Source: Selaginella moellendorffii (lineage: Eukaryota > Plantae > Lycopodiophyta). Taken from it: a DNA stretch of 64,000 bases. Under the pieces are notes generated by a model. The model searched no databases, was not told the DNA's origin, and saw only the letters and a list, made by a program, of their open reading frames with translations. This document shows, in pieces, positions 1-64,000 of this stretch; position 1 is the stretch's first letter, and each line of letters opens with the position of its first letter. The stretch covers positions 56,855 through 120,854 of the forward strand of contig NW_003314343.1 in assembly GCF_000143415.4 (NCBI RefSeq), read 5' to 3'. A program made the position numbers and the translations under genes.

Positions 1-1069
1 AACTAGCCCTCTACTCTTTGCTACAACACCTCATACTCCACCAACTTTCTCCACCTCGCCTCCTGTTCCATTAACCTTCTCCACCACACCACCTTTCTCC
101 ATGGCCTCCACTTTACCAACACTCTTTTCATCAACAACTTCAATCCCACCACCTTTTTCATCCCCAGCTGTGCCATCATCTACTCCATTCTCTGGATTGG
201 TAGACCTCTTCACAGTGTTGCAGAATAGTGCTGGCATTTCTGCTACTGGAAACACTCTTCCACAGCAGTTGCCACCTTTCCTTGCCCCTGGCAATGCCCT
301 CACTAGCTCCTCGACTGAGGGACTTGGTAGGCTTGATGAGGCTCTTTCTGCCATCCTTGAATGCTCAATCAAGGAATTCATGAACGAGTTCAAGTCTCTG
401 AATCAAACTCACAAGGCTGTGAAGAGATTGACTCAGCTCCGTGATAACCCTCAAGACCTTCGCATTCATGTGCCAAAGCTTGAGGTGTCCTCTCACGGTC
501 AGGAACTTCTTGATGCCAGCATCAAAGCAATCCATGAACAATACTTGAAGGACAGCAACAGTCTTATACCAGAGTTTCGGGTTCCCAACCCAAACTTTGA
601 TCCTCCCCCTGCTTCCTGGCACATGGAGTCACGAGTTTCCCGCATTCGAGAGCACCTTCTCCAACGTCTTTCCTGTTGTAAAAGACCTCGATCTTTTCTA
701 AGAGGATGGAGACGTGATGCAGTCCTTGCGCTGTGACACGATCATAGTATTGTGATTAAGCCAGCCGACAAAAACCTCGGCATAGTTGTTCTGGACCGCA
801 TGTGGTACATTCAAGAGGCTATGTGCCAACTCAATGATCCTCTTGTCTACAAGAGAGTTGAGTCGATTCCACATCAACCCATGCATGAGCGCCTCCTTGA
901 ACTTCTCCTGAAGTATAAATCTTGCTCATGGCTCGACAAGAACACAGCCAAGTACCTTGCCACTTTGCCCTCACCTCCACGTAAAGCTTGTTTGTTGTAT
1001 TTTCTTCCGAAAATACACAAGCAGCCAATTCATGGGAGACCAATTGCTAGCTATGTTGGCTATATTTGG
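1..1069 (+). mobile_element. Penelope-like retroelement fragment (N-terminal region and start of RT), 3'-truncated
   Basis: ORF 752-1081 has IKPADKNLGIVVLDR..Y and LYFLPKIHKQPIHGRPI, the typical pre-RT/RT start motifs of Penelope-like elements. Upstream ORF 101-736 is a broken N-terminal part. The element ends at telomeric repeats. Confidence 0.7.
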
Positions 1070-1083
1070 TTTAGGGTTTAGGG
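1070..1083 (+). repeat. Interstitial telomeric repeat (TTTAGGG)2 at the truncation junction
   Basis: tttagggtttaggg directly after the truncated RT. Confidence 0.8.
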
Positions 1084-1115
1084 CAGAGCAGGACGTTTGT
1101 ATGGTAGTACAAGAG

Positions 1116-4100
1116 TCTAATAAGAGTTGCAGCTCAATTTCCATCTACGTTTAGAACACACAAATCACCCTTTGTGCTAATTGAGCTTTTGCCAAATAAA
1201 GTAATTGAGAGGCTTTACACTATAAACATGGAACAGAGAGATATAAAGCTTGCTGCTAGGTGTAGGCATCAGTTTTGGAGACACTTTTACCGTCATTTTG
1301 ATCTCTAAAGAATTAAAACATGTTAAGAGATATTAATAAAAGGTTTTGCTAAAAAGGTGAAATAGCCTTAGACAGTCCCAAAAATTCTAAAATATATTGC
1401 AAAGCTCAAAAATCTATCATACAAACTCAAAGACTTATATTAACCATAACCACCCATTGGTGAAGAGGGTAGGGAGAAATTTGTCATGAAAAGAAATTTT
1501 TGTCTAAATCTGAAGCAAAGTTTTCCATAAATTAACTATCACATGTTTGAAAAGCTACCTAATATCATTCCACAAGCAAATTAATCTATGATAGGCTATT
1601 ATGCACTAGATATTTTAACTCTTGTGTTGGTTCCATAGGGCAATTTCACATAATGGTCTCCACGCCCCGTTCAAATTAGTCTTTAATGTTGATCCAATTT
1701 GCCCAAAATTTACTAAGAGCAATAGGCCATTCTTTCTAATTCCACAGTTGTAAAGGTAAGGTTGGCTATAAGTCAAAGGGTAAGATCTATTGTGAAGTAG
1801 GGAAACTACTCCAGAATTCACTATCATGCGCTAAAGACCTTACATTGAATTAATCATAACTATATTAGGCATGGGCCAAAAGGGGAGAGATTAAGGATTG
1901 ATGACCCTCCACTATCCTAATAGAAGTTGAATGGGGAATTAGGGTAGATAAAATAAAAATGTTTACTAGCAATCCACCACACCTATCAGAATATACATTT
2001 TGCTTATAGACCCTAACGAAAGTTAGTTAATCCCCACTCTGTGTAACTAGATAAAAGTATAAGAAAGCAAAAATTATACTATCTTGTGTGCCAAACTAGG
2101 CCAGCAAATGATAGATTTAGCAAAATTATATAAAAAGCTGGACAAATTACTAAGTAAAATACTTGATAATATTTTGCTCAAGGTATACAGAAGTTTGACT
2201 TCTAGTACCTTTACTATTGTTAAAAAATGTGTGCTAATATACTTAGATTATTTTGTAGGTACACAGTGTAAGTGAGACTTATATCTGTGGAGTTACCTTC
2301 AAAAAAAGAAAATAGTACCAGGATTCATCCTAGATAGAGAGATAGTTTGCCTATCTGAGATAGATGCAAATCCTGAGTATTATAACATGCAAAGGATTTA
2401 TAAATTTTTGCCTAGTAGACAATTGCTAAAATTTTATGCAATCTTAGGCATATTGTAGGAACTTTAATGGTCCATAATAAAGGTTGGATACCCATTGGCA
2501 AAAATACATTTGTTGATAATTGGGCTAATAGACATTGGATCATTTTCGAATCTAGATTGATAGGCAACAAAAGTTTGTGGAGTAAAAATCTCTGAAGGTG
2601 GACACACCTAAGCAAAATAGATACGTTGTAAAAAATAACATTTATTTCTCGAGAAATTTCTAAGACTTTCATATAGGAAATGTCTTGGATATTTAGCCTC
2701 TAAAGGAAACCCATCCCCATTTCAAAATTAATTAGAAAGCTAGTGTAAGCAATTAATTTTTTTATCTTACTTTAGTCACTTAATCATAGCTTTGACCATA
2801 TGAAAGAGTTTCACTCTCAACCTCCATAAGTCCTATTCCAGACTTAGGGACTTGTTAGCCCCAAGAATGGCATCTATGCCACTCAACTATTGCATTTGCA
2901 CTCACCTTGGGTGATCCACCTTGGATCACCCAAGTGATCCACATGTCAGATCCCATGACTGATACCCAAAGGTACCATTAACATATCAGCCCGTTATGCT
3001 AAAGCTATGCTCATCCACCTTTGTCAAACTGGTGGTCCGACACCATTTGCATCACAGTCCCGTCTTTCAAAGACTGGGCCATCTATGCATGACTGATCAT
3101 CCTAGATCCACTCTTTAGCATCCTTAGAATGCCTATAGATATGAGGAACAATCTTCCCCAATATCCCTTTTTCGGTCCCCACTAAGTCCCTTTCCGTCCA
3201 TAGCCCACTGAGTCAAACCCCACAGGCCCAACCACTATGTTTTACTAACCTCTGGGACTTCCTTGTTATATGATAACATCCTTGGTCACCACACAAGTGG
3301 ACTACTCCTCTCCCTTTCCATAGTCTAGGATTCTGGGATGACATTTCAAAACATTGCGGCCATATACGAGCTTCATGGGTACGCTTCCCACCATCTGCCT
3401 TTGGGTGCCCTAGCTAGGTGGCTAGAGCAAGGTTCTAATGAGCTATGCCAAGTATCCAAGTAAGTAGTTCCACCCACACTTGGACTGGGAGTATGACCAT
3501 TCGATCTCTTGGGGGAGCTAAAGCCAGCTTTTGAACACTTCACCAAACTACCCTATTTCTCTGTCTATATTCACTCTAGCTTTGGACTTCCTAGTAGTTA
3601 TATCATCACCCAACATATGGGTAGAGCCTTCTTGGGCCACATTGGTATTTCCTAGCCAAATTGATTCCACTCGAGTCCAACCCCCACCCTCCCCTCGGGG
3701 GATGATCACTTTGGGCTTTCACCCAACAGCCTGTATTAGTATTTAGACTCAGACTCGGACTCGAACTCGGACTCGAACTTGAACTCGAACTCGGTCTCGG
3801 TCTCGGTCTCCATCTCAATCTTGGTCTTGGTTCCATCTCGGACTTGGACTTGGACTTGGTCTCGGTCTTGGTCTCAGTCTCGGTCTCAGTTCCATCTTGG
3901 ACTCCATCTCGGGTCCATCTTAGACTCAATCTTAGACTCCATCTCGGACTCCATCTCAGACTCCATCTTGGAAAGAGCTTCAACCTCCACCCTGTTAATG
4001 TGTCCAAAAACGCCCCTTTGCTAACAACTCCACACCATCTAGTGGTCTAAAGATATATCAGGAGCAATTGGATCAATGAGTGATTGAGGCAGCCCCTTCA

Positions 4101-5388
4101 TCAAGGAAAGGCAAAGCATTAGCTTCATAAGTCAACACCATTTTTGTAGCCAAGGAACTCTATAGAAAACAGCAAAAAGCTGCAACCACTTGAGCCCAAG
4201 CGAAGAAAAAGGCAGAAGAAGAAGACTCCATCTCGGGTCCATCTTGAATTCCATCTCAGATCCATCTCGGACTTCATCTTGGGTCCATCTCGGATTCCAT
4301 CTCGGACTCCATCTCGAGTCCATCTTGGACTCAGACTCAGACATGGACTCGGACTCGGACTTGGTCTTGGTCTCAGTCTTAGAGTTCATCTCAAACTCCG
4401 TCTCAGACTCCATCTCGGGTCCATCTCAGACTCCATCTCTAGTCTATCTCAAACTTCATCTCGGACTTAGATTCGGACTCAAACTTGGACACAGACTCAG
4501 ACTCAGTCTTAGTCTCGATCTCGGTCTCGGTCTAGGTTTTAGACTCCATCTCGAACTCCATCTCAGACTCTATCTCGGGTCCATCTCAGACTCCATCTCG
4601 AACTCCATCTCAGACTCTATCTCGGGTCCATCTCGGACTCCATCTTGGACTCCATCTCGGACTATATTTTAGGTCTATCTTGGACTCCATCTCAAACTCC
4701 ATCTCTGGTCCATCTTGTACTCTATCTCGGATTCCATCTTGGACTCTATCTCAGGTCACACTTCTATGTGTCATGTGTTGGTCTTCTTGTGTCCCTTTTC
4801 TAGAGACTCACTTATTGCTCACTTCGTGCTCGTTTCTTAAGCACTTCATTGAGAGTTTCACTCCTGCTTTCAACTTTTCAAGTCGGAGCGTTTAATCCAA
4901 ACGTGTTACTCTTATTTGGCTTCCGCTTCAGCCACTACCACATGGCACCCTTTTGGCTCCATTTTTGGGGTTCTAGGATTTGTGTGTCACAGCTAGGTGC
5001 TTATTTATAAGAGTGACTGATAAGCCAATTTATAAGGGAAATACATTGCATACCAAAACCCTGTATCACTCACTTCACAAACAAGGCATAATAATTAGGC
5101 CTGCCATAGTAGCAATGCCAACAGACTTTGAAATATATAGGCATAGACTAACAATTGATTTTATCTATAAAGCTTTAGAAGCCATAGTCTTTATGCATAT
5201 AATTGTCACTGCTTATACCAAACAAGGTAATAGATATACAATATTTCCCTCACAATCTGATGAGCAGAAGGTAGTCTGAAAAGAAGTATTCCCAAGATCT
5301 TGAACAAGATTACAAAACATGATATTTGCGATTTTAACCTCCTTTTAAAACAGACTAAATCTTTGCTCAACCAAGCTAGAGAAAATGA
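1116..5388 (+). mobile_element. Gypsy family A fragment (long LTR/5' region)
   Basis: Near-identical to ~35425-38628, with an extra ~1.1 kb at ~1940-3053. That second copy continues into gag-pol. Confidence 0.65.
3745..4760. repeat. Hexamer/dodecamer tandem repeat tract (GACTCG / GACTCCATCTCG) in the family A LTR region
   Basis: Visible tandem units. Homologous tracts at ~9670-10880 and ~36970-38000. Confidence 0.85.
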
Positions 5389-6970
5389 CTTACCCAATCG
5401 GTCTGGTCTCCCGAGACATAGCATCGCAAATAATCCTCTAGCTGCCTATTCACCCTTTCCGTTTGTCCGTCTGTGAAGAAGTGTTAGTGCCATCAAACTT
5501 GACTTAATACTCATTACCTGTCTATGGGTGATAGGCTGTGCTGAATTTCAACTTGGTGCGATACTGTTTCAGGAGTGTTCTCCAGAACCTACTGGTGAAG
5601 ATCTTATCTCGATCTGAGATAATCTCTTCTGGCCTTCCCCGCACTTGAATCAATTGTTCGAAGAACAGCTTCGCCACACCTTCCGCATCCACTTCCGTTG
5701 TGGTGGGTATGAAATATGCCATCTTCAAAAATCGATCCACCACCACGAATATCGCATCGAACCCCTCGCTTGGGAGGAGTCCCGTGATGAAGTCCATCGT
5801 AAGACATTTCCACGGATGATCTAGAATTGGGATGCTTTGCAACAAGCCCCCACTAGCCTTAGTCACGGCTTTGACCTGTTGACATGTTGGACATGTCTTT
5901 ACATAGTCTTGGACATCCTTAACCATATCTAGCCAGTGGTACTTCCTTTTGAGTAAGCCTATTGTCTTGGGCACTCCGCCGTGTCCCGCAAGAAGTCTGT
6001 CATGACACTCTTCTAAGGTTACCTTCCTTAGTTCCCCTTATGGAACATACACCCTCGTTTGCTTGTAATATATGAGTCTGTTGCGTTCCACATAGCCCGT
6101 TTTCTCTTCCGTTGGCAGCTCACCTCTCTAGTGAGCTTCCCGTGCCTCTAGATTCCTCAGCAAAACTTCTTGTGCTAGACCATCGTTCTCATATGCGGTC
6201 CGCACATCATCCCAAAAGGTTGCTGTCGCGCTGGATACCCTAAACTTCAAGCTCGCTTTTCGACTTAGCGCATCTGCCGTGATGTTACTCTTCCCAGGCT
6301 TGTACAGAATCTCGCAATCAAACTCGGCCAAAGCATTGGCCCACCAACCTTGTTTCCCTCTCAGGTCGGGCTGTGACAAGAAGTGTTTCGTTGCCACATT
6401 GTCCGTGTAAACCTTGAAGTGTTTCCCAAGGTAGTGTCGCCACTCCTTGAGCGCCTTGACCATCGCAAACAATCCCTTCTCATGGGCAAACCACTTCCAT
6501 TAAGCCTTATCCAACTTCTTCGAGAAGAACGCTACTGGATGGTTGTCTTGCTTCAATACTGCGTCCAACGCAAATTCTGAAGCGTCCGTTTGTACCTCAA
6601 AGTCCTTACCAAAGTCTGGTAACGCCAACACGGGAGCCTTCCTCAACTTCCCTTTGAGGTGGATAAATGCCACCTCGCATTCCGCTGTCCATACCATTTT
6701 CCCTTTTCCCGTTTGGTCCGTTAAGGGTAGAGCTACTCTCGAATAGTGTTTGATAAACTTTCGGTAGTAGTTGCATAGCTCCAAGAACGCCCTCAACTCA
6801 TGTACATTCGATGGTCGCTCCCATTCCTAGATCTCTTGGACCTTTTCTGGGTCCACCTTGAGCCCGTTGTGGCCCACCACATGCCCGAGAAACTTTACCT
6901 GTTGTTGAGCAAAGTCACATTTGCTCTCTTTAGCATACAGTTTGTGTTCCTTTAGTTTCTCAAACACCTT
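5389..6970 (-). pseudogene. Gypsy pol remnant (RT C-terminus, RNase H, integrase)
   Basis: ORFs 6500-6796, 6128-6472 and 5522-5974 carry RH/INT motifs, interrupted by stops. Confidence 0.9.
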
Positions 6971-6974
6971 GTTT

Positions 6975-8029
6975 GTGGGTTTGACTCTTTTTGCTTGACT
7001 CCTCCACGTACTTGCTCGCTGGCCGCCGGATTTGCCTTTCCGGAACTCTGAGGATTCATTCTTAGAGAAACTCTTCTTGAATTTCCCTCTACTATACGTT
7101 CCCCTTGGTTTGGCCCCTTTGCTAAATTTGGACCCTGACCCCGTCGTGTTCCCCTTTCGCAGGTTATCGTTGAAATGCATCTTGATGGCTGCATCCAACA
7201 TTTCCTTGTAGTTGGTTGGGTTCCAATGCATCACCTCACCGCGAGCCCAGGTTTGCAAACCTGATATGAAGGCATGGAACGCATCCGTATCCCCCATGTC
7301 CGTGACAAGTATCCTCTTTGCCATAAACCCATTCACATACTCCTGAATGGTTCCGGTCTGCTTCAACCTACTCAGCTCGTCCCTTAGATGCAGAGTAGCA
7401 TTCGGAGGAACGTAAGTCGCGCAGATCCTCGCCTTCATCATTTCCCAAGTGGCCACCAGTCCTTCGTTGGCATCCGTCGTTCTCCACCAAGACTTGGCAT
7501 TATCTGCCAAGTATGGTTTTTCACATGGGACCTTCTCCGAGCTTGGTAACCGTAACGCTCAGAAGTAGTCCTCCATATCGTAAAACCAATCCTCCACCAC
7601 CTTATAGTCATTCACTCCTTTGAAGACCGGTGGGGGCTTTGGTTTGTACTTGGGAACTGCCTGAGGGATTGATTCCACTTCGGTTTGTTCGACCTTGTTT
7701 GGTTATACCTCAGTCCCTACCAAAGGGTCCGCACTCTCTGCGCTGCCAGAATCTGCAGTCTTTCGCTTTTTCTTCCGCTTCTCATCACGCTTTAGCTTCC
7801 GTACAAGAGTCTCTTGCAAGGCATTGGTTTGTGCCAATTGTCCTTCTAGAACGTCCAATCGAGCCTTGGACGACCGAACCTCGCCACTGGACTCTTGTTT
7901 GGAAGTTTCCTCACTAGAGTCCTCCTCATGCAAGGATTCCTCATCCATAGCCTCTTGTTTGACTGGAGGCTCCAGCTCTGGAAGAGGTTCCGTCTCCGTC
8001 TTGGTTCGTTTCCGCCCTGCCTTTGCCAT
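6975..8029 (-). pseudogene. Gypsy gag remnant
   Basis: ORFs 7703-8029 and 6827-7510: AKSWW...LKQTGTIQEYVNGF...FISGL (retrotransposon gag). Confidence 0.85.
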
Positions 8030-8072
8030 CTCCCAACAATCCCCCTCTATCCTTCACTAGAACTGAGGAAAA

Positions 8073-8086
8073 CGCTCCGATACTAA
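8073..8086 (-). promoter_or_regulatory. Primer-binding site (tRNA-iMet type variant)
   Basis: TAGTATCGGAGC on the minus strand a few nt after the LTR end, versus consensus TGGTATCAGAGC. Confidence 0.7.
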
Positions 8087-8088
8087 AT

Positions 8089-9188
8089 TGTAAGCCACAA
8101 ATTTTTTGTTTCCAATTTGCCAGCTTACCTCGTCTATCTGTCCAACACTGCCTTGGCTTTTGCTAAGTTCCCTCGCCAAGGTTCCCGCCTATGGTACCAG
8201 CTCCTACGTGGTCCTACTTGGTTTCAGCTACTCACTGCACGAGAAACAGAGCGTTAGCCATCCATCCACGGATTTCCAAATCTCTCCCAATCCCCCTCCC
8301 CGGGTTAGACTGGACTTAAGGTTCGGCTACACTCCCCGCAGGCACAAGCAGCCAAGCACACCAAGCCTCCAGGTTCCTAACACCCCTTGGTACCACAAGA
8401 CTTGATCATAGTACCCTCTAAATCCCAAGTCTTGGGTGCAGCACTTGCTTCGGGATACTAGGGCAAAACACCGTGGCCTAACGGCTTGGTATGGGTAACT
8501 TTACCCCCCAACTTCCATCCTGAAGGGAAGGCCCAAGCCCTTAAGAAGGGCGAGGACCAATGAGCCACAAGGTACTCAAGTGGGGCACCACTCCACATGA
8601 GCCGGGAGCACCGCAGTCGGTCTCCCTTTCGGGAGTGGGAGCTGCTCTTGAGCACTTCCTTGGGTGGCCCCTCTGGCACCACCCAAGTCCATGCTCACTC
8701 CCAGCCAAGGCCCCTCGACCCCAGTCTCAACCTCAAGTCAGTTTGGAAGCACCACTGGAGAGTTCCTTCAAGATTGGTTCCTGGACCTCACTATCCCTAC
8801 TATACTTTTGGAACCCCCTGCAGCCCCTCCCCCCCCTGGGAGACGCACGCTTTGGGCTTTCACCCCTTGACCCGTATTAGTACTTGGACTCGGTCTCGGA
8901 CTCGATCTCGGACTCAATCTCGGATCCGATCTCGGACTCAACTTCAGACTCGACCTCGGACTCGGTCTCGGACCCGATTTGGATCTCGGACTCTGTCTCG
9001 AACTCGTTCTTGAACTCGGTCTCCGATTTGGCCTCGGACTCGATCCCGGACTCTATCTTGAACTTGGTCTCAGAGTCGGTCTTGGACTCAATCTTCGACT
9101 CGGTCCCATCCGATAAACTCTTTGTCATTTTGATCATGCTTTCGGGGATCCTTTAGCCTACGACACCTTGGGGAGTTGGTTCCTTACA
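8089..9188 (-). repeat. 5' LTR of family B (1100 bp)
   Basis: TG...CA termini. Homologous to 17061-17932 (opposite strand) and ~41762-42625. Confidence 0.9.
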
Positions 9189-11373
9189 GTTATATGATAA
9201 CATCCCATGTCACCACACAAGTGGACTACTTCTCTTCCTTTCCATAGTCTGGGATTTTGGGATGACATTTTGAAACATTGCGGCCCTATGCGAGCTTCAT
9301 GGGTACACTTCCCACCATCTGCTTTTGGGTGCCCTAGCTAGGTGGCTAGAGCAAGGTTCCAATGAGCCACGCCAAGTATCCAAGTAAGTAGTTCCACCCA
9401 CACTTGGACTGAGAGTATGACCATTCGATCTCCTGGGGGAGCTAGAGTCAGCTTTTAAACACTTCACCAAACTACCCTATTTCTTTGTCTATATTTACTC
9501 TAGCCTTGGACTTCCTAGTAGTTATATCATCACCCAACATATGGGTAGAGCCTTCTTGGGCCACATTGGTATTTCCTAGCCAAATTGATTCCACTCGAGT
9601 CCAACCCCCACCCTCCCCTCAGGGGATGATCACTTTGGGCTTTCACCCAACAGCCTATATTAGTATATAGACTCGGACTCGGACTTGGACTCGGACTTGG
9701 ACTCGGACTTGGACTCGGACTCGTACTCGGACTTGGACTCGGACTTGGACTCGGACTCGGACTCGAACTTGAACTCGGACTCAGTCTCGGTCTCGGTCTC
9801 CATCTCAGTCTCGGTCTTGGTTCCATCTCGGACTTGGACTTGGACTTGGTCTCGGTCTCAGTTCCATCTTGGTCTCCATCTCGGGTCCATCTTAGACTCC
9901 ATCTCGGACTTCATCTTGGACTCCATCTTGGAAAGAGCTTCAACCTCCACCCTGTTAATGTGTCCAAAAATGCCCTTTTGCTAACAACTCCACACCATCT
10001 AGTGGTCTAAAGACATATCAGGAGCAATTGGATCAATGAGTGATTGAGGCAGCCCCTTCATCAAGGAAAGGCAAAGCATTAGCTTCATAAGTCAACACAA
10101 TTTTTTTAGCCAAGGAACTCTACAGACAACAGCAAAAAACTACAACCACTTGAGCCCAAGCAAAGAAAAAGGCAGAAAAAGAAGACTCCATCTCGGGTCC
10201 ATCTTGAATTCCATCTCAGGTCCATCTCAGGTCCATCTCGGACTCCATCTTGGGTCCATCTTTGATTCCATCTCAGACTCCATCTCGGACTCCATCTTGA
10301 GTCCATCTTGGACTCGGACTCGGATATGGAGTCGGACTTAGACTTGGTCTTGGTCTCGGTCTCAGTCTCAGAGTCCATCTCAAACTCTGTCTCAGACTCC
10401 ATCTCGAGTCCATCTCGGACTCCATCTCTAGTCTATGTCAAACTTCATCTTAGACTTAGACTCAGACTCAAACTCGGACACAGACTCAGACTCGGTCTTA
10501 GTCTCGATCTCGGTCTCGGTCTAGGTCTCAGACTCCATCTCGAACTCCATCTCAGACTCCATCTCGAACTCCATCTCAAACTTCATCTCAGACTTAGACT
10601 CAGACTCAAACTCGGACACAGACTCAGACTCGGTCTTAGTCTCGATCTCGGTCTCGGTCTAGGTCTCAAACTCCATCTCGAACTCCATCTTAGACTCCAT
10701 CTCGAACTCCATCTCAGACTCCATCTCGGGTCCATCTTGAACTCCATCTCGGACTCTATCTTGGACTCCATCTCGGACTATATTTTAGGTCTATCTTGGA
10801 CTCCATCTCAAACTCCATCTCCGGTCCATCTTAGACTCTATTTTGGGTTCATCTTGGATTCCATCTTGGACTCTATCTCAGGTCACACTTCTATGTGTCA
10901 TGTGTTGGTCTTCTTGTATCCCTTTTCTAGAGACTCACTTATTGCTCACTTCGTGCTCGTTTCTTAAGCACTTCATTGAGAGTTTCACTCTCGCTTTTGA
11001 CTTTTCAAGTCGGAGCGTTTAATCCAAACGTGTTACTCTTATTTGGCTTCCGCTTCAGCCACTACCACATGGCACCCTTTTGGCTCCACTTTTGGGGTTC
11101 TAGGATTTGTGTGTCACAGCTAGGTGCTTATTTATAAGAGTGACTGATAAGCCAATTTATAAGGGAAATACATTGCATACTAAAACCCTGTATCACTCAC
11201 TTCACAAACAAGGCATAATAACTAGGCCTGCCATAGTAGCAATGCCAACAGACTTTGAAATATATAGGCATAGACCAACAATTGATTTTATCTATAAAGC
11301 TTTAGAAGCCATAGTCTTTATGCATATAATTGTCACTGTTTATACCAAACAAGGTAATAGATATATAATATTT
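9189..11373 (+). mobile_element. Second family A LTR-region fragment
   Basis: Diverged duplicate of ~3266-5250. Confidence 0.75.
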
Positions 11374-13277
11374 CCCCGCAAGTTCCCACGCAGACCCACT
11401 GTGTATGCTGTGATCCCCTGTTGCTCATCTTTGACCACTCTACGATACTAACACTGCTTCTAGTATGCTCAAAACCGGGTGATGTAGTCAGGAACAAACT
11501 CGTGAGCACCCTGTCGGAACGAAAAGAGGTCGACAAGTAGCTGATTTGTGGGTTTTTCTTCAACGAAGCGTTCTCTGAAGGAAGCAAGTAGTGTCTGGAA
11601 GTTTGTTCAGTCCTTTGGGAGGAGAGAATCTGCCCAAGTTGCTGCTTTGCCTTCACAAGACTGCAAGAAGTCACAGAACATACGATCATCATCGACGATC
11701 ATGTTTGTGGTGTAATAGTAATCAAAGCAACTGATATGCGATGTTGGAGAGATTGTTCCAATACCTGAGAAGGTCGGCAGATCACTCCCCCTCTGCAGAA
11801 CATGGAGCTGAGGTCGAGCTAAATGTGGCTGCGCCATAGCTTGTAGATCTAACTCACTGGAATCTACCGAGGATGAAGAGGACTCGGCCTGAAATGGGGT
11901 AGTGTCGTACTTGAGCTGCCTTTGGATGTTAGAAAGTTTACTCCGTACCTTAGGGCCTTGAGGTATGGTAAAAGGGTGCCAATTTGTTGTATGTCTAGTT
12001 TGTACCAGCATCAAATACCCTAAACACTGCAAATGCCCGGTTAAGGCAATTGGGTTGACAGGAGTAAGAAGACTGTAGGCGAGTGCTCAAGTTCCTCAAA
12101 GTTGCCCCAAAATGCTTGTGATGAAGAGAAATAAGGGTGAAAATGGAAGGAGATGTAGGCCTCAAGGTCACATAACCGTTGACTCGTAGGGTAACCGGCA
12201 CAGTAGCCGCTGGAGTAACTGGTAACGAGTAACCGGGTACCCGCAACCTATAACCGGTAATCCCTGCTTTCACTCCTACTCCTGCGCCTACTCCAACACC
12301 AACTCCTATCTCTGCACTTGTTCCTACGCCAACCCTTATTCTTGCTTCCCCAGTTCCTGTTTCTACTCTTACCTGTTCCTTGAAGATTGCTTTGTTCCCA
12401 AGTAACCTCCAACAAAGTTTAGCCCAAAAGAGAAAAATGAGTCCTCTAGTCTTGATCCTTTTGACTGTTGGTGGGCTCGCAAGAATTTGTGAAGAAGCCG
12501 CCTCAATATCCCATGAAATCCACGAAGTGTTAGCCTAGAACGCCAATATTATGGAAAAATATGTGCATGTCACAGATGTAGATCGATACTAAGGCGCTGT
12601 TGGCATTTTCAGAAATCCTAGGACCATGAGCACCTCTAGAAACAAACGGCAACCAAAACAAAGCCCAGAGGAGCACAAATTCCTACTACAAAGATGACCC
12701 AATCTAGCCAGAGAAGAAAATCCTTTTGCATGCCGTCAATTTGGCCAAATCTAGCGCCAAGAATCACCACTTCTCGTAGATCTAGGCTAGATCTACAAGC
12801 CCAAGTGCACTACCTTGAGAAATTGGGCTGAGGATCCAGGCAAGAAAGTGAAAACCCTAAAATGTTCCTCCGACCGAGCCAAGAAACGTTGTATCTCTTC
12901 AAATACTACACGGCTTGATGAGCGCCATACCTTGCTGGAAAGAGGAGCTTCAAATCTATCCAACAAGCCTAAGATCAAACAAAACCACTGCAAAACAAAC
13001 AAGGAATTCCTTCCCAAATTCTGCGGCCAAAAGAAAAAGAGAGAAATGACACCTAAAAAGTGTTGTGCATCACGCCGGGTTCACCATTTGTTGGGGGAAG
13101 GAGGGGCACCTCCCCGAACACTCACTCAAACACGAGAAATGCTTCCATGCTCTATACAAAAATGCCCCCCCTTGCCCTTGTGGGGCAAGGGTTTTATAAA
13201 GTAAGATAGGGAATATTTTGAGGATCAGAATATTCCCTCTCTTGCTCTCTCACTCTCTCAATGGCCACGCCCTAACA
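11374..13277 (-). mobile_element. Putative LTR retroelement C (5' end plus gag remnant)
   Basis: Minus strand starts TGTTAGGG, followed by a TATA-like TTTATAAAA. ORF 11607-12032 has gag-like LPTFSG...FLQSCEGKAATW. Confidence 0.5.
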
Positions 13278-16200
13278 GATTGATAGAACATAAAATTGAG
13301 CTAGTTGAGGGTGCTAAGGCAGTGGTTCATCCCCCCTATCGTTTGAACGAAAAGGAACTCGAGAAGCTCAAGCACCAACTAGAAGAGTTGGTGGAAAAAG
13401 GGTATGTTAGGTTGAGTAAGTCACTGTATGGTGCACCGGTGTTATTTGTGAAAAAGAAAGATGGATCTATACGCATGTGCATAGACTAATAAATATACAA
13501 AGAAGAACAAGTACCCGTTACCAAGGATTGAAAACCTGTTTGATAGGTTGGGAAAGGCGAAATACTTCTTGAGGATCGACCTAAGGTCAGGATACTACCA
13601 GATCAGGGTAGCAGAGGAAGATGTCAAGAAGACAACTTGTCGGACAATGTATAGAAGTTTTAAGTTTCTAGTGATGCCCTTCGGGCTGTGCAATGCACCA
13701 GCATTGATGAACCACATTTTTGTACCCTATTTGGATCACTTCGTAGTCATCTATATTGACGACATCCTAATCTATAGCAAGACGCTAGAGGAGCATGCCG
13801 AACACTTGACAAAGGTGTTTGAAAAACTAAGGGAACATAAGCTGTATGCTAAAGAGAGAAAATGTGACTTTGCTCAACAAGAGGTAAAGTTTGTTGAGCA
13901 TGTGGTGGGCCAGGACAGGCTCAAAGTGAACCCTGAGAAGGTTCAAGCGATCCAAGAATGGGAGCGACCATCGAATGTACATAAGTTGAGAGCATTCTTG
14001 GGGCTATGCAACTACTACCAAAAGTTTATCAAACACTATTCAAGAGTAACCTTGCCCTTAACGGACCAAACGGGTAAAGGGAAGATGGTATGGACAGCGG
14101 AATGTGAGTCCACCTCAAAGGGAAGTTAAGGAAGACCCCTGTGTTGGCGTTACCAAATTTTGGGAAGGACTTTGAGGTAGAAATGGATGCTTCAGACTTT
14201 GTGTTGGGCGCAATGTTGAAGCAAGACAACCATCTAGTAGCATTCTTCTCGAAGTAGTTGGACAAGGCACAGCAGAAGTGGCCTGCCTACGAGAAGGAAT
14301 TGTTTGCGGTGGTCAAGGTGCTCAAGGAGTGGAAACACTACCTTAGGAGACACTTCAAGGTTTACACGGACAATGTGGCAATGAAACACTTCTTGTCACA
14401 GCCCGACCTGAGAGGGAAATAGGGTTGGTGGGCCAATGCTTTCGCCGAATTTGATTGTGAGATTTTGTACAAGCCTGGGAAGAGCAATATCGTGGCGGAT
14501 GCTTGGAGTCGAAAAGCAAGCTTGAAGTTGGCAATATCCAGCGCGACAACAATCTTTTGGGATGATGTGCGGATAGTATATGAGAATGATGGTCTAGCAC
14601 AAAAAGTGTTGCTGAGGAACTTAGAGGCGCAGGAAGCTCACTAGAGAGGTGAGCTACCAATGGAAGAGAAAAAAAACTATGTGGAATGCAATAGACTCAT
14701 CTATTATAAACAAACAAGGGTATATGTTCCAAAAGGGGAACTAAGGAAGGTAGCCTTAGAAGAGTGTCATGACAGACCTTTTGCGAGACACGGCAGAGTG
14801 CCCAAGACAATAAGCTTACTTTAGAGGAAGTATCACTAGCCAGATATGGCTAAGGATGTTCAAGATTATGTAAAGACATGTCCAACATGTTACTAGGTCA
14901 AAGCTATGACTAAGGCTAATGGGGGTTTGTTACAAAGCATCCCAATTCCAGATCGTCCATGGAAATGCCTAACGATGGACTTCATCATAGGACTCCCCCC
15001 AAGCAAGGGGTTTGATGCGATATTCGTGGTGGTGGACCGATTTTTTAAGATGCCACATTTCATACCCACCACAACCGAAGTGGATGTGGCAAAGCTGTTC
15101 TTCGAACAAGTGGTTCGAGTACGGGGAAGGCCAGAAAAGATCAGCTCTGATGGAAATAAGATCTTCACTAGTAGGTTCTAGAGAACGCTCCTAGAACAGT
15201 ATCGCACCAAGTTGAAATTCAGCACAGCCTATCACCCCTAGACAGGTATTGGGTATTAAGTCAAATTGGATGGCACTAACACTTCTTGACAGACGGACAA
15301 ACGGAAAGGGTGAATAGGCAGCTGGAGGATTATTTGTGATGCTATATCTTGGGAGACCAGACTGATTGGGTGAGCTATTTAGGAGTTGCGGAAATGTGCT
15401 ATAACAACTCACCACACTCAAGTATCGGGGTGAGTCCATAAGCCACCATACCAATTCGTGCTTCCATGTCGTAAGGCCCGCCTACCTGCTCAAGGAACTC
15501 AGGATCAATTCATTTCTAGAAATACATGTATTTTACCTTTGGGTTAGCTTCTAGCTAATCCCACTTGGTAGCCTTAGGTTTTTGGTGTTCAGCCACACCT
15601 TCTCCCTAGGTTAGAACTCTACATCCCGGCAATTGTGGTTTGCATACTTGGTTTGCCTTTGTTGAGCCCGTTCTAAGGAATCCTTCACTAAATTCCAAAT
15701 ATTGAGTCTTTCCACTGTGAATGCCTCTACTGCGTTTAACTCTTTATGATACACGGCCATCCCGAGTTCTACAGGACCTTCAATAGCTCACCCATTGATG
15801 ACTTTCTACCGCTTCTGACTTCCTCGAGAGATGGGGAAGATGCACTATGTGTTCCATTTGAACTTCCTCAAGCGTACTTTGATAGACTGAATGGGTAAGT
15901 CATTTGGGATTGCGGAAATGTGCTATAACAATTCACCACATTCGAGTATTGGGGTGAGTCCATGGGAAGTCATCAATGGGCGAGCTATTGAAGGTCTTGT
16001 GGAACTCGGCGTGGCCGAGTATCATGGAGAGTTACCTACGGTAGAGGCATTCACAGCGGAGAGACTTAGCATTTGAAATCTAGTGAGGGATTTTTTGGAA
16101 CGGGTGCAACAAAGGCAAACCAAGTACGCGAACCAGAAGCGCTGGGATGTAGAGTTCCAACCTGGGGAGAAGGTGTGGCTGAACACCAAGAACCTGAGGC

Positions 16201-16459
16201 TACCAAGTGGGATCAGTCGGAACCTAACCCAAAGGTAAAAATGCATGTATTCCTAGAAATGAACTGATTTTGAATTCCTTAAGTAGGTTCGCGAGGCCTT
16301 ACGAGATTGAGGCACGAATCAGTAAAGTGGCTTACCGCCTCCGACTTCCTCAAGAGATGGGGAAGATGCACCTAGTGTTCCATGTGGACTTACTCAAGCC
16401 GTACTTTGAGGATCCGCTTCGCAAGGACCAAGTAAGACCTTTACCTGTGGTTATCCAAG

Positions 16460-16632
16460 GGGAAGAGGAATATGAAGTTGAGGCCATCCTCAATGCACAC
16501 AAGAGCAAGTGACAAGGACGTGAGGTGAGGGAGTTCCATGTGAAGTGGAAAGGATTTCCACACTGTGAAATAACATGGGAACCGGAGGAGAACCTAGCGA
16601 ACGCACGAGATCTAGTGGAGGAATTTCTACAA
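16460..16632 (+). pseudogene. Integrase C-terminal chromodomain
   Basis: EEYEVEAILNAH...EFHVKWKGFPHCEITWEPEENLANARDLVEEF. Confidence 0.85.
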
Positions 16633-17060
16633 GGTAGAACTCTATGTACTTATGCAAAGTTCAATTAAAGTATCAATTTGTGAAGTTGAGCAATGGCATA
16701 TGTTGGGACTTGAAGGCGCACTGAAGGTAAGCTAATTAGTATGGGTTAACGAGGTCGACCAAGCGTAGGGAACTACGCCCGACTCCTCGCAGGGATGTCG
16801 AACTCTACAGAGGTTGGGTTCGAGTCCCAACTTCCTAATAAAGCAAGGCTAGGTTCAAGTCCCAACCCCATACTAGGGTGTGTTGAGGTGAGGGGTATAG
16901 GGACACCTATATTCCGTTGTCATGGGCTCTTGGCCGGGGAGGCTAACTTAAGCACCCTGCTAAGTGGGGGGGGGTGCACCCAGAGACATGGTTAACAAGT
17001 TGTAGGATTAAAAAGAGATATTCGATGTGGGCATTGAACTTCTTCTATGGGTGGTGGAGT

Positions 17061-17932
17061 TGTAAGGAACCAACTCCTTAAGTTGTTGTAGGCTAAAGGA
17101 TCCCCGAAAGCACGACTGAAATGATAAAGAGTTCATCGGATGGACCGAGTCTGAGATCGAGTCTAAGACCGACTCTAAGACCGAGTTTAGGGTTTAGGGT
17201 TTAGGGACAGAGTCTGGGATCGAGTCCAAGGCCGACTCCGAGACCGAGTTCGAGGCCGAGCTCAAGACCGAGTTCGAGACAGAGTTCGAGATCCGAGATC
17301 ACGTTCGAGATCGAGTCCAAGGTCGAGTCCGAGGTCTGGGTGGTGTTGGAGGGGCCACCCTAGGAAGTGCTCAAGAGCAGCTCCTGCTCCCGGAAGGGAA
17401 ACCGACTGCAGTGCTCTCGGCTCTTGTGGAGTGGTGCCCCACTTGAGTATCTTATGGCTCATTGGTCCTTGCCCTTCCTAGGGGCTTGGGCCTTTCCTTC
17501 GAGATGGAAGTGGGGGAGTAGGAGTACCCACACCAGGCCGTTAGGCCACGGTGTTTCCCCCCGATATCCTGAAGCCAATGCTGCACCCAAGACTTAGGAT
17601 TTAGAGGGTCCCATGAACAAGTCTTGTTATACCAAGGGATGTTAGGAACCTGGAAGCTTGGTGTGCTTGGCTACTTGTGCCTGCGGGGAGTGTAGCTGAA
17701 CCTTAAGTCCAATTTAACCCGGGGAGGGGGATTGGGAGAGATTGGGAATCTGTGGATGGATGGCTAATGCTCCGTTGCTCATGCAGTGAGTAGCTGAAAC
17801 CAAGTAGGACTAAGTAGGAGCTGGTACAATAAGCAGAAACCTTGGCAAGGGAACTTAGCTAAAGCCAAGGTAATGTTAGTTGGATAGACGAGGTAAGCTG
17901 GAAAATTGGAAAGGAAAAATTTGTGGCTTACA
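17061..17932 (+). repeat. 3' LTR of family B, preceded by a PPT-like GGGTGGTGGAGT
   Basis: TGTAAGGAACC...GTGGCTTACA. Contains (TTTAGGG)3 at 17186-17206. Confidence 0.9.
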
Positions 17933-18331
17933 ATTGTATATAGAGTTGCAACTGGTTCATTGAGGTTCGATAATCGGCTAATGTTTATCCCATAACTTTG
18001 GATTTTATTTCAGTCATAAGTCTTAACAACTTTGTTGGTGGTTTTGTGGGAGCTTCAGATTCTTGTGGTAGTTTATAATCACATAGCAGAAGCTCTAGGT
18101 ATTATCATCACCTTTTCATGTTCCAGAGGGAAGGATGGTGTAAGGTTTTTAAATACATGTATATATATACATATATTACCCTAGCTAAGTAATACATTAA
18201 TTATATTACTATAGCATATAGACTGTTCATTTGGGACTGAATCTGGTCAATTCATTCTTCTATATAAGTAGGGTCTAAACCCCAATTAATATACCTATTC
18301 CTATATTTTGAGCACTCACATATTCATTTAA

Positions 18332-18355
18332 AAGCTCTATTTCGTTAAAGTGGGA
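18332..18355 (+). repeat. Left TIR, copy 1
   Basis: AAGCTCTATTTCGTTAAAGTGGGA. Confidence 0.9.
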
Positions 18356-18773
18356 ATTGTCATTATCCCACTTGTAAAATAAGGTTTCCAAACCTTTATA
18401 TAGTGTATAAATATAACAAAATTCAACTGCATTGAGGCACATGCCATTTTATTTTAAACAAGGAAATGTCTACTCAATCACTTCTCCTCCCCCTGCCACT
18501 ACTTCACCTCTCTCTTCTCCTTGTCATCGTCGTCCAATTTCTTTCCATTCTTTTAATATTGGCTCAGTTGCTCCGAGTCTAGGTAGAGCCCAAGTCCCCA
18601 TTCAATCTTTACTTTCCCCTTATTAATAAAACAACTTCGTAGACTTCCAATAACATGCTGTAACACTTCTAGTATAATGCAAATCCTCTCAAAGAATTGT
18701 TTTTTAATATTAATACAATGGCATGGAACCCCATGCCATAATAAGTTACATTTTTAAATAAATACATGCCATC

Positions 18774-21700
18774 TCAGACTGTTATTTTTTGCCTCCAACG
18801 CCTATACAATAATCTTGGAATTTCATCACTTTCCACACTATCAGGATTTAAACCCAATAGTAATGCCATCTCTTCTCTAATACGTCCACGCTCATGTTCA
18901 GTGGTCGAAAAACCCATCCGGTTGAGCAAATTATAAAGATGCGGATAGTGCTTGGCTAGACAATATACATGCCATAAATGATGACTGGTGTCTGTCCGAT
19001 CAAATGGCTTCTGATATACCATTCCATCTGCCATTTGGTTTATTTCTGCAGCCACCTCCTGGATTGGCCGGTTCTCTATCACCATCGCTCCAAGCCGTTT
19101 TGCAAGGTCCCCCAGAACATACGGTTTCTTCTCCCTAGTTTCCATACTGCAAGAGATGGGGTGCACTGCATATGTGTGCGTGTTCACTGCAGTTTTAATC
19201 GGCGAGTCATCGATGATGAGGATTTCACTTGACCTAGCAGTCCGGTTCATCACTACAGCCTTTGGCTTGAGGAAGATGGGCTTGCTACCCCTCACATGGA
19301 CCATAGTTAAGCAATCCTCCTGCATTAGGAGAAAGTCAAATGATAATATTACTCGGGTCTGATCGTGCATCATCTGTAGCAACGTTAATGCATTGTGGCG
19401 CATCATGGATGTCCAAACTCCCAATTGCAAATTGAACCCGGCCCTTTGTTTTAAGTGTCGCATGGTCATTATTAGATCCCGCAGTTTCTCCCGTGTGATT
19501 AATGTGAATCTGTCTCTTTTGACCAACTTGCGACCGCAGGCTTTGGAGGGTGCAGTGACATTCGAGGACGAGCCACGCTCATGGGAGAAAAGGACACCGT
19601 TCAGATCAAAAACCATACAGTACTTTCGCCGTGACTCTGAAATGAAATGCGTCAGCATAAAAAATGGTACAAGTCAATTTTACCATCTACAATATTAGCG
19701 AATGGTGCTCCCGATGGTCATTCAGAGGGTTTTGGTCGAGGAAACGTGAAGGGCGGAAATACTCTCCTCTGCAATGTGGGGTCAATCGCATCCGATGGCG
19801 TGTGGGCACATGCCATTTCAGCTGTAGACTCTGGTACAACTGGCTCAACAGTGGCATGGGGTGGTTCCGATGGCGTGTGATCACACGCCATTTCAGCTGG
19901 TGCCTCCGTTGGCAAAGTGGACATGACCGAACAGGCAGCAGGGGCGGTGTAGGGAGGTTCCAACGGCGCGTAGTCAGACGATTGGGCACACGTTGAGTCC
20001 GTTGGAAATGAGGATACGACCGGCTTGGCGGCTGGGGCAGCCTCATGCGGGTCCAATGGCGCCTGGTCACCGTCAGTTGGATACGTGGACAAGATTGACT
20101 CAGTGGTATGGGCAGCATCAAGTGGAGCGTGGTCAGCTTGCTTGTCGTTGATATGGATAGTAGCCTCCACCAGCTCTGATGACTCTTGCAGGCAAGTAGA
20201 GTCCACTGGCAGATCCATATGCATGTCCAAATATCTCCCTTCGATTGAGATGGTATCCTCCCTACTGGCTACTAAAAACAAACTCATTAGCACATTGAAT
20301 CGACTATACTATATTTACTATCAACTGCTATTGGGCGCACTGCTGATTCTGAAGGATTGGACATACGTTTCGACCCTTGCTTGGCACTATCCTTCCTCGA
20401 CACTAAAGGCTAGAGTTTGTATCTTAATTCAACTAAATAATCTCTACTTACCATTTGCTTTGCAACCTATATGGATAATGTTAGAAATGGTAAAAGGTTA
20501 GGAATGGATGTACTATTATTTACCTGATGGTTTGTCTTGTATGACCTTCCTCCGCTGCTCTTTGGCCACCTCAGGCTGGCCATCGTCGTCATCATCGTCG
20601 TCGTCGTTATTGTGATCGTCACCATTGTGAGGACCATCCAAGTCCTCTTCGTCCTCCTCTTCTTCGTCCTCCTCTTCTTTGTCCTCCTCTTCGTCCTTCT
20701 GCTCTTCCTGCTCATTATCTTTCTCTGGCTCCTCATCCCCCTCCTACATTTCTTCCATAGGCTGCTCAGGCTGGATGGCTTGTTCTTCCAGGACCATCTT
20801 GGGAAAATCATCTGGCTGAGTCTCCATCTCAAAATACAAGACATCCATAGCCTGTTTTAGTGCGTGACCTAGGACCGTATCCTCACCCGACTGTCTTAAC
20901 ATGGTTTCTGCACGTTCTTGCACCCTTCGAAGACGACGAGATGAGAAAAACGTGGCTCTGACTTGAAAAGCATCCCTCATCCATTGTACCTCTCCATTGA
21001 GATTGGGGAAGGGGAGTCCGCCATAGGAATCTGAGTCAGGAGGTGGTGACCGCGAGGCATTACCTATCATCTTTTCGTTGCCCTTCTTCCTTTTCGAATC
21101 AAACGCCTCTGATCCCGACGACTGTCCAACGTGCTTTCGTTTTTTATGACCACTGTCAGTTTGAGCTTGGCTGGTGCTTGCCTGTTTTGCCTTTGAAGAA
21201 GTGTCTCCTGCAAGGAATGGCATGAGACCACACGCCATTGCAAATATAATTTGTACCTCCCTTTTTCCTATTGCTTGTCTGTTTGTCCTTCTTCGACACG
21301 CCACCAGTGCGCTTTTCAGTCCTTGTGTCTGAATATTCACAACGATCTATAATCAAAATGGCGTGAGGCCTCACGTGACCTTACCTTGTGCAGGTTGTGA
21401 GCTCGGCCCAACAGTAACTGTTAATGCCGTTTCAGCATCTGGGGGTGGCCACGCTCCTGCATACAGAGCTTGTGAGATAACATTTAAACTTAAAGTGCGT
21501 ACTCACCAGGTTCGCAGAGAAGATACTGTTTTTCTTTGGCAACTGTAATTATATGCTTCATTGAAGTCACCTCTTCAATGGAGTTTGTCACCGCAACACA
21601 CGGGACACCCTTGAGTAGTGCAGCTCGAAAGAATAGTCCGCCGTAGTTGTACTCGACAACGCATTTGCCCTTGGAGTCGGAAGCAGGTGCTATTTCGTTG

Positions 21701-24296
21701 AAGACCCAGCTGAGCATTTCCCATGCTGCACCTGAAGCTTTCTCTGGATTCGAAAGCTCCATAGCCGTCTTTAGTTCCTCAAGCACGGGTAAATTGACCT
21801 CCCTCAGATCAATTCGATCGGCCTTGTCGAAAGAAGCTGGGAAGTCACTCCAGTCCCACTCTGCTGCAGGACCAATAACAAGGGCGAGTGTGAAGATGTG
21901 GACATTCGTCGGTATCTTCTTCTTAGCCATTATCCCATGGATCTCCTGCATCTCCTTGCCTTTCAACCGAGCCTTCACCTCGTTCAAGGCCTTCCAGAAC
22001 TTGTGATAGGATTCGGAGTTGTAGATCATATAGTGGACTGAAGATTCCACCTCCGCAAGTCCCACCATTAAGTCAATGATGGAGCTGACTTCGTCTGCAT
22101 GAGTGATCTCCTCGTTTGTGAAGTCCATCACACAAAAGATGTTCTTAACCTGCTCATCTCCGCGGGAAACGATGCTCCTCCACCTTTGATCCTCATCCGA
22201 ATTCACGTATACCCGGTAAGGTTCTCGATAGGCCTCTGCTGCGGGGTCGAGCTGTTTCTAAAGCCGGCGGTCGACATCCCTCTTAATGAAATTTGGATAC
22301 TGATCCAACTTCTCAGCTTTACTTTTCGTGGCATCCCGCAGTAGATCGATGAACTTGGGGGCCCCCTTCACGTACTCGTCGATGTCTTCATTTGACAACT
22401 CCAGCTCTTCCATCATCTCTTGCGTGGTGTCGATGCTCACCCTCTCCACGGCCACTTGCTCGAAGATCCAATCCTTCAATAGCGCACGAGCTCTTAGAGT
22501 CGTGCACAAGTCCTTGTATGTCGCAATATGGCCGGGAGTCATTTTGGTCTTGTTGAAGACTACCTCACCACGTAGAAGAGCATTAGCCACTGTCAGAAGG
22601 TCGTCGTCGTCTAGAGACTGCGAGAAACGCAAGGTGTTGAGCTTCAAATCATTGGGCTTCCGGCCGTCCTCCACACCCATTGAGTTTAGCAACTCCCCGT
22701 CATAGTACCTCCTCAGTACATCTACCCATTTGTCAAAAACAACTTTTGTCGCAAGTAGAATGTTATGGATGATGAGTGTGTCATTGACCCCCAGTGTTTT
22801 CGAGAGAAGACTCGAGAATTCCTGCAATGGAAATGGCGTGAGGCCACATGCTATGCCACATGCAACGAGGCTTACCTGCCAGGCGCTAGTTGCTAGTGCA
22901 CGTCCTTGTCCTGGTTTTTGTGGCTTCTTTAGTTGAACCCAGAGCTTCCGTGTTCGTGCCAATGTCTTGTGCAGACCCGATTTGTAGCACGTTTCTTGCT
23001 TGACATTCTGCGCGTGGGAGATGGATATGATAGATCGGAGGGGTGAGTTGCCTTTTATCAGGCGGACAACTCTTGTCTTGAAGACTTTCTTCACCTCCTC
23101 ACCCACCATAATATCCACAACTATCTCTTGCATCGCCAAGCTAGAATGCTGCCCGGAGACGGCATAGAACCGGATGTTCTGATCATCCAACACCTTCCTA
23201 TTGATCAAGTCTGGAAACCTCGTCTCGCCCTTCATTGTTCGGTAGTAGGGGATCACGTTTGCGATGTTGGGTGTTACTGGACTTGCCAGCATCTTTTGCT
23301 TCAGTTTCTCCACCCACTCATCAGATACTAGCCTGTGGTTGTATTTGCTTTGGATGTCGATATGGCTCACGTCGATTGTATATACTTTGTTGGAATAGTA
23401 ACAAGTACTATTATCTGCGACGATTTTTGCTGCCTCTTCTTGCTCTTTCTGCTCTTTGCGGCTCTTCTTTTTGGTGGGTGTAGTGTTCGAACCCGAGGCA
23501 ATGGCATCACCGAGTAGCTTCTTTTTTGGAGCAGCAGAGTCGGACGTCGGCTTGAGCTTGACCACCCTTTTCTGCTTCAGGGTAGTTTCCAGATCGACCC
23601 CCTTCCCCTTCGCTTCGTGAACTGGAGGCACTCTCAACGGCTCAATGTTGGAATATAGTTTTTGAACATCACCGTAGGTGAGGTCCGTGGATTCCATGTG
23701 ATCTTCATAGACCCGCAGCGTCTTTGAAATTGTGGGCCTCCTGGACAACCTCTCCCTAGCTCCCTCTAGGAATTCCTCATAGCCGCTGCCCCCCTCCAGG
23801 AAGCCGCTAGGATGTGCAAGGTGGATCTTGAAGGCGGACGCTGTCTCTACCACAAGTACCAGTCCATATTCTTGCATGGAACTGCATGGAGTGTCTGTCA
23901 CTTGGATGAGGATCCCCATGCATTCTTTTCTCCCACCATCTGTGTTGTACAGCCTCAGATCCTCGCCTTCCATCCCAAAAGTCCAACTGGTGAGCTCCTC
24001 CCCCTTCTCTGCATCCACATTGACAGTGGCTGGAAGAAGAACGCAATTCCTCGCCTGTTCAGAAATGCACAACAATTAGAGCTGACAGATGAAAAGCTAG
24101 CAGCTGGAAATAACGTGAGGCCACACGCCATTCACCACTGCATCAGATGTCTTGAGGCTGCATCCTAAGATGGCGTGAGGCTACATGCCATCTGTAACCG
24201 GACTGCACTCGAGAGCCCAATCGGTGCATGCCAATGTTGCTACTGAATGGCATGTGGCCTCATGCCATTTTCTACTTGGCCTAAAAGACTTACCAT
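18774..24296 (-). pseudogene. Multi-exon cargo gene, copy 1 (ParB-like / MTase-like / HAD phosphatase fusion)
   Basis: Homolog of 52103-57720. CAG>TAG stop at 22258-22260, and a ~56-bp deletion near 21050 removes a splice acceptor. HAD motif VFDLNGVL and IIDDSPIK. ParB-like AVSGQHSSLA. Confidence 0.8.
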
Positions 24297-27157
24297 TTGA
24301 AGTCGAATGGAGGCCGTGACAATCGAGGCCGGACTCGCTGGCGAATGTGCACTGTGTGTGCAGCGGATTGTAGCAGCAAGGCTACTCTGCCACTTACAGT
24401 TGGAGAGTGGCGCTGAAATCTCCCAAGACGCCAAGTGGGCTGCGTGTGGGTGGCGGAGTGGGCAGCGGAGTTGGCGGCGAAGTTACAAACTGGGTGTGTC
24501 TTGAAGTGGACACCGATGCACAGGAGCGCGATGCGAGCGCGAGTGTGATGCAAGCGCGAGTGGACGCCAATGCATACGAGAAACCTATAGAGAAGGTAGA
24601 TGAGCGCGAATGTGAGCGTGATCGCGAGTGGGAGCGCGATGCGAGCGCGAGCGCGAGTACGAAGCAAAATGCAAAACCTAACCTCACACGCGCGAAATGT
24701 CACAACGGTTGGTAATCCCGCCACGTCATCATTCCTCGGACTTGGGCGCCACCATTAATTTCTGGATTGCCGCGCGCATGCAAGCACACAAAATCCAAAA
24801 GAAATCCGCAACGTCATCATTCCTCGGACTGCATGCACGCGAAATCCAAAAGAAAGATCATGATTGGGATATCATTTAATACCCTCGCTATATTTATACC
24901 ATGCATGATTGGATATTCCAAAGCATCTTGTATTTCAAAAAATGGCAGATGTTCAGCTAAATAAAGAAATTCTATCTGTTTCTATTTTTCTCTCAAATCA
25001 ATATTATAGCGTGTGGGCTCATGCAATTTTGAACCAAAGAAACCCAAAAAATGTTGGACCCAAAATATTTTGAGAAAACCCAAAAAACCCTAAACATTTA
25101 AAACCCAAAAATCCAGGCGTCCTGTGGCGTTATTCCTTGAATGGCGTGTGGGCGCATGCCATTTTCAGGGCTAAATGCTGAATGGAGAAAAATTCCCTTT
25201 CAGTGCAAATGCTGCAAGAGGCAGATGCCGAGCACAAAGGACTGTAATTACCTCATATGACATAGATAAACTTTTCTCTATTTGGCAAAGATAAACTTTA
25301 TAGCGTGTGGGCTCATGCAATTTTGAACCCAAAAAATGCACGGAAAAATTCTCGGCGTCATCTGGCGTTATCTCTTGAATGGCGTGGGGCCGCATGCCAT
25401 TTTCAGGGGCACATAGGAGTATATTCCTAGGATATTCTGACACGCGTGAGATTTTTTTGAGTTTTCTGGAGATCCAACTGTTAGATCGCAACTAGATTTT
25501 ACAGAATGGTATACAATGTCTTTCTTGATGACCCTGCAAAGATGCATCTCGATCGGACACCACATGAGACCATACGAGCCTTACAATGTTTCAGGGGCAT
25601 TTGCCATAGATCCGACCGTTATTTTGCTCCAAGATTTTACAGTTTGGTGTGCATTGACCTTTCCATCGACACTGCAAAGAGACATCACAATCAGATGCGG
25701 GATCACAAGAAACTAACTTCACTAACTCTGGTTTCACCAAGATCTACGTAAGGAGTTATGAAATGAAAGGACCCTCTCTATTGAAATGTGTTTATGGTCC
25801 TAGGGGCATTGTGACATATCAAAGGATTTTGCATCAAGTTCTGTATTTGCATGTTTATCAAGCTACTGAATTGCTAAACCCTAAACCCTAAACATGTGGC
25901 AAATGCTGCGTGAAGAAAGATGCCCTTTCTGGGCTAATGCTGTAAGAGGCAGATGCCGAGCAGATGTATCTCAGGCTAGCGAAGGGGACAAACGAAAGCT
26001 AGTTATAAACATGACGGGATGCAAATAGATTACTAGGCTGGTCCTGCGAAAATCAAAAACCATAATTGAAAACATTGAAAATGCAAAAGGAAAGGTTTAT
26101 AATATTTTTGAATTTTAAGCAACCAAAGGAATGTAAGTAGGGCATGTGTTTGTAAGTTTAAAAATGCCTCAACCACTTAAATTCCCAAGTAAATAAAGTT
26201 GTTTCTATTTTTTGTACAGGTAAACTTTATAGCGTGTGGGCTCATGCAATTTTGAACCCAAAAATACACCAAAAAATGCTCGACTAGCATTATTCTTTGA
26301 ATGGCGTGTGGCCTTATATTGCCATAAATGGACGTACACACACAGCATAATTATTCCTTTACACGGCGAATAATCTTGGCGCGGATCGCTGACATGGCAT
26401 GGCAAAGTTCGAATCACTGACATGGCACAGCTGGATCGAGGCAAGGACATGATGTGACAAAGTTCAACCTCCGACAGCAAAGTCTAGAAGCTACTCAGTT
26501 TGAAATTTGTCAGAGGAGTCATAAAATCTGGTTTGTCAGAGGATTTGATATGACGTTCAAACGTGTGTTATTTTTGAATTCTCGAACTCATTCCTAGGTC
26601 TATCATTTTTGTGCGCCGTGTTCTTGGTTCCGCTGAGCGCAGTGAGCGCTGCTTGTGTAAGCGGCGTTGTGAGCTGTGGTTTATGCGTCTACGAGCGGTT
26701 GTGGCATTGCGAGCGCCATTGCGAGCGGCAGTTTATGCGAGTGGCAGTTTGTGCGAGTGGCGCTACGAGCAGTTGCAGTGTTGCGAGCGGCACTGTCTTT
26801 GGTGTGGCTACCGCTTCCTCTTGATATTCGGCACTTGTGCTTCCTGGTATGTTCACCATGGAATGGCTTAGGACCACATTTAGAAATGGCATAAGGCCAC
26901 ATGCCATCTTGGGCCCTTGCAATTTCATGGCTAGCGTATTGTCATGTATGTTTTTACTTGCCTGCAACTGTGTGTATATCAAGATGGCATGAGGCCTCAT
27001 GCCAATTTTGTGAATGCGAAATTTCACGTGGGTGTCAATAGCATGTTTGAATAATGGCATGTGGCCTCATGCTATTGAGGTTGTTTGGTATGTTATGATT
27101 TAGGCCATTCTCCAATCATTTTTTGTATGGTCTTAACTTCTTTTCTGCACTTTCAGA

Positions 27158-30100
27158 ATGACCTTCAGGGTTGGGGAAAAGGTTTACATTTTGAATGGTG
27201 GGAAGAGAGTTGCAAAAGGGACCCTTGTGTCTATGGATCAGAACTTTGTTATACATTGTCAAAGGCTTGGGGAAGGCAATGCTGCTGTATTAGTAGAGAC
27301 TGTCTTCGATGGGAATGTGGTCGCTATTGAACGAGGAGAGATGGTCGTCGGGGTAAATGTTGTTGTTGCCTTGAAAAATCTTCAAAAGAAAGCAGATGTT
27401 GGGGACAGCGCAAGTGCGACGCATGTTCCCTCCGTGGATCTTAAGAACCGTGCTACATGGATTCAAGCGAAGGTGTTTCTAAACAACCCCAAGGGGGAGG
27501 TGGTAGCTGAGGGCTTAGCCACAGTTGTCGATCCAAGAGATGCGGTTGCTAATCAAGAATTGGGCTGGGATGATATTGGAGTTGCGATTTTAGAGGTTGT
27601 TGACACAGAAGAAAACAATCTGACTATTGGAAGCATTGTGCGGTGGAAATTGAGGCACTTAGTGTTTGAGAATGTGAAGGATTCACAATCAAACACCACT
27701 ACAACTGATGACAGAACATCTCTTCATGGGAAAAGAAAGTACACCTTCCTAAAGCGCAGCCAAAGGGATCTGAGCAACGAACCGAAAAGGTAGAAAATGG
27801 CGATAGAGGTTCGAATGGTCTCGACAGTTGCTTGTTGCAAGAGGAGGTGCTGTCAACATGCTGATTGGGATGCTATTGAAGAGGAGAGAGCAAGATACAA
27901 GACATTGTCCTGGAAGGCAGCTCGCAATTTTGTGTATGAGGCATTACGGTCATCTGTTGATGCTTCAGAACATCAGGTGGGGGGCATGGTCTTCCAGAGG
28001 GGTTTGGTCTGCATGAAGGCATGGAGAATCATTTATGGAGTCCCTGAACCACATTCTATAGAATCAAAACTGAGTTCAAGGAACAAAGGGTTCAACAGGC
28101 AGTCCATGGGAACGATGGTACGCACAAAACCAGGGGTCATGTTGTATATGGAGAGGCAATCTTCAAGAGGTTTGTCGAGACATGTAGCGAGCAACAACCA
28201 CATAAAACCCGCCTCTTGGAAGATGGAACACGAGACACCCAACGAGTTCTCCCTTCCATGTATACCAAGGGGGCCATATTGGAAGATGTGAATCGGGAAC
28301 TCCAGAGTAATGGCTACAGGAAGCTGAGCCAATCTAGATTTAGTAGATTGTGGAGCAACAAGTTTAGGGATGTGAGTATAGGAAAGTACTCCAGCTTTTC
28401 AAAGTGTGACGAGTGCACTGCTATCAAAATGGCTTTGTCGAAGAATTCTTGTAGCACTCAAGAGCGAGAGATGTTGGTTAGAAGGCGGCTCGACCACAAC
28501 ATCGAGCAGAGAAACTGCAGGACTGCATATTATCATAACAGGATTCTCTCCATGGAGAGACCTGACTCGTACCTCTGCATCATCCACGACAAAATGGACC
28601 AGAAAAAGACGTGCTTACCTCGACTCAATCCTGCCCCCAAGGCAATCTCTTCATCCATGCAGCTGCCTGTGTCTCTGTTTGGCATAATCGCTCATGGGCA
28701 TGGTGCCCAGAACTATGGGAACTTCTTTGTACCTCTATGGGGTGGCGGGGGTGCAAACATGATGATTGCGTCCCTAGCAAAACACTTAAGGTCTCTGCAA
28801 AGTGTGCAGACTGAGCTGAACGGCCAACCCTTGCATAAGGCCCTTGTCGATCGAACCCCATACAGGGTTCAGCTGGAGGAGGAGCAAAGGCTTGCAGTAT
28901 CGCGTGGGGCCCCATGCCATCTCAGTGAATATGTTGGCCGTCAGATTGTAGGGTTATCACGTGAGGCCTCATGCCATTCCGACGAGGCTGGTCGCCCGGT
29001 GAATGCACAGCCTCATCCAAACGAAGCAGAATCTCAAGGAAGTTCTTGCGGCCGATGTGGCCTTCCACCCCATCTTCTGCTCCAAACAGACAATGCTGGC
29101 AGTGAGAACAAAAACATGTACGTCTTCGCGTACTTGGCGATGCTTGTTGCCAAAGGCATATTTGAAACGGTTACACTTGGCTTTCTCATGGTTGGGCACA
29201 CTCATGAAGACGTCGATGCCATGTTCAGTCACCTGGCAGAGTCCCTCCGGCGATCTGATGTCCTCACCCTCCCACAACTCTACGATGAATTCCAAAATTG
29301 CATCAAAGGCACTGTTGAAGCTGCACTTCTGACAGAGGTTCCAGACTTTAAGGGGTTTGTAAGAGGCTACATCAGGGACGGATCCGAAACGCTGATTGGC
29401 CACTCCAAGCCTCTTCAGTTTCATTTCAGCATGTGTGACGGTGCTCCAGTGATGAGGTACAAGATGAGAGTATGGGACACAGTGTGGTTGCCAGTGGACG
29501 GCATTGAACTCTTCAAGAGAGATCCCATAACTGGGGAACCTATGATTCCTCAGGGTTCCCCACGGCCGATGCACCCGGATGGACTCAAAGACCAGGAAAG
29601 TATAGTGGCCGGGATTAGACAGCATATTCCCTTCTGGAAGAGGGGGTTGGTGTTTGGTGGAGAATCCTATTTTCAGAGGTGCAAGCCTTTGCTCGAATAC
29701 TGGGAGAAGATTATATCTGCTATCCAAAATGGGCCAGTTGTATATGAAGAATTGGAAGAGTCCTTTTGGCCAGAACCCAGAGCACCAGATAGTAGCGGAA
29801 CAATGTCCTCTGGAAATGCAGTGACAGATAACGATGTTGAGGATAACTATTGTGGGCCGAGGAACAAGAAGCCGGATTCAGCATTCAATCCAGTACAGGT
29901 CTGCAAAGGAATGGTCGTGCTTGTCAGACCCAGTAATAAAAAACAAATGATATGGGTGGGGCGCTGCATCACTGATGCAGAGGAGGACACGGAAACTAAC
30001 TCCTTCAATGTAACTGTGGAGTGGTTCAAGCCAAGTTCCGGATATACGAAGGATTGCCTAGAAAAGAGATGGGTGCTGAATCCAAGGGATCCCAGCATGA

Positions 30101-30225
30101 GCATATCGGTGGATAATGTTGTGCATGGTTGGATGCGGAAGCAGAGTGCCACCATCACCTTGCCAGACCATGCAAGAGATGCAGCAAGAGCATTCATAAC
30201 CCGGGTTCAAGGTGAGATTCATTAA
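27158..30225 (+). pseudogene. Sola-like DDD/E transposase, copy 1 (~1020 aa when repaired)
   Basis: Cys clusters CCKRRCC, CMKAW and SKCDEC. Catalytic-type motifs IHDKMDQ, QTDNAGSENKN and FLMVGHTHEDVDAMFS. TAG at 27791 and a frameshift near 28045; copy 2 is intact across both. Confidence 0.8.
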
Positions 30226-30938
30226 TATTCCTTTACTAAGTTTCTAATGTATTTTATTTCAAGGTGAACAATCCGAATCTGAATCAGAGGAGGCGTGATG
30301 GCATGTGGCCTTACGCCATTCCTAGGTGAGATGATACAAATAACAAGTATAAATTCTTAGTTGTTCTAGCAAATCTTACTTAAAGTTTAAGGTGAACAAG
30401 CCGAATATGAATTCATCGGATTGTTATAACAAATTGCGAGGTGATGGCATGAGGCGATACGCCATTTGAGAGTGGTAGCCATTCCTATATGAGGTGAGTG
30501 AAATATTTATTAGAAATACCTCATTCAATTGTGCACTTCTAAGTCTTGGTCCACTCAGTACTGTTTGCATGTTTCTATTTTAATTCTTTCTCTAAAATGT
30601 TATTTAGCATGTGGCTTCATGCCATTGCTCTCCACAATCATGCATTGAATTTTTCTATCCTTGCATAATACTTCTCCATATATATAGCATGTGCGCACAT
30701 GTGATATGGTTCATTAGGCTTGATATAGTGTGTGAGGTAAAACAAAGATGATGTGACATATGCATTTACCAATCACACATGCATAAATCTAATAATATGG
30801 CGTGTGGCCCATATTAATGGCACATAAACCCATATTGTGGGCTTACGTGCTTTATGTACCATCATTCCCTTGCAGCGTGTGTGTTGGTTTCCTTTTATAA
30901 CACAACGAACTCCATATTTTAGGGTGAAGAGCGTTTTC

Positions 30939-31196
30939 ATGGCAAGCACAAAATCTGTAAGTGAGGCAGAAAAGGAGACGGAGAAGGAGATAGGTGAAGA
31001 TGTAGAATATTTAAGTCTTCCAAACTCCCCGTACTATACTCCAAGTGATCATTTTTCTGAACAAACGGCAACATTAACAACTATCGAGAACGCCCCAGTA
31101 ACGTCAGAGACAACAATCCAAAGCAAAACAACTGACCCGGAGAAGGATGATAGTACCGCTGAGAGTACGAAAAAGGAGGTGTCCACTAGCGCTTAG
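30939..31196 (+). CDS. Possible small S/T/E-rich third gene (first exon) of the transposon
   Basis: ATG at 30939. The ORF is open in both copies (45137-45496 on minus), but the copies are young, so conservation is weak evidence. Confidence 0.25.
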   Translation: MASTKSVSEAEKETEKEIGEDVEYLSLPNSPYYTPSDHFSEQTATLTTIENAPVTSETTIQSKTTDPEKDDSTAESTKKEVSTSA

Positions 31197-31832
31197 GCTT
31201 ATAATGGCGTGTGCCCTCATGCCATTTACTTGATCACCAAATACCTTTTTCCCTTTGCACTAGTATATCTTAATACCGGTCTGAGAAATAGAATGGCATG
31301 TGCCCTCAGGCCTTTTACTAAATCACCTTTGAAAGAAATGCAAGCCTCTATGTCGTAAGAAAAAGGTACTAGAGAAATTCCTTAATAATATGAATGTTAT
31401 TTAGTTTCATGAAAATACACTAAGGGTCAAATGAGTTAAATGACTTCTCCAGACTAGCAATGCCTCTTGCTACACCTTCACAATTAGATTCGTTAGAAAA
31501 AGATAACATTGAATAATATCTAAATGTTCTCACCATTAAGTTATATGTCTAGCTAATAGGAATGACGTTCATCTTGGAAAGCTCACCACACGCTCAATGA
31601 ACAAATAAATAGTGTGTGCGCGCATGTCATCGCTCTTCTTTAGCTTCAGATTCGGCTTGTTCACCTTGACAATGAGATTTATTATACAACCAGATGGACT
31701 CAGTCTGGACATAAAGTCACCGCGCTAGTCACCATACCCCAGATATGTCTAGCCCCTGGACAAAAAACATATAACTTCACGTCATTTTCAAATACTTGAA
31801 AATTTGTACCTAGTCCCATTTTACTGAATAAA

Positions 31833-31856
31833 TCCCACTTTAATGAAATAGAGCTT
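31833..31856 (-). repeat. Right TIR, copy 1
   Basis: Reverse complement is AAGCTCTATTTCATTAAAGTGGGA. Confidence 0.9.
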
Positions 31857-31860
31857 TTAA

Positions 31861-33660
31861 AGTATAATTTTCTTACTTCATAATTTTATATCACCTGCTA
31901 AAATTAATTAATTATAGAATGAATGTTTTTCAAAATAAAAAATAAAAATTACCTCATTTCTAGTTTTAAATAATGTATTACACCTTCAATAACTTTTTGG
32001 GGAGTTATTTACTACTTGTTTCCAATAATTAAGTATGGGCTCCATTTTGATAGTATAACCATAGTAATACCTTTTTGTGGAAATCCTTTATGCCAATGAT
32101 CTATTATCTTGTGTAATCCTGGTATAACTAATAAATCAACCTTAGTTAAAGGTAATGGTTTAGGTTTACCAATAGGCAAAAGTGGTTCTTTATTTAAAAC
32201 ACCTAAAATCTGGCACTTCTATTATGAGATGTCCTTCAAGCCCATTAGAAATACAATTTTGCAATTGATGTATATAGGTGGGAATGTAAAACATGTTTGA
32301 TGCTGATGTGAATTTGAAACATGATTGAATAAAGCATCAACATCCTCATGCATATGCCCTACTATTAGAAAACTAGCAGTGATTATATTGAAACATCCAC
32401 AAGCCATAAGTAGGGATAAGTATGCAAATAACCATCGATCCACATGTTTTCTGATACACAATTATCAAGTTGTAATAAAATATTTAGTGGTATACTTGGT
32501 GCACTAATAGTTGTGACTGTTAAAGGAGTGCACGAGGTCTCATGCACTTTTAAATTTGAAGCTAAAGTCAAAGTATTTAGACTATTTTGAGATTTTGACT
32601 CTTCTTGAAGTTGATGACTAATAAATGCTTTGTTATCAAGCAAAGCATTATGCAGCTTTTGCCCTTCTATAATTATTCATTTTTCCCCATGCTTTAATTT
32701 TTGTAAATGTAGTAAAAATTTTGATAATGAATCAATTGTTAAATTTGGATCACCAAGCCATTGTGGAACAGAAAAAATGCCCATATGCACCAAATCTATG
32801 GCCATGTGCTAATAGTCCAAAGGGTGATAAAGGAAAAGGATATACTTGACTACAATCTTTTGGTATATGCTCAAGCCTTGATAAAGATGTTTTCTTATGA
32901 TCCATCTTATCATGTATAATAGATAAGTATTTGTGAGGTTGTTGTGTTGATAAAATACAATTAGCATAATAAGCTGTTCTTCAACTTTTTTGGTCAAGCA
33001 TATGATTATCTCATCTAATAGCATAATCTTGTTTCTCATGCTCTGATTTTGCAGCTTGTAAGCTTTGCTTTATAAGCTGACACTCATTGCATTTAGAAAA
33101 GCTGGTATGCTTTGCAATGATCACATCTGGATGTGATTTAAAAATTTTGTTGAAAGTTGAAAGACTTGCAGTCTTTAGCCCTTGTGTAAGAAGTTCTTCA
33201 TTTAATTGCTTAAGTATTGAAGTTTGGGTAAGCATGGCTGGAAGAACCTTTTGAGTATCTTGAATCCCTTCAAGTGTTGTCCTTGATTTATAGGGCATTA
33301 TATCACTATTAACTTCCACAAATGTTGAAAATAATTCTTGTAATACTATTGTGTTTTGTTGGGATTTGTTTTGACCTGAGTTGCCATGAAAAGCTCGAGT
33401 TACAGAACCATTCCACTCCATTTTAACTTGATAAAAAATGGATTTACTAAAATCATGTATAATACACCATGCTTTGGCACATATAATACATGCATTAAAA
33501 ACCATACCAAAATCTTTATCAATGTTTTCTGAACATATTATAGCATGGGAAGAAGCTTTGAAAATAAATTCTCGACAGTCGTTCCAACAGTAATTCCATA
33601 TTGAACTCCTTGCATTAAAATTTTTATCTCTTCTTGCAACTTCACAACACCTGATAATAA
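31861..33660 (-). pseudogene. Old, AT-rich relic of a related Sola-like transposase
   Basis: CAKAWCIIH, KHTSFSKCNEC, LLQLDNCVSEN and FLIVGHMHEDVDALFNH occur in the same order as in the young transposase. Many frameshifts. Confidence 0.8.
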
Positions 33661-34169
33661 AGAATTAAGTCAATAGTTATAAACTGTAATATTACAATAT
33701 TATATGTGTTTATTATATACCTTCAAGAGCAAGAGTAGAGACTTTTTTTTATATTTTCCTCAGCTAGTGATTGTTACTTATGTTTATGAGCTAGATTGAT
33801 GAAGAGGTAAATGTTTTATTTTGTATATCTTCCTAGGTAGAGCAGAAGAAGAAATGGAGTTACACATAAGTTTAGGCACCCAAAGAAGAAATACCTGATG
33901 TAGACGAAAAATAGTTAGGAATAGTTATAAAATCATGTAATATATAAATAACGTGCTAGAAAATAACCCCCACTCACTGTTGTATGCATTTGCATTGAAT
34001 TAACCATCTTTTCTCCCACTTATAACTGTTTATGCAAAGTAGAGTTAAGAGAGTGACATATGCTTATACATGCTCACATTTTTGGGGTTCAAGACTGAGT
34101 TCTATTCTATTCTTCTTCTTTTTCTATGTTCACGTTTCTGTTTGTTTGTCACTATTTTATAAGTAGGGG

Positions 34170-37100
34170 CGAGAATATGAGTATAGGCAAAAAAAGCCTT
34201 ACTCACTTTTGGCAACCACGGTGGGATAAGCTATCGCTTTTTGGCTTGGAAAATAGCCAGGAGAAAATCACTTGTGAATTCTAAATGTGCCCAACACTAG
34301 GAATCACAAGTAGATCTTTTTAGTGATTGCAGAGGCCTTGAGCCCAGACAATACTGAACAAAAGAGCTCTTTTTGCTATTGCAGTGGCTTAGTGTCCAAA
34401 CAATGCAAGAGAGACAGTTCTTCAACCGTCATACAAGTCATAGATTTTAGAACAAGTTTGAATTAGAATTTAGCATACATTGCTAAGAAATTTAAGTTTA
34501 AATTGTTTCGCCAGCAATTTTTTGAGAAAAATCCAAAAAAAGAAGGAATGAAATTTATTAGATATGGAAAACATAAACAACTACTATAAAATTCTTTCCT
34601 TCTAAGTAAGTTCTCACTTGGGTATTTAAAATATATATTTTTCAGCAGTGTATTACAATTTTTCTAGGCATACACAAACAAGAAAATTGGGCACTTGTAA
34701 CTTTTGTCTTCAACTCCAACTTAAAAAGAGTTAGAGCCAACTTTAGTGTAGAACAAATTAGGGAACTATTCACCCAAATCTTATGAAGCTTTGACAGAGG
34801 CAGAATTACAATTAGAATATTATGTTGTCTCAAGGCTTTAATCTAAGGTCTTTTAACTTAGACTACTACTTAGACACAGTTTGAAAGTAAACTTATCCCG
34901 AGTTTAAATCTCCTATGCATATTGCAAGAGCCTATGAGACTCGAACAAGACTTACAAGTCAAATTCAAAAATGGTTATCACAAACCCATTTAACTGTTCA
35001 AATCGTTCTATACCTAGTACACCTAGGTGAATTAAGCAAGGCTCATCTCTTATACATAAAGAGCTTACAAACACTATTCAATGTGAAAGGTGTTATTCTT
35101 TTATAAATTTTAAGAGCACTCACATCACATCTACCCCTATAAGGAGAAATCAAGAGCAATTATGTGAAATGCACTTTATATCCCCTGAATGAGGCATAGA
35201 CAAAGAGCAAATATACAAGTGAATAGGCATGAAAATCTGCCTTTTAGACTAGTTGAGAGATACTCAATTGCTAAGCGAAATATTCATCACTTTAGGCGTG
35301 AAACACCCTTTTCAATGTGTGAACCACCCTTTGTGAGATATAATTCACAGGTGTTTGTACCTCCTCATAGGAAAGAATTCCCACTTAGTGATTATTTTCC
35401 ACATAGGCAAAATTATACAACTACTCTAATAAGAGTTGCAGCTCAATTTCCATCTACGTTTAAAACATACAGATCACCCTTTGTGCTAATTGAGCTTTTG
35501 CCAAACAAAGCAATTGAGAGGCTTTACACTATAAACATAGAACAGAGAGATATAAAGCTTGCTGCTAGGTGTAGGCATTAGTTTTGGAGACACTTCTACC
35601 GTCACTTTGATCTCTAAAGAATTAAAACATGCTAAGATATATTAGAAAAAGGTTTTGTCTAAAAAGGTGAAATAGCCTCAGACAATCCCAGAAATTCTAA
35701 AATATATTGCAAAGCTCAAAAATCTATCATACAAGCTCAAAGACTTGTATTAACCATAACCACCCATTGGTGAAGAGGGTAGGGAGAAATTTGTCATGAA
35801 AAGAAATTTTTGTCTAGATCTGAAACAAAGTTTTCCATAAATTAACTATCACATGTTTGAAAAGCTATCTAATGTCATTCCACAAGCACATTGATCTATA
35901 ATAGACTATTATGCACTAGATATTTTAACTCTTGTGTTAGTTCCATAAGGCAATTTCACATAATGGTCTCCACGCCCCGTTCAAATTAGTCCTTAATGTT
36001 GATTCAATTTGCCCAAAATTTACCAAGAGCAATAGGCCATTCTTTCTAATTCCACAGTTGTAAAGGTAAGGTTGGCTATAAGTCAAAGGGTAAGACCTAC
36101 TATGAAGCAGGCAAACTACTCCAGAATTTGCTATCATGCGCTAGAGACTTTGCATTGAATTAATCATAACTATATTAGGCATGGGCCAAAAGGGGAGAAC
36201 CTCCTACACACCTAAGTGGAGAGATTAAGGATTGATGACCCTTCACTATTCTAATAAAAGTTCACAGTCCCGTCTTTCAAAGACTGGGCCATCTGTGCAT
36301 GACTGATCATCCTAGATCCACTCTTTAGCATCCTTAGAATGCCTATAGATATGGGGAACAATCTTCCCCAATATCCCTTTTTCAGTCCCCACTAAGTCCC
36401 TTTCCGTCCATAGTTGTGTTTGCCAACATTGCCACTGAGTCAAGCCCCACAGGCCCAACCACTATGTCTTACTAACCTCTGGGACTTCCTTGTTATATGA
36501 TAACATCCTTGGTCACCACACAAGTGAACTACTCCTCTCCCTTTCCATAGTCTAGGATTCTGGGATGACATTTCAAAACATTGCGGCCATATACGAGCTT
36601 CATGGGTACGCTTCCCACCATCTGCCTTTGGGTGCCCTAGCTAGGTGGCTAGAGCAAGGTTCTAATGAGCTATGCCAAGTATCCAAGTAAGTAGTTCCAC
36701 CCACACTTGGACTGGGAGTATGACCATTCGATCTCTTGGGGGAGCTAAAGCCAGCTTTTGAACACTTCACCAAACTACCTTATTTCTTTATCTATATTCA
36801 CTCTAGCCTTGGACTTCCTAGTAGTTATATCATCACCCAACATATGGGTAGAGCCTTCTTGGGCCACATTGGTATTTCCTAGCCAAATTGATTCCACTCG
36901 AGTCCAACCCCCACCCTCCCCTCGGGGGATGATCACTTTGGGCTTTCACCCAACAGCCTGTATTAGTATTTAGACTCGGACTCGGACTCGGACTCGAACT
37001 CGAACTCGGACTCAGTCTCGGTCTCGGTCTCCATCTCAGTCTCAGTCTTGGTTCCATCTCAGACTTGGACTTGGACTTGGTCTCGGTCTCAGTCTCAGTT

Positions 37101-40100
37101 CCATCTTGGACTCCATCTCGGGTCCATCTTAAACTCCATCTCGGACTCCATCTTGGAAAGAGCTTCAACCTCCACCCTGTTAATGTGTCCAAAAACGCCC
37201 CTTTGCTAACAACTCCACACCATCTAGTGGTCTAAAGACATATTAGGAGCAATTGGATCAATGAGTGATTGAGGCAGCCCCTTCATCAAGGAAAGGCAAA
37301 GCATTAGCTTCATAAGTCAACACAATTTTTGTAGCCAAAGAACTCTATAGACAACAGCAAAAAACTGCAACCACTTAAGCCCAAGCGAAGAAAAAGGCAG
37401 AAGAAGAAGACTCCATCTCGGGTCCATCTTGAATTCCATCTCAAGTCCATCTTGGACTCCATCTTGGGTCCATCTTGAATTCCATCTCAAGTCCATCTCG
37501 GACTCCATCTTGGGTCCATCTTGGATTCCATCTCGGACTCCATCTCAAACTTCATCTTGAGTCCATCTTGGACTCAGACTCGGACATGGACTCGGACTCA
37601 TACTTGGTCTCGGTCTCAGTCTTAGAGTCCATCTCAAACTCCATCTCAGACTCCATCTCGGGTCCATCTCGGACTCCATCTCTAGTCTATCTCAAACTTC
37701 ATCTCGGACTTAGACTCGGACTCAAACTTGGACACAGACTCAGACTCAGTCTTAGTCTCGATCTTGGTCTCGGTCTAGGTCTCAGACTCAATCTCGAACT
37801 CCATCTCAGACTCTATCTCGGGTCCATCTTGGACTCCATCTCGAACTCCATCTTAGACTCCATCTCGGGTCCATCTCGGACTCCATCTTGGACTCCATCT
37901 CGGACTATATTTTAGGTCTATCTTGGACTCCATCTCAAACTCCATCTCCGGTCCATCTTGTACTCTATCTCGGATTCCATCTTGGACTCTATCTCAGGTC
38001 ACACTTCTATGTGTCATGTGTTGGTCTTCTTGTGTCCCTTTTCTAGAGACTCACTTATTGCTCACTTCGTGCTCGTTTCTTAAGCACTTCATTGAGAGTT
38101 TCACTCCCGCTTTTGACGTTTCAAGTTGGAGCGTTTAATCCAAACGTGTTACTTTTATTTGGCTTCCACTTCAGCCACTACCACATGGCACCCTTTTTGC
38201 TCCACTTTTGGGGTTTTAGGATTTGTGTGTCACAGCTAAGTGCTTATTTATAAGAGTGACTGATAAGCCAATTTATAAGGGAAATACATTGCATACCAAA
38301 ACCCTGTATCACTCACTTCACAAACAAGGCATAATAACTAGGCCTGCCATAGTAGCAATGCCAACAGACTTTGAAATATATAGGCATAGACTAACAATTG
38401 ATTTTATCTATAAAGCTTTAGAAGCCATAGTCTTTATGCATATAATTGTCACTGCTTATACCAAAAAAGGTAATAGATATACAATATTTCCCTTACAATC
38501 TGATGAGCAGAAAGTAGTCTGAAAAGAAGTATTCCCAAGATCTAGAACAAGATTACAAAACATGATATTTGCGATTTTAACCTCTTTTTAAAATAGACTA
38601 AATCTTTGCTCAACCAAGCTAGAGAAAATTTTGAAAGAGAGGGAGTTGAAAGCATATTAAGTACACCTCAATGAAGAGGAGACAAAAAGTTCTAATACAA
38701 CTTTGATAATCATCTAGAATACGTGAACCAATATGCTACTTCTCCTTGGTAGCATCGGCACATAGAAAGTGCTTTTGCTTTAGCTGAGAGTAGTGGAACA
38801 CAAAACAACTAGAGTGATTCCACACAAGTAGAAGGAAAGTTAAATTTATAGCCTATACCTTTTGATGGTGATTTAGTTTCCCCTACAAACCAAACACTTA
38901 TTTTGCCTATACTAATTATAAAATAAAGCATTTCCTATCAAATTGCAATAAGCACGATGATAATTGTAGGAACAACAATAGGCACTGTCATCACATATCG
39001 ATCCTTTTTTAGAATTAAAGGAGAAAAACTACAACTACATATTGAGCAATACACAAAAGCAATCAAACTCAATCAAGTAGATGGGCAAGAAAAGAATCTT
39101 TTCCCCTATATGCTCAAAAACAAAGTTAAAGATTAGTACTATGACAATGATGTAAAAAATGAGTAGAAAAAGTTATCCTTAAAGCTTTCTCTATGGAAAC
39201 AAACCTAAGAGAAAACTATGATGAGTTGCAAAAATTTTATTAAGGAAAATCTAAGAAAATTGAGGAATATACAACTCAATTCGACAAGCATTGTAAGCAT
39301 TGTAAAGACTTAGTGTTAGACAAAATATGCCTACACCTATATATATAAGGCCTCAAGAAAATTTATCATGAATATGTAATAAAGAGAGCTTATATAGATT
39401 TCAATAACTTGAAAAAAATCATGATTGCTTACCAAGATCTCATAAAACAATATGATATGGTAAATATGGTGAAGTTAAACGGAAAAACAACCCTTATAGA
39501 CAAGGAAACCAATCGTCTACAAAGCCTCAAACTGCAAACTAATCTCAAACAAAGGATTTGGTGTACCAGTAAACTTTAGCTAATCAAGTGCCAAATTTGT
39601 GAAAAAGAGGGGCATATAGCTAAAGAATGTAGAACCTCGTTTAAATAACTAAGAGGCTAACAAACTTGAGTTGATAAAATAACATGTAAGCAAAGCTATT
39701 TATTTGACGATAAAATTTATTGTAGAAGGAACAATTACAGTGATAATTGAAATGCCAAATATGAATACCTACACACTGAAAGGCAAGATGAGCATCAGGA
39801 TTATCCTCCTAGAGGTAATTTTCAAGATTATCTATCTATCCGTGAGGAAAATAAGCCTAAAGACTATGATCAGCCTAAAGAATACAATCAACTAAGAGGC
39901 TATAATAGGTTTAGAGAATATGAAAGGCCAAAAGAGTATGACTAAGCTAAGACTTCTACTTGCTATCCTGGGCCATACAATCAAGATAAATCATTAAGCA
40001 AGAATATAGGCCCCCTAAGGATACACAACTTGCAATTAGGCATATTGAGGTAGAATAGTCAAATACAGAAAAGTTACCTAATGTCTGTGTCATAACCAAA

Positions 40101-41761
40101 GCCCAACATAGAAGAGTTGAATCTGAAAGCTAAGATGAAGGGAGTGATGATGAAGTAGAGATCATCCTTAAGTCTCAATAGCACCAAAAGAAAAAGATCA
40201 CTGCAAAAATTACTTAACAATTCCAAAACTTGCAACCATAAGTCGATTTGGACAATGGTGATTCTAACACAGAAAGTTTCATGCCTTTACAAGTTGATAC
40301 ACCATTAACGCAAAAGGAAAATCCTATACTAAAACTAGATGGCAAAGATGAGAAGAAGGCAGTGAAAGCTTAAATGCCGGAATTACCTTCACTCTAGGCC
40401 AACTTCTCACTATAGCATCTTACTTTAGAGTTGCATTTGTTAGAGAGGTCTCACTTAAAAAGGAAGAAACTTTAATCCCATCTATAGCTATTGTAATTGA
40501 GTCAGGAGATTGTGATGATAAAGTTCCTACAATTGATATAAAGATTAGCAAAAATCTATTATCTGGAACTCTTATCGATGGTGGCTCAAGTGTAAATATT
40601 CTAGAAGAAAGTATTTGCAAAGAATTAGACCTAGGTCCAAGGTCCAATTTCATGTATGAATGGCAGATGACTAAAGCATTAGGCCTATTGGAACTATTAA
40701 AAATGTCTTAACTACTATAGCTAGCCTAAAGTGCAAACTCAATTATATTGTGTTTAAAATGACATAACGAGATTTTTCTTATAAAACCCTATTAGGCATA
40801 CCTTGGCTAAAAATTGCTTGCATAAACCAAGACTAGAAAAACAATTTCTTATGTATAGAGCAGGGCAACTAAAAAAGATTTGTGCCCATTACTTCCACTA
40901 TATAGTTAGAAAGGAAAGATCAACCTTTCAAAACTCTATTTTATGATTGGGAGGAAGGCCTAGATGATTTTCAATAACAATATTTTAAAATCTTTCCTTG
41001 AAATTGAGTTAATTTTAAAAGTCGATCTCTATTCAATATTCAAAGAAGTACCTAGGCAAGAAACTTCTAAACTAGAGATTGTTATGGATATAACAGATTT
41101 CTTTCTAGAGGAGGATCTTACTTATAAAATTGATCAGCTGAGAAACTATATTTCACATATCTTGTGATCAACTACTTGAGCAAATCAATTTACCAGATGA
41201 GAATAGTCTTTATATTGTCACAATTGTTCAAAGATTGCAAAGTGAATTTTGCAATCAAGCCATAAATTTACTAAAAAACTACAAAGACATTTTTGCCTGG
41301 TCTTACACAAGTTTAAAAGGCATTTTGCCAATATTCTGTACGCACCGTATTGAAATACTCTCAAGAAATATGCCTAAAAGGCAAATGCCCTATAGAATGA
41401 ATCCTAATTACAAAAGTAAAGTCAGGGAAAAAATCAATAAACTTCTCTAGGTAGGATTTATATATCCAATCTAAAATGCTTAATAGTTTTCACAATTTGT
41501 AATTGTGCTTAAGAAAAAATAGCAAATTACAACTTTGTGTGATTTACAAAAAGCTAAATGATGTAATAAAAAAGGATATGTTCCCTATTCCTTTCACAGA
41601 CAAAATTCTAGATTCAATAGTAGGTTATGAGATGTATTCATTTTTAGATGGATTTTTTAGCTATAATCAAGTGAAAGTGAAGATCAACACAAAATTTCTT
41701 TTATAAACCCATGAAAAGCTTATGCCTATTATAAAATGCCTTTTGGCTTATGCAATGCTCT
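34170..41761 (+). mobile_element. Gypsy family A (Tat/Athila-like): long LTR region plus degenerate gag-PR-RT. Left boundary approximate.
   Basis: Zn knuckle CQICEKEGHIAKEC (~39589-39630), protease IDGGSSVNIL (~40575), RT YKDIFAWSY...PYRMNP...FLDGFFSYNQ...MPFGLCNA. Cut off by a family B LTR. Confidence 0.75.
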
Positions 41762-42989
41762 TATAAACCACAATTTTTTTCTTTCCAATTTATTAGCTTA
41801 CCTTGTCTATCTGACCACCACGACTTTAGGCTTAGTTATGTTCAGGTTCCCACTTATTGTACCAGCCTCTACTTGGTCTTACTTGGTTTCAATAACTCAC
41901 TATATGAGCAATGGAGTGTTAGCCCTTTATCCACGGATTCCCAAATTCTTTTCCAATCCCCTTCCCCAAGATAGATTGGACTTAAAGTTCGGCTACACTC
42001 CCCACAGGCACAAGTAGCCAAGCACACCAAGCCTCTAGATTCCTAACATCTCTTAGTACAACAAGACTTGATCATGGGATTCTTTAGTTGGGTGCCACAT
42101 TTTCTTCGAGAAACCAGGAGGAAACACTGTGGCCTAAGGGCCTAGTATGGGTACCTTTACTCCCTCACTTCCATCCCGAAGGGATGGCCCAAGCCCCTAG
42201 GAAGGGGCAAGGACTAATGAGTTGCAAGGTACTCAAGTGGGACACTACTCCACATGAGTTGGGAGCACCGTAGTCAATTTCCCTTCCAGGAGTGAAAATT
42301 ACTCTTAAGCACTTCCTTGGGTGGCCCCTCTAGCACCACTAGAGTCAATGCTCACTCCCACCCAAAGCCCCTAAGCCCCAGTCTCAACTTAGAGTTTGTC
42401 TCGAACTTGATCTTAGACTTGGTCTCAGACTTAATTTCGGATCTCAGACTCGGTCTCAAACTCGGTCTCGGATTTGGTCTTGAACTCGATCTCAGACTCG
42501 ATCTTGGACTTGATTTCGAACTCGATCTTAGAGTCAATCTTAGACTCGATCTCAAACTCGGTCTCATCAAATGAACTCTTTATCATTTCGGTTGTGCTTT
42601 CAGGGATCCTTTAGCATTTGACACCTCATAGAAGAAGTTTGATGCCCATATCGAATATCTCTTTTTAATCTTACAACTTGTTGACTATGTCTCCGGGGGC
42701 ATCCCCCCATTTAGCAGGGTGCCTAAGTTAGCCTCCTCGGCCAAGAGCCCATTACAATGGAATATAAGTGTCCTCATACCCCTCATATCACCACGCCCTA
42801 GTATGGGGTTGGGACTTGAACCTAGCCTTGATTTACTAGGGGGTTGAGACTTGAACCCAACCTCCATAGACTATGTCTACTAAGTGGACATCCCCATAGG
42901 GAGTTGGGTGTAGTTCCCTATGCTTGGTTGACATAGCTAACCTATGCTAATTAGTTTACCTTCAACACACCTTCGGGTCCCAGCATATG
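41762..42989 (-). mobile_element. Family B 3' LTR plus 3' UTR, diverged
   Basis: Reverse-complement similarity to ~16700-17932. Confidence 0.8.
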
Positions 42990-43295
42990 TGTAGTGCACG
43001 TGGTTTTTACCCTTTATCCTATGGTGCTTTACCATAGGATAACACCATGAAGCGGAACCTAAACCCTCTTTATGCCATGTGACAGATGCCACATGTCACA
43101 TACCACATGTCCATAGGACAGTGGTGTGGAACTTGAGGTTTAGGGCTTTGGGCCCTTGAACAAAGGAACTGTGCCAAATAGAGTCTGGTGCTATTTCGGC
43201 ATACCAGTGGCCTAACGTGAGGATATGGGTACCCCGCCAACTAGCATGGTATGGAACTTGGGCTTAGACCCAAGCCGAACGCAGAACAAGGACAG
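42990..43295 (+). repeat. LTR-like family E fragment (TGTAGTGCACG...)
   Basis: Matches ~63460-63925 in reverse complement. Starts with TG. Confidence 0.55.
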
Positions 43296-43462
43296 TGTCG
43301 CGAATGTGACTTTGGGTATCGAAAGTTACCTGTCAACCAGTCCTTACGGACACTCTTACCTTATTGCCACAATGGCAGAAGATCGGTATTCTCTATGGTT
43401 CGCGTAGCCCTCGACAATTTGGCTGCACTGCCTCGTGGGGCCAACCTTGCGCCCCCCCTTTT
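43296..43462 (+). repeat. LTR-like family D start (TGTCGCGAATG...)
   Basis: First ~95 bp match 62779 onward, where the sequence follows a polypurine tract. Confidence 0.55.
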
Positions 43463-43562
43463 NNNNNNNNNNNNNNNNNNNNNNNNNNNNNNNNNNNNNN
43501 NNNNNNNNNNNNNNNNNNNNNNNNNNNNNNNNNNNNNNNNNNNNNNNNNNNNNNNNNNNNNN
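43463..43562. other. Assembly gap (100 N)
   Basis: N run. Confidence 1.
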
Positions 43563-44345
43563 CCAGAGTTAGTGAAGTTAGTTTCTTGTGATCCCGCATT
43601 TGATTGTGATGTCTCTTTGCAGTGTTGATGGAAAGGTCAATGCACACCAAACTGTAGAATCTTGGAGCAAAATAACGGTCGGATCTATGGCAAATGCCCC
43701 TGAAACATTGTAAGGCTCGTGTGGTCTCATGTGGTGTCCGATCGAGATGCATCTTTGCAGGGTCATCAAGAAGGACATTGTATACCATTCTTTATTTAGC
43801 TGAACATCTGGCATTTTTGGAAATACAAGATGTTTTGGAATACCCAATCATGCATGGTATAAATATAGCGAGGGTATTAAATGATATCCCAATCATGATC
43901 TTTCTTTTGGATTTCGCGTGCATGCAGTCCGAGGAATGATGACGTTGCGGATTTCTTTTGGATTTCACGTGCATGCATGCGCGCGGCGATCCAGAAATTA
44001 ATGGTGGCGCCCAAGTCCAAGGAATGATGACGTTGCGGGATTACCAACCGTCGTGACATTTCGCGCGTGTGAGGTTAGGTTTTGCATCGTACTCGCGCTC
44101 GCACACTCGCGCTCGCATCGCGCTCCCACTCGCGATCACGCTCACATTCGCGCTCATCTACCTTCTCTACAGGTTTCTCGTGTGCATCGGCGTCCACTCG
44201 CGCTTGCATCACACTCGCACTCGCATCGCGCTCGTGTGCATCGGCGTCCACTTCAAGACACACCCAGTTTGTAACTTCGCCGCCAACTCCACCGCCCACT
44301 CTGCCACCCACACGCAGCCCACTTGGTGTCCCGGGAGATTTCAGC
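43563..44345 (-). mobile_element. Isolated internal fragment of the Sola-like element
   Basis: Appears identical to 51206-51988 (constant offset 7643). Confidence 0.8.
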
Positions 44346-46107
44346 CTCGCTCTTGGGCTCATAGGATGGAATTAAGGTGTACCATTTTGCACGAGTTTGC
44401 GCTTGGGCTCGCGAGTGTGGCACATTAGCAACTCGAGGTTACACTTTGAGTTGACAGGATTAATGTTAACCTATCAAAGCTCTATTTCATTAAAGTGGGA
44501 TTTATTCAGTAAAATGGGACTAGGTACAAATTTTCAAGTATTTGAAAATGACGTGAAATTATATGTTTTTTGTCCAGGGGCTAGACATATCTGGGGCATG
44601 GTGACTAGCGCGGTGACTTTGTGTCCAGACTGAGTCCATCTGGTTGTATAATAAATCTCATTGTCAAGGTGAACAAGCCGAATCTGAAGCTAAAGAAGAG
44701 CGATGGCATGCGCGCACACACTATTTGTTTGTTCATTGAGCGTGTGGTGAGCTTTCTAAGATGAACGTCATTCCTATTAGCTAGACATATAACTTAATGG
44801 TGAGAACATTTAGATATTATTCAATGTTATCTTTTTCTAACGAATCTAATTGTGAAGGTGTAGCAAGAGGCATTGCTAGTCTGGAGAAGTCATTTAACTC
44901 ATTTGACCCTTAGTGTATTTTCATGAAACTAAATAACATTCATATTATTAAAGAATTTCTCTAGTACCTTTTTCTTACGACATAGAGGCTTGCATTTCTT
45001 TCAAAGGTGATTTAGTAAAAGGCCTGAGGGCACATGCCATTCTATTTCTCAGACCGGTATTAAGATATACTAGTGCAAAGGGAAAAAGGTATTTGGTGAT
45101 CAAGTAAATGGCATGAGGGCACACGCCATTATAAGCCTAAGCGCTAGTGGACACCTCCTTTTTGGTACTCTCAGCGGTACTATCATCCTTCTCCGGGTCA
45201 GTTGTTTTGCTTTGGATTGTTGTCTCTGACGTTACTGGGGCGTTCTCGATAGTTGTTAATGTTGCCGTTTGTTCAGAAAAATGATCACTTGGAGTATAGT
45301 ACGGGGAGTTTGGAAGACTTATATATTCTACATCTTCACCTATCTCCTTCTTCGTCTCCTTTTCTGCCTCACTTACAGATTTTGTGCTTGCCATGAGAAC
45401 GCTCTTCACCCTAAAATATGGAGTTCGTTGTGTTATAAAAGGAAACCAACACACACGCTGCAAGGGAATGATGGTACATAAAGCACGTAAGCCCACAATA
45501 TGGGTTTATGTGCCATTAATATGGGCCACACGCCATATTATTAGATTTATGCACGTGTGATTGGTAAATGCATATGTCACATCATCTTTGTTTTACCTCA
45601 CACACTATATCAGGCCTAATGAACCATATCACATGTGCGCACATGCTATATATATGGAGAAGTATTATGCAAGGATAGAAAAATTCAATGCATGATTGTG
45701 GAGAGCAATGGCATGAAGCCACATGCTAAATAACATTTTAGAGAAAGAATTAAAATAGAAACATGCAAACAGTACTGAGTGGACCAAGACTTAGAAGTGC
45801 ACAATTGAATGAGGTATTTCTAATAAATATTTCACTCACCTCATATAGGAATGGCTACCACTCTCAAATGGCGTATCGCCTCATGCCATCACCTCGCAAT
45901 TTGTTATAACAATCCGATGAATTCATATTCGGCTTGTTCACCTTAAACTTTAAGTAAGATTTGCTAGAACAACTAAGAATTTATACTTGTTATTTGTATC
46001 ATCTCACCTAGGAATGGCGTAAGGCCACATGCCATCACGCCTCCTTTGATTCAGATTCGGATTGTTCATCTTGAAATAAAATACATTAGAAACTTAGTAA
46101 AGGAATA

Positions 46108-48934
46108 TTAATGAATCTCACCTTGAACCCGGGTTATGAATGCTCTTGCTGCATCTCTTGCATGGTCTGGCAAGGTGTTGGTGGCACTCTGCTTCTGCAT
46201 CCAACCATGCACAACATTATCCACCGATATGCTCATGCTGGGATCCCTTGGATTCAGCACCCATCTCTTTTCTAGGCAATCCTTCGTATATCCGGAACTT
46301 GGCTTGAACCACTCCACAGTTACATTGAAGGAGTTAGTTTCCGCGTCCTCCTCTGCATCAGTGATGCAGCGCCCCACCCATATCATTTGTTTTTTATTAC
46401 TGGGTCTAACAAGCACGACCATTCCTTTGCAGACCTGTACTGGATTGAATGCTGAATCCGGCTTCTTGTTCCTCGGCCCACAATAGTGATCCTCAACATC
46501 GTTATCTGTCACTGCATTTCCAGAGGACATTGTTCCGCTACTATCTGGTGCTCTGGGTTCTGGCCAAAAGGACTCTTCCAATTCTTCATATACAACTGGC
46601 CTATTTTGGATAGCAGATATAATCTTCTCCCAGTATTTGATCAAAGGCTTGCACCTCTGAAAATAGGATTCTCCACCAAACACCAACCCCCTCTTCCAGA
46701 AGGCAATATGCTGTCTAATCCCGGCCACTATACTTTCCTGGTCTTTGAGTCCATCCGGGTGCATCGGCCGTGGGGAACCCTGAGGAATCATAGGTTCCCC
46801 AGTTATGGGATCTCTCTTGAAGAGTTCAATGCCGTCCATTGGCAGCCACACTGTGTCCCATTCTCTCATCTTGTACCTTATCACTGGAGCACCGTCACGC
46901 ATGCTGAAATGAAACTGAAGAGGCTTGGAGTGGCCAATTAGCGTTTCAGATCCGTCCCTGATGTAGCCTCTTACAAACCCCTTAAAGTCTGGAACCTCTG
47001 TCAGAAGTGCAGCTTCAACAGTGCCTTTGATGCAATTTTGGAATTCATCGTAGAGTTGTGGGAGGGTGAGGACATTAGATCGCCGGAGGGACTCTGCCAG
47101 GTGATTGAACATGGCATCGACGTCTTCATGAGTGTGCCCAACCATGAGAAAGCCAAGTGTAACCGTTTCAAATATGCCTTTGGCAACAAGTATCGCCAAG
47201 TACGCGAAGACGTACATGTTTTTGTTCTCACTGCCAGCATTGTCTATTTGGAGCAGAAGATGGGGTGGAAGGCCACATCGGCCGCAAGAACTTCCTTGAG
47301 ATTCTGCTTTGTTTGGATGAGGCTGTGCATTCACCGAGCGACCAGCCTCGTCAGAATGGCATGAGGCCTCACGTGATAACCCTACAATCTGACGGCCAAC
47401 ATATTCACTGGGATGGCATGGGGCCCCACGCAATACTGCAAGCCTTTGCTCCTCCTCCAGCTGAACCCTGTATGGGGTTCGATCGACAAGGGCCTTATGC
47501 AAGGGTTGGCCGTTCAGCTCAGTCTGCGCACTTTGCAGAGACCTTAAGTGTTTTGCTAGGGACACAATCATCATGTTTGCACCCCCACCACCCCATAGAG
47601 GTACAAAGAAGTTCCCATAGTTCTGGGCACCATGACCATGAGCGATTATGCCAAACAGAGACACAGGCAGCTGCATGGATGAAGAGATTGCCTTGGGGGC
47701 AAGATTGAGTCAAGGTAAGCACATCTTTTTCTGGTCCATTTTGTCGTGGATGATGCAGAGGTAAGAGTCAGGTCTCTCTATGGAGAGAATCCTATTATGA
47801 TAATATGCAGTCCTGCAGCTTCTTTGCTCGATGTTGTGGTCGAGCCGCCTTCTAAACCAACATCTCTCGCTTTTGAGCGATGCAAGAATTCTTCGACAAA
47901 GCCATTTTGATAGCAGTGCACTCGTCACACTTTGAAAAGCTGAAGTACTTTCCTATACTCATATCCCTGAACCTGTTGCTCCACAATCTACTAAATCTAG
48001 ATTGGCTCAGCTTCCTGTAGCCATTACTCTGGAGTTCCCGATTCACATCTTCCAATATGGCCCCCTTGGTATACATGGAAGGGAGAACTTGTTGGGTGTC
48101 TCGTGTTCCATCATCCAAGAGGCGGGTTTTATGTGGTTGCTGCTTGCTACATGTCTCGACAAACCTCTTGAAGATTGCCTCTCCATATACAACATGACCC
48201 CTGGTTTTGTGCGTACCGTCGTTCCCATGGACTGCCTGTTGAACCCTTTGTTCCTCGAACTCAGTTTTGATTCTGTAGAATGTGGTTCGAGGGACTCCAT
48301 AAATGATTCTCCATGCCTTCATGCAGACCAAACCCCTCTGGAAGACCATGCCCCCCACCTGATGTTCTGAAGCATCAACAGATGACCATAATGCCTCATA
48401 CACAAAATTGCGAGCTGCCTTCCAGGACAATGTCTTGTATCTTGCTCTCTCCTCTTCAATAGCATCCCAATCAGCATGTTGACAGCACCTCCTCTTGCAA
48501 CAAGCAACTGTCGAGACCATTCGAACCTCCATCGCCATTTTCTGCCTTTTCGGTTCGTTGCTCAGATCCCTTTGGCTGCGCTTTAGGAAGGTGTACTTTC
48601 TTTTCCCATGAAGAGATGTTCTGTCATCAGTTGTAGTGGTGTTTGATTGTGAATCCTTCACATTCTCAAACACTAAGTGCCTCAATTTCCACCGCACAAT
48701 GCTTCCAATAGTCAGACTGTTTTCTTCTGTGTCAACAACCTCTAAAATCGCAACTCCAATATCATCCCAGCCCAATTCTTGATTAGCAACCGCATCTCTT
48801 GGATCGACAACTGTGGCTAAGCCCTCAACTACCACCTCCCCCTCGGGGTTGTTTAGAAACACCTTTGCCTGAATCCATGTAGCACGGTTCTTAAGATCCA
48901 CGGAGGGAACATACATCGCACTTGCGGAGGCCAT
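46108..48934 (-). pseudogene. Sola-like transposase, copy 2
   Basis: ORFs 47852-48934, 47710-47928 and 46108-47676. Frameshift near 47855, CGA>TGA at 47710, and the first N-terminal domain is deleted. Confidence 0.8.
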
Positions 48935-49151
48935 TCTGAAAGTGCAGAAAAGAAGTTAAGACCAAACAAAAAATGATTGGAGAATGGCCTAAATCATAAC
49001 ATACCAAACAACCTCAATAGCATGAGGCCACATGCCATTATTCAAACATGCTATTGACACCCACGTGAAATTTCGCATTCACAAAATTGTCATGAGCCCT
49101 CATGCCATTAGTGTACCCTTTTGCAACTCTCTTCCCACCATTCAAAATGTA

Positions 49152-49251
49152 NNNNNNNNNNNNNNNNNNNNNNNNNNNNNNNNNNNNNNNNNNNNNNNNN
49201 NNNNNNNNNNNNNNNNNNNNNNNNNNNNNNNNNNNNNNNNNNNNNNNNNNN
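49152..49251. other. Assembly gap (100 N)
   Basis: N run. Confidence 1.
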
Positions 49252-49481
49252 ACACTATTTGCCTTGCTGCAACTGTATATATTTTTGTGTGCGTGACTAG
49301 TCACCCATACAAAAATATATACAGTTGCAGCAAGGCAAAAGGAATATGGCAATAGGCTAGCAGGGGCCAAAGATGGCATGAGGCCTCATGCCATCTTGAT
49401 ATACACACAACTGCAGGCAAGTAAAAACATACATGACAATATGCTAGCCATGAAATTGCAAGGGCCCAAGATGGCATGTGG

Positions 49482-49538
49482 CCCTAAACCCTAAACATGG
49501 CATGTGACCCTAAACCCTAAACCCTAAACCCTAAACCC
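49482..49538 (-). repeat. Interstitial telomeric repeats (CCCTAAA)n filling a deletion
   Basis: ccctaaa arrays replace ~380 bp that is present in copy 1. Confidence 0.85.
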
Positions 49539-52102
49539 TCTGACAAATTTCAAACTGAGTAGCTTCTAGACTTTGCTGTCGGAGGTTGAACTTTGTCACA
49601 TCATGTCCTTGCCTCGATTCAGCTATGCCATGTCAGTGATTCGAACTTTGCCATGCCATGTCAGCGATCCGCGCCAAGATTATTCGCCGTGTAAAGGAAT
49701 AATTATGCTGTGTGTGTACGTCCATTTATAGCAATATAAGGCCACACGCCATTCAAAGAATAATGCTAGTCGAGCATTTTTTGGTGTATTTTTGGGTTCA
49801 AAATTGCATGAGCCCACACGCTATAAAGTTTACCTGTACCAAAAATAGAAACAACTTTATTTACTTGGGAATTTAAGTGGTTGAGGCATTTTTAAACTTA
49901 CAAACACATGCCCTACTTACATTCCTTTGGTTGCTTAAAATTCAAAAATATTATAAACCTTTCTTTTTGCATTTTCAATGTTTTCAATTATGGTTTTTGA
50001 TTTTCGCAGGACCAGCCTAATAATCTATTTGCATCCCGTCATGTTTATAGCTAGCTTTCGTTTGTCCCCTTCGCTAGCCTGAGATACATCTGCTCGGCAT
50101 CTGCCTCTTACAGCATTTGCCCAGAAAGGGCATCTTTCTTCACGCAGCATTTGCCACATGTTTAGGGTTTTGGGTTTAGGGTTTAGCAATTCAGTAGCTT
50201 GATAAACATGCAAATACAGAACTTGATGCAAAATCCTTTGATATGTCACAATGCCCCTAGGACCATAAACACATTTCAATAGAGAGGGTCCTTTCATTTC
50301 ATAACTCCTTACGTAGATCTTGGTGAAACCAGAGTTAGTGAAGTTAGTTTTTTGTTATCCCGCATCTGATTGTGAGGTCTCTTTGCAGTGTCGATGGAAA
50401 GGTCAATGCACACCAAACTGTAAAATCTTGGAGCAAAATAACGGTCGGATCTATGGCAAATGCCCCTGAAACATTGTAAGGCTCGTGTGGTCTCATGTGG
50501 TGTCCGATCGAGATGTTTCTTTGCAGGGTCATCAAGAAAGACATTGTATACCATTCTGTAAAATTTAGTTGCGATCTAACGGTTGGATCTCCAGAAAACT
50601 CAAAACAATCTCGCGCGTATCAGAATATTCTAGGAATATACTCCTATGTGCCCCTGAAAATGGCATGTGGCCCCACGCCATTCAAGAGATAACGCCAGAT
50701 GACGCCAAGCATTTTTTTGTGCATTTTTTGGGATCAAAATTGCATGAGCCCACACGCTTGAATGTCACATCAAATCCTCTGACAAACCAGATCTTATAAT
50801 TCCTCTGACAAATTTCAAACTGAGTAGCTTCTAGACTTTGCTGTCGGACGTTGAACTTTGTCACATCATGTCCTTGCCTCGATCCAGCTGTGCCATGTCA
50901 GTGATTCGAACTTTGCCATGCCATGTCAGCGATCCGCGCCAAGATTATTCGCCGTGTAACTGCTCGGCATCTGCCTCTTACAGTATTTGCCCAGAAAGGG
51001 CATCTTTCTTCACGCAGCATTTGCCACATGTTTAGGGTTTAGGGTTTAGGGTTTAGGGTTTAGCAATTCAGTAGCTTGATAAACATGCAAATACAGAACT
51101 TGATGCAAAATCCTTTGATATGTCACAACGCCCCTAGGACCATAAACACATTTCAATAGAGAGGGTCCTTTCATTTCATAACTCTTTACGTAGATCTTGG
51201 TGAAACCAGAGTTAGTGAAGTTAGTTTCTTGTGATCCCGCATTTGATTGTGATGTCTCTTTGCAGTGTTGATGGAAAGGTCAATGCACACCAAACTGTAG
51301 AATCTTGGAGCAAAATAACGGTCGGATCTATGGCAAATGCCCCTGAAACATTGTAAGGCTCGTGTGGTCTCATGTGGTGTCCGATCGAGATGCATCTTTG
51401 CAGGGTCATCAAGAAGGACATTGTATACCATTCTTTATTTAGCTGAACATCTGGCATTTTTGGAAATACAAGATGTTTTGGAATACCCAATCATGCATGG
51501 TATAAATATAGCGAGGGTATTAAATGATATCCCAATCATGATCTTTCTTTTGGATTTCGCGTGCATGCAGTCCGAGGAATGATGACGTTGCGGATTTCTT
51601 TTGGATTTCACGTGCATGCATGCGCGCGGCGATCCAGAAATTAATGGTGGCGCCCAAGTCCAAGGAATGATGACGTTGCGGGATTACCAACCGTCGTGAC
51701 ATTTCGCGCGTGTGAGGTTAGGTTTTGCATCGTACTCGCGCTCGCACACTCGCGCTCGCATCGCGCTCCCACTCGCGATCACGCTCACATTCGCGCTCAT
51801 CTACCTTCTCTACAGGTTTCTCGTGTGCATCGGCGTCCACTCGCGCTTGCATCACACTCGCACTCGCATCGCGCTCGTGTGCATCGGCGTCCACTTCAAG
51901 ACACACCCAGTTTGTAACTTCGCCGCCAACTCCACCGCCCACTCTGCCACCCACACGCAGCCCACTTGGTGTCCCGGGAGATTTCAGCGCCACTCTCCAA
52001 CTGTAAGTGGCAGAGTAGCCTTGCTGCTACGATCCGCTGCATACACAGTGCACATTCGCCAGCGAGTCCGGCCTCGATTGTCACGCCTCCATTCGGCTTC
52101 AA

Positions 52103-55100
52103 ATGGTAAGTCTTTTAGGCCAAGTAGAAAATGGCATGAGGCCATATGCCATTCAGTAGCAACATTGGCATGCACCGATTGGGCTCTCGAGTGCAGTCCG
52201 GTTACAGATGGCGTGTAGCCTCACGCCATCTTAGGATGCAGCCTCAAGACATCTGATGCAGTGGTGAATGGCGTGTGGCCTCACGTTATTTCCAGCTGCT
52301 AGCTTTTCATCTGTCAGCTCTAATTGTTGTGCATTTCTGAACAGGCAAGGAATTGCGTTCTTCTTCCAGCCACTGTCAATGTGGATGCAGAGAAGGGGGA
52401 GGAGCTCACCAGTTGGACTTTTGGGATGGAAGGCGAGGATCTGAGGCTGTACAACACAGATGGTGGGAGAAAAGAATGCATGGGGATCCTCATCCAAGTG
52501 ACAGACACTCCATGCAGTTCCATGCAAGAATATGGACTGGCACTTGTGGTAGAGACAGCGTCCGCCTTCAAGATCCACCTTGCACATCCTAGCGGCTTCC
52601 CGGAGGGGGGCAGCGGCTATGAGGAATTCCTAAAGGGAGCTAGGGAGAGGTTGTCCAGGAGGCCCACAATTTCAAAGACGCTGCAGGTCTATGAAGATCA
52701 CATGGAATCCATGGACCTCACCTACGGCGATGTTCAAAAACTATATTCCAACATTGAGCCGTTGAGAGTGCCTCCAATTCGCAAAGCGAAGGGGAAGGGG
52801 GTCAATCTGGAAACTACCCCGAAGCAGAAAAGGGTGGTCAAGCTCAAGCCGACGTCCGACTCTCCTTCTCCAAAAAAGAAGCTACTCGGTGATGCCATTG
52901 CCTCGGGTTCGAACACTACACCCACCAAAAAGAAGAGCCGCAAAGAGCAGAAAGAGCAAGAAGAGGCAGCAAAAATCGTCGCAGTTAATAGTACTTGTTA
53001 CTATTCCAACAAAGTATATACAATCGACGTGAGCCGTATCGACATCCAAAGCAAATACAACCACAGGCTAGTATCTGATGAGTGGGTGGAGAAACTGAAG
53101 CAGAAGATGCTGGCAAGTCCAGTAACACCCGACATCGCAGACGTGATCCCCTACTACCAAACAATGAAGGGCAAGACGAGGTTTCCAAACTTGATCAATA
53201 GGAAGGTGTTGGACGATCAGAACATCCGGTTCTATGCCGTCTCCAGGCAGCATTCTAGCTTGGCGATGCAAGAGATAGTTGTGGATATTATGGTGGGCGA
53301 AGAGGTGAAGAAAGTTTTCAAGACAAGAGTTGTCCGCCTGATAAAAGGCAACTCGCCCCTCCGATCTATCATATACATCTCCCACGCGCAGAATGTCAAG
53401 CAAGAAACGTGCTACAAATCGGGTCTGCACGAGACATTGGCACGAATACGGAAGCTCTGGGTTCAACTGAAGAAGCCACAAAAACCAGGACAAGGACGTG
53501 CACTAGCAACTAGCGCCTGGCAGGTAAGCCTCATTGCATGTGGCATAGCATGTGGCCTCACGCCATTTCCATTGCAGGAATTCTCGAGTCTTCTCTCGAA
53601 AACACTAGGGGTCAATGACACACTCATCATCCATAACATTCTACTTGCGACAAAAGTTGTTTTTGACAAATGGGTAGATGTACTGAGGAGGTACCATGAC
53701 GGGGAGTTGCTAAACTCAATGGGTGTGGAGGACGGCCGGAAGCCCAATGATTTGAAGCTCAACACCTTGCGTTTCTCACAGTCTCTAGACGACGACGACC
53801 TTCTGACAGTGGCTAATGCTCTTCTACGTGGTGAGGTAGTCTTCAACAAGACCAAAATGACTCCCGGCCATATTGTGACATACGAGGACTTGTGCACGAC
53901 TCTGAGAGCTCGTGCGCTATTGAAGGATTGGATCTTCGAGCAAGTGGCCGTGGAGAGGGTGAGCATCGACACCACGCAAGAGATGATGGAAGAGCTGGAG
54001 TTGTCAAATGAAGACATCGACGAGTACGTGAAGGGGGCCCCCAAGTTCATCGATCTGCTGCGGGATGCCACGAAAAGTAAAGCTGAGAAGTTGGATCAGT
54101 ATCCAAATTTCATTAAGAGGGATGTCGACCGCCGGCTTCAGAAACAGCTCGACCCCGCAACAGAGGCCTATCGAGAACCTTACCAGGTATACGTGAATTT
54201 GGATGAGGATCAAAGGTGGAGGAGCATCGTTTCCCGCGGAGATGAGCAGGTCAAGAACATCTTTTGTGTGATGGACTTCACAAACGAGGAGATCACTCAT
54301 GCAGACGAAGTCAGCTCCATCATTGACTTAATGGTGGGACTTGCGGAGGTGGAATCTTCAGTCCACTATATGATCTACAACTCCGAATCCTATCACAAGT
54401 TCTGGAAGGCCTTGAACGAGGTGAAGGCTCGGTTAAAAGGCAAGGAGATGCGGGAGATCCATGGGATAATGGCTAAGAAGAAGATACCGACGAATGTCCG
54501 CATCTTCACACTCGCCCTTGTTATTGGTCCTGCAGCAGAGTGGGACTGGAGTGACTTCCCAGCTTCGTTCGACAAGGCCGATCGAATTGATCTGAGGGAG
54601 GTCAATTTACCCGTGCCTGAGGAACTGAAGATGGCTATGGAGCTTTCGAATCCAGAGAAAGCTCCAGGTGCAGCATGGGAAATGCTCAGCTGGGTCTTCA
54701 ACGCAATAGCAGATGAGTCACCTGCTTGCGACTCCAAGGGCAAATGCGTTGTTGAGTACAACTGCGGCGGACTATTCTTTCGAACCGCACTACTCAAGGG
54801 TGTCCCGTGTGTTGCGGTGACAAACTCCATTGAAGAGGTGACTTCAATGGAGCATATAATTACAGTTGCCAAAGAAAAACAGTATCTTCTCTGCGAACCT
54901 GGTGAGTACGCACTTTAAGTTTAAATGTTATCTCACAAACTCTGTATGCAGGAGTGTGGCCACCCCCAGATGCTGAAACGGCGTTAACAGCTACTGTTGA
55001 AGATACCCATGTTGGGCCGAGCTCACAACCTGCACAAGGTAAGGTCATGTGAGGCCTCACGCCATTTTGATTATAGATCGTTGTGAATATTCAGACACGA

Positions 55101-57720
55101 GGACTGAAAAACGCACTGGTGGCGCGTCGAAGAAGGACAAACAGACAAGCAATAGGAAAAAAGGAGGTACAAATTATATTTGCAATGGCGTGTGGTCTCA
55201 TGCCATTCCTTGCAGGAGACACTTCTCCAAAGGCAAAACAGGCAAGCACCAGCCAAGCTCAAACTGACAATGGTCATAAAAAGCGAAAGCACGTTGGACA
55301 GTCGTCGGGATCAGAGGCGTTTGATTCGAAAAGGAAGAAGGGCAACAAAAAGATGATAGGTAATGCCTCGCGGTTATGGCGTGTGTGCTCATGCCATTCA
55401 TTGCAGATCAAGGGCTAAGTGAAAGCAGCCAGTCACCACCTCCTGACTCAGATTCCTATGGCGGACTCCCCTTTCCCAATCTCAATGGAGAGGTACAATG
55501 GATGAGGGATGCTTTTCAAGTCATGGCCACGTTTTTCTCATCTCGTCGTCTTCGAAGGGTGCAAGAATGTGCAGAAACCATGTTAAGACAGTCGGGTGAG
55601 GATACGGTCCTAGGTCACGCACTAAAACAGGCTATGGATGTCTTGTATTTTGAGATGGAGACTCGGCCAGATGATTTTCCCAAGATGGTCCTGGAAGAAC
55701 AAGCCATCCAGCCTGAGCAGCCTATGGAAGAAATGCAGGAGGGGGATGAGGAGCCAGAGAAAGATAATGAGCAGGAAGAGCAGAAGGACGAAGAGGAGGA
55801 CAAAGAAGAGGAGGACGAAGAAGAGGAGGACGAAGAGGACTTGGATGGCCCTCACAATGGTGACGATCACAATAACGACGATGACGATGATGACGACGAT
55901 GGCCAGCCTGAGGTGGCCAAAGAGCAGCGGAGGAAGGTCATACAAGACAAACCATCAGGTAAATAATAGTACATCCATTCCTAACCTTTTACCATTTCTA
56001 ACATTGTCCATGTAGGTCGCAGAGCAAATGGTAAGTAGAGATTATTCAGTTGAATTAAGATACAAACTCTAGCTTTTAGTGTCGAGGAAGGATAGTGCCA
56101 AGCAAGGGTCGAAACGTATGTCCAATCCTTCAGAATCAGCAGTGCGCCCAAGTGATATCGATCCTAGTTCCTCAATAGTAGTTGATGGTAAATACAGTAT
56201 AGTCGATTCAATGTGCTAATGAGTTTGTTTTTAGTAGCACGGGAGGATACCATCTCAATCGAAGGGAGATATTTGGATATGCATATGGATCCGCCAGTGG
56301 ACTCTACTTGCCTGCAAGAGTCATCAGAGCTGGTGGAGGCTACTATCCATATCAACGCCAAGCAAGCTGACCACGCTCCACTTGATGCTGCCCATACCAC
56401 TGAGTCAATCTTGTCCACGTATCCAACTGACGGTGACCAGGCGCCATTGGACCCGCATGAGGCCGCCCCAGCTGCCAAGCCGGTCGTATCCTCATTTCCA
56501 ACGGACTCAACGTGTGCCCAATCGTTTGACTACGCGCCGTTGGAACCTCCCTACACCGCCCCTGCTGCCTGTTCGGTCATGTCCACTTTGCCAACGGAGG
56601 CACTAGCTAAAATGGCGTGTGATCACACGCCATTGGAACCACCCCATGCCACTGTTGAGCCAGTTGTACCAGAGTCTACAGCTGAAATGGCATGTGCCCA
56701 CACGCCATCGGATGCGATTGACCCCACATTGCAGAGGAGAGTATTTCCGCCCTTCACGTTTCCTCGACTAAAACCCTCTCAACGACCATCGGGAGCACCA
56801 TTCTCTAATATTGTAGATGGTAAAATTGACTTGTACCATTTTTTATGCTAACGCATTTCATTTTAGAGTCATGGCGAAGGTACTATATCATTTTTGATCT
56901 GAACAGTGTCCTTTTCTCCCATGAGCGTGGCTCGTCCTCGAATGTCACTGCACCCTCCAAAGCCTGCGGTCGCAAGTTGGTCAAAAGAGACAGATTCACA
57001 TTAATCACACGGGAGAAACTGCGGGATCTAATAATGACCATGCAACACTTAAAACAGAGGGCCGGGTTCAATTTGCAATTGGGAGTTTGGACATCCATGA
57101 TGCGCCACAATGCATTAACGTTGCTACAGATGATGCACGATCAAACGCGAATAATATTACCATTTGACTTTCTCCTAACGCAGGAGGATTGCTTAACTAT
57201 GGTCCATGTGAGGGGTAGCAAGCCCATCTTCCTCAAGCCAGAGGCTGTAGTGATGAACCGAACTGCTGAAATCCTCATCATCGATGACTCGCCGATTAAA
57301 ACTGTAGCGAACACGCACACATATGCAGTGCACCCCATCTCTTGCAGTATGGAAACTAGGGAGAAGAAACCGTATGTTCTGGGGGACCTTGCAAAACGAC
57401 TTGGAGCGATAGTGATAGAGAACCGGCCAGTCCAGGAGGTGGCTGCAAAAATCAACCAAATGGCAGATGGAACGGTATATCAGAAGCCATTTGATCGGAC
57501 AGACACCAGTCATCATTTATGGCATGTATATTGTCTAGCCAAGCACTATCCGCATCTCCATAATCTGCTCAACCGGATGGGTTCTTCGACCACTGAACAT
57601 GAGCGTGGACGTATTAGAGAAGAGATGGCATTACTATTGGGTTTAAATCCTGATAGTGTGGAGAGTGATGAAATTCCAAGATTATTGTATAGGCGTTGGA
57701 GACAAAAAATAACAGTTTGA
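52103..57720 (+). CDS. Multi-exon cargo gene, copy 2 (~1650 aa): ParB/DndB-like + MTase-like + acidic linker + FCP1/HAD-like phosphatase
   Basis: Predicted introns 53524-53577, 54902-54951, 55039-55094, 55167-55215, 55360-55406, 55959-56015, 56031-56079, 56188-56234 and 56820-56866. Splicing keeps one open frame to TGA 57720. The 5' exons (ATG 52103 followed by GTAAG) are uncertain. Confidence 0.75.
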
Positions 57721-58166
57721 GATGGCATGTATTTATTTAAAAATGTAACTTATTATGGCATGGGGTTCCATGCCATTGTATTAATATTAAAAGACAATTC
57801 TTTGAGAGGATTTGCATTATACTAGAAGTGTTACAGCATGTTATTGGAAGTCTACGAAGTTGTTTTATTAATAAGGGGAAAGTAAAGATTGAATGGGGAC
57901 TTGGGCTCCACCTAGACTCGGAGCAACTGAGCCAATATTAAAAGGATGGAAAGAAATTGGACGACAATGACAAGGAGAAGAGAGAGGTGAAGCAGTGGCA
58001 GGGGGAGGAGAAGTGATTGAGTAGACATTTCCTTGTTTAAAATAAAATGGCATGTGCCTCAATGCAGTTGAATTTTGTTATATTTATATACTATATAAAG
58101 GTTTGGAAACCTTATTTTACAAGTGGGATAATGACAATTCCTACTTTAACGAAATAGAGCTTATCA

Positions 58167-61100
58167 GTGGTTACGTGAGTTGTACCTTGTACGATGGGAT
58201 AAGTAAACCTTCCCTGGGTTTGCTATGAGTGGCAAATAGGCTGGTCTATGGCTGTTTAGCACGGCACTAGTGGATCCTTCCTAGGCATGATTATAAATGG
58301 ATTAATGAAGACTATAGGGATGAGTCTATTGATTCAAGTAATCATTGCCGTGCTCTCTCATAACTTTTCTTGGATTGGACTGAAGGCAGTGCGAAAGCAA
58401 GCTTGAGGTTTAGTCAAAGATGAGACCGAAAAGAGAGTCGTTAGGGACGAAGAATCAAACACGTAAATCATTTTCTCTTCTTGGAGAAATGATCTGCAAC
58501 GAGGTGTTAACTCATTGCTTGTGTTCACATCATGCAATTAAGAGTCCCTATCTTGATGCATGTTGGAGATGGTGGTTTTACAATGGTGAGTTATGGGATG
58601 GATAGCGGTGAAGTGCTATACCATTTTGTCTAGGCTTGCTATTGGAAGACTTGGGTTGCAATGCTTAATTCTTTTCCGGGGAACCTTGTTATTGCTCCTT
58701 GAGTAGCTTGGTGTTGGATTAGTGTTGAGTTTGGTCAAAAAGAGAGTGGCATGAGCTTGTCCGTGTTATGAACAAAAGTTAGTGGTGTTAGGTGTTGTAA
58801 ATCTCTATTGATGGGGTGTGGCATTTATGTTGCATTTTGTCGAATTGAGTTGGCACTTATGACATGGGTGTTGCTCGTGATGTTGCTTGATTGATGATCA
58901 AGTCATTGTGATTTTTTTTATATTATATCCATATGATAGTGAGAAATGTATTTACGAAGTTGCTTTGGTAAACAATGATCAACCCCAAAGTGGTTGATGG
59001 TGAAGCTATTCTACTTGCACATAGTAGCATTGTAGTAGCTTTGACTAAATTCTCGTTGGTGATTCATTATGCTAAGCTTAAGTTAGTATCTTGTCTCCTT
59101 AAGAGTTGGCCTATAAGGTGTTGGAAAAGAGTTGTAGCATTCACTTGCTATGGCTTGTCGATTGATCTGTTAGCACTTGGAGTAGATTGTTGGATGGAGA
59201 AGGTGTGTAGTTGAGGCATTGACATCGCTAGCACTTGTGTTAGTGGAAGTGACATTGTTATTTCAAGTGATGAGGAATTCTCCTTAGACCTTGATTTTTC
59301 ATGTCATTTTTCTTGTTAGTGTTTTGGCTTCATATCGGATCTTGAAGGTGGTTGAAGAAGAGTGTTGATGCAATATGAATGTCTGAAGATGTGGTCTTCG
59401 TGATCAAGCTTTGGATGTTCATTTTGCATTTTGCGGATGTCGGTGTTGGACGTTGGAAAAATAGGCAAAGATGTTCGATGCTTAAGCATACTGTTGGTCA
59501 TGAGAATTTGTGTTGAGGTGAACCTATGTGAAGCTGTTGGTAGGAGGAAGTTGGTTTTGTCTTGAAAGTTTGTATTCCTGGACTGAGAGTCATTCTTTCT
59601 TTAGGATGGAAAATTTTCCATAAATTTTCTTAGACTTTTCCAATGGCTAATCTATTGATCACTTTGCTTGAAAACCATTCCGTTTTTGTAAGCCAATACA
59701 AACTAGTGAAAGAGTTGGAGTTGACTTCAGTTAGCTTAGACCGTAATAGGTGGTTTGTATGATGCGACCCGAAAGGGATGCTGACTTTTGAGCTAAGGCA
59801 ATTGAGTTGGATAGAATCTGGAGTTGGTGTAAAAAAGTGGCTGTTGCGCTTTTCTACAAAGGGTGACCCTTGTACCTTTCTTCTTTAGTGTTGTGCTTGG
59901 TGGCAGGTTGCACCTTGCATTTCATTAGACTCTATGAGAGTAGTGAGCTCTCACTGATCTTGACTTGGTCTTGGTGGCTCTGCACCTTGACTGAGGATAG
60001 TGATGTCCAACTTAGTTATTTGAGGTTGAGATGTTGGTACCTGTATTATAGCCTTGTTAGTGAGGAGGTTGTGTACCGATATGAATTCATCTCATGGTCT
60101 TCACTTTAGTTTCGGCTAAGTGTTGATTATGCATAGCTAGCCTCTTCAAAGCATACTCAGAGCTATTAACTAGACGCATTGGTGAGCTTATTGCGGTTGA
60201 GTTAGATTTGAGTGGTCATTTAGTTTGTGCCTGTCCATGAGCTAATATCTCATGTCTAAGGTGTTATGTTCATATTGGACAAGTATATGACTTGATGACG
60301 TGAGTTGGTGTTTAGGTCTTGTGAAGGCAAATTGAAGAGTGGTTATTGGTTGCTTTGCAACTAGTGATTGCTTGTAGAGTTCGTTAAGGACTATTGACAC
60401 TTGCTTCACTCGATGAAGATATAGCAGTGGTGGGCTTGCTTTACCGGATGGTGTTGCGGAAGATCGTGTTGTGGCTTGCATAGTTTTTCATGTTGGCATA
60501 TCGATTCTTTTGTCGATATCATTTGGTTACGTTTAGTCTGTAGTGTTGGATTTCATGGAGTCTTGGATGTGGTGATTCACTCCTTGAGGAAGTGTTATCT
60601 ATAACTAAGTTTTGCTGAAGTATTGGTCTCGGATACTAAGTAAAGTATCTTCGACTTTGGTTAGCTTAGTTACTAAGAGAGTTTTGAGTGGTGGTTCACT
60701 CTTGCTTTCTTTTAGCTTTGTTATGGTGTTGATGGCATTGAAGTGATGCCTTATCATTGATATTATTGATGTCGAGTTTCATTAGTCTCGATGAAGATAG
60801 TGTTAATGATTTGGCTATGACTTTGTGTTATTAGCATTCATGCAATTGCTAGTTAGCAACTGCATTGACGTTCAAACAAGCTGAGTGGCAAGTTTGAGTT
60901 AGTTGTGTTCTAGACGAAATTGTTTAGTAGAGGTTGAGCTTTGAGCTTTTCCTTGAAAAGTGATTTAGTCATAGACTATGCTAACTTTATGAGAGGAAGA
61001 GTTAGTGATTGGTATTAAAGTGATTGAATCCTTGTTGGATTTCAATTGGGATATATTGATCATTGATGATTCTTCTTGTGCTTGTTATAAAGTGAGTTAC

Positions 61101-62300
61101 GTCTTGCTATAGATGGATTCATGGAAGATCAGTTTGATGATCACTTGTTGAGCATAGCTTCGTTATGTTTAGCTTTTGGATTGATGCAGATATGCTCTTC
61201 ATTAGCTTTGGCATTATGATGTTTGGCTTATGGATATGTTGAGGAGGATATTATGGGTTGTACCATGATTTCTTCTTAGTATTGAAGTTAGTATATGTGA
61301 GACTCGTGATCATTGTTAGGCAAGACTTGGCTATAGACTTCTTTAAAATTTTGGTTCCTTGAGTTTTGTGCTCATTGTTCCATTTGTTATAAGTTGTTGG
61401 GGAAGGCATTTTGGCTTATTAGCTTTGATATTGAAGTTGGCTTTTGCATCTAGCAATCATTGGTGAAGATTGACTGTCATCTGGGATAGTTGATTGTCCT
61501 TGTCAAAGTTTTGCTTGATTGTTATTGATATAGAATGATGTGCCATTCTTTAAGGTGGTGGATTCTTCCTTCAATGATGATTATGCATCTCTCTATTGAT
61601 GGGATGATTGATGGTCTTTCATGATGGTTAGTTGTTCTCTTTGATGGCTTTTGGCTTTTCGCATTACCACATGTTCTTTGTGGTTTGCTTTGGATTGGTC
61701 TCTTGGGTTTGCGACATCAATAGGATGTTGCTAACACTTGCTTGAGCAATTCTGGTTCCTTGGTATTGTTGACCGGGATCTATTCAAATTGACTAGTGCA
61801 ATCATTAGCATGAACGAGTGTTTGTTTGTTTTGCAACATTCATTTTGTTCTGTTGATTATTGCTTAAGTTGGATTTGGTAGATTGGGATGTTATCTCCTT
61901 TGCATGATACATTCGCGAGCATTTTGCTTGCCAGTCAACAATACTTTGTGTTCTTTGAGTTCTCTTTCATAAGTGGCTTGGCATGCTATCTGAAATCTTT
62001 AATAGTTAATTTTTATCATCAAATGTTATTGATGGTATACTTGCTATTGAATTTTATTGGATAGTGAATCCTATGTTTTCCAACTCTAGTGATCTTGGTG
62101 GATCCTATACTATATACCATATTACTGATTTATCGGATGATAACTTACTTGGAATACTTTTGTGTTCTAATCTAAGCTTTAATCACTGATAATTAAGACT
62201 CTAAAATATCATTGTCTATGACTTTGATATTGTCCATCTATTGATCTTTGAGTTTGGGCCAGTATAGGCAGACTAGCTTCGGCACTTCATGTGCATGCTG
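58167..62300 (-). mobile_element. Highly degenerate L1-like LINE relic (boundaries approximate)
   Basis: A/C-rich minus strand. ORF 60242-60481 has PLLYL followed by HILVQYEHNT, resembling RT motifs QGCPLSPLL and QYADDT. Confidence 0.5.
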
Positions 62301-62778
62301 AAATCTCTAGTCATGGGGTAGTTACTGTCGACTGGTCACATAACCCACCTCTCTGTCGATGTTCCTTGTTCGTTAAAAGGGCGTGACCGTGTAAACAACT
62401 CTAACTGCCTGTTTACAGTAGTCTATCTAAACCTTACCGACGAGTTTGGTTTCTTTGCTCATGAGGGTTGGGGCTTTTGGCTTCTCTCTCTATGTCCTTG
62501 CGGGCAAGGGCATATCACATTTTTGTAAGCTGGGTGACTCTCAGAGCAGCAAGGGTGGCTGACTCCATTGGTCATTTCCTTGTCGGCGACGGCCGGAAGG
62601 TGTCTGAGCTGGTAGCGCATCCGCGTTAGACAAAGAGGTTGCCTCCTAACTCATTTAAGTTGGTGCATTTCTCACATAGTGTGAGTACTGTGAACTTTTT
62701 CTGGAGTTGTTTCCTTGGCGGTATTCTAGACTCGAGTGTGCATCGACGAGGACGTCGATCTTCCCTAGGGGGGGAGAG

Positions 62779-63300
62779 TGTCGCGAATGTGACTTTGGGT
62801 ATTGAAAGTTACCTGTCGACCAGTCCTTACGGACACTCTTACCTTACTGCCACGATGGCAGAAGATCGGTATTGCTGGACTCGTTATCAGTCTCCGCCTA
62901 AGCTAGTTGAGAAACTGGTCTTCACGTGTGCACTTGACCAGATGAGCATAAGGAAGAAATTCCTAAGTGTCTATTTAGTCAAGCATATTTGACCTGGTTA
63001 GAGAAACTCATTCGTTGACTTGCACTTGCTAGTGTTGGGAACCCTTGCGATATTGAGATTGGTCCCTCAATAATCGCTAGATGATAGCTTACCGTGTTTG
63101 TCAAACACCCTCGCTATCATGCCCTTTTTGTTAGTCTCATTTCGGTCCCAAATGCTATTTATGGAAAGTGTCTGGATTTGCTCATTTGGCATATCTACGA
63201 AATGTAGAGATTGTTCTGAACACAAAGGTGTTCATCCCGTGTCCAAATTCACAATCTAGCACCATTCCATATTTAATAAGTTTCAAGCTTGTCCCAGAGA
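62779..63300 (+). repeat. Family D 3' LTR after PPT AGGGGGGGAGAG (right end uncertain)
   Basis: Polypurine run followed by TGTCGCG. The start is shared with 43296. Confidence 0.5.
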
Positions 63301-63925
63301 CTAACTCCTGATACTAAGGGAGGCTTGGGGTGAAAGCCCAAAGCATGTGTTCCTCAAGGAGGGGGGGGGGTTATGGGGGGTTCCAAATGTATAGTAGGGA
63401 TAGTGGGTAGGTCGGGCATGGCCAACCAACCAGAGGCATAGTCTAGCTCCCGCTTGTGTGTCTGTCCTTGTTCTGCGTCCTGCTTGGGTCTAAGCCCAAG
63501 TTCCATACCATGCTAGTTGGTGGGGTACCCATATCCTCGCGTTAGGCCACCGGTATGCTGAAATAGCGCCAGACTCCATTTCGCTCCGTTTTGTGTGCTG
63601 GTTCTGGCATTGGGATGCTGGTTGCTCCAGGACTGTTCCAAGTCGCTCTGGGCTCCTGTCCCTTCGCTCCTTGGGCTGCATGCTCGGGAGTTGCTTCGTG
63701 GTTCGGTTTTGTCACTCCTTAGCTCCATACTTGGGAGTTTGGCACCGGTCCTTCGTTCAGTGGCCCAAGGCCCTGAACCTCGGGTTCCACACCACGTTCC
63801 TTTGGACACGTGGCATGTGACATGTGGCATCTGTCACGTGGCACAAAGAGGGTTTTGGTTCCGCTTCGTGGTGTTATCCTATGGTAAATCACCATAGGAT
63901 AAAGGGTAAAACCACGTGCGCTACA
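63300..63925 (-). repeat. LTR-like family E (left end uncertain)
   Basis: Minus strand starts TGTAGCGCACG. Homologous to 42990-43295. Confidence 0.55.
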
Positions 63926-64000
63926 GACAGCACCTCCAGCTGCAGCTACCACTATGCATTAGGTACGAACGTCCGGCTTCAACTACCCACTATCACTACT

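What the first reader, a model, noticed from the sequence alone, without database searches (positions are those of the whole stretch)
18332..58162. 13.5-kb cargo-carrying Sola-like DNA transposon, two independent insertions
Seen: two near-identical inverted copies bounded by 24-bp TIRs, with different perfect 4-bp TSDs (TTAA and ATCA), so these are separate transposition events and not a segmental duplication. The transposase and a very large cargo gene point away from a ~2.9-kb central spacer. Knowledge: 4-bp TSDs and D...DN.xxxNKN...GHxxxxxD motifs fit the Sola superfamily, whose members are normally a few kb with a single gene. Inference: an undescribed giant two-gene family that was recently mobile and hops locally.
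Basis: partly seen in the sequence, partly recalled or inferred. Interest (0 to 1): 0.9.

Follow-up and report, generated by a model that had tools for sequence, protein, structure and literature searches.

The report
Giant two-gene Sola1 transposon, two copies
The window holds two separately inserted, now broken copies of a 13.5-kb Sola1-type DNA transposon whose second large gene is not captured cargo but a ParB-like DNA-binding accessory gene, an arrangement first reported in 2025 in a brown alga and seen here in the plant lineage.

Summary
Copy A (18332-31856) and inverted copy B (44477-58162) are 96.8% identical. Each ends in the same 24-nt inverted repeat and has its own perfect 4-bp duplication (TTAA; ATCA), with unrelated flanks. 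A public contig shows a third insertion site.

The transposase is Sola1-type. It matches Pfam DUF7869, which published Sola1 core fragments also hit and Sola2/Sola3 fragments do not. It also aligns with the curated Sola1-1_Ec32 transposase.

The "cargo" reading is not supported. Two Riccia sorocarpa (liverwort) elements of about 14.5 kb carry a collinear homologue in the same divergent position. Its conserved domain folds like ParB/Noc/KorB, and its C-terminus looks like a degenerate N4/N6 DNA methylase.

A giant Sola1 element with a ParB-like plus methylase gene on the opposite strand was described in Ectocarpus in 2025. Sola elements over 15 kb, and moss Sola1, were already known. This is therefore a new member of a known kind.

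Possibly new: each lineage carries 20-26 copies of its own 22-bp palindrome, found only inside the element and partly in 47-54-nt mini-introns. These are candidate sites for the ParB-like protein.

Both window copies are pseudogenised and differ in a neutral pattern.

The parts
18332..31856 (+). Copy A of the element (13,525 bp)
   Evidence: ends defined by TIR and TSD
18328..18331 (.). TSD of copy A, left (TTAA); its partner is at 31857-31860
   Evidence: read directly
18332..18358 (+). Left TIR of A (AAGCTCTATTTCGTTAAAGTGGGAATT); the right TIR is at 31830-31856
   Evidence: I3: 27 nt, 93%
27158..30225 (+). Sola1-type transposase gene of A, about 1,020 codons and collinear with 1,050-1,070-aa homologues. 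Lesions: in-frame stop at 27791-27793 and a 1-nt deletion at about 28046. Catalytic motifs are IHDKMDQ (D at 28588-28590), LQTDNAGSENKN (D at 29089-29091) and GHTHEDVD (from about 29197).
24076..27157 (.). Central spacer between the divergent genes of A. It holds 11 of the 23 palindromes and is rearranged or tandemly duplicated in B.
21493..24075 (-). Accessory (companion) gene of A, main open frame. It equals the 864-codon frame of B. In A it is broken by a CAG>TAG stop at 22258-22260.
22876..23433 (-). ParB/Srx-like domain of the accessory gene in A (equivalent to B 52966-53523)
18774..19658 (-). NIF/FCP1-like (HAD phosphatase-like) frame at the distal end of the accessory side of A. Its motif reads DLNSV instead of DxDxT/V.
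   Evidence: PF03031, 23.9 bits; cut-off 21.8
44477..58162 (-). Copy B of the element, inverted relative to A
44473..44476 (.). TSD of copy B (ATCA on the + strand); its partner is at 58163-58166
   Evidence: read directly
46108..48934 (-). Transposase gene of B. Lesions: a 243-244-bp deletion of the N-terminus (A 27165-27408; the same junction is in L001), a 1-nt insertion at about 47856, and a stop at 47710-47712.
52324..54915 (+). Accessory gene of B: an 864-codon stop-free frame. It contains the ParB-like domain (52966-53523), an in-frame 54-nt GT..AG mini-intron holding a palindrome (53524-53577), a conserved helical block (53578-54243), and a methylase motif-I-like C-terminus (VVEYNCGGLFF, about 54750-54860).
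54916..57717 (+). Further frames on the accessory side of B: an acidic region, a Pro-rich region, and the NIF-like frame at 56830-57717. A path of short GT..AG introns can join them to the 864-codon frame as one protein of about 1,650 aa. This model is unverified.
19795..31314 (.). 23 copies in A of the 22-nt palindrome ATGGCRTGWGGCCWCAYGCCAT. B has 20 copies between 45019 and 56708. There are none elsewhere in the window.
   Evidence: 43 matches, 0 expected; contexts
49152..49251 (.). Assembly gap inside B's central spacer, within a rearranged or duplicated stretch
43563..44345 (-). Partial third copy (fragment C). It covers element coordinates 6081-6637 plus 7172-7400 with B's junction type, lies 127 bp outside B, and runs into gap 43463-43562.
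   Evidence: (D5, I15, I21, I22)

Best explanation
The finding is two independent insertions of one family of giant (13.5 kb) cut-and-paste DNA transposons of the Sola1 group, in a TE-rich region of a streptophyte genome.

Each element has 24-27-nt TIRs and makes 4-bp TSDs. It carries two divergently transcribed genes. The first is a Sola1 (DUF7869) DDD/E transposase of about 1,020 aa. The second is a large accessory gene that belongs to the element lineage and is not captured cargo. The accessory gene encodes a ParB/Srx-fold domain, a conserved helical block, a degenerate N4/N6 DNA-methylase-like C-terminus and, probably in the same transcript, a NIF-like phosphatase-like domain.

Shown: the boundaries, TSDs and separate insertion sites; transposase homology to Sola1; conservation and synteny of the accessory gene in liverwort elements; its ParB-like fold; the element-restricted 22-bp palindromes; and the pseudogene state of both copies.

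Inferred: the transposase excises and reinserts the element. The ParB-like protein binds the 20-26 lineage-specific palindromes, much as bacterial ParB, Noc and KorB bind palindromic sites. It would thereby mark, bridge or regulate its own long element. Both window copies are now dead and would need a transposase supplied in trans. The same N-terminal deletion junction in B and in the third copy L001 fits this, because it implies a deletion derivative spread using transposase from elsewhere.
For: Boundaries and separate insertions. define the TIRs and two different perfect 4-bp TSDs. Searches show a third site with the same terminus.

Sola1 transposase.
- Pfam DUF7869, E = 1.8e-42.
- Homologues of 1,050-1,070 aa are collinear and share invariant D181, D348-N349, K355-N356 and H384-T-H-E-D-x-D390.
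- Core fragments of Sola1-1_AP and of an A. pisum Sola1 protein, taken from the Majorek 2014 supplement, hit DUF7869 as their only Pfam family (E = 0.006 and 0.0007). Sola2 and Sola3 fragments do not hit it.
- A 158-aa fragment of the curated Sola1-1_Ec32 transposase aligns collinearly to window residues 94-243 at E = 3e-5.

Accessory gene is integral to the element.
- Riccia loci L002 and L003 have an upstream gene on the opposite strand, with three collinear blocks homologous to the window frame.
- L002 and L003 are themselves only about 70% identical, yet share both genes.

ParB fold. The AF2 model has pLDDT 76.8. The top 50 PDB matches are all ParB, Noc, KorB, PadC or sulfiredoxin-superfamily structures, best E = 1.9e-4.

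Methylase-like C-terminus. The motif-I-like block is conserved between window and Riccia. A Riccia piece hits PF01555 at E = 0.0012.

Literature. PMC12477816 describes a 21.5-kb Sola1-1_Ec32 with a 4-bp TSD and a 1,104-aa ParB-like plus N4C/N6A methylase gene on the opposite strand.

Palindromes.
- Window: 43 matches, all inside A and B, 0 expected.
- Riccia: 26 and 21 copies of a different 22-nt palindrome, confined to about 14.5 kb around the gene pair.
- Other related loci carry their own multi-copy 22-nt palindromes.

Decay. Lesions are listed. Substitutions are spread evenly over codon positions (18/16/18; non-synonymous to synonymous about 2.5:1).
Against: - The Sola1 assignment rests on motif-level and sub-threshold matches: 16.7-19.7 bits against a cut-off of 26 for 50-aa fragments, and one pairwise E = 3e-5. 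No Repbase profile or phylogeny could be run.
Homology between the two is inferred from shared architecture only.
- The methylase evidence is weak. The window copy has no Pfam hit, and no (D/N/S)PP(Y/F/W) motif occurs in the window or Riccia genes.
- The ParB-like domain lacks the GERRxR-type motif. It reads ISGQHS in relatives and VSRQHS in this copy.
- Nothing shows that the protein binds the palindromes. Many palindromes lie in intron-like units, so they could act at the RNA level or be transposase sites.
- The accessory gene was not detected in the 80 metagenomic relatives. Most of those contigs are short, and the protein evolves fast.
- TIRs and TSDs of the Riccia elements could not be located.
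Confidence: 0.8

Rival explanations
1. The second gene is captured host cargo, as in Pack-MULE or Starship elements, picked up by this one family.
For: The gene has no Pfam family over its main frame. It has almost no detectable relatives among 1.8 billion representatives: 11 hits, best E = 2e-9. A stand-alone homologue sits among ordinary genes in Selaginella.
Against: Two diverged Riccia elements carry collinear homologues in the same orientation next to the same kind of transposase. The domain content (ParB-like plus methylase-like) matches the accessory gene reported in an Ectocarpus Sola1 element. The gene contains the element's own palindromes in its mini-introns.
Confidence: 0.07
2. The two copies arose by an inverted segmental duplication or an assembly artefact, not by transposition.
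For: The copies lie only 12.6 kb apart in inverted orientation. Two assembly gaps lie nearby. A fragment 100% identical to part of B abuts one gap.
Against: Similarity stops exactly at the TIR ends. Each copy has its own perfect 4-bp TSD with unrelated flanks. The copies differ by 3.2% and by many indels. An independent contig shows a third site.
Confidence: 0.02
3. The 22-bp palindromes are not ParB-like binding sites. They could instead be transposase-binding or subterminal motifs, RNA hairpins tied to the mini-introns (splicing control or small-RNA precursors), or tiny palindromic insertions spreading within the element.
For: Many palindromes sit inside 47-54-nt GT..AG units or just before CAG acceptors. 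Two lie in frame in the variable linker of the transposase, where homologues have a gap. Some cluster near the ends, like CACTA or Ac subterminal motifs.
Against: They also fill the intergenic spacer. They are palindromic dimer-type sites of the kind bound by ParB, Noc and KorB. They change sequence between lineages while the ParB-like gene is retained. No data exclude this rival.
Confidence: 0.4
4. The element belongs to another superfamily with similar footprints, such as piggyBac or Kolobok (TTAA) or CACTA (two genes, weak TNP1 hit).
For: One TSD is TTAA. The N-terminus gives a weak PF03017 TNP1/En/Spm hit at E = 0.01.
Against: The second TSD is ATCA and the third flank is AAAG. There is no piggyBac, Kolobok or CACTA transposase domain. 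The strong DUF7869 match is linked to Sola1 references.
Confidence: 0.03

Closest known systems
Sola1-1_Ec32, the giant Sola1 transposon of Ectocarpus (Genome Biol 2025, PMC12477816)
   Same: It is Sola1-type with a 4-bp TSD and is larger than 10 kb. [quoted passage not shown] Transposases in such giant families are often pseudogenised. A fragment of its transposase aligns with the window's.
   Different: It is 21.5 kb against 13.5 kb, and its TIR is 282 bp (AACCG termini) against 24-27 nt (AAGCTC termini). Its methylase domain was recognisable to its authors. Here the catalytic motif IV is absent and only motif I is visible. The window element also has a NIF-like domain and dispersed 22-bp palindromes, which the parts of the paper I read do not mention. 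Its authors listed the accessory gene as 'Ectocarpus specific'. Direct homology of the two accessory proteins was not tested.
Repbase Sola1 elements (Sola1-1_AP; Sola1-1_PPa of Physcomitrella; Bao et al. 2009)
   Same: They share the 4-bp TSD, TIRs, and a transposase with the D...(S/T)DNxGxxN(K/R)N...GHT motifs. Sola occurs in mosses, and some Sola elements exceed 15 kb (PMC10741241).
   Different: Most described Sola elements are 2-9 kb with one gene. Whether Sola1-1_PPa is this very family could not be checked, because Repbase was not available and the host species is unknown.
Bacterial ParB/parS, Noc/NBS and KorB/OB systems
   Same: The accessory domain has the ParB/Srx fold. The element carries many short palindromes of a single type, analogous to parS, NBS or OB sites.
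   Different: This is a eukaryotic, transposon-borne protein. The CTP-binding GERRxR-type motif is replaced by (I/V)SGQHS. The sites are 22 bp rather than 13-16 bp. No binding, spreading or partner ATPase has been shown.
En/Spm (CACTA) and PIF/Harbinger two-gene transposons
   Same: Besides the transposase, they need a second element-encoded DNA-binding protein that recognises repeated short motifs within the element (TnpA; the Myb-like ORF2).
   Different: The transposases, TSD lengths (3 bp) and accessory-protein folds are unrelated. In En/Spm the motifs are subterminal only.

Membership tests
Sola superfamily, Sola1 group | 4-bp target site duplication | tested here: met
   TTAA/TTAA and ATCA/ATCA, both perfect. 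The 4-bp rule for Sola is stated in PMC10741241 and in the Ectocarpus supplement.
Sola superfamily, Sola1 group | Terminal inverted repeats (11-1124 bp in described Sola elements) | tested here: met
   24-27-nt TIR found only at the four element ends
Sola superfamily, Sola1 group | Transposase with the Sola1 catalytic core (D ... SDNxGGQN(R/K)N ... GHT) | tested here: met
   The window has IHDKMDQ, TDNAGSENKN and GHTHEDVD, invariant in 8 relatives. Sola1 reference fragments hit the same Pfam model (DUF7869) at E = 0.006 and 0.0007; Sola2 and Sola3 fragments do not. The Sola1-1_Ec32 fragment aligns at E = 3e-5. All these scores are modest.
Sola superfamily, Sola1 group | Placement inside the Sola1 clade in a phylogeny or profile comparison with Repbase Sola1/2/3, Zator and KDZ | not testable with these tools
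   No Repbase library or full reference sequences were available. Only short fragments from paper supplements could be used.
Giant Sola1 with ParB-methylase accessory gene (Sola1-1_Ec32 type) | Large accessory gene on the strand opposite the transposase, inside the TIRs | tested here: met
   the same layout is seen in Riccia L002 and L003
Giant Sola1 with ParB-methylase accessory gene (Sola1-1_Ec32 type) | ParB-like DNA-binding domain in the accessory protein | tested here: met
   AF2 model with pLDDT 76.8. The top 50 Foldseek PDB hits are all ParB, Noc, KorB, PadC or Srx-superfamily structures; best E = 1.9e-4, TM about 0.4. There is no sequence-level hit.
Giant Sola1 with ParB-methylase accessory gene (Sola1-1_Ec32 type) | N4C/N6A DNA methyltransferase domain | tested here: inconclusive
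   A motif-I-like block is conserved, and a Riccia piece hits PF01555 at E = 0.0012, below the cut-off. The window copy has no Pfam hit. The catalytic (D/N/S)PP(Y/F/W) motif is absent in the window and in Riccia.
Giant Sola1 with ParB-methylase accessory gene (Sola1-1_Ec32 type) | Sequence homology of the accessory protein to the Ectocarpus protein | not tested
   The Ectocarpus accessory protein sequence was not found in the supplement passages I searched.
ParB/Srx superfamily (functional ParB-like clamp) | Nucleotide-binding GxxR / GERRxR motif and an HTH that reads a palindromic site | tested here: not met
   The motif position reads (I/V)SGQHS in relatives and VSRQHS in the window. The following helical block gave no fold match. 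The fold is ParB-like, but ParB-type biochemistry is not supported.
NIF / FCP1-SCP HAD phosphatases (PF03031) | Pfam NIF match and the catalytic DxDx(T/V) motif | tested here: inconclusive
   Copy A scores 23.9 bits (cut-off 21.8) and copy B 20.9 bits. The motif is DLNSV, so the second Asp is lost. A NIF gene also lies 5 kb from a DUF7869 transposase in L008, with 30% identity at E = 2e-5.
Cargo-carrying (Pack-type) transposon | The extra gene is a captured host gene, absent from related elements | tested here: not met
   Homologous accessory genes occupy the same position in two diverged Riccia elements.

The most novel reading that the evidence does not exclude
A clade of giant Sola1 transposons, spanning brown algae to land plants, carries its own ParB/parS-like system. 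The ParB-fold accessory protein would recognise 20-26 lineage-specific 22-bp palindromes scattered over the element, including inside its own mini-introns. The protein and its sites would co-evolve. The methylase module has lost its catalytic motif in the plant lineage. The system would let a very long element mark, compact, synapse or self-regulate its DNA.
Probability: 0.3. Interest if true: 0.75.

Novelty: new member of a known kind. Interest (0 to 1): 0.45.

Why it matters
The ParB-like (plus methylase-like) accessory gene reported in 2025 as an oddity of one brown-alga Sola1 family also sits in Sola1 elements of the plant lineage: this window and the liverwort Riccia. That points to an old, integral two-gene design for a Sola1 clade, not lineage-specific cargo.

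The element-restricted palindromes give a concrete, testable candidate for what the ParB-like protein binds. They could explain how cut-and-paste elements of 13-21 kb are recognised or regulated.

For annotation, DUF7869 can be read as the Sola1 transposase core. The large neighbouring 'orphan' genes in bryophyte genomes should be treated as transposon genes.

Tried and rejected
- Word-indexed protein search with the 864-aa accessory frame found nothing. The exhaustive search gave only 11 weak hits.
- Pfam scans of the accessory relatives found nothing significant.
- A profile search of the ParB-like block against PDB sequences gave only chance hits. The fold was seen only through the predicted structure.
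- The fold search of the second conserved block gave no credible match.
- The TIR pattern in JGI metagenome contigs gave no match.
- I fetched 80 related transposase loci from metagenomes. None showed the accessory gene by tblastn or by HMM. Most contigs are too short for this to be informative.
- A search for TIR plus 4-bp TSD pairs around the Riccia elements found nothing convincing. The left ends probably lie outside the fetched flanks.
- A search for paralogous empty sites for A and B found none.
- Rfam found nothing in the window.
- Host identification failed. The reverse-transcriptase search gave only 50-59% hits, the named ones from plants and Closterium. P0078 is not on record in the contig index. 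Physcomitrium patens is a guess from GC content and the age of a UniParc entry, and was not tested.
- The original Sola papers (Bao 2009; Yuan and Wessler 2011) are not held.
- The first exon-chaining run, which minimised intron number, gave implausible long introns and was discarded. The second model is only one possible path.
Full report
OBSERVATION. The window contains a large inverted repeat made of two element copies. Copy A is 18332-31856 (13,525 bp). Copy B is 44477-58162, inverted, and is 13,686 bp including 100 N. A global alignment gives 408 mismatches over 12,895 aligned bases (96.8% identity), plus 29 indels concentrated in the middle.

The terminal 24-mer AAGCTCTATTTCRTTAAAGTRGGA occurs exactly four times in 64 kb, at the four ends, against 0 expected. 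The TIR runs to 27 nt at 93% complementarity. Reading the junctions directly gives TTAA on both sides of A (18328-31 and 31857-60). It gives ATCA on both sides of B (44473-76 and 58163-66). Sequence beyond the TSDs is unrelated.

A public contig, L001 (Logan run ERR10900155), holds a third copy at 96-97% identity. It has an internal deletion, the same ...AGAGCTT terminus and a different flank, AAAG. The copies are therefore separate insertions and not a duplication.

ASSEMBLY GAPS. Gap 49152-49251 is inside B's central spacer. The letters on its two sides are not simply continuous in A's order. In A coordinates the order is 26895-27004, then about 120 nt of B-specific sequence, then the gap, then 27185-27220, 26984-27160 and 27409 onwards. 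This is a local duplication or rearrangement, or a gap-edge artefact. It does not touch the ends, the TSDs or the long reading frames. The adjacent deletion junction (27164|27409) is confirmed by L001. Gap 43463-43562 lies outside B. It cuts off a partial third copy, fragment C (43563-44345), which starts 127 bp beyond B's end and is 100% identical to B over 300 nt. Fragment C may be real or a misassembly.

TRANSPOSASE. On the + strand of A, 27158-30225 is collinear with homologues of 1,050-1,070 aa. The core matches Pfam DUF7869 (PF25273) at E = 1.8e-42. Eight aligned relatives share invariant D181 (IHDKMDQ), D348-N349...K355-N356 (LQxDN...NKN) and H384-T-H-E-D-x-D390. Relatives come from the liverwort Riccia sorocarpa, unnamed transcriptome or metagenome contigs, cnidarians, amphioxus and a sponge.

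I tested the Sola reading with reference fragments, because Repbase is not available.
- The RNase-H-core fragments of Sola1-1_AP and of an A. pisum Sola1 protein, printed in the Majorek et al. 2014 supplement (PMC3985635), hit DUF7869 as their only Pfam family (E = 0.006 and 0.0007). The Sola2-1_HM and Sola3-1_HM fragments do not hit it.
- A 158-aa fragment of the curated Sola1-1_Ec32 transposase (supplement of PMC12477816) aligns collinearly with window residues 94-243, including the first catalytic Asp, at E = 3e-5.

Together with the 4-bp TSD, these results support Sola1 membership. The scores are modest and no phylogeny was possible.

THE SECOND GENE IS NOT CARGO. In B the + strand has an 864-codon stop-free frame (52324-54915), followed by further frames down to a NIF-like frame at 56830-57717. 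The main frame has no Pfam family and almost no relatives.

Two Riccia loci that encode DUF7869 transposases each carry an upstream gene on the opposite strand. Those genes match the window frame in three collinear blocks, aa 226-403, 410-545 and 804-839. The two Riccia elements are only about 70% identical to each other yet share both genes. The gene is therefore part of the element lineage.

The alignment of block 1 has a ParB-like pattern ending in (I/V)SGQHS. Its AlphaFold model has mean pLDDT 76.8. Its PDB matches are ParB, Noc, KorB, PadC and sulfiredoxin-superfamily structures throughout the top 50 (best E = 1.9e-4, probability about 1, TM about 0.4).

The C-terminus (VVEYNCGGLFFRTALLKG...; in Riccia VFDFFSGGIFAREALLNG...) looks like motif I of beta-class amino-methyltransferases. 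A Riccia piece hits PF01555 N6_N4_Mtase at E = 0.0012. No (D/N/S)PP(Y/F/W) motif exists in any of these genes, so the module looks degenerate.

The distal NIF-like frame is borderline for PF03031 (23.9 and 20.9 bits against a cut-off of 21.8) and reads DLNSV in place of DxDxT. A NIF gene also lies 5 kb from a DUF7869 transposase in an unrelated contig, L008. A path of short GT..AG introns can join all frames into one protein of about 1,650 aa, but this is unverified.

WHAT IS ALREADY KNOWN. The 2025 Ectocarpus TE study (PMC12477816) describes giant Sola-1 elements. Sola1-1_Ec32 is 21.5 kb, with a 4-bp TSD and 282-bp TIRs. [quoted passage not shown] Its transposase's best Repbase match is Sola1-1_PPa, from Physcomitrella. 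A review states that Sola elements are mostly 2-9 kb but can exceed 15 kb, and that they occur in the moss (PMC10741241). The window element is thus a further member of a described kind. It is not an undescribed class, and the "cargo" label is wrong.

POSSIBLY NEW FEATURES. The 22-nt palindrome ATGGCRTGWGGCCWCAYGCCAT occurs 43 times at up to 3 mismatches. All 43 are inside A (23) or B (20), against 0 expected. The Riccia elements carry a different 22-nt palindrome, GCTTCGGGAYGCRTCCCGAAGC. It occurs 26 and 21 times, confined to about 14.5 kb around the gene pair and absent from the flanks. Other related loci have their own multi-copy 22-nt palindromes (L010 five copies, L082 four, L037 and L043 three each).

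In the window the palindromes fill the intergenic spacer and the region 3' of the transposase. Several also lie inside very short GT..AG units. One is B 53524-53577 (54 nt, in frame), exactly where Riccia and another homologue have an intron or break. A second unit of 47 nt is partly removed by a 59-nt deletion in A. Two palindromes lie in frame in the variable linker of the transposase, where homologues have a gap.

ParB-family proteins bind short palindromes as dimers. The simplest hypothesis is therefore that the accessory protein recognises these sites. This is inference only. The rival view is that they are transposase sites or RNA hairpins tied to the mini-introns, and nothing excludes it.

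STATE AND AGE OF THE COPIES.
- A, transposase: a stop at 27791-3 and a 1-nt deletion at about 28046. A more intact protein of the same species, P0078 (UniParc UPI0003239915), reads through both.
- A, accessory gene: a CAG>TAG stop at 22258-60 and the 59-nt deletion.
- B, transposase: a 243-244-bp deletion of the N-terminus, a 1-nt insertion at about 47856 and a stop at 47710-12.

B and L001 have the same N-terminal deletion junction. This suggests that a deletion derivative was itself mobilised, presumably in trans.

Substitutions between A and B are spread evenly over codon positions (18/16/18 in the transposase core), and non-synonymous to synonymous is about 2.5:1. That is neutral decay after insertion. 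"Recently mobile" is therefore relative. At 3.2% divergence the copies are not young, and neither is autonomous.

CONTEXT. The rest of the window is Ty3/gypsy debris and other repeats, with no host gene and no Rfam hit. The named matches to the reverse-transcriptase fragment are plants and the alga Closterium, at only 50-59% identity. The host is therefore a streptophyte that is poorly represented in the databases. A moss such as Physcomitrium patens is possible but untested. A second, much more degraded Sola1-type transposase (about 40% identity) lies 160 nt from A's right end. Local hopping cannot be judged from one window.

VERDICT. The Sola assignment is supported and refined to Sola1. The "cargo" and "undescribed family" claims are not supported. 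This is a new member of a known kind, of moderate interest because of the conserved ParB-like gene in the plant lineage and the candidate binding palindromes.

Noticed in passing
window 43563-44345 (next to gap 43463-43562): A partial third copy of the element. It covers element coordinates 6081-6637 plus 7172-7400 with B's junction type and orientation, lies 127 bp outside B's end, and is 100% identical to B 51206-51505 over 300 nt. It is either a recent partial duplication or a gap-edge misassembly.
   Followed up: partly
window 32015-33664 (- strand): A heavily fragmented second Sola1/DUF7869 transposase, about 40% identical to the main family, lies only about 160 nt from the right end of copy A. 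It looks like an older, different Sola1 element at the same spot.
   Followed up: partly
window 53524-53577, about 55390-55436 and 54902-54951 (B); 22822-22875 (A): Very short (47-54 nt) GT..AG intron-like units, several built around the 22-nt palindrome. One coincides with an intron or break position in Riccia and Logan homologues. A 59-nt deletion in A removes part of one unit plus the following 27 nt.
   Followed up: partly
L004 10001-11425 (Selaginella moellendorffii GL377575.1; proteins P0067, P0087-P0089): Stand-alone homologues of the accessory protein, lacking the ParB-like block, sit among ordinary genes (ArfGap, VQ) with no transposase nearby. This is possibly a domesticated or relic transposon gene.
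   Followed up: no
L008 4538-5269 and 10001-12214; also 16540-20249: In a large ENA contig, a NIF-domain gene lies 5 kb upstream of a DUF7869 transposase on the same strand, unlike the window's layout. A CACTA-type transposase (PF02992, DUF4218, DUF4216) lies just downstream.
   Followed up: partly
L003 8781-8964 and 11834-12061; L003 7035-7110: In Riccia the 22-nt palindromes form short tandem arrays with 54-, 39- and 27-nt spacing. One array sits in a gap between transposase-coding blocks, probably an intron.
   Followed up: no
window 49252-49373: B-specific sequence next to the gap contains a long hairpin (GCCTTGCTGCAACTGTATATA ... TATATACAGTTGCAGCAAGGC) that is absent from copy A.
   Followed up: no
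window 3205-5023, 9129-11150, 36432-38266; 5383-6970 versus 13812-15380: Other repeat families (93-99% and 88-90% identity) with gag, RT and integrase fragments of Ty3/gypsy type. One copy lies in the 12.6-kb stretch between the two Sola1 copies.
   Followed up: partly
window 18314-18331 and 58163-58180: Both insertion sites have ACTCAC 12-18 nt outside the element's left end. This could be chance or a hint of target preference. With two sites it cannot be judged.
   Followed up: no
window 20580-20741 / 55622-55966: An acidic low-complexity stretch (D/E-rich, with 12- and 15-nt periodic repeats) in the accessory-gene region accounts for several multiple-of-three indels between the copies.
   Followed up: no
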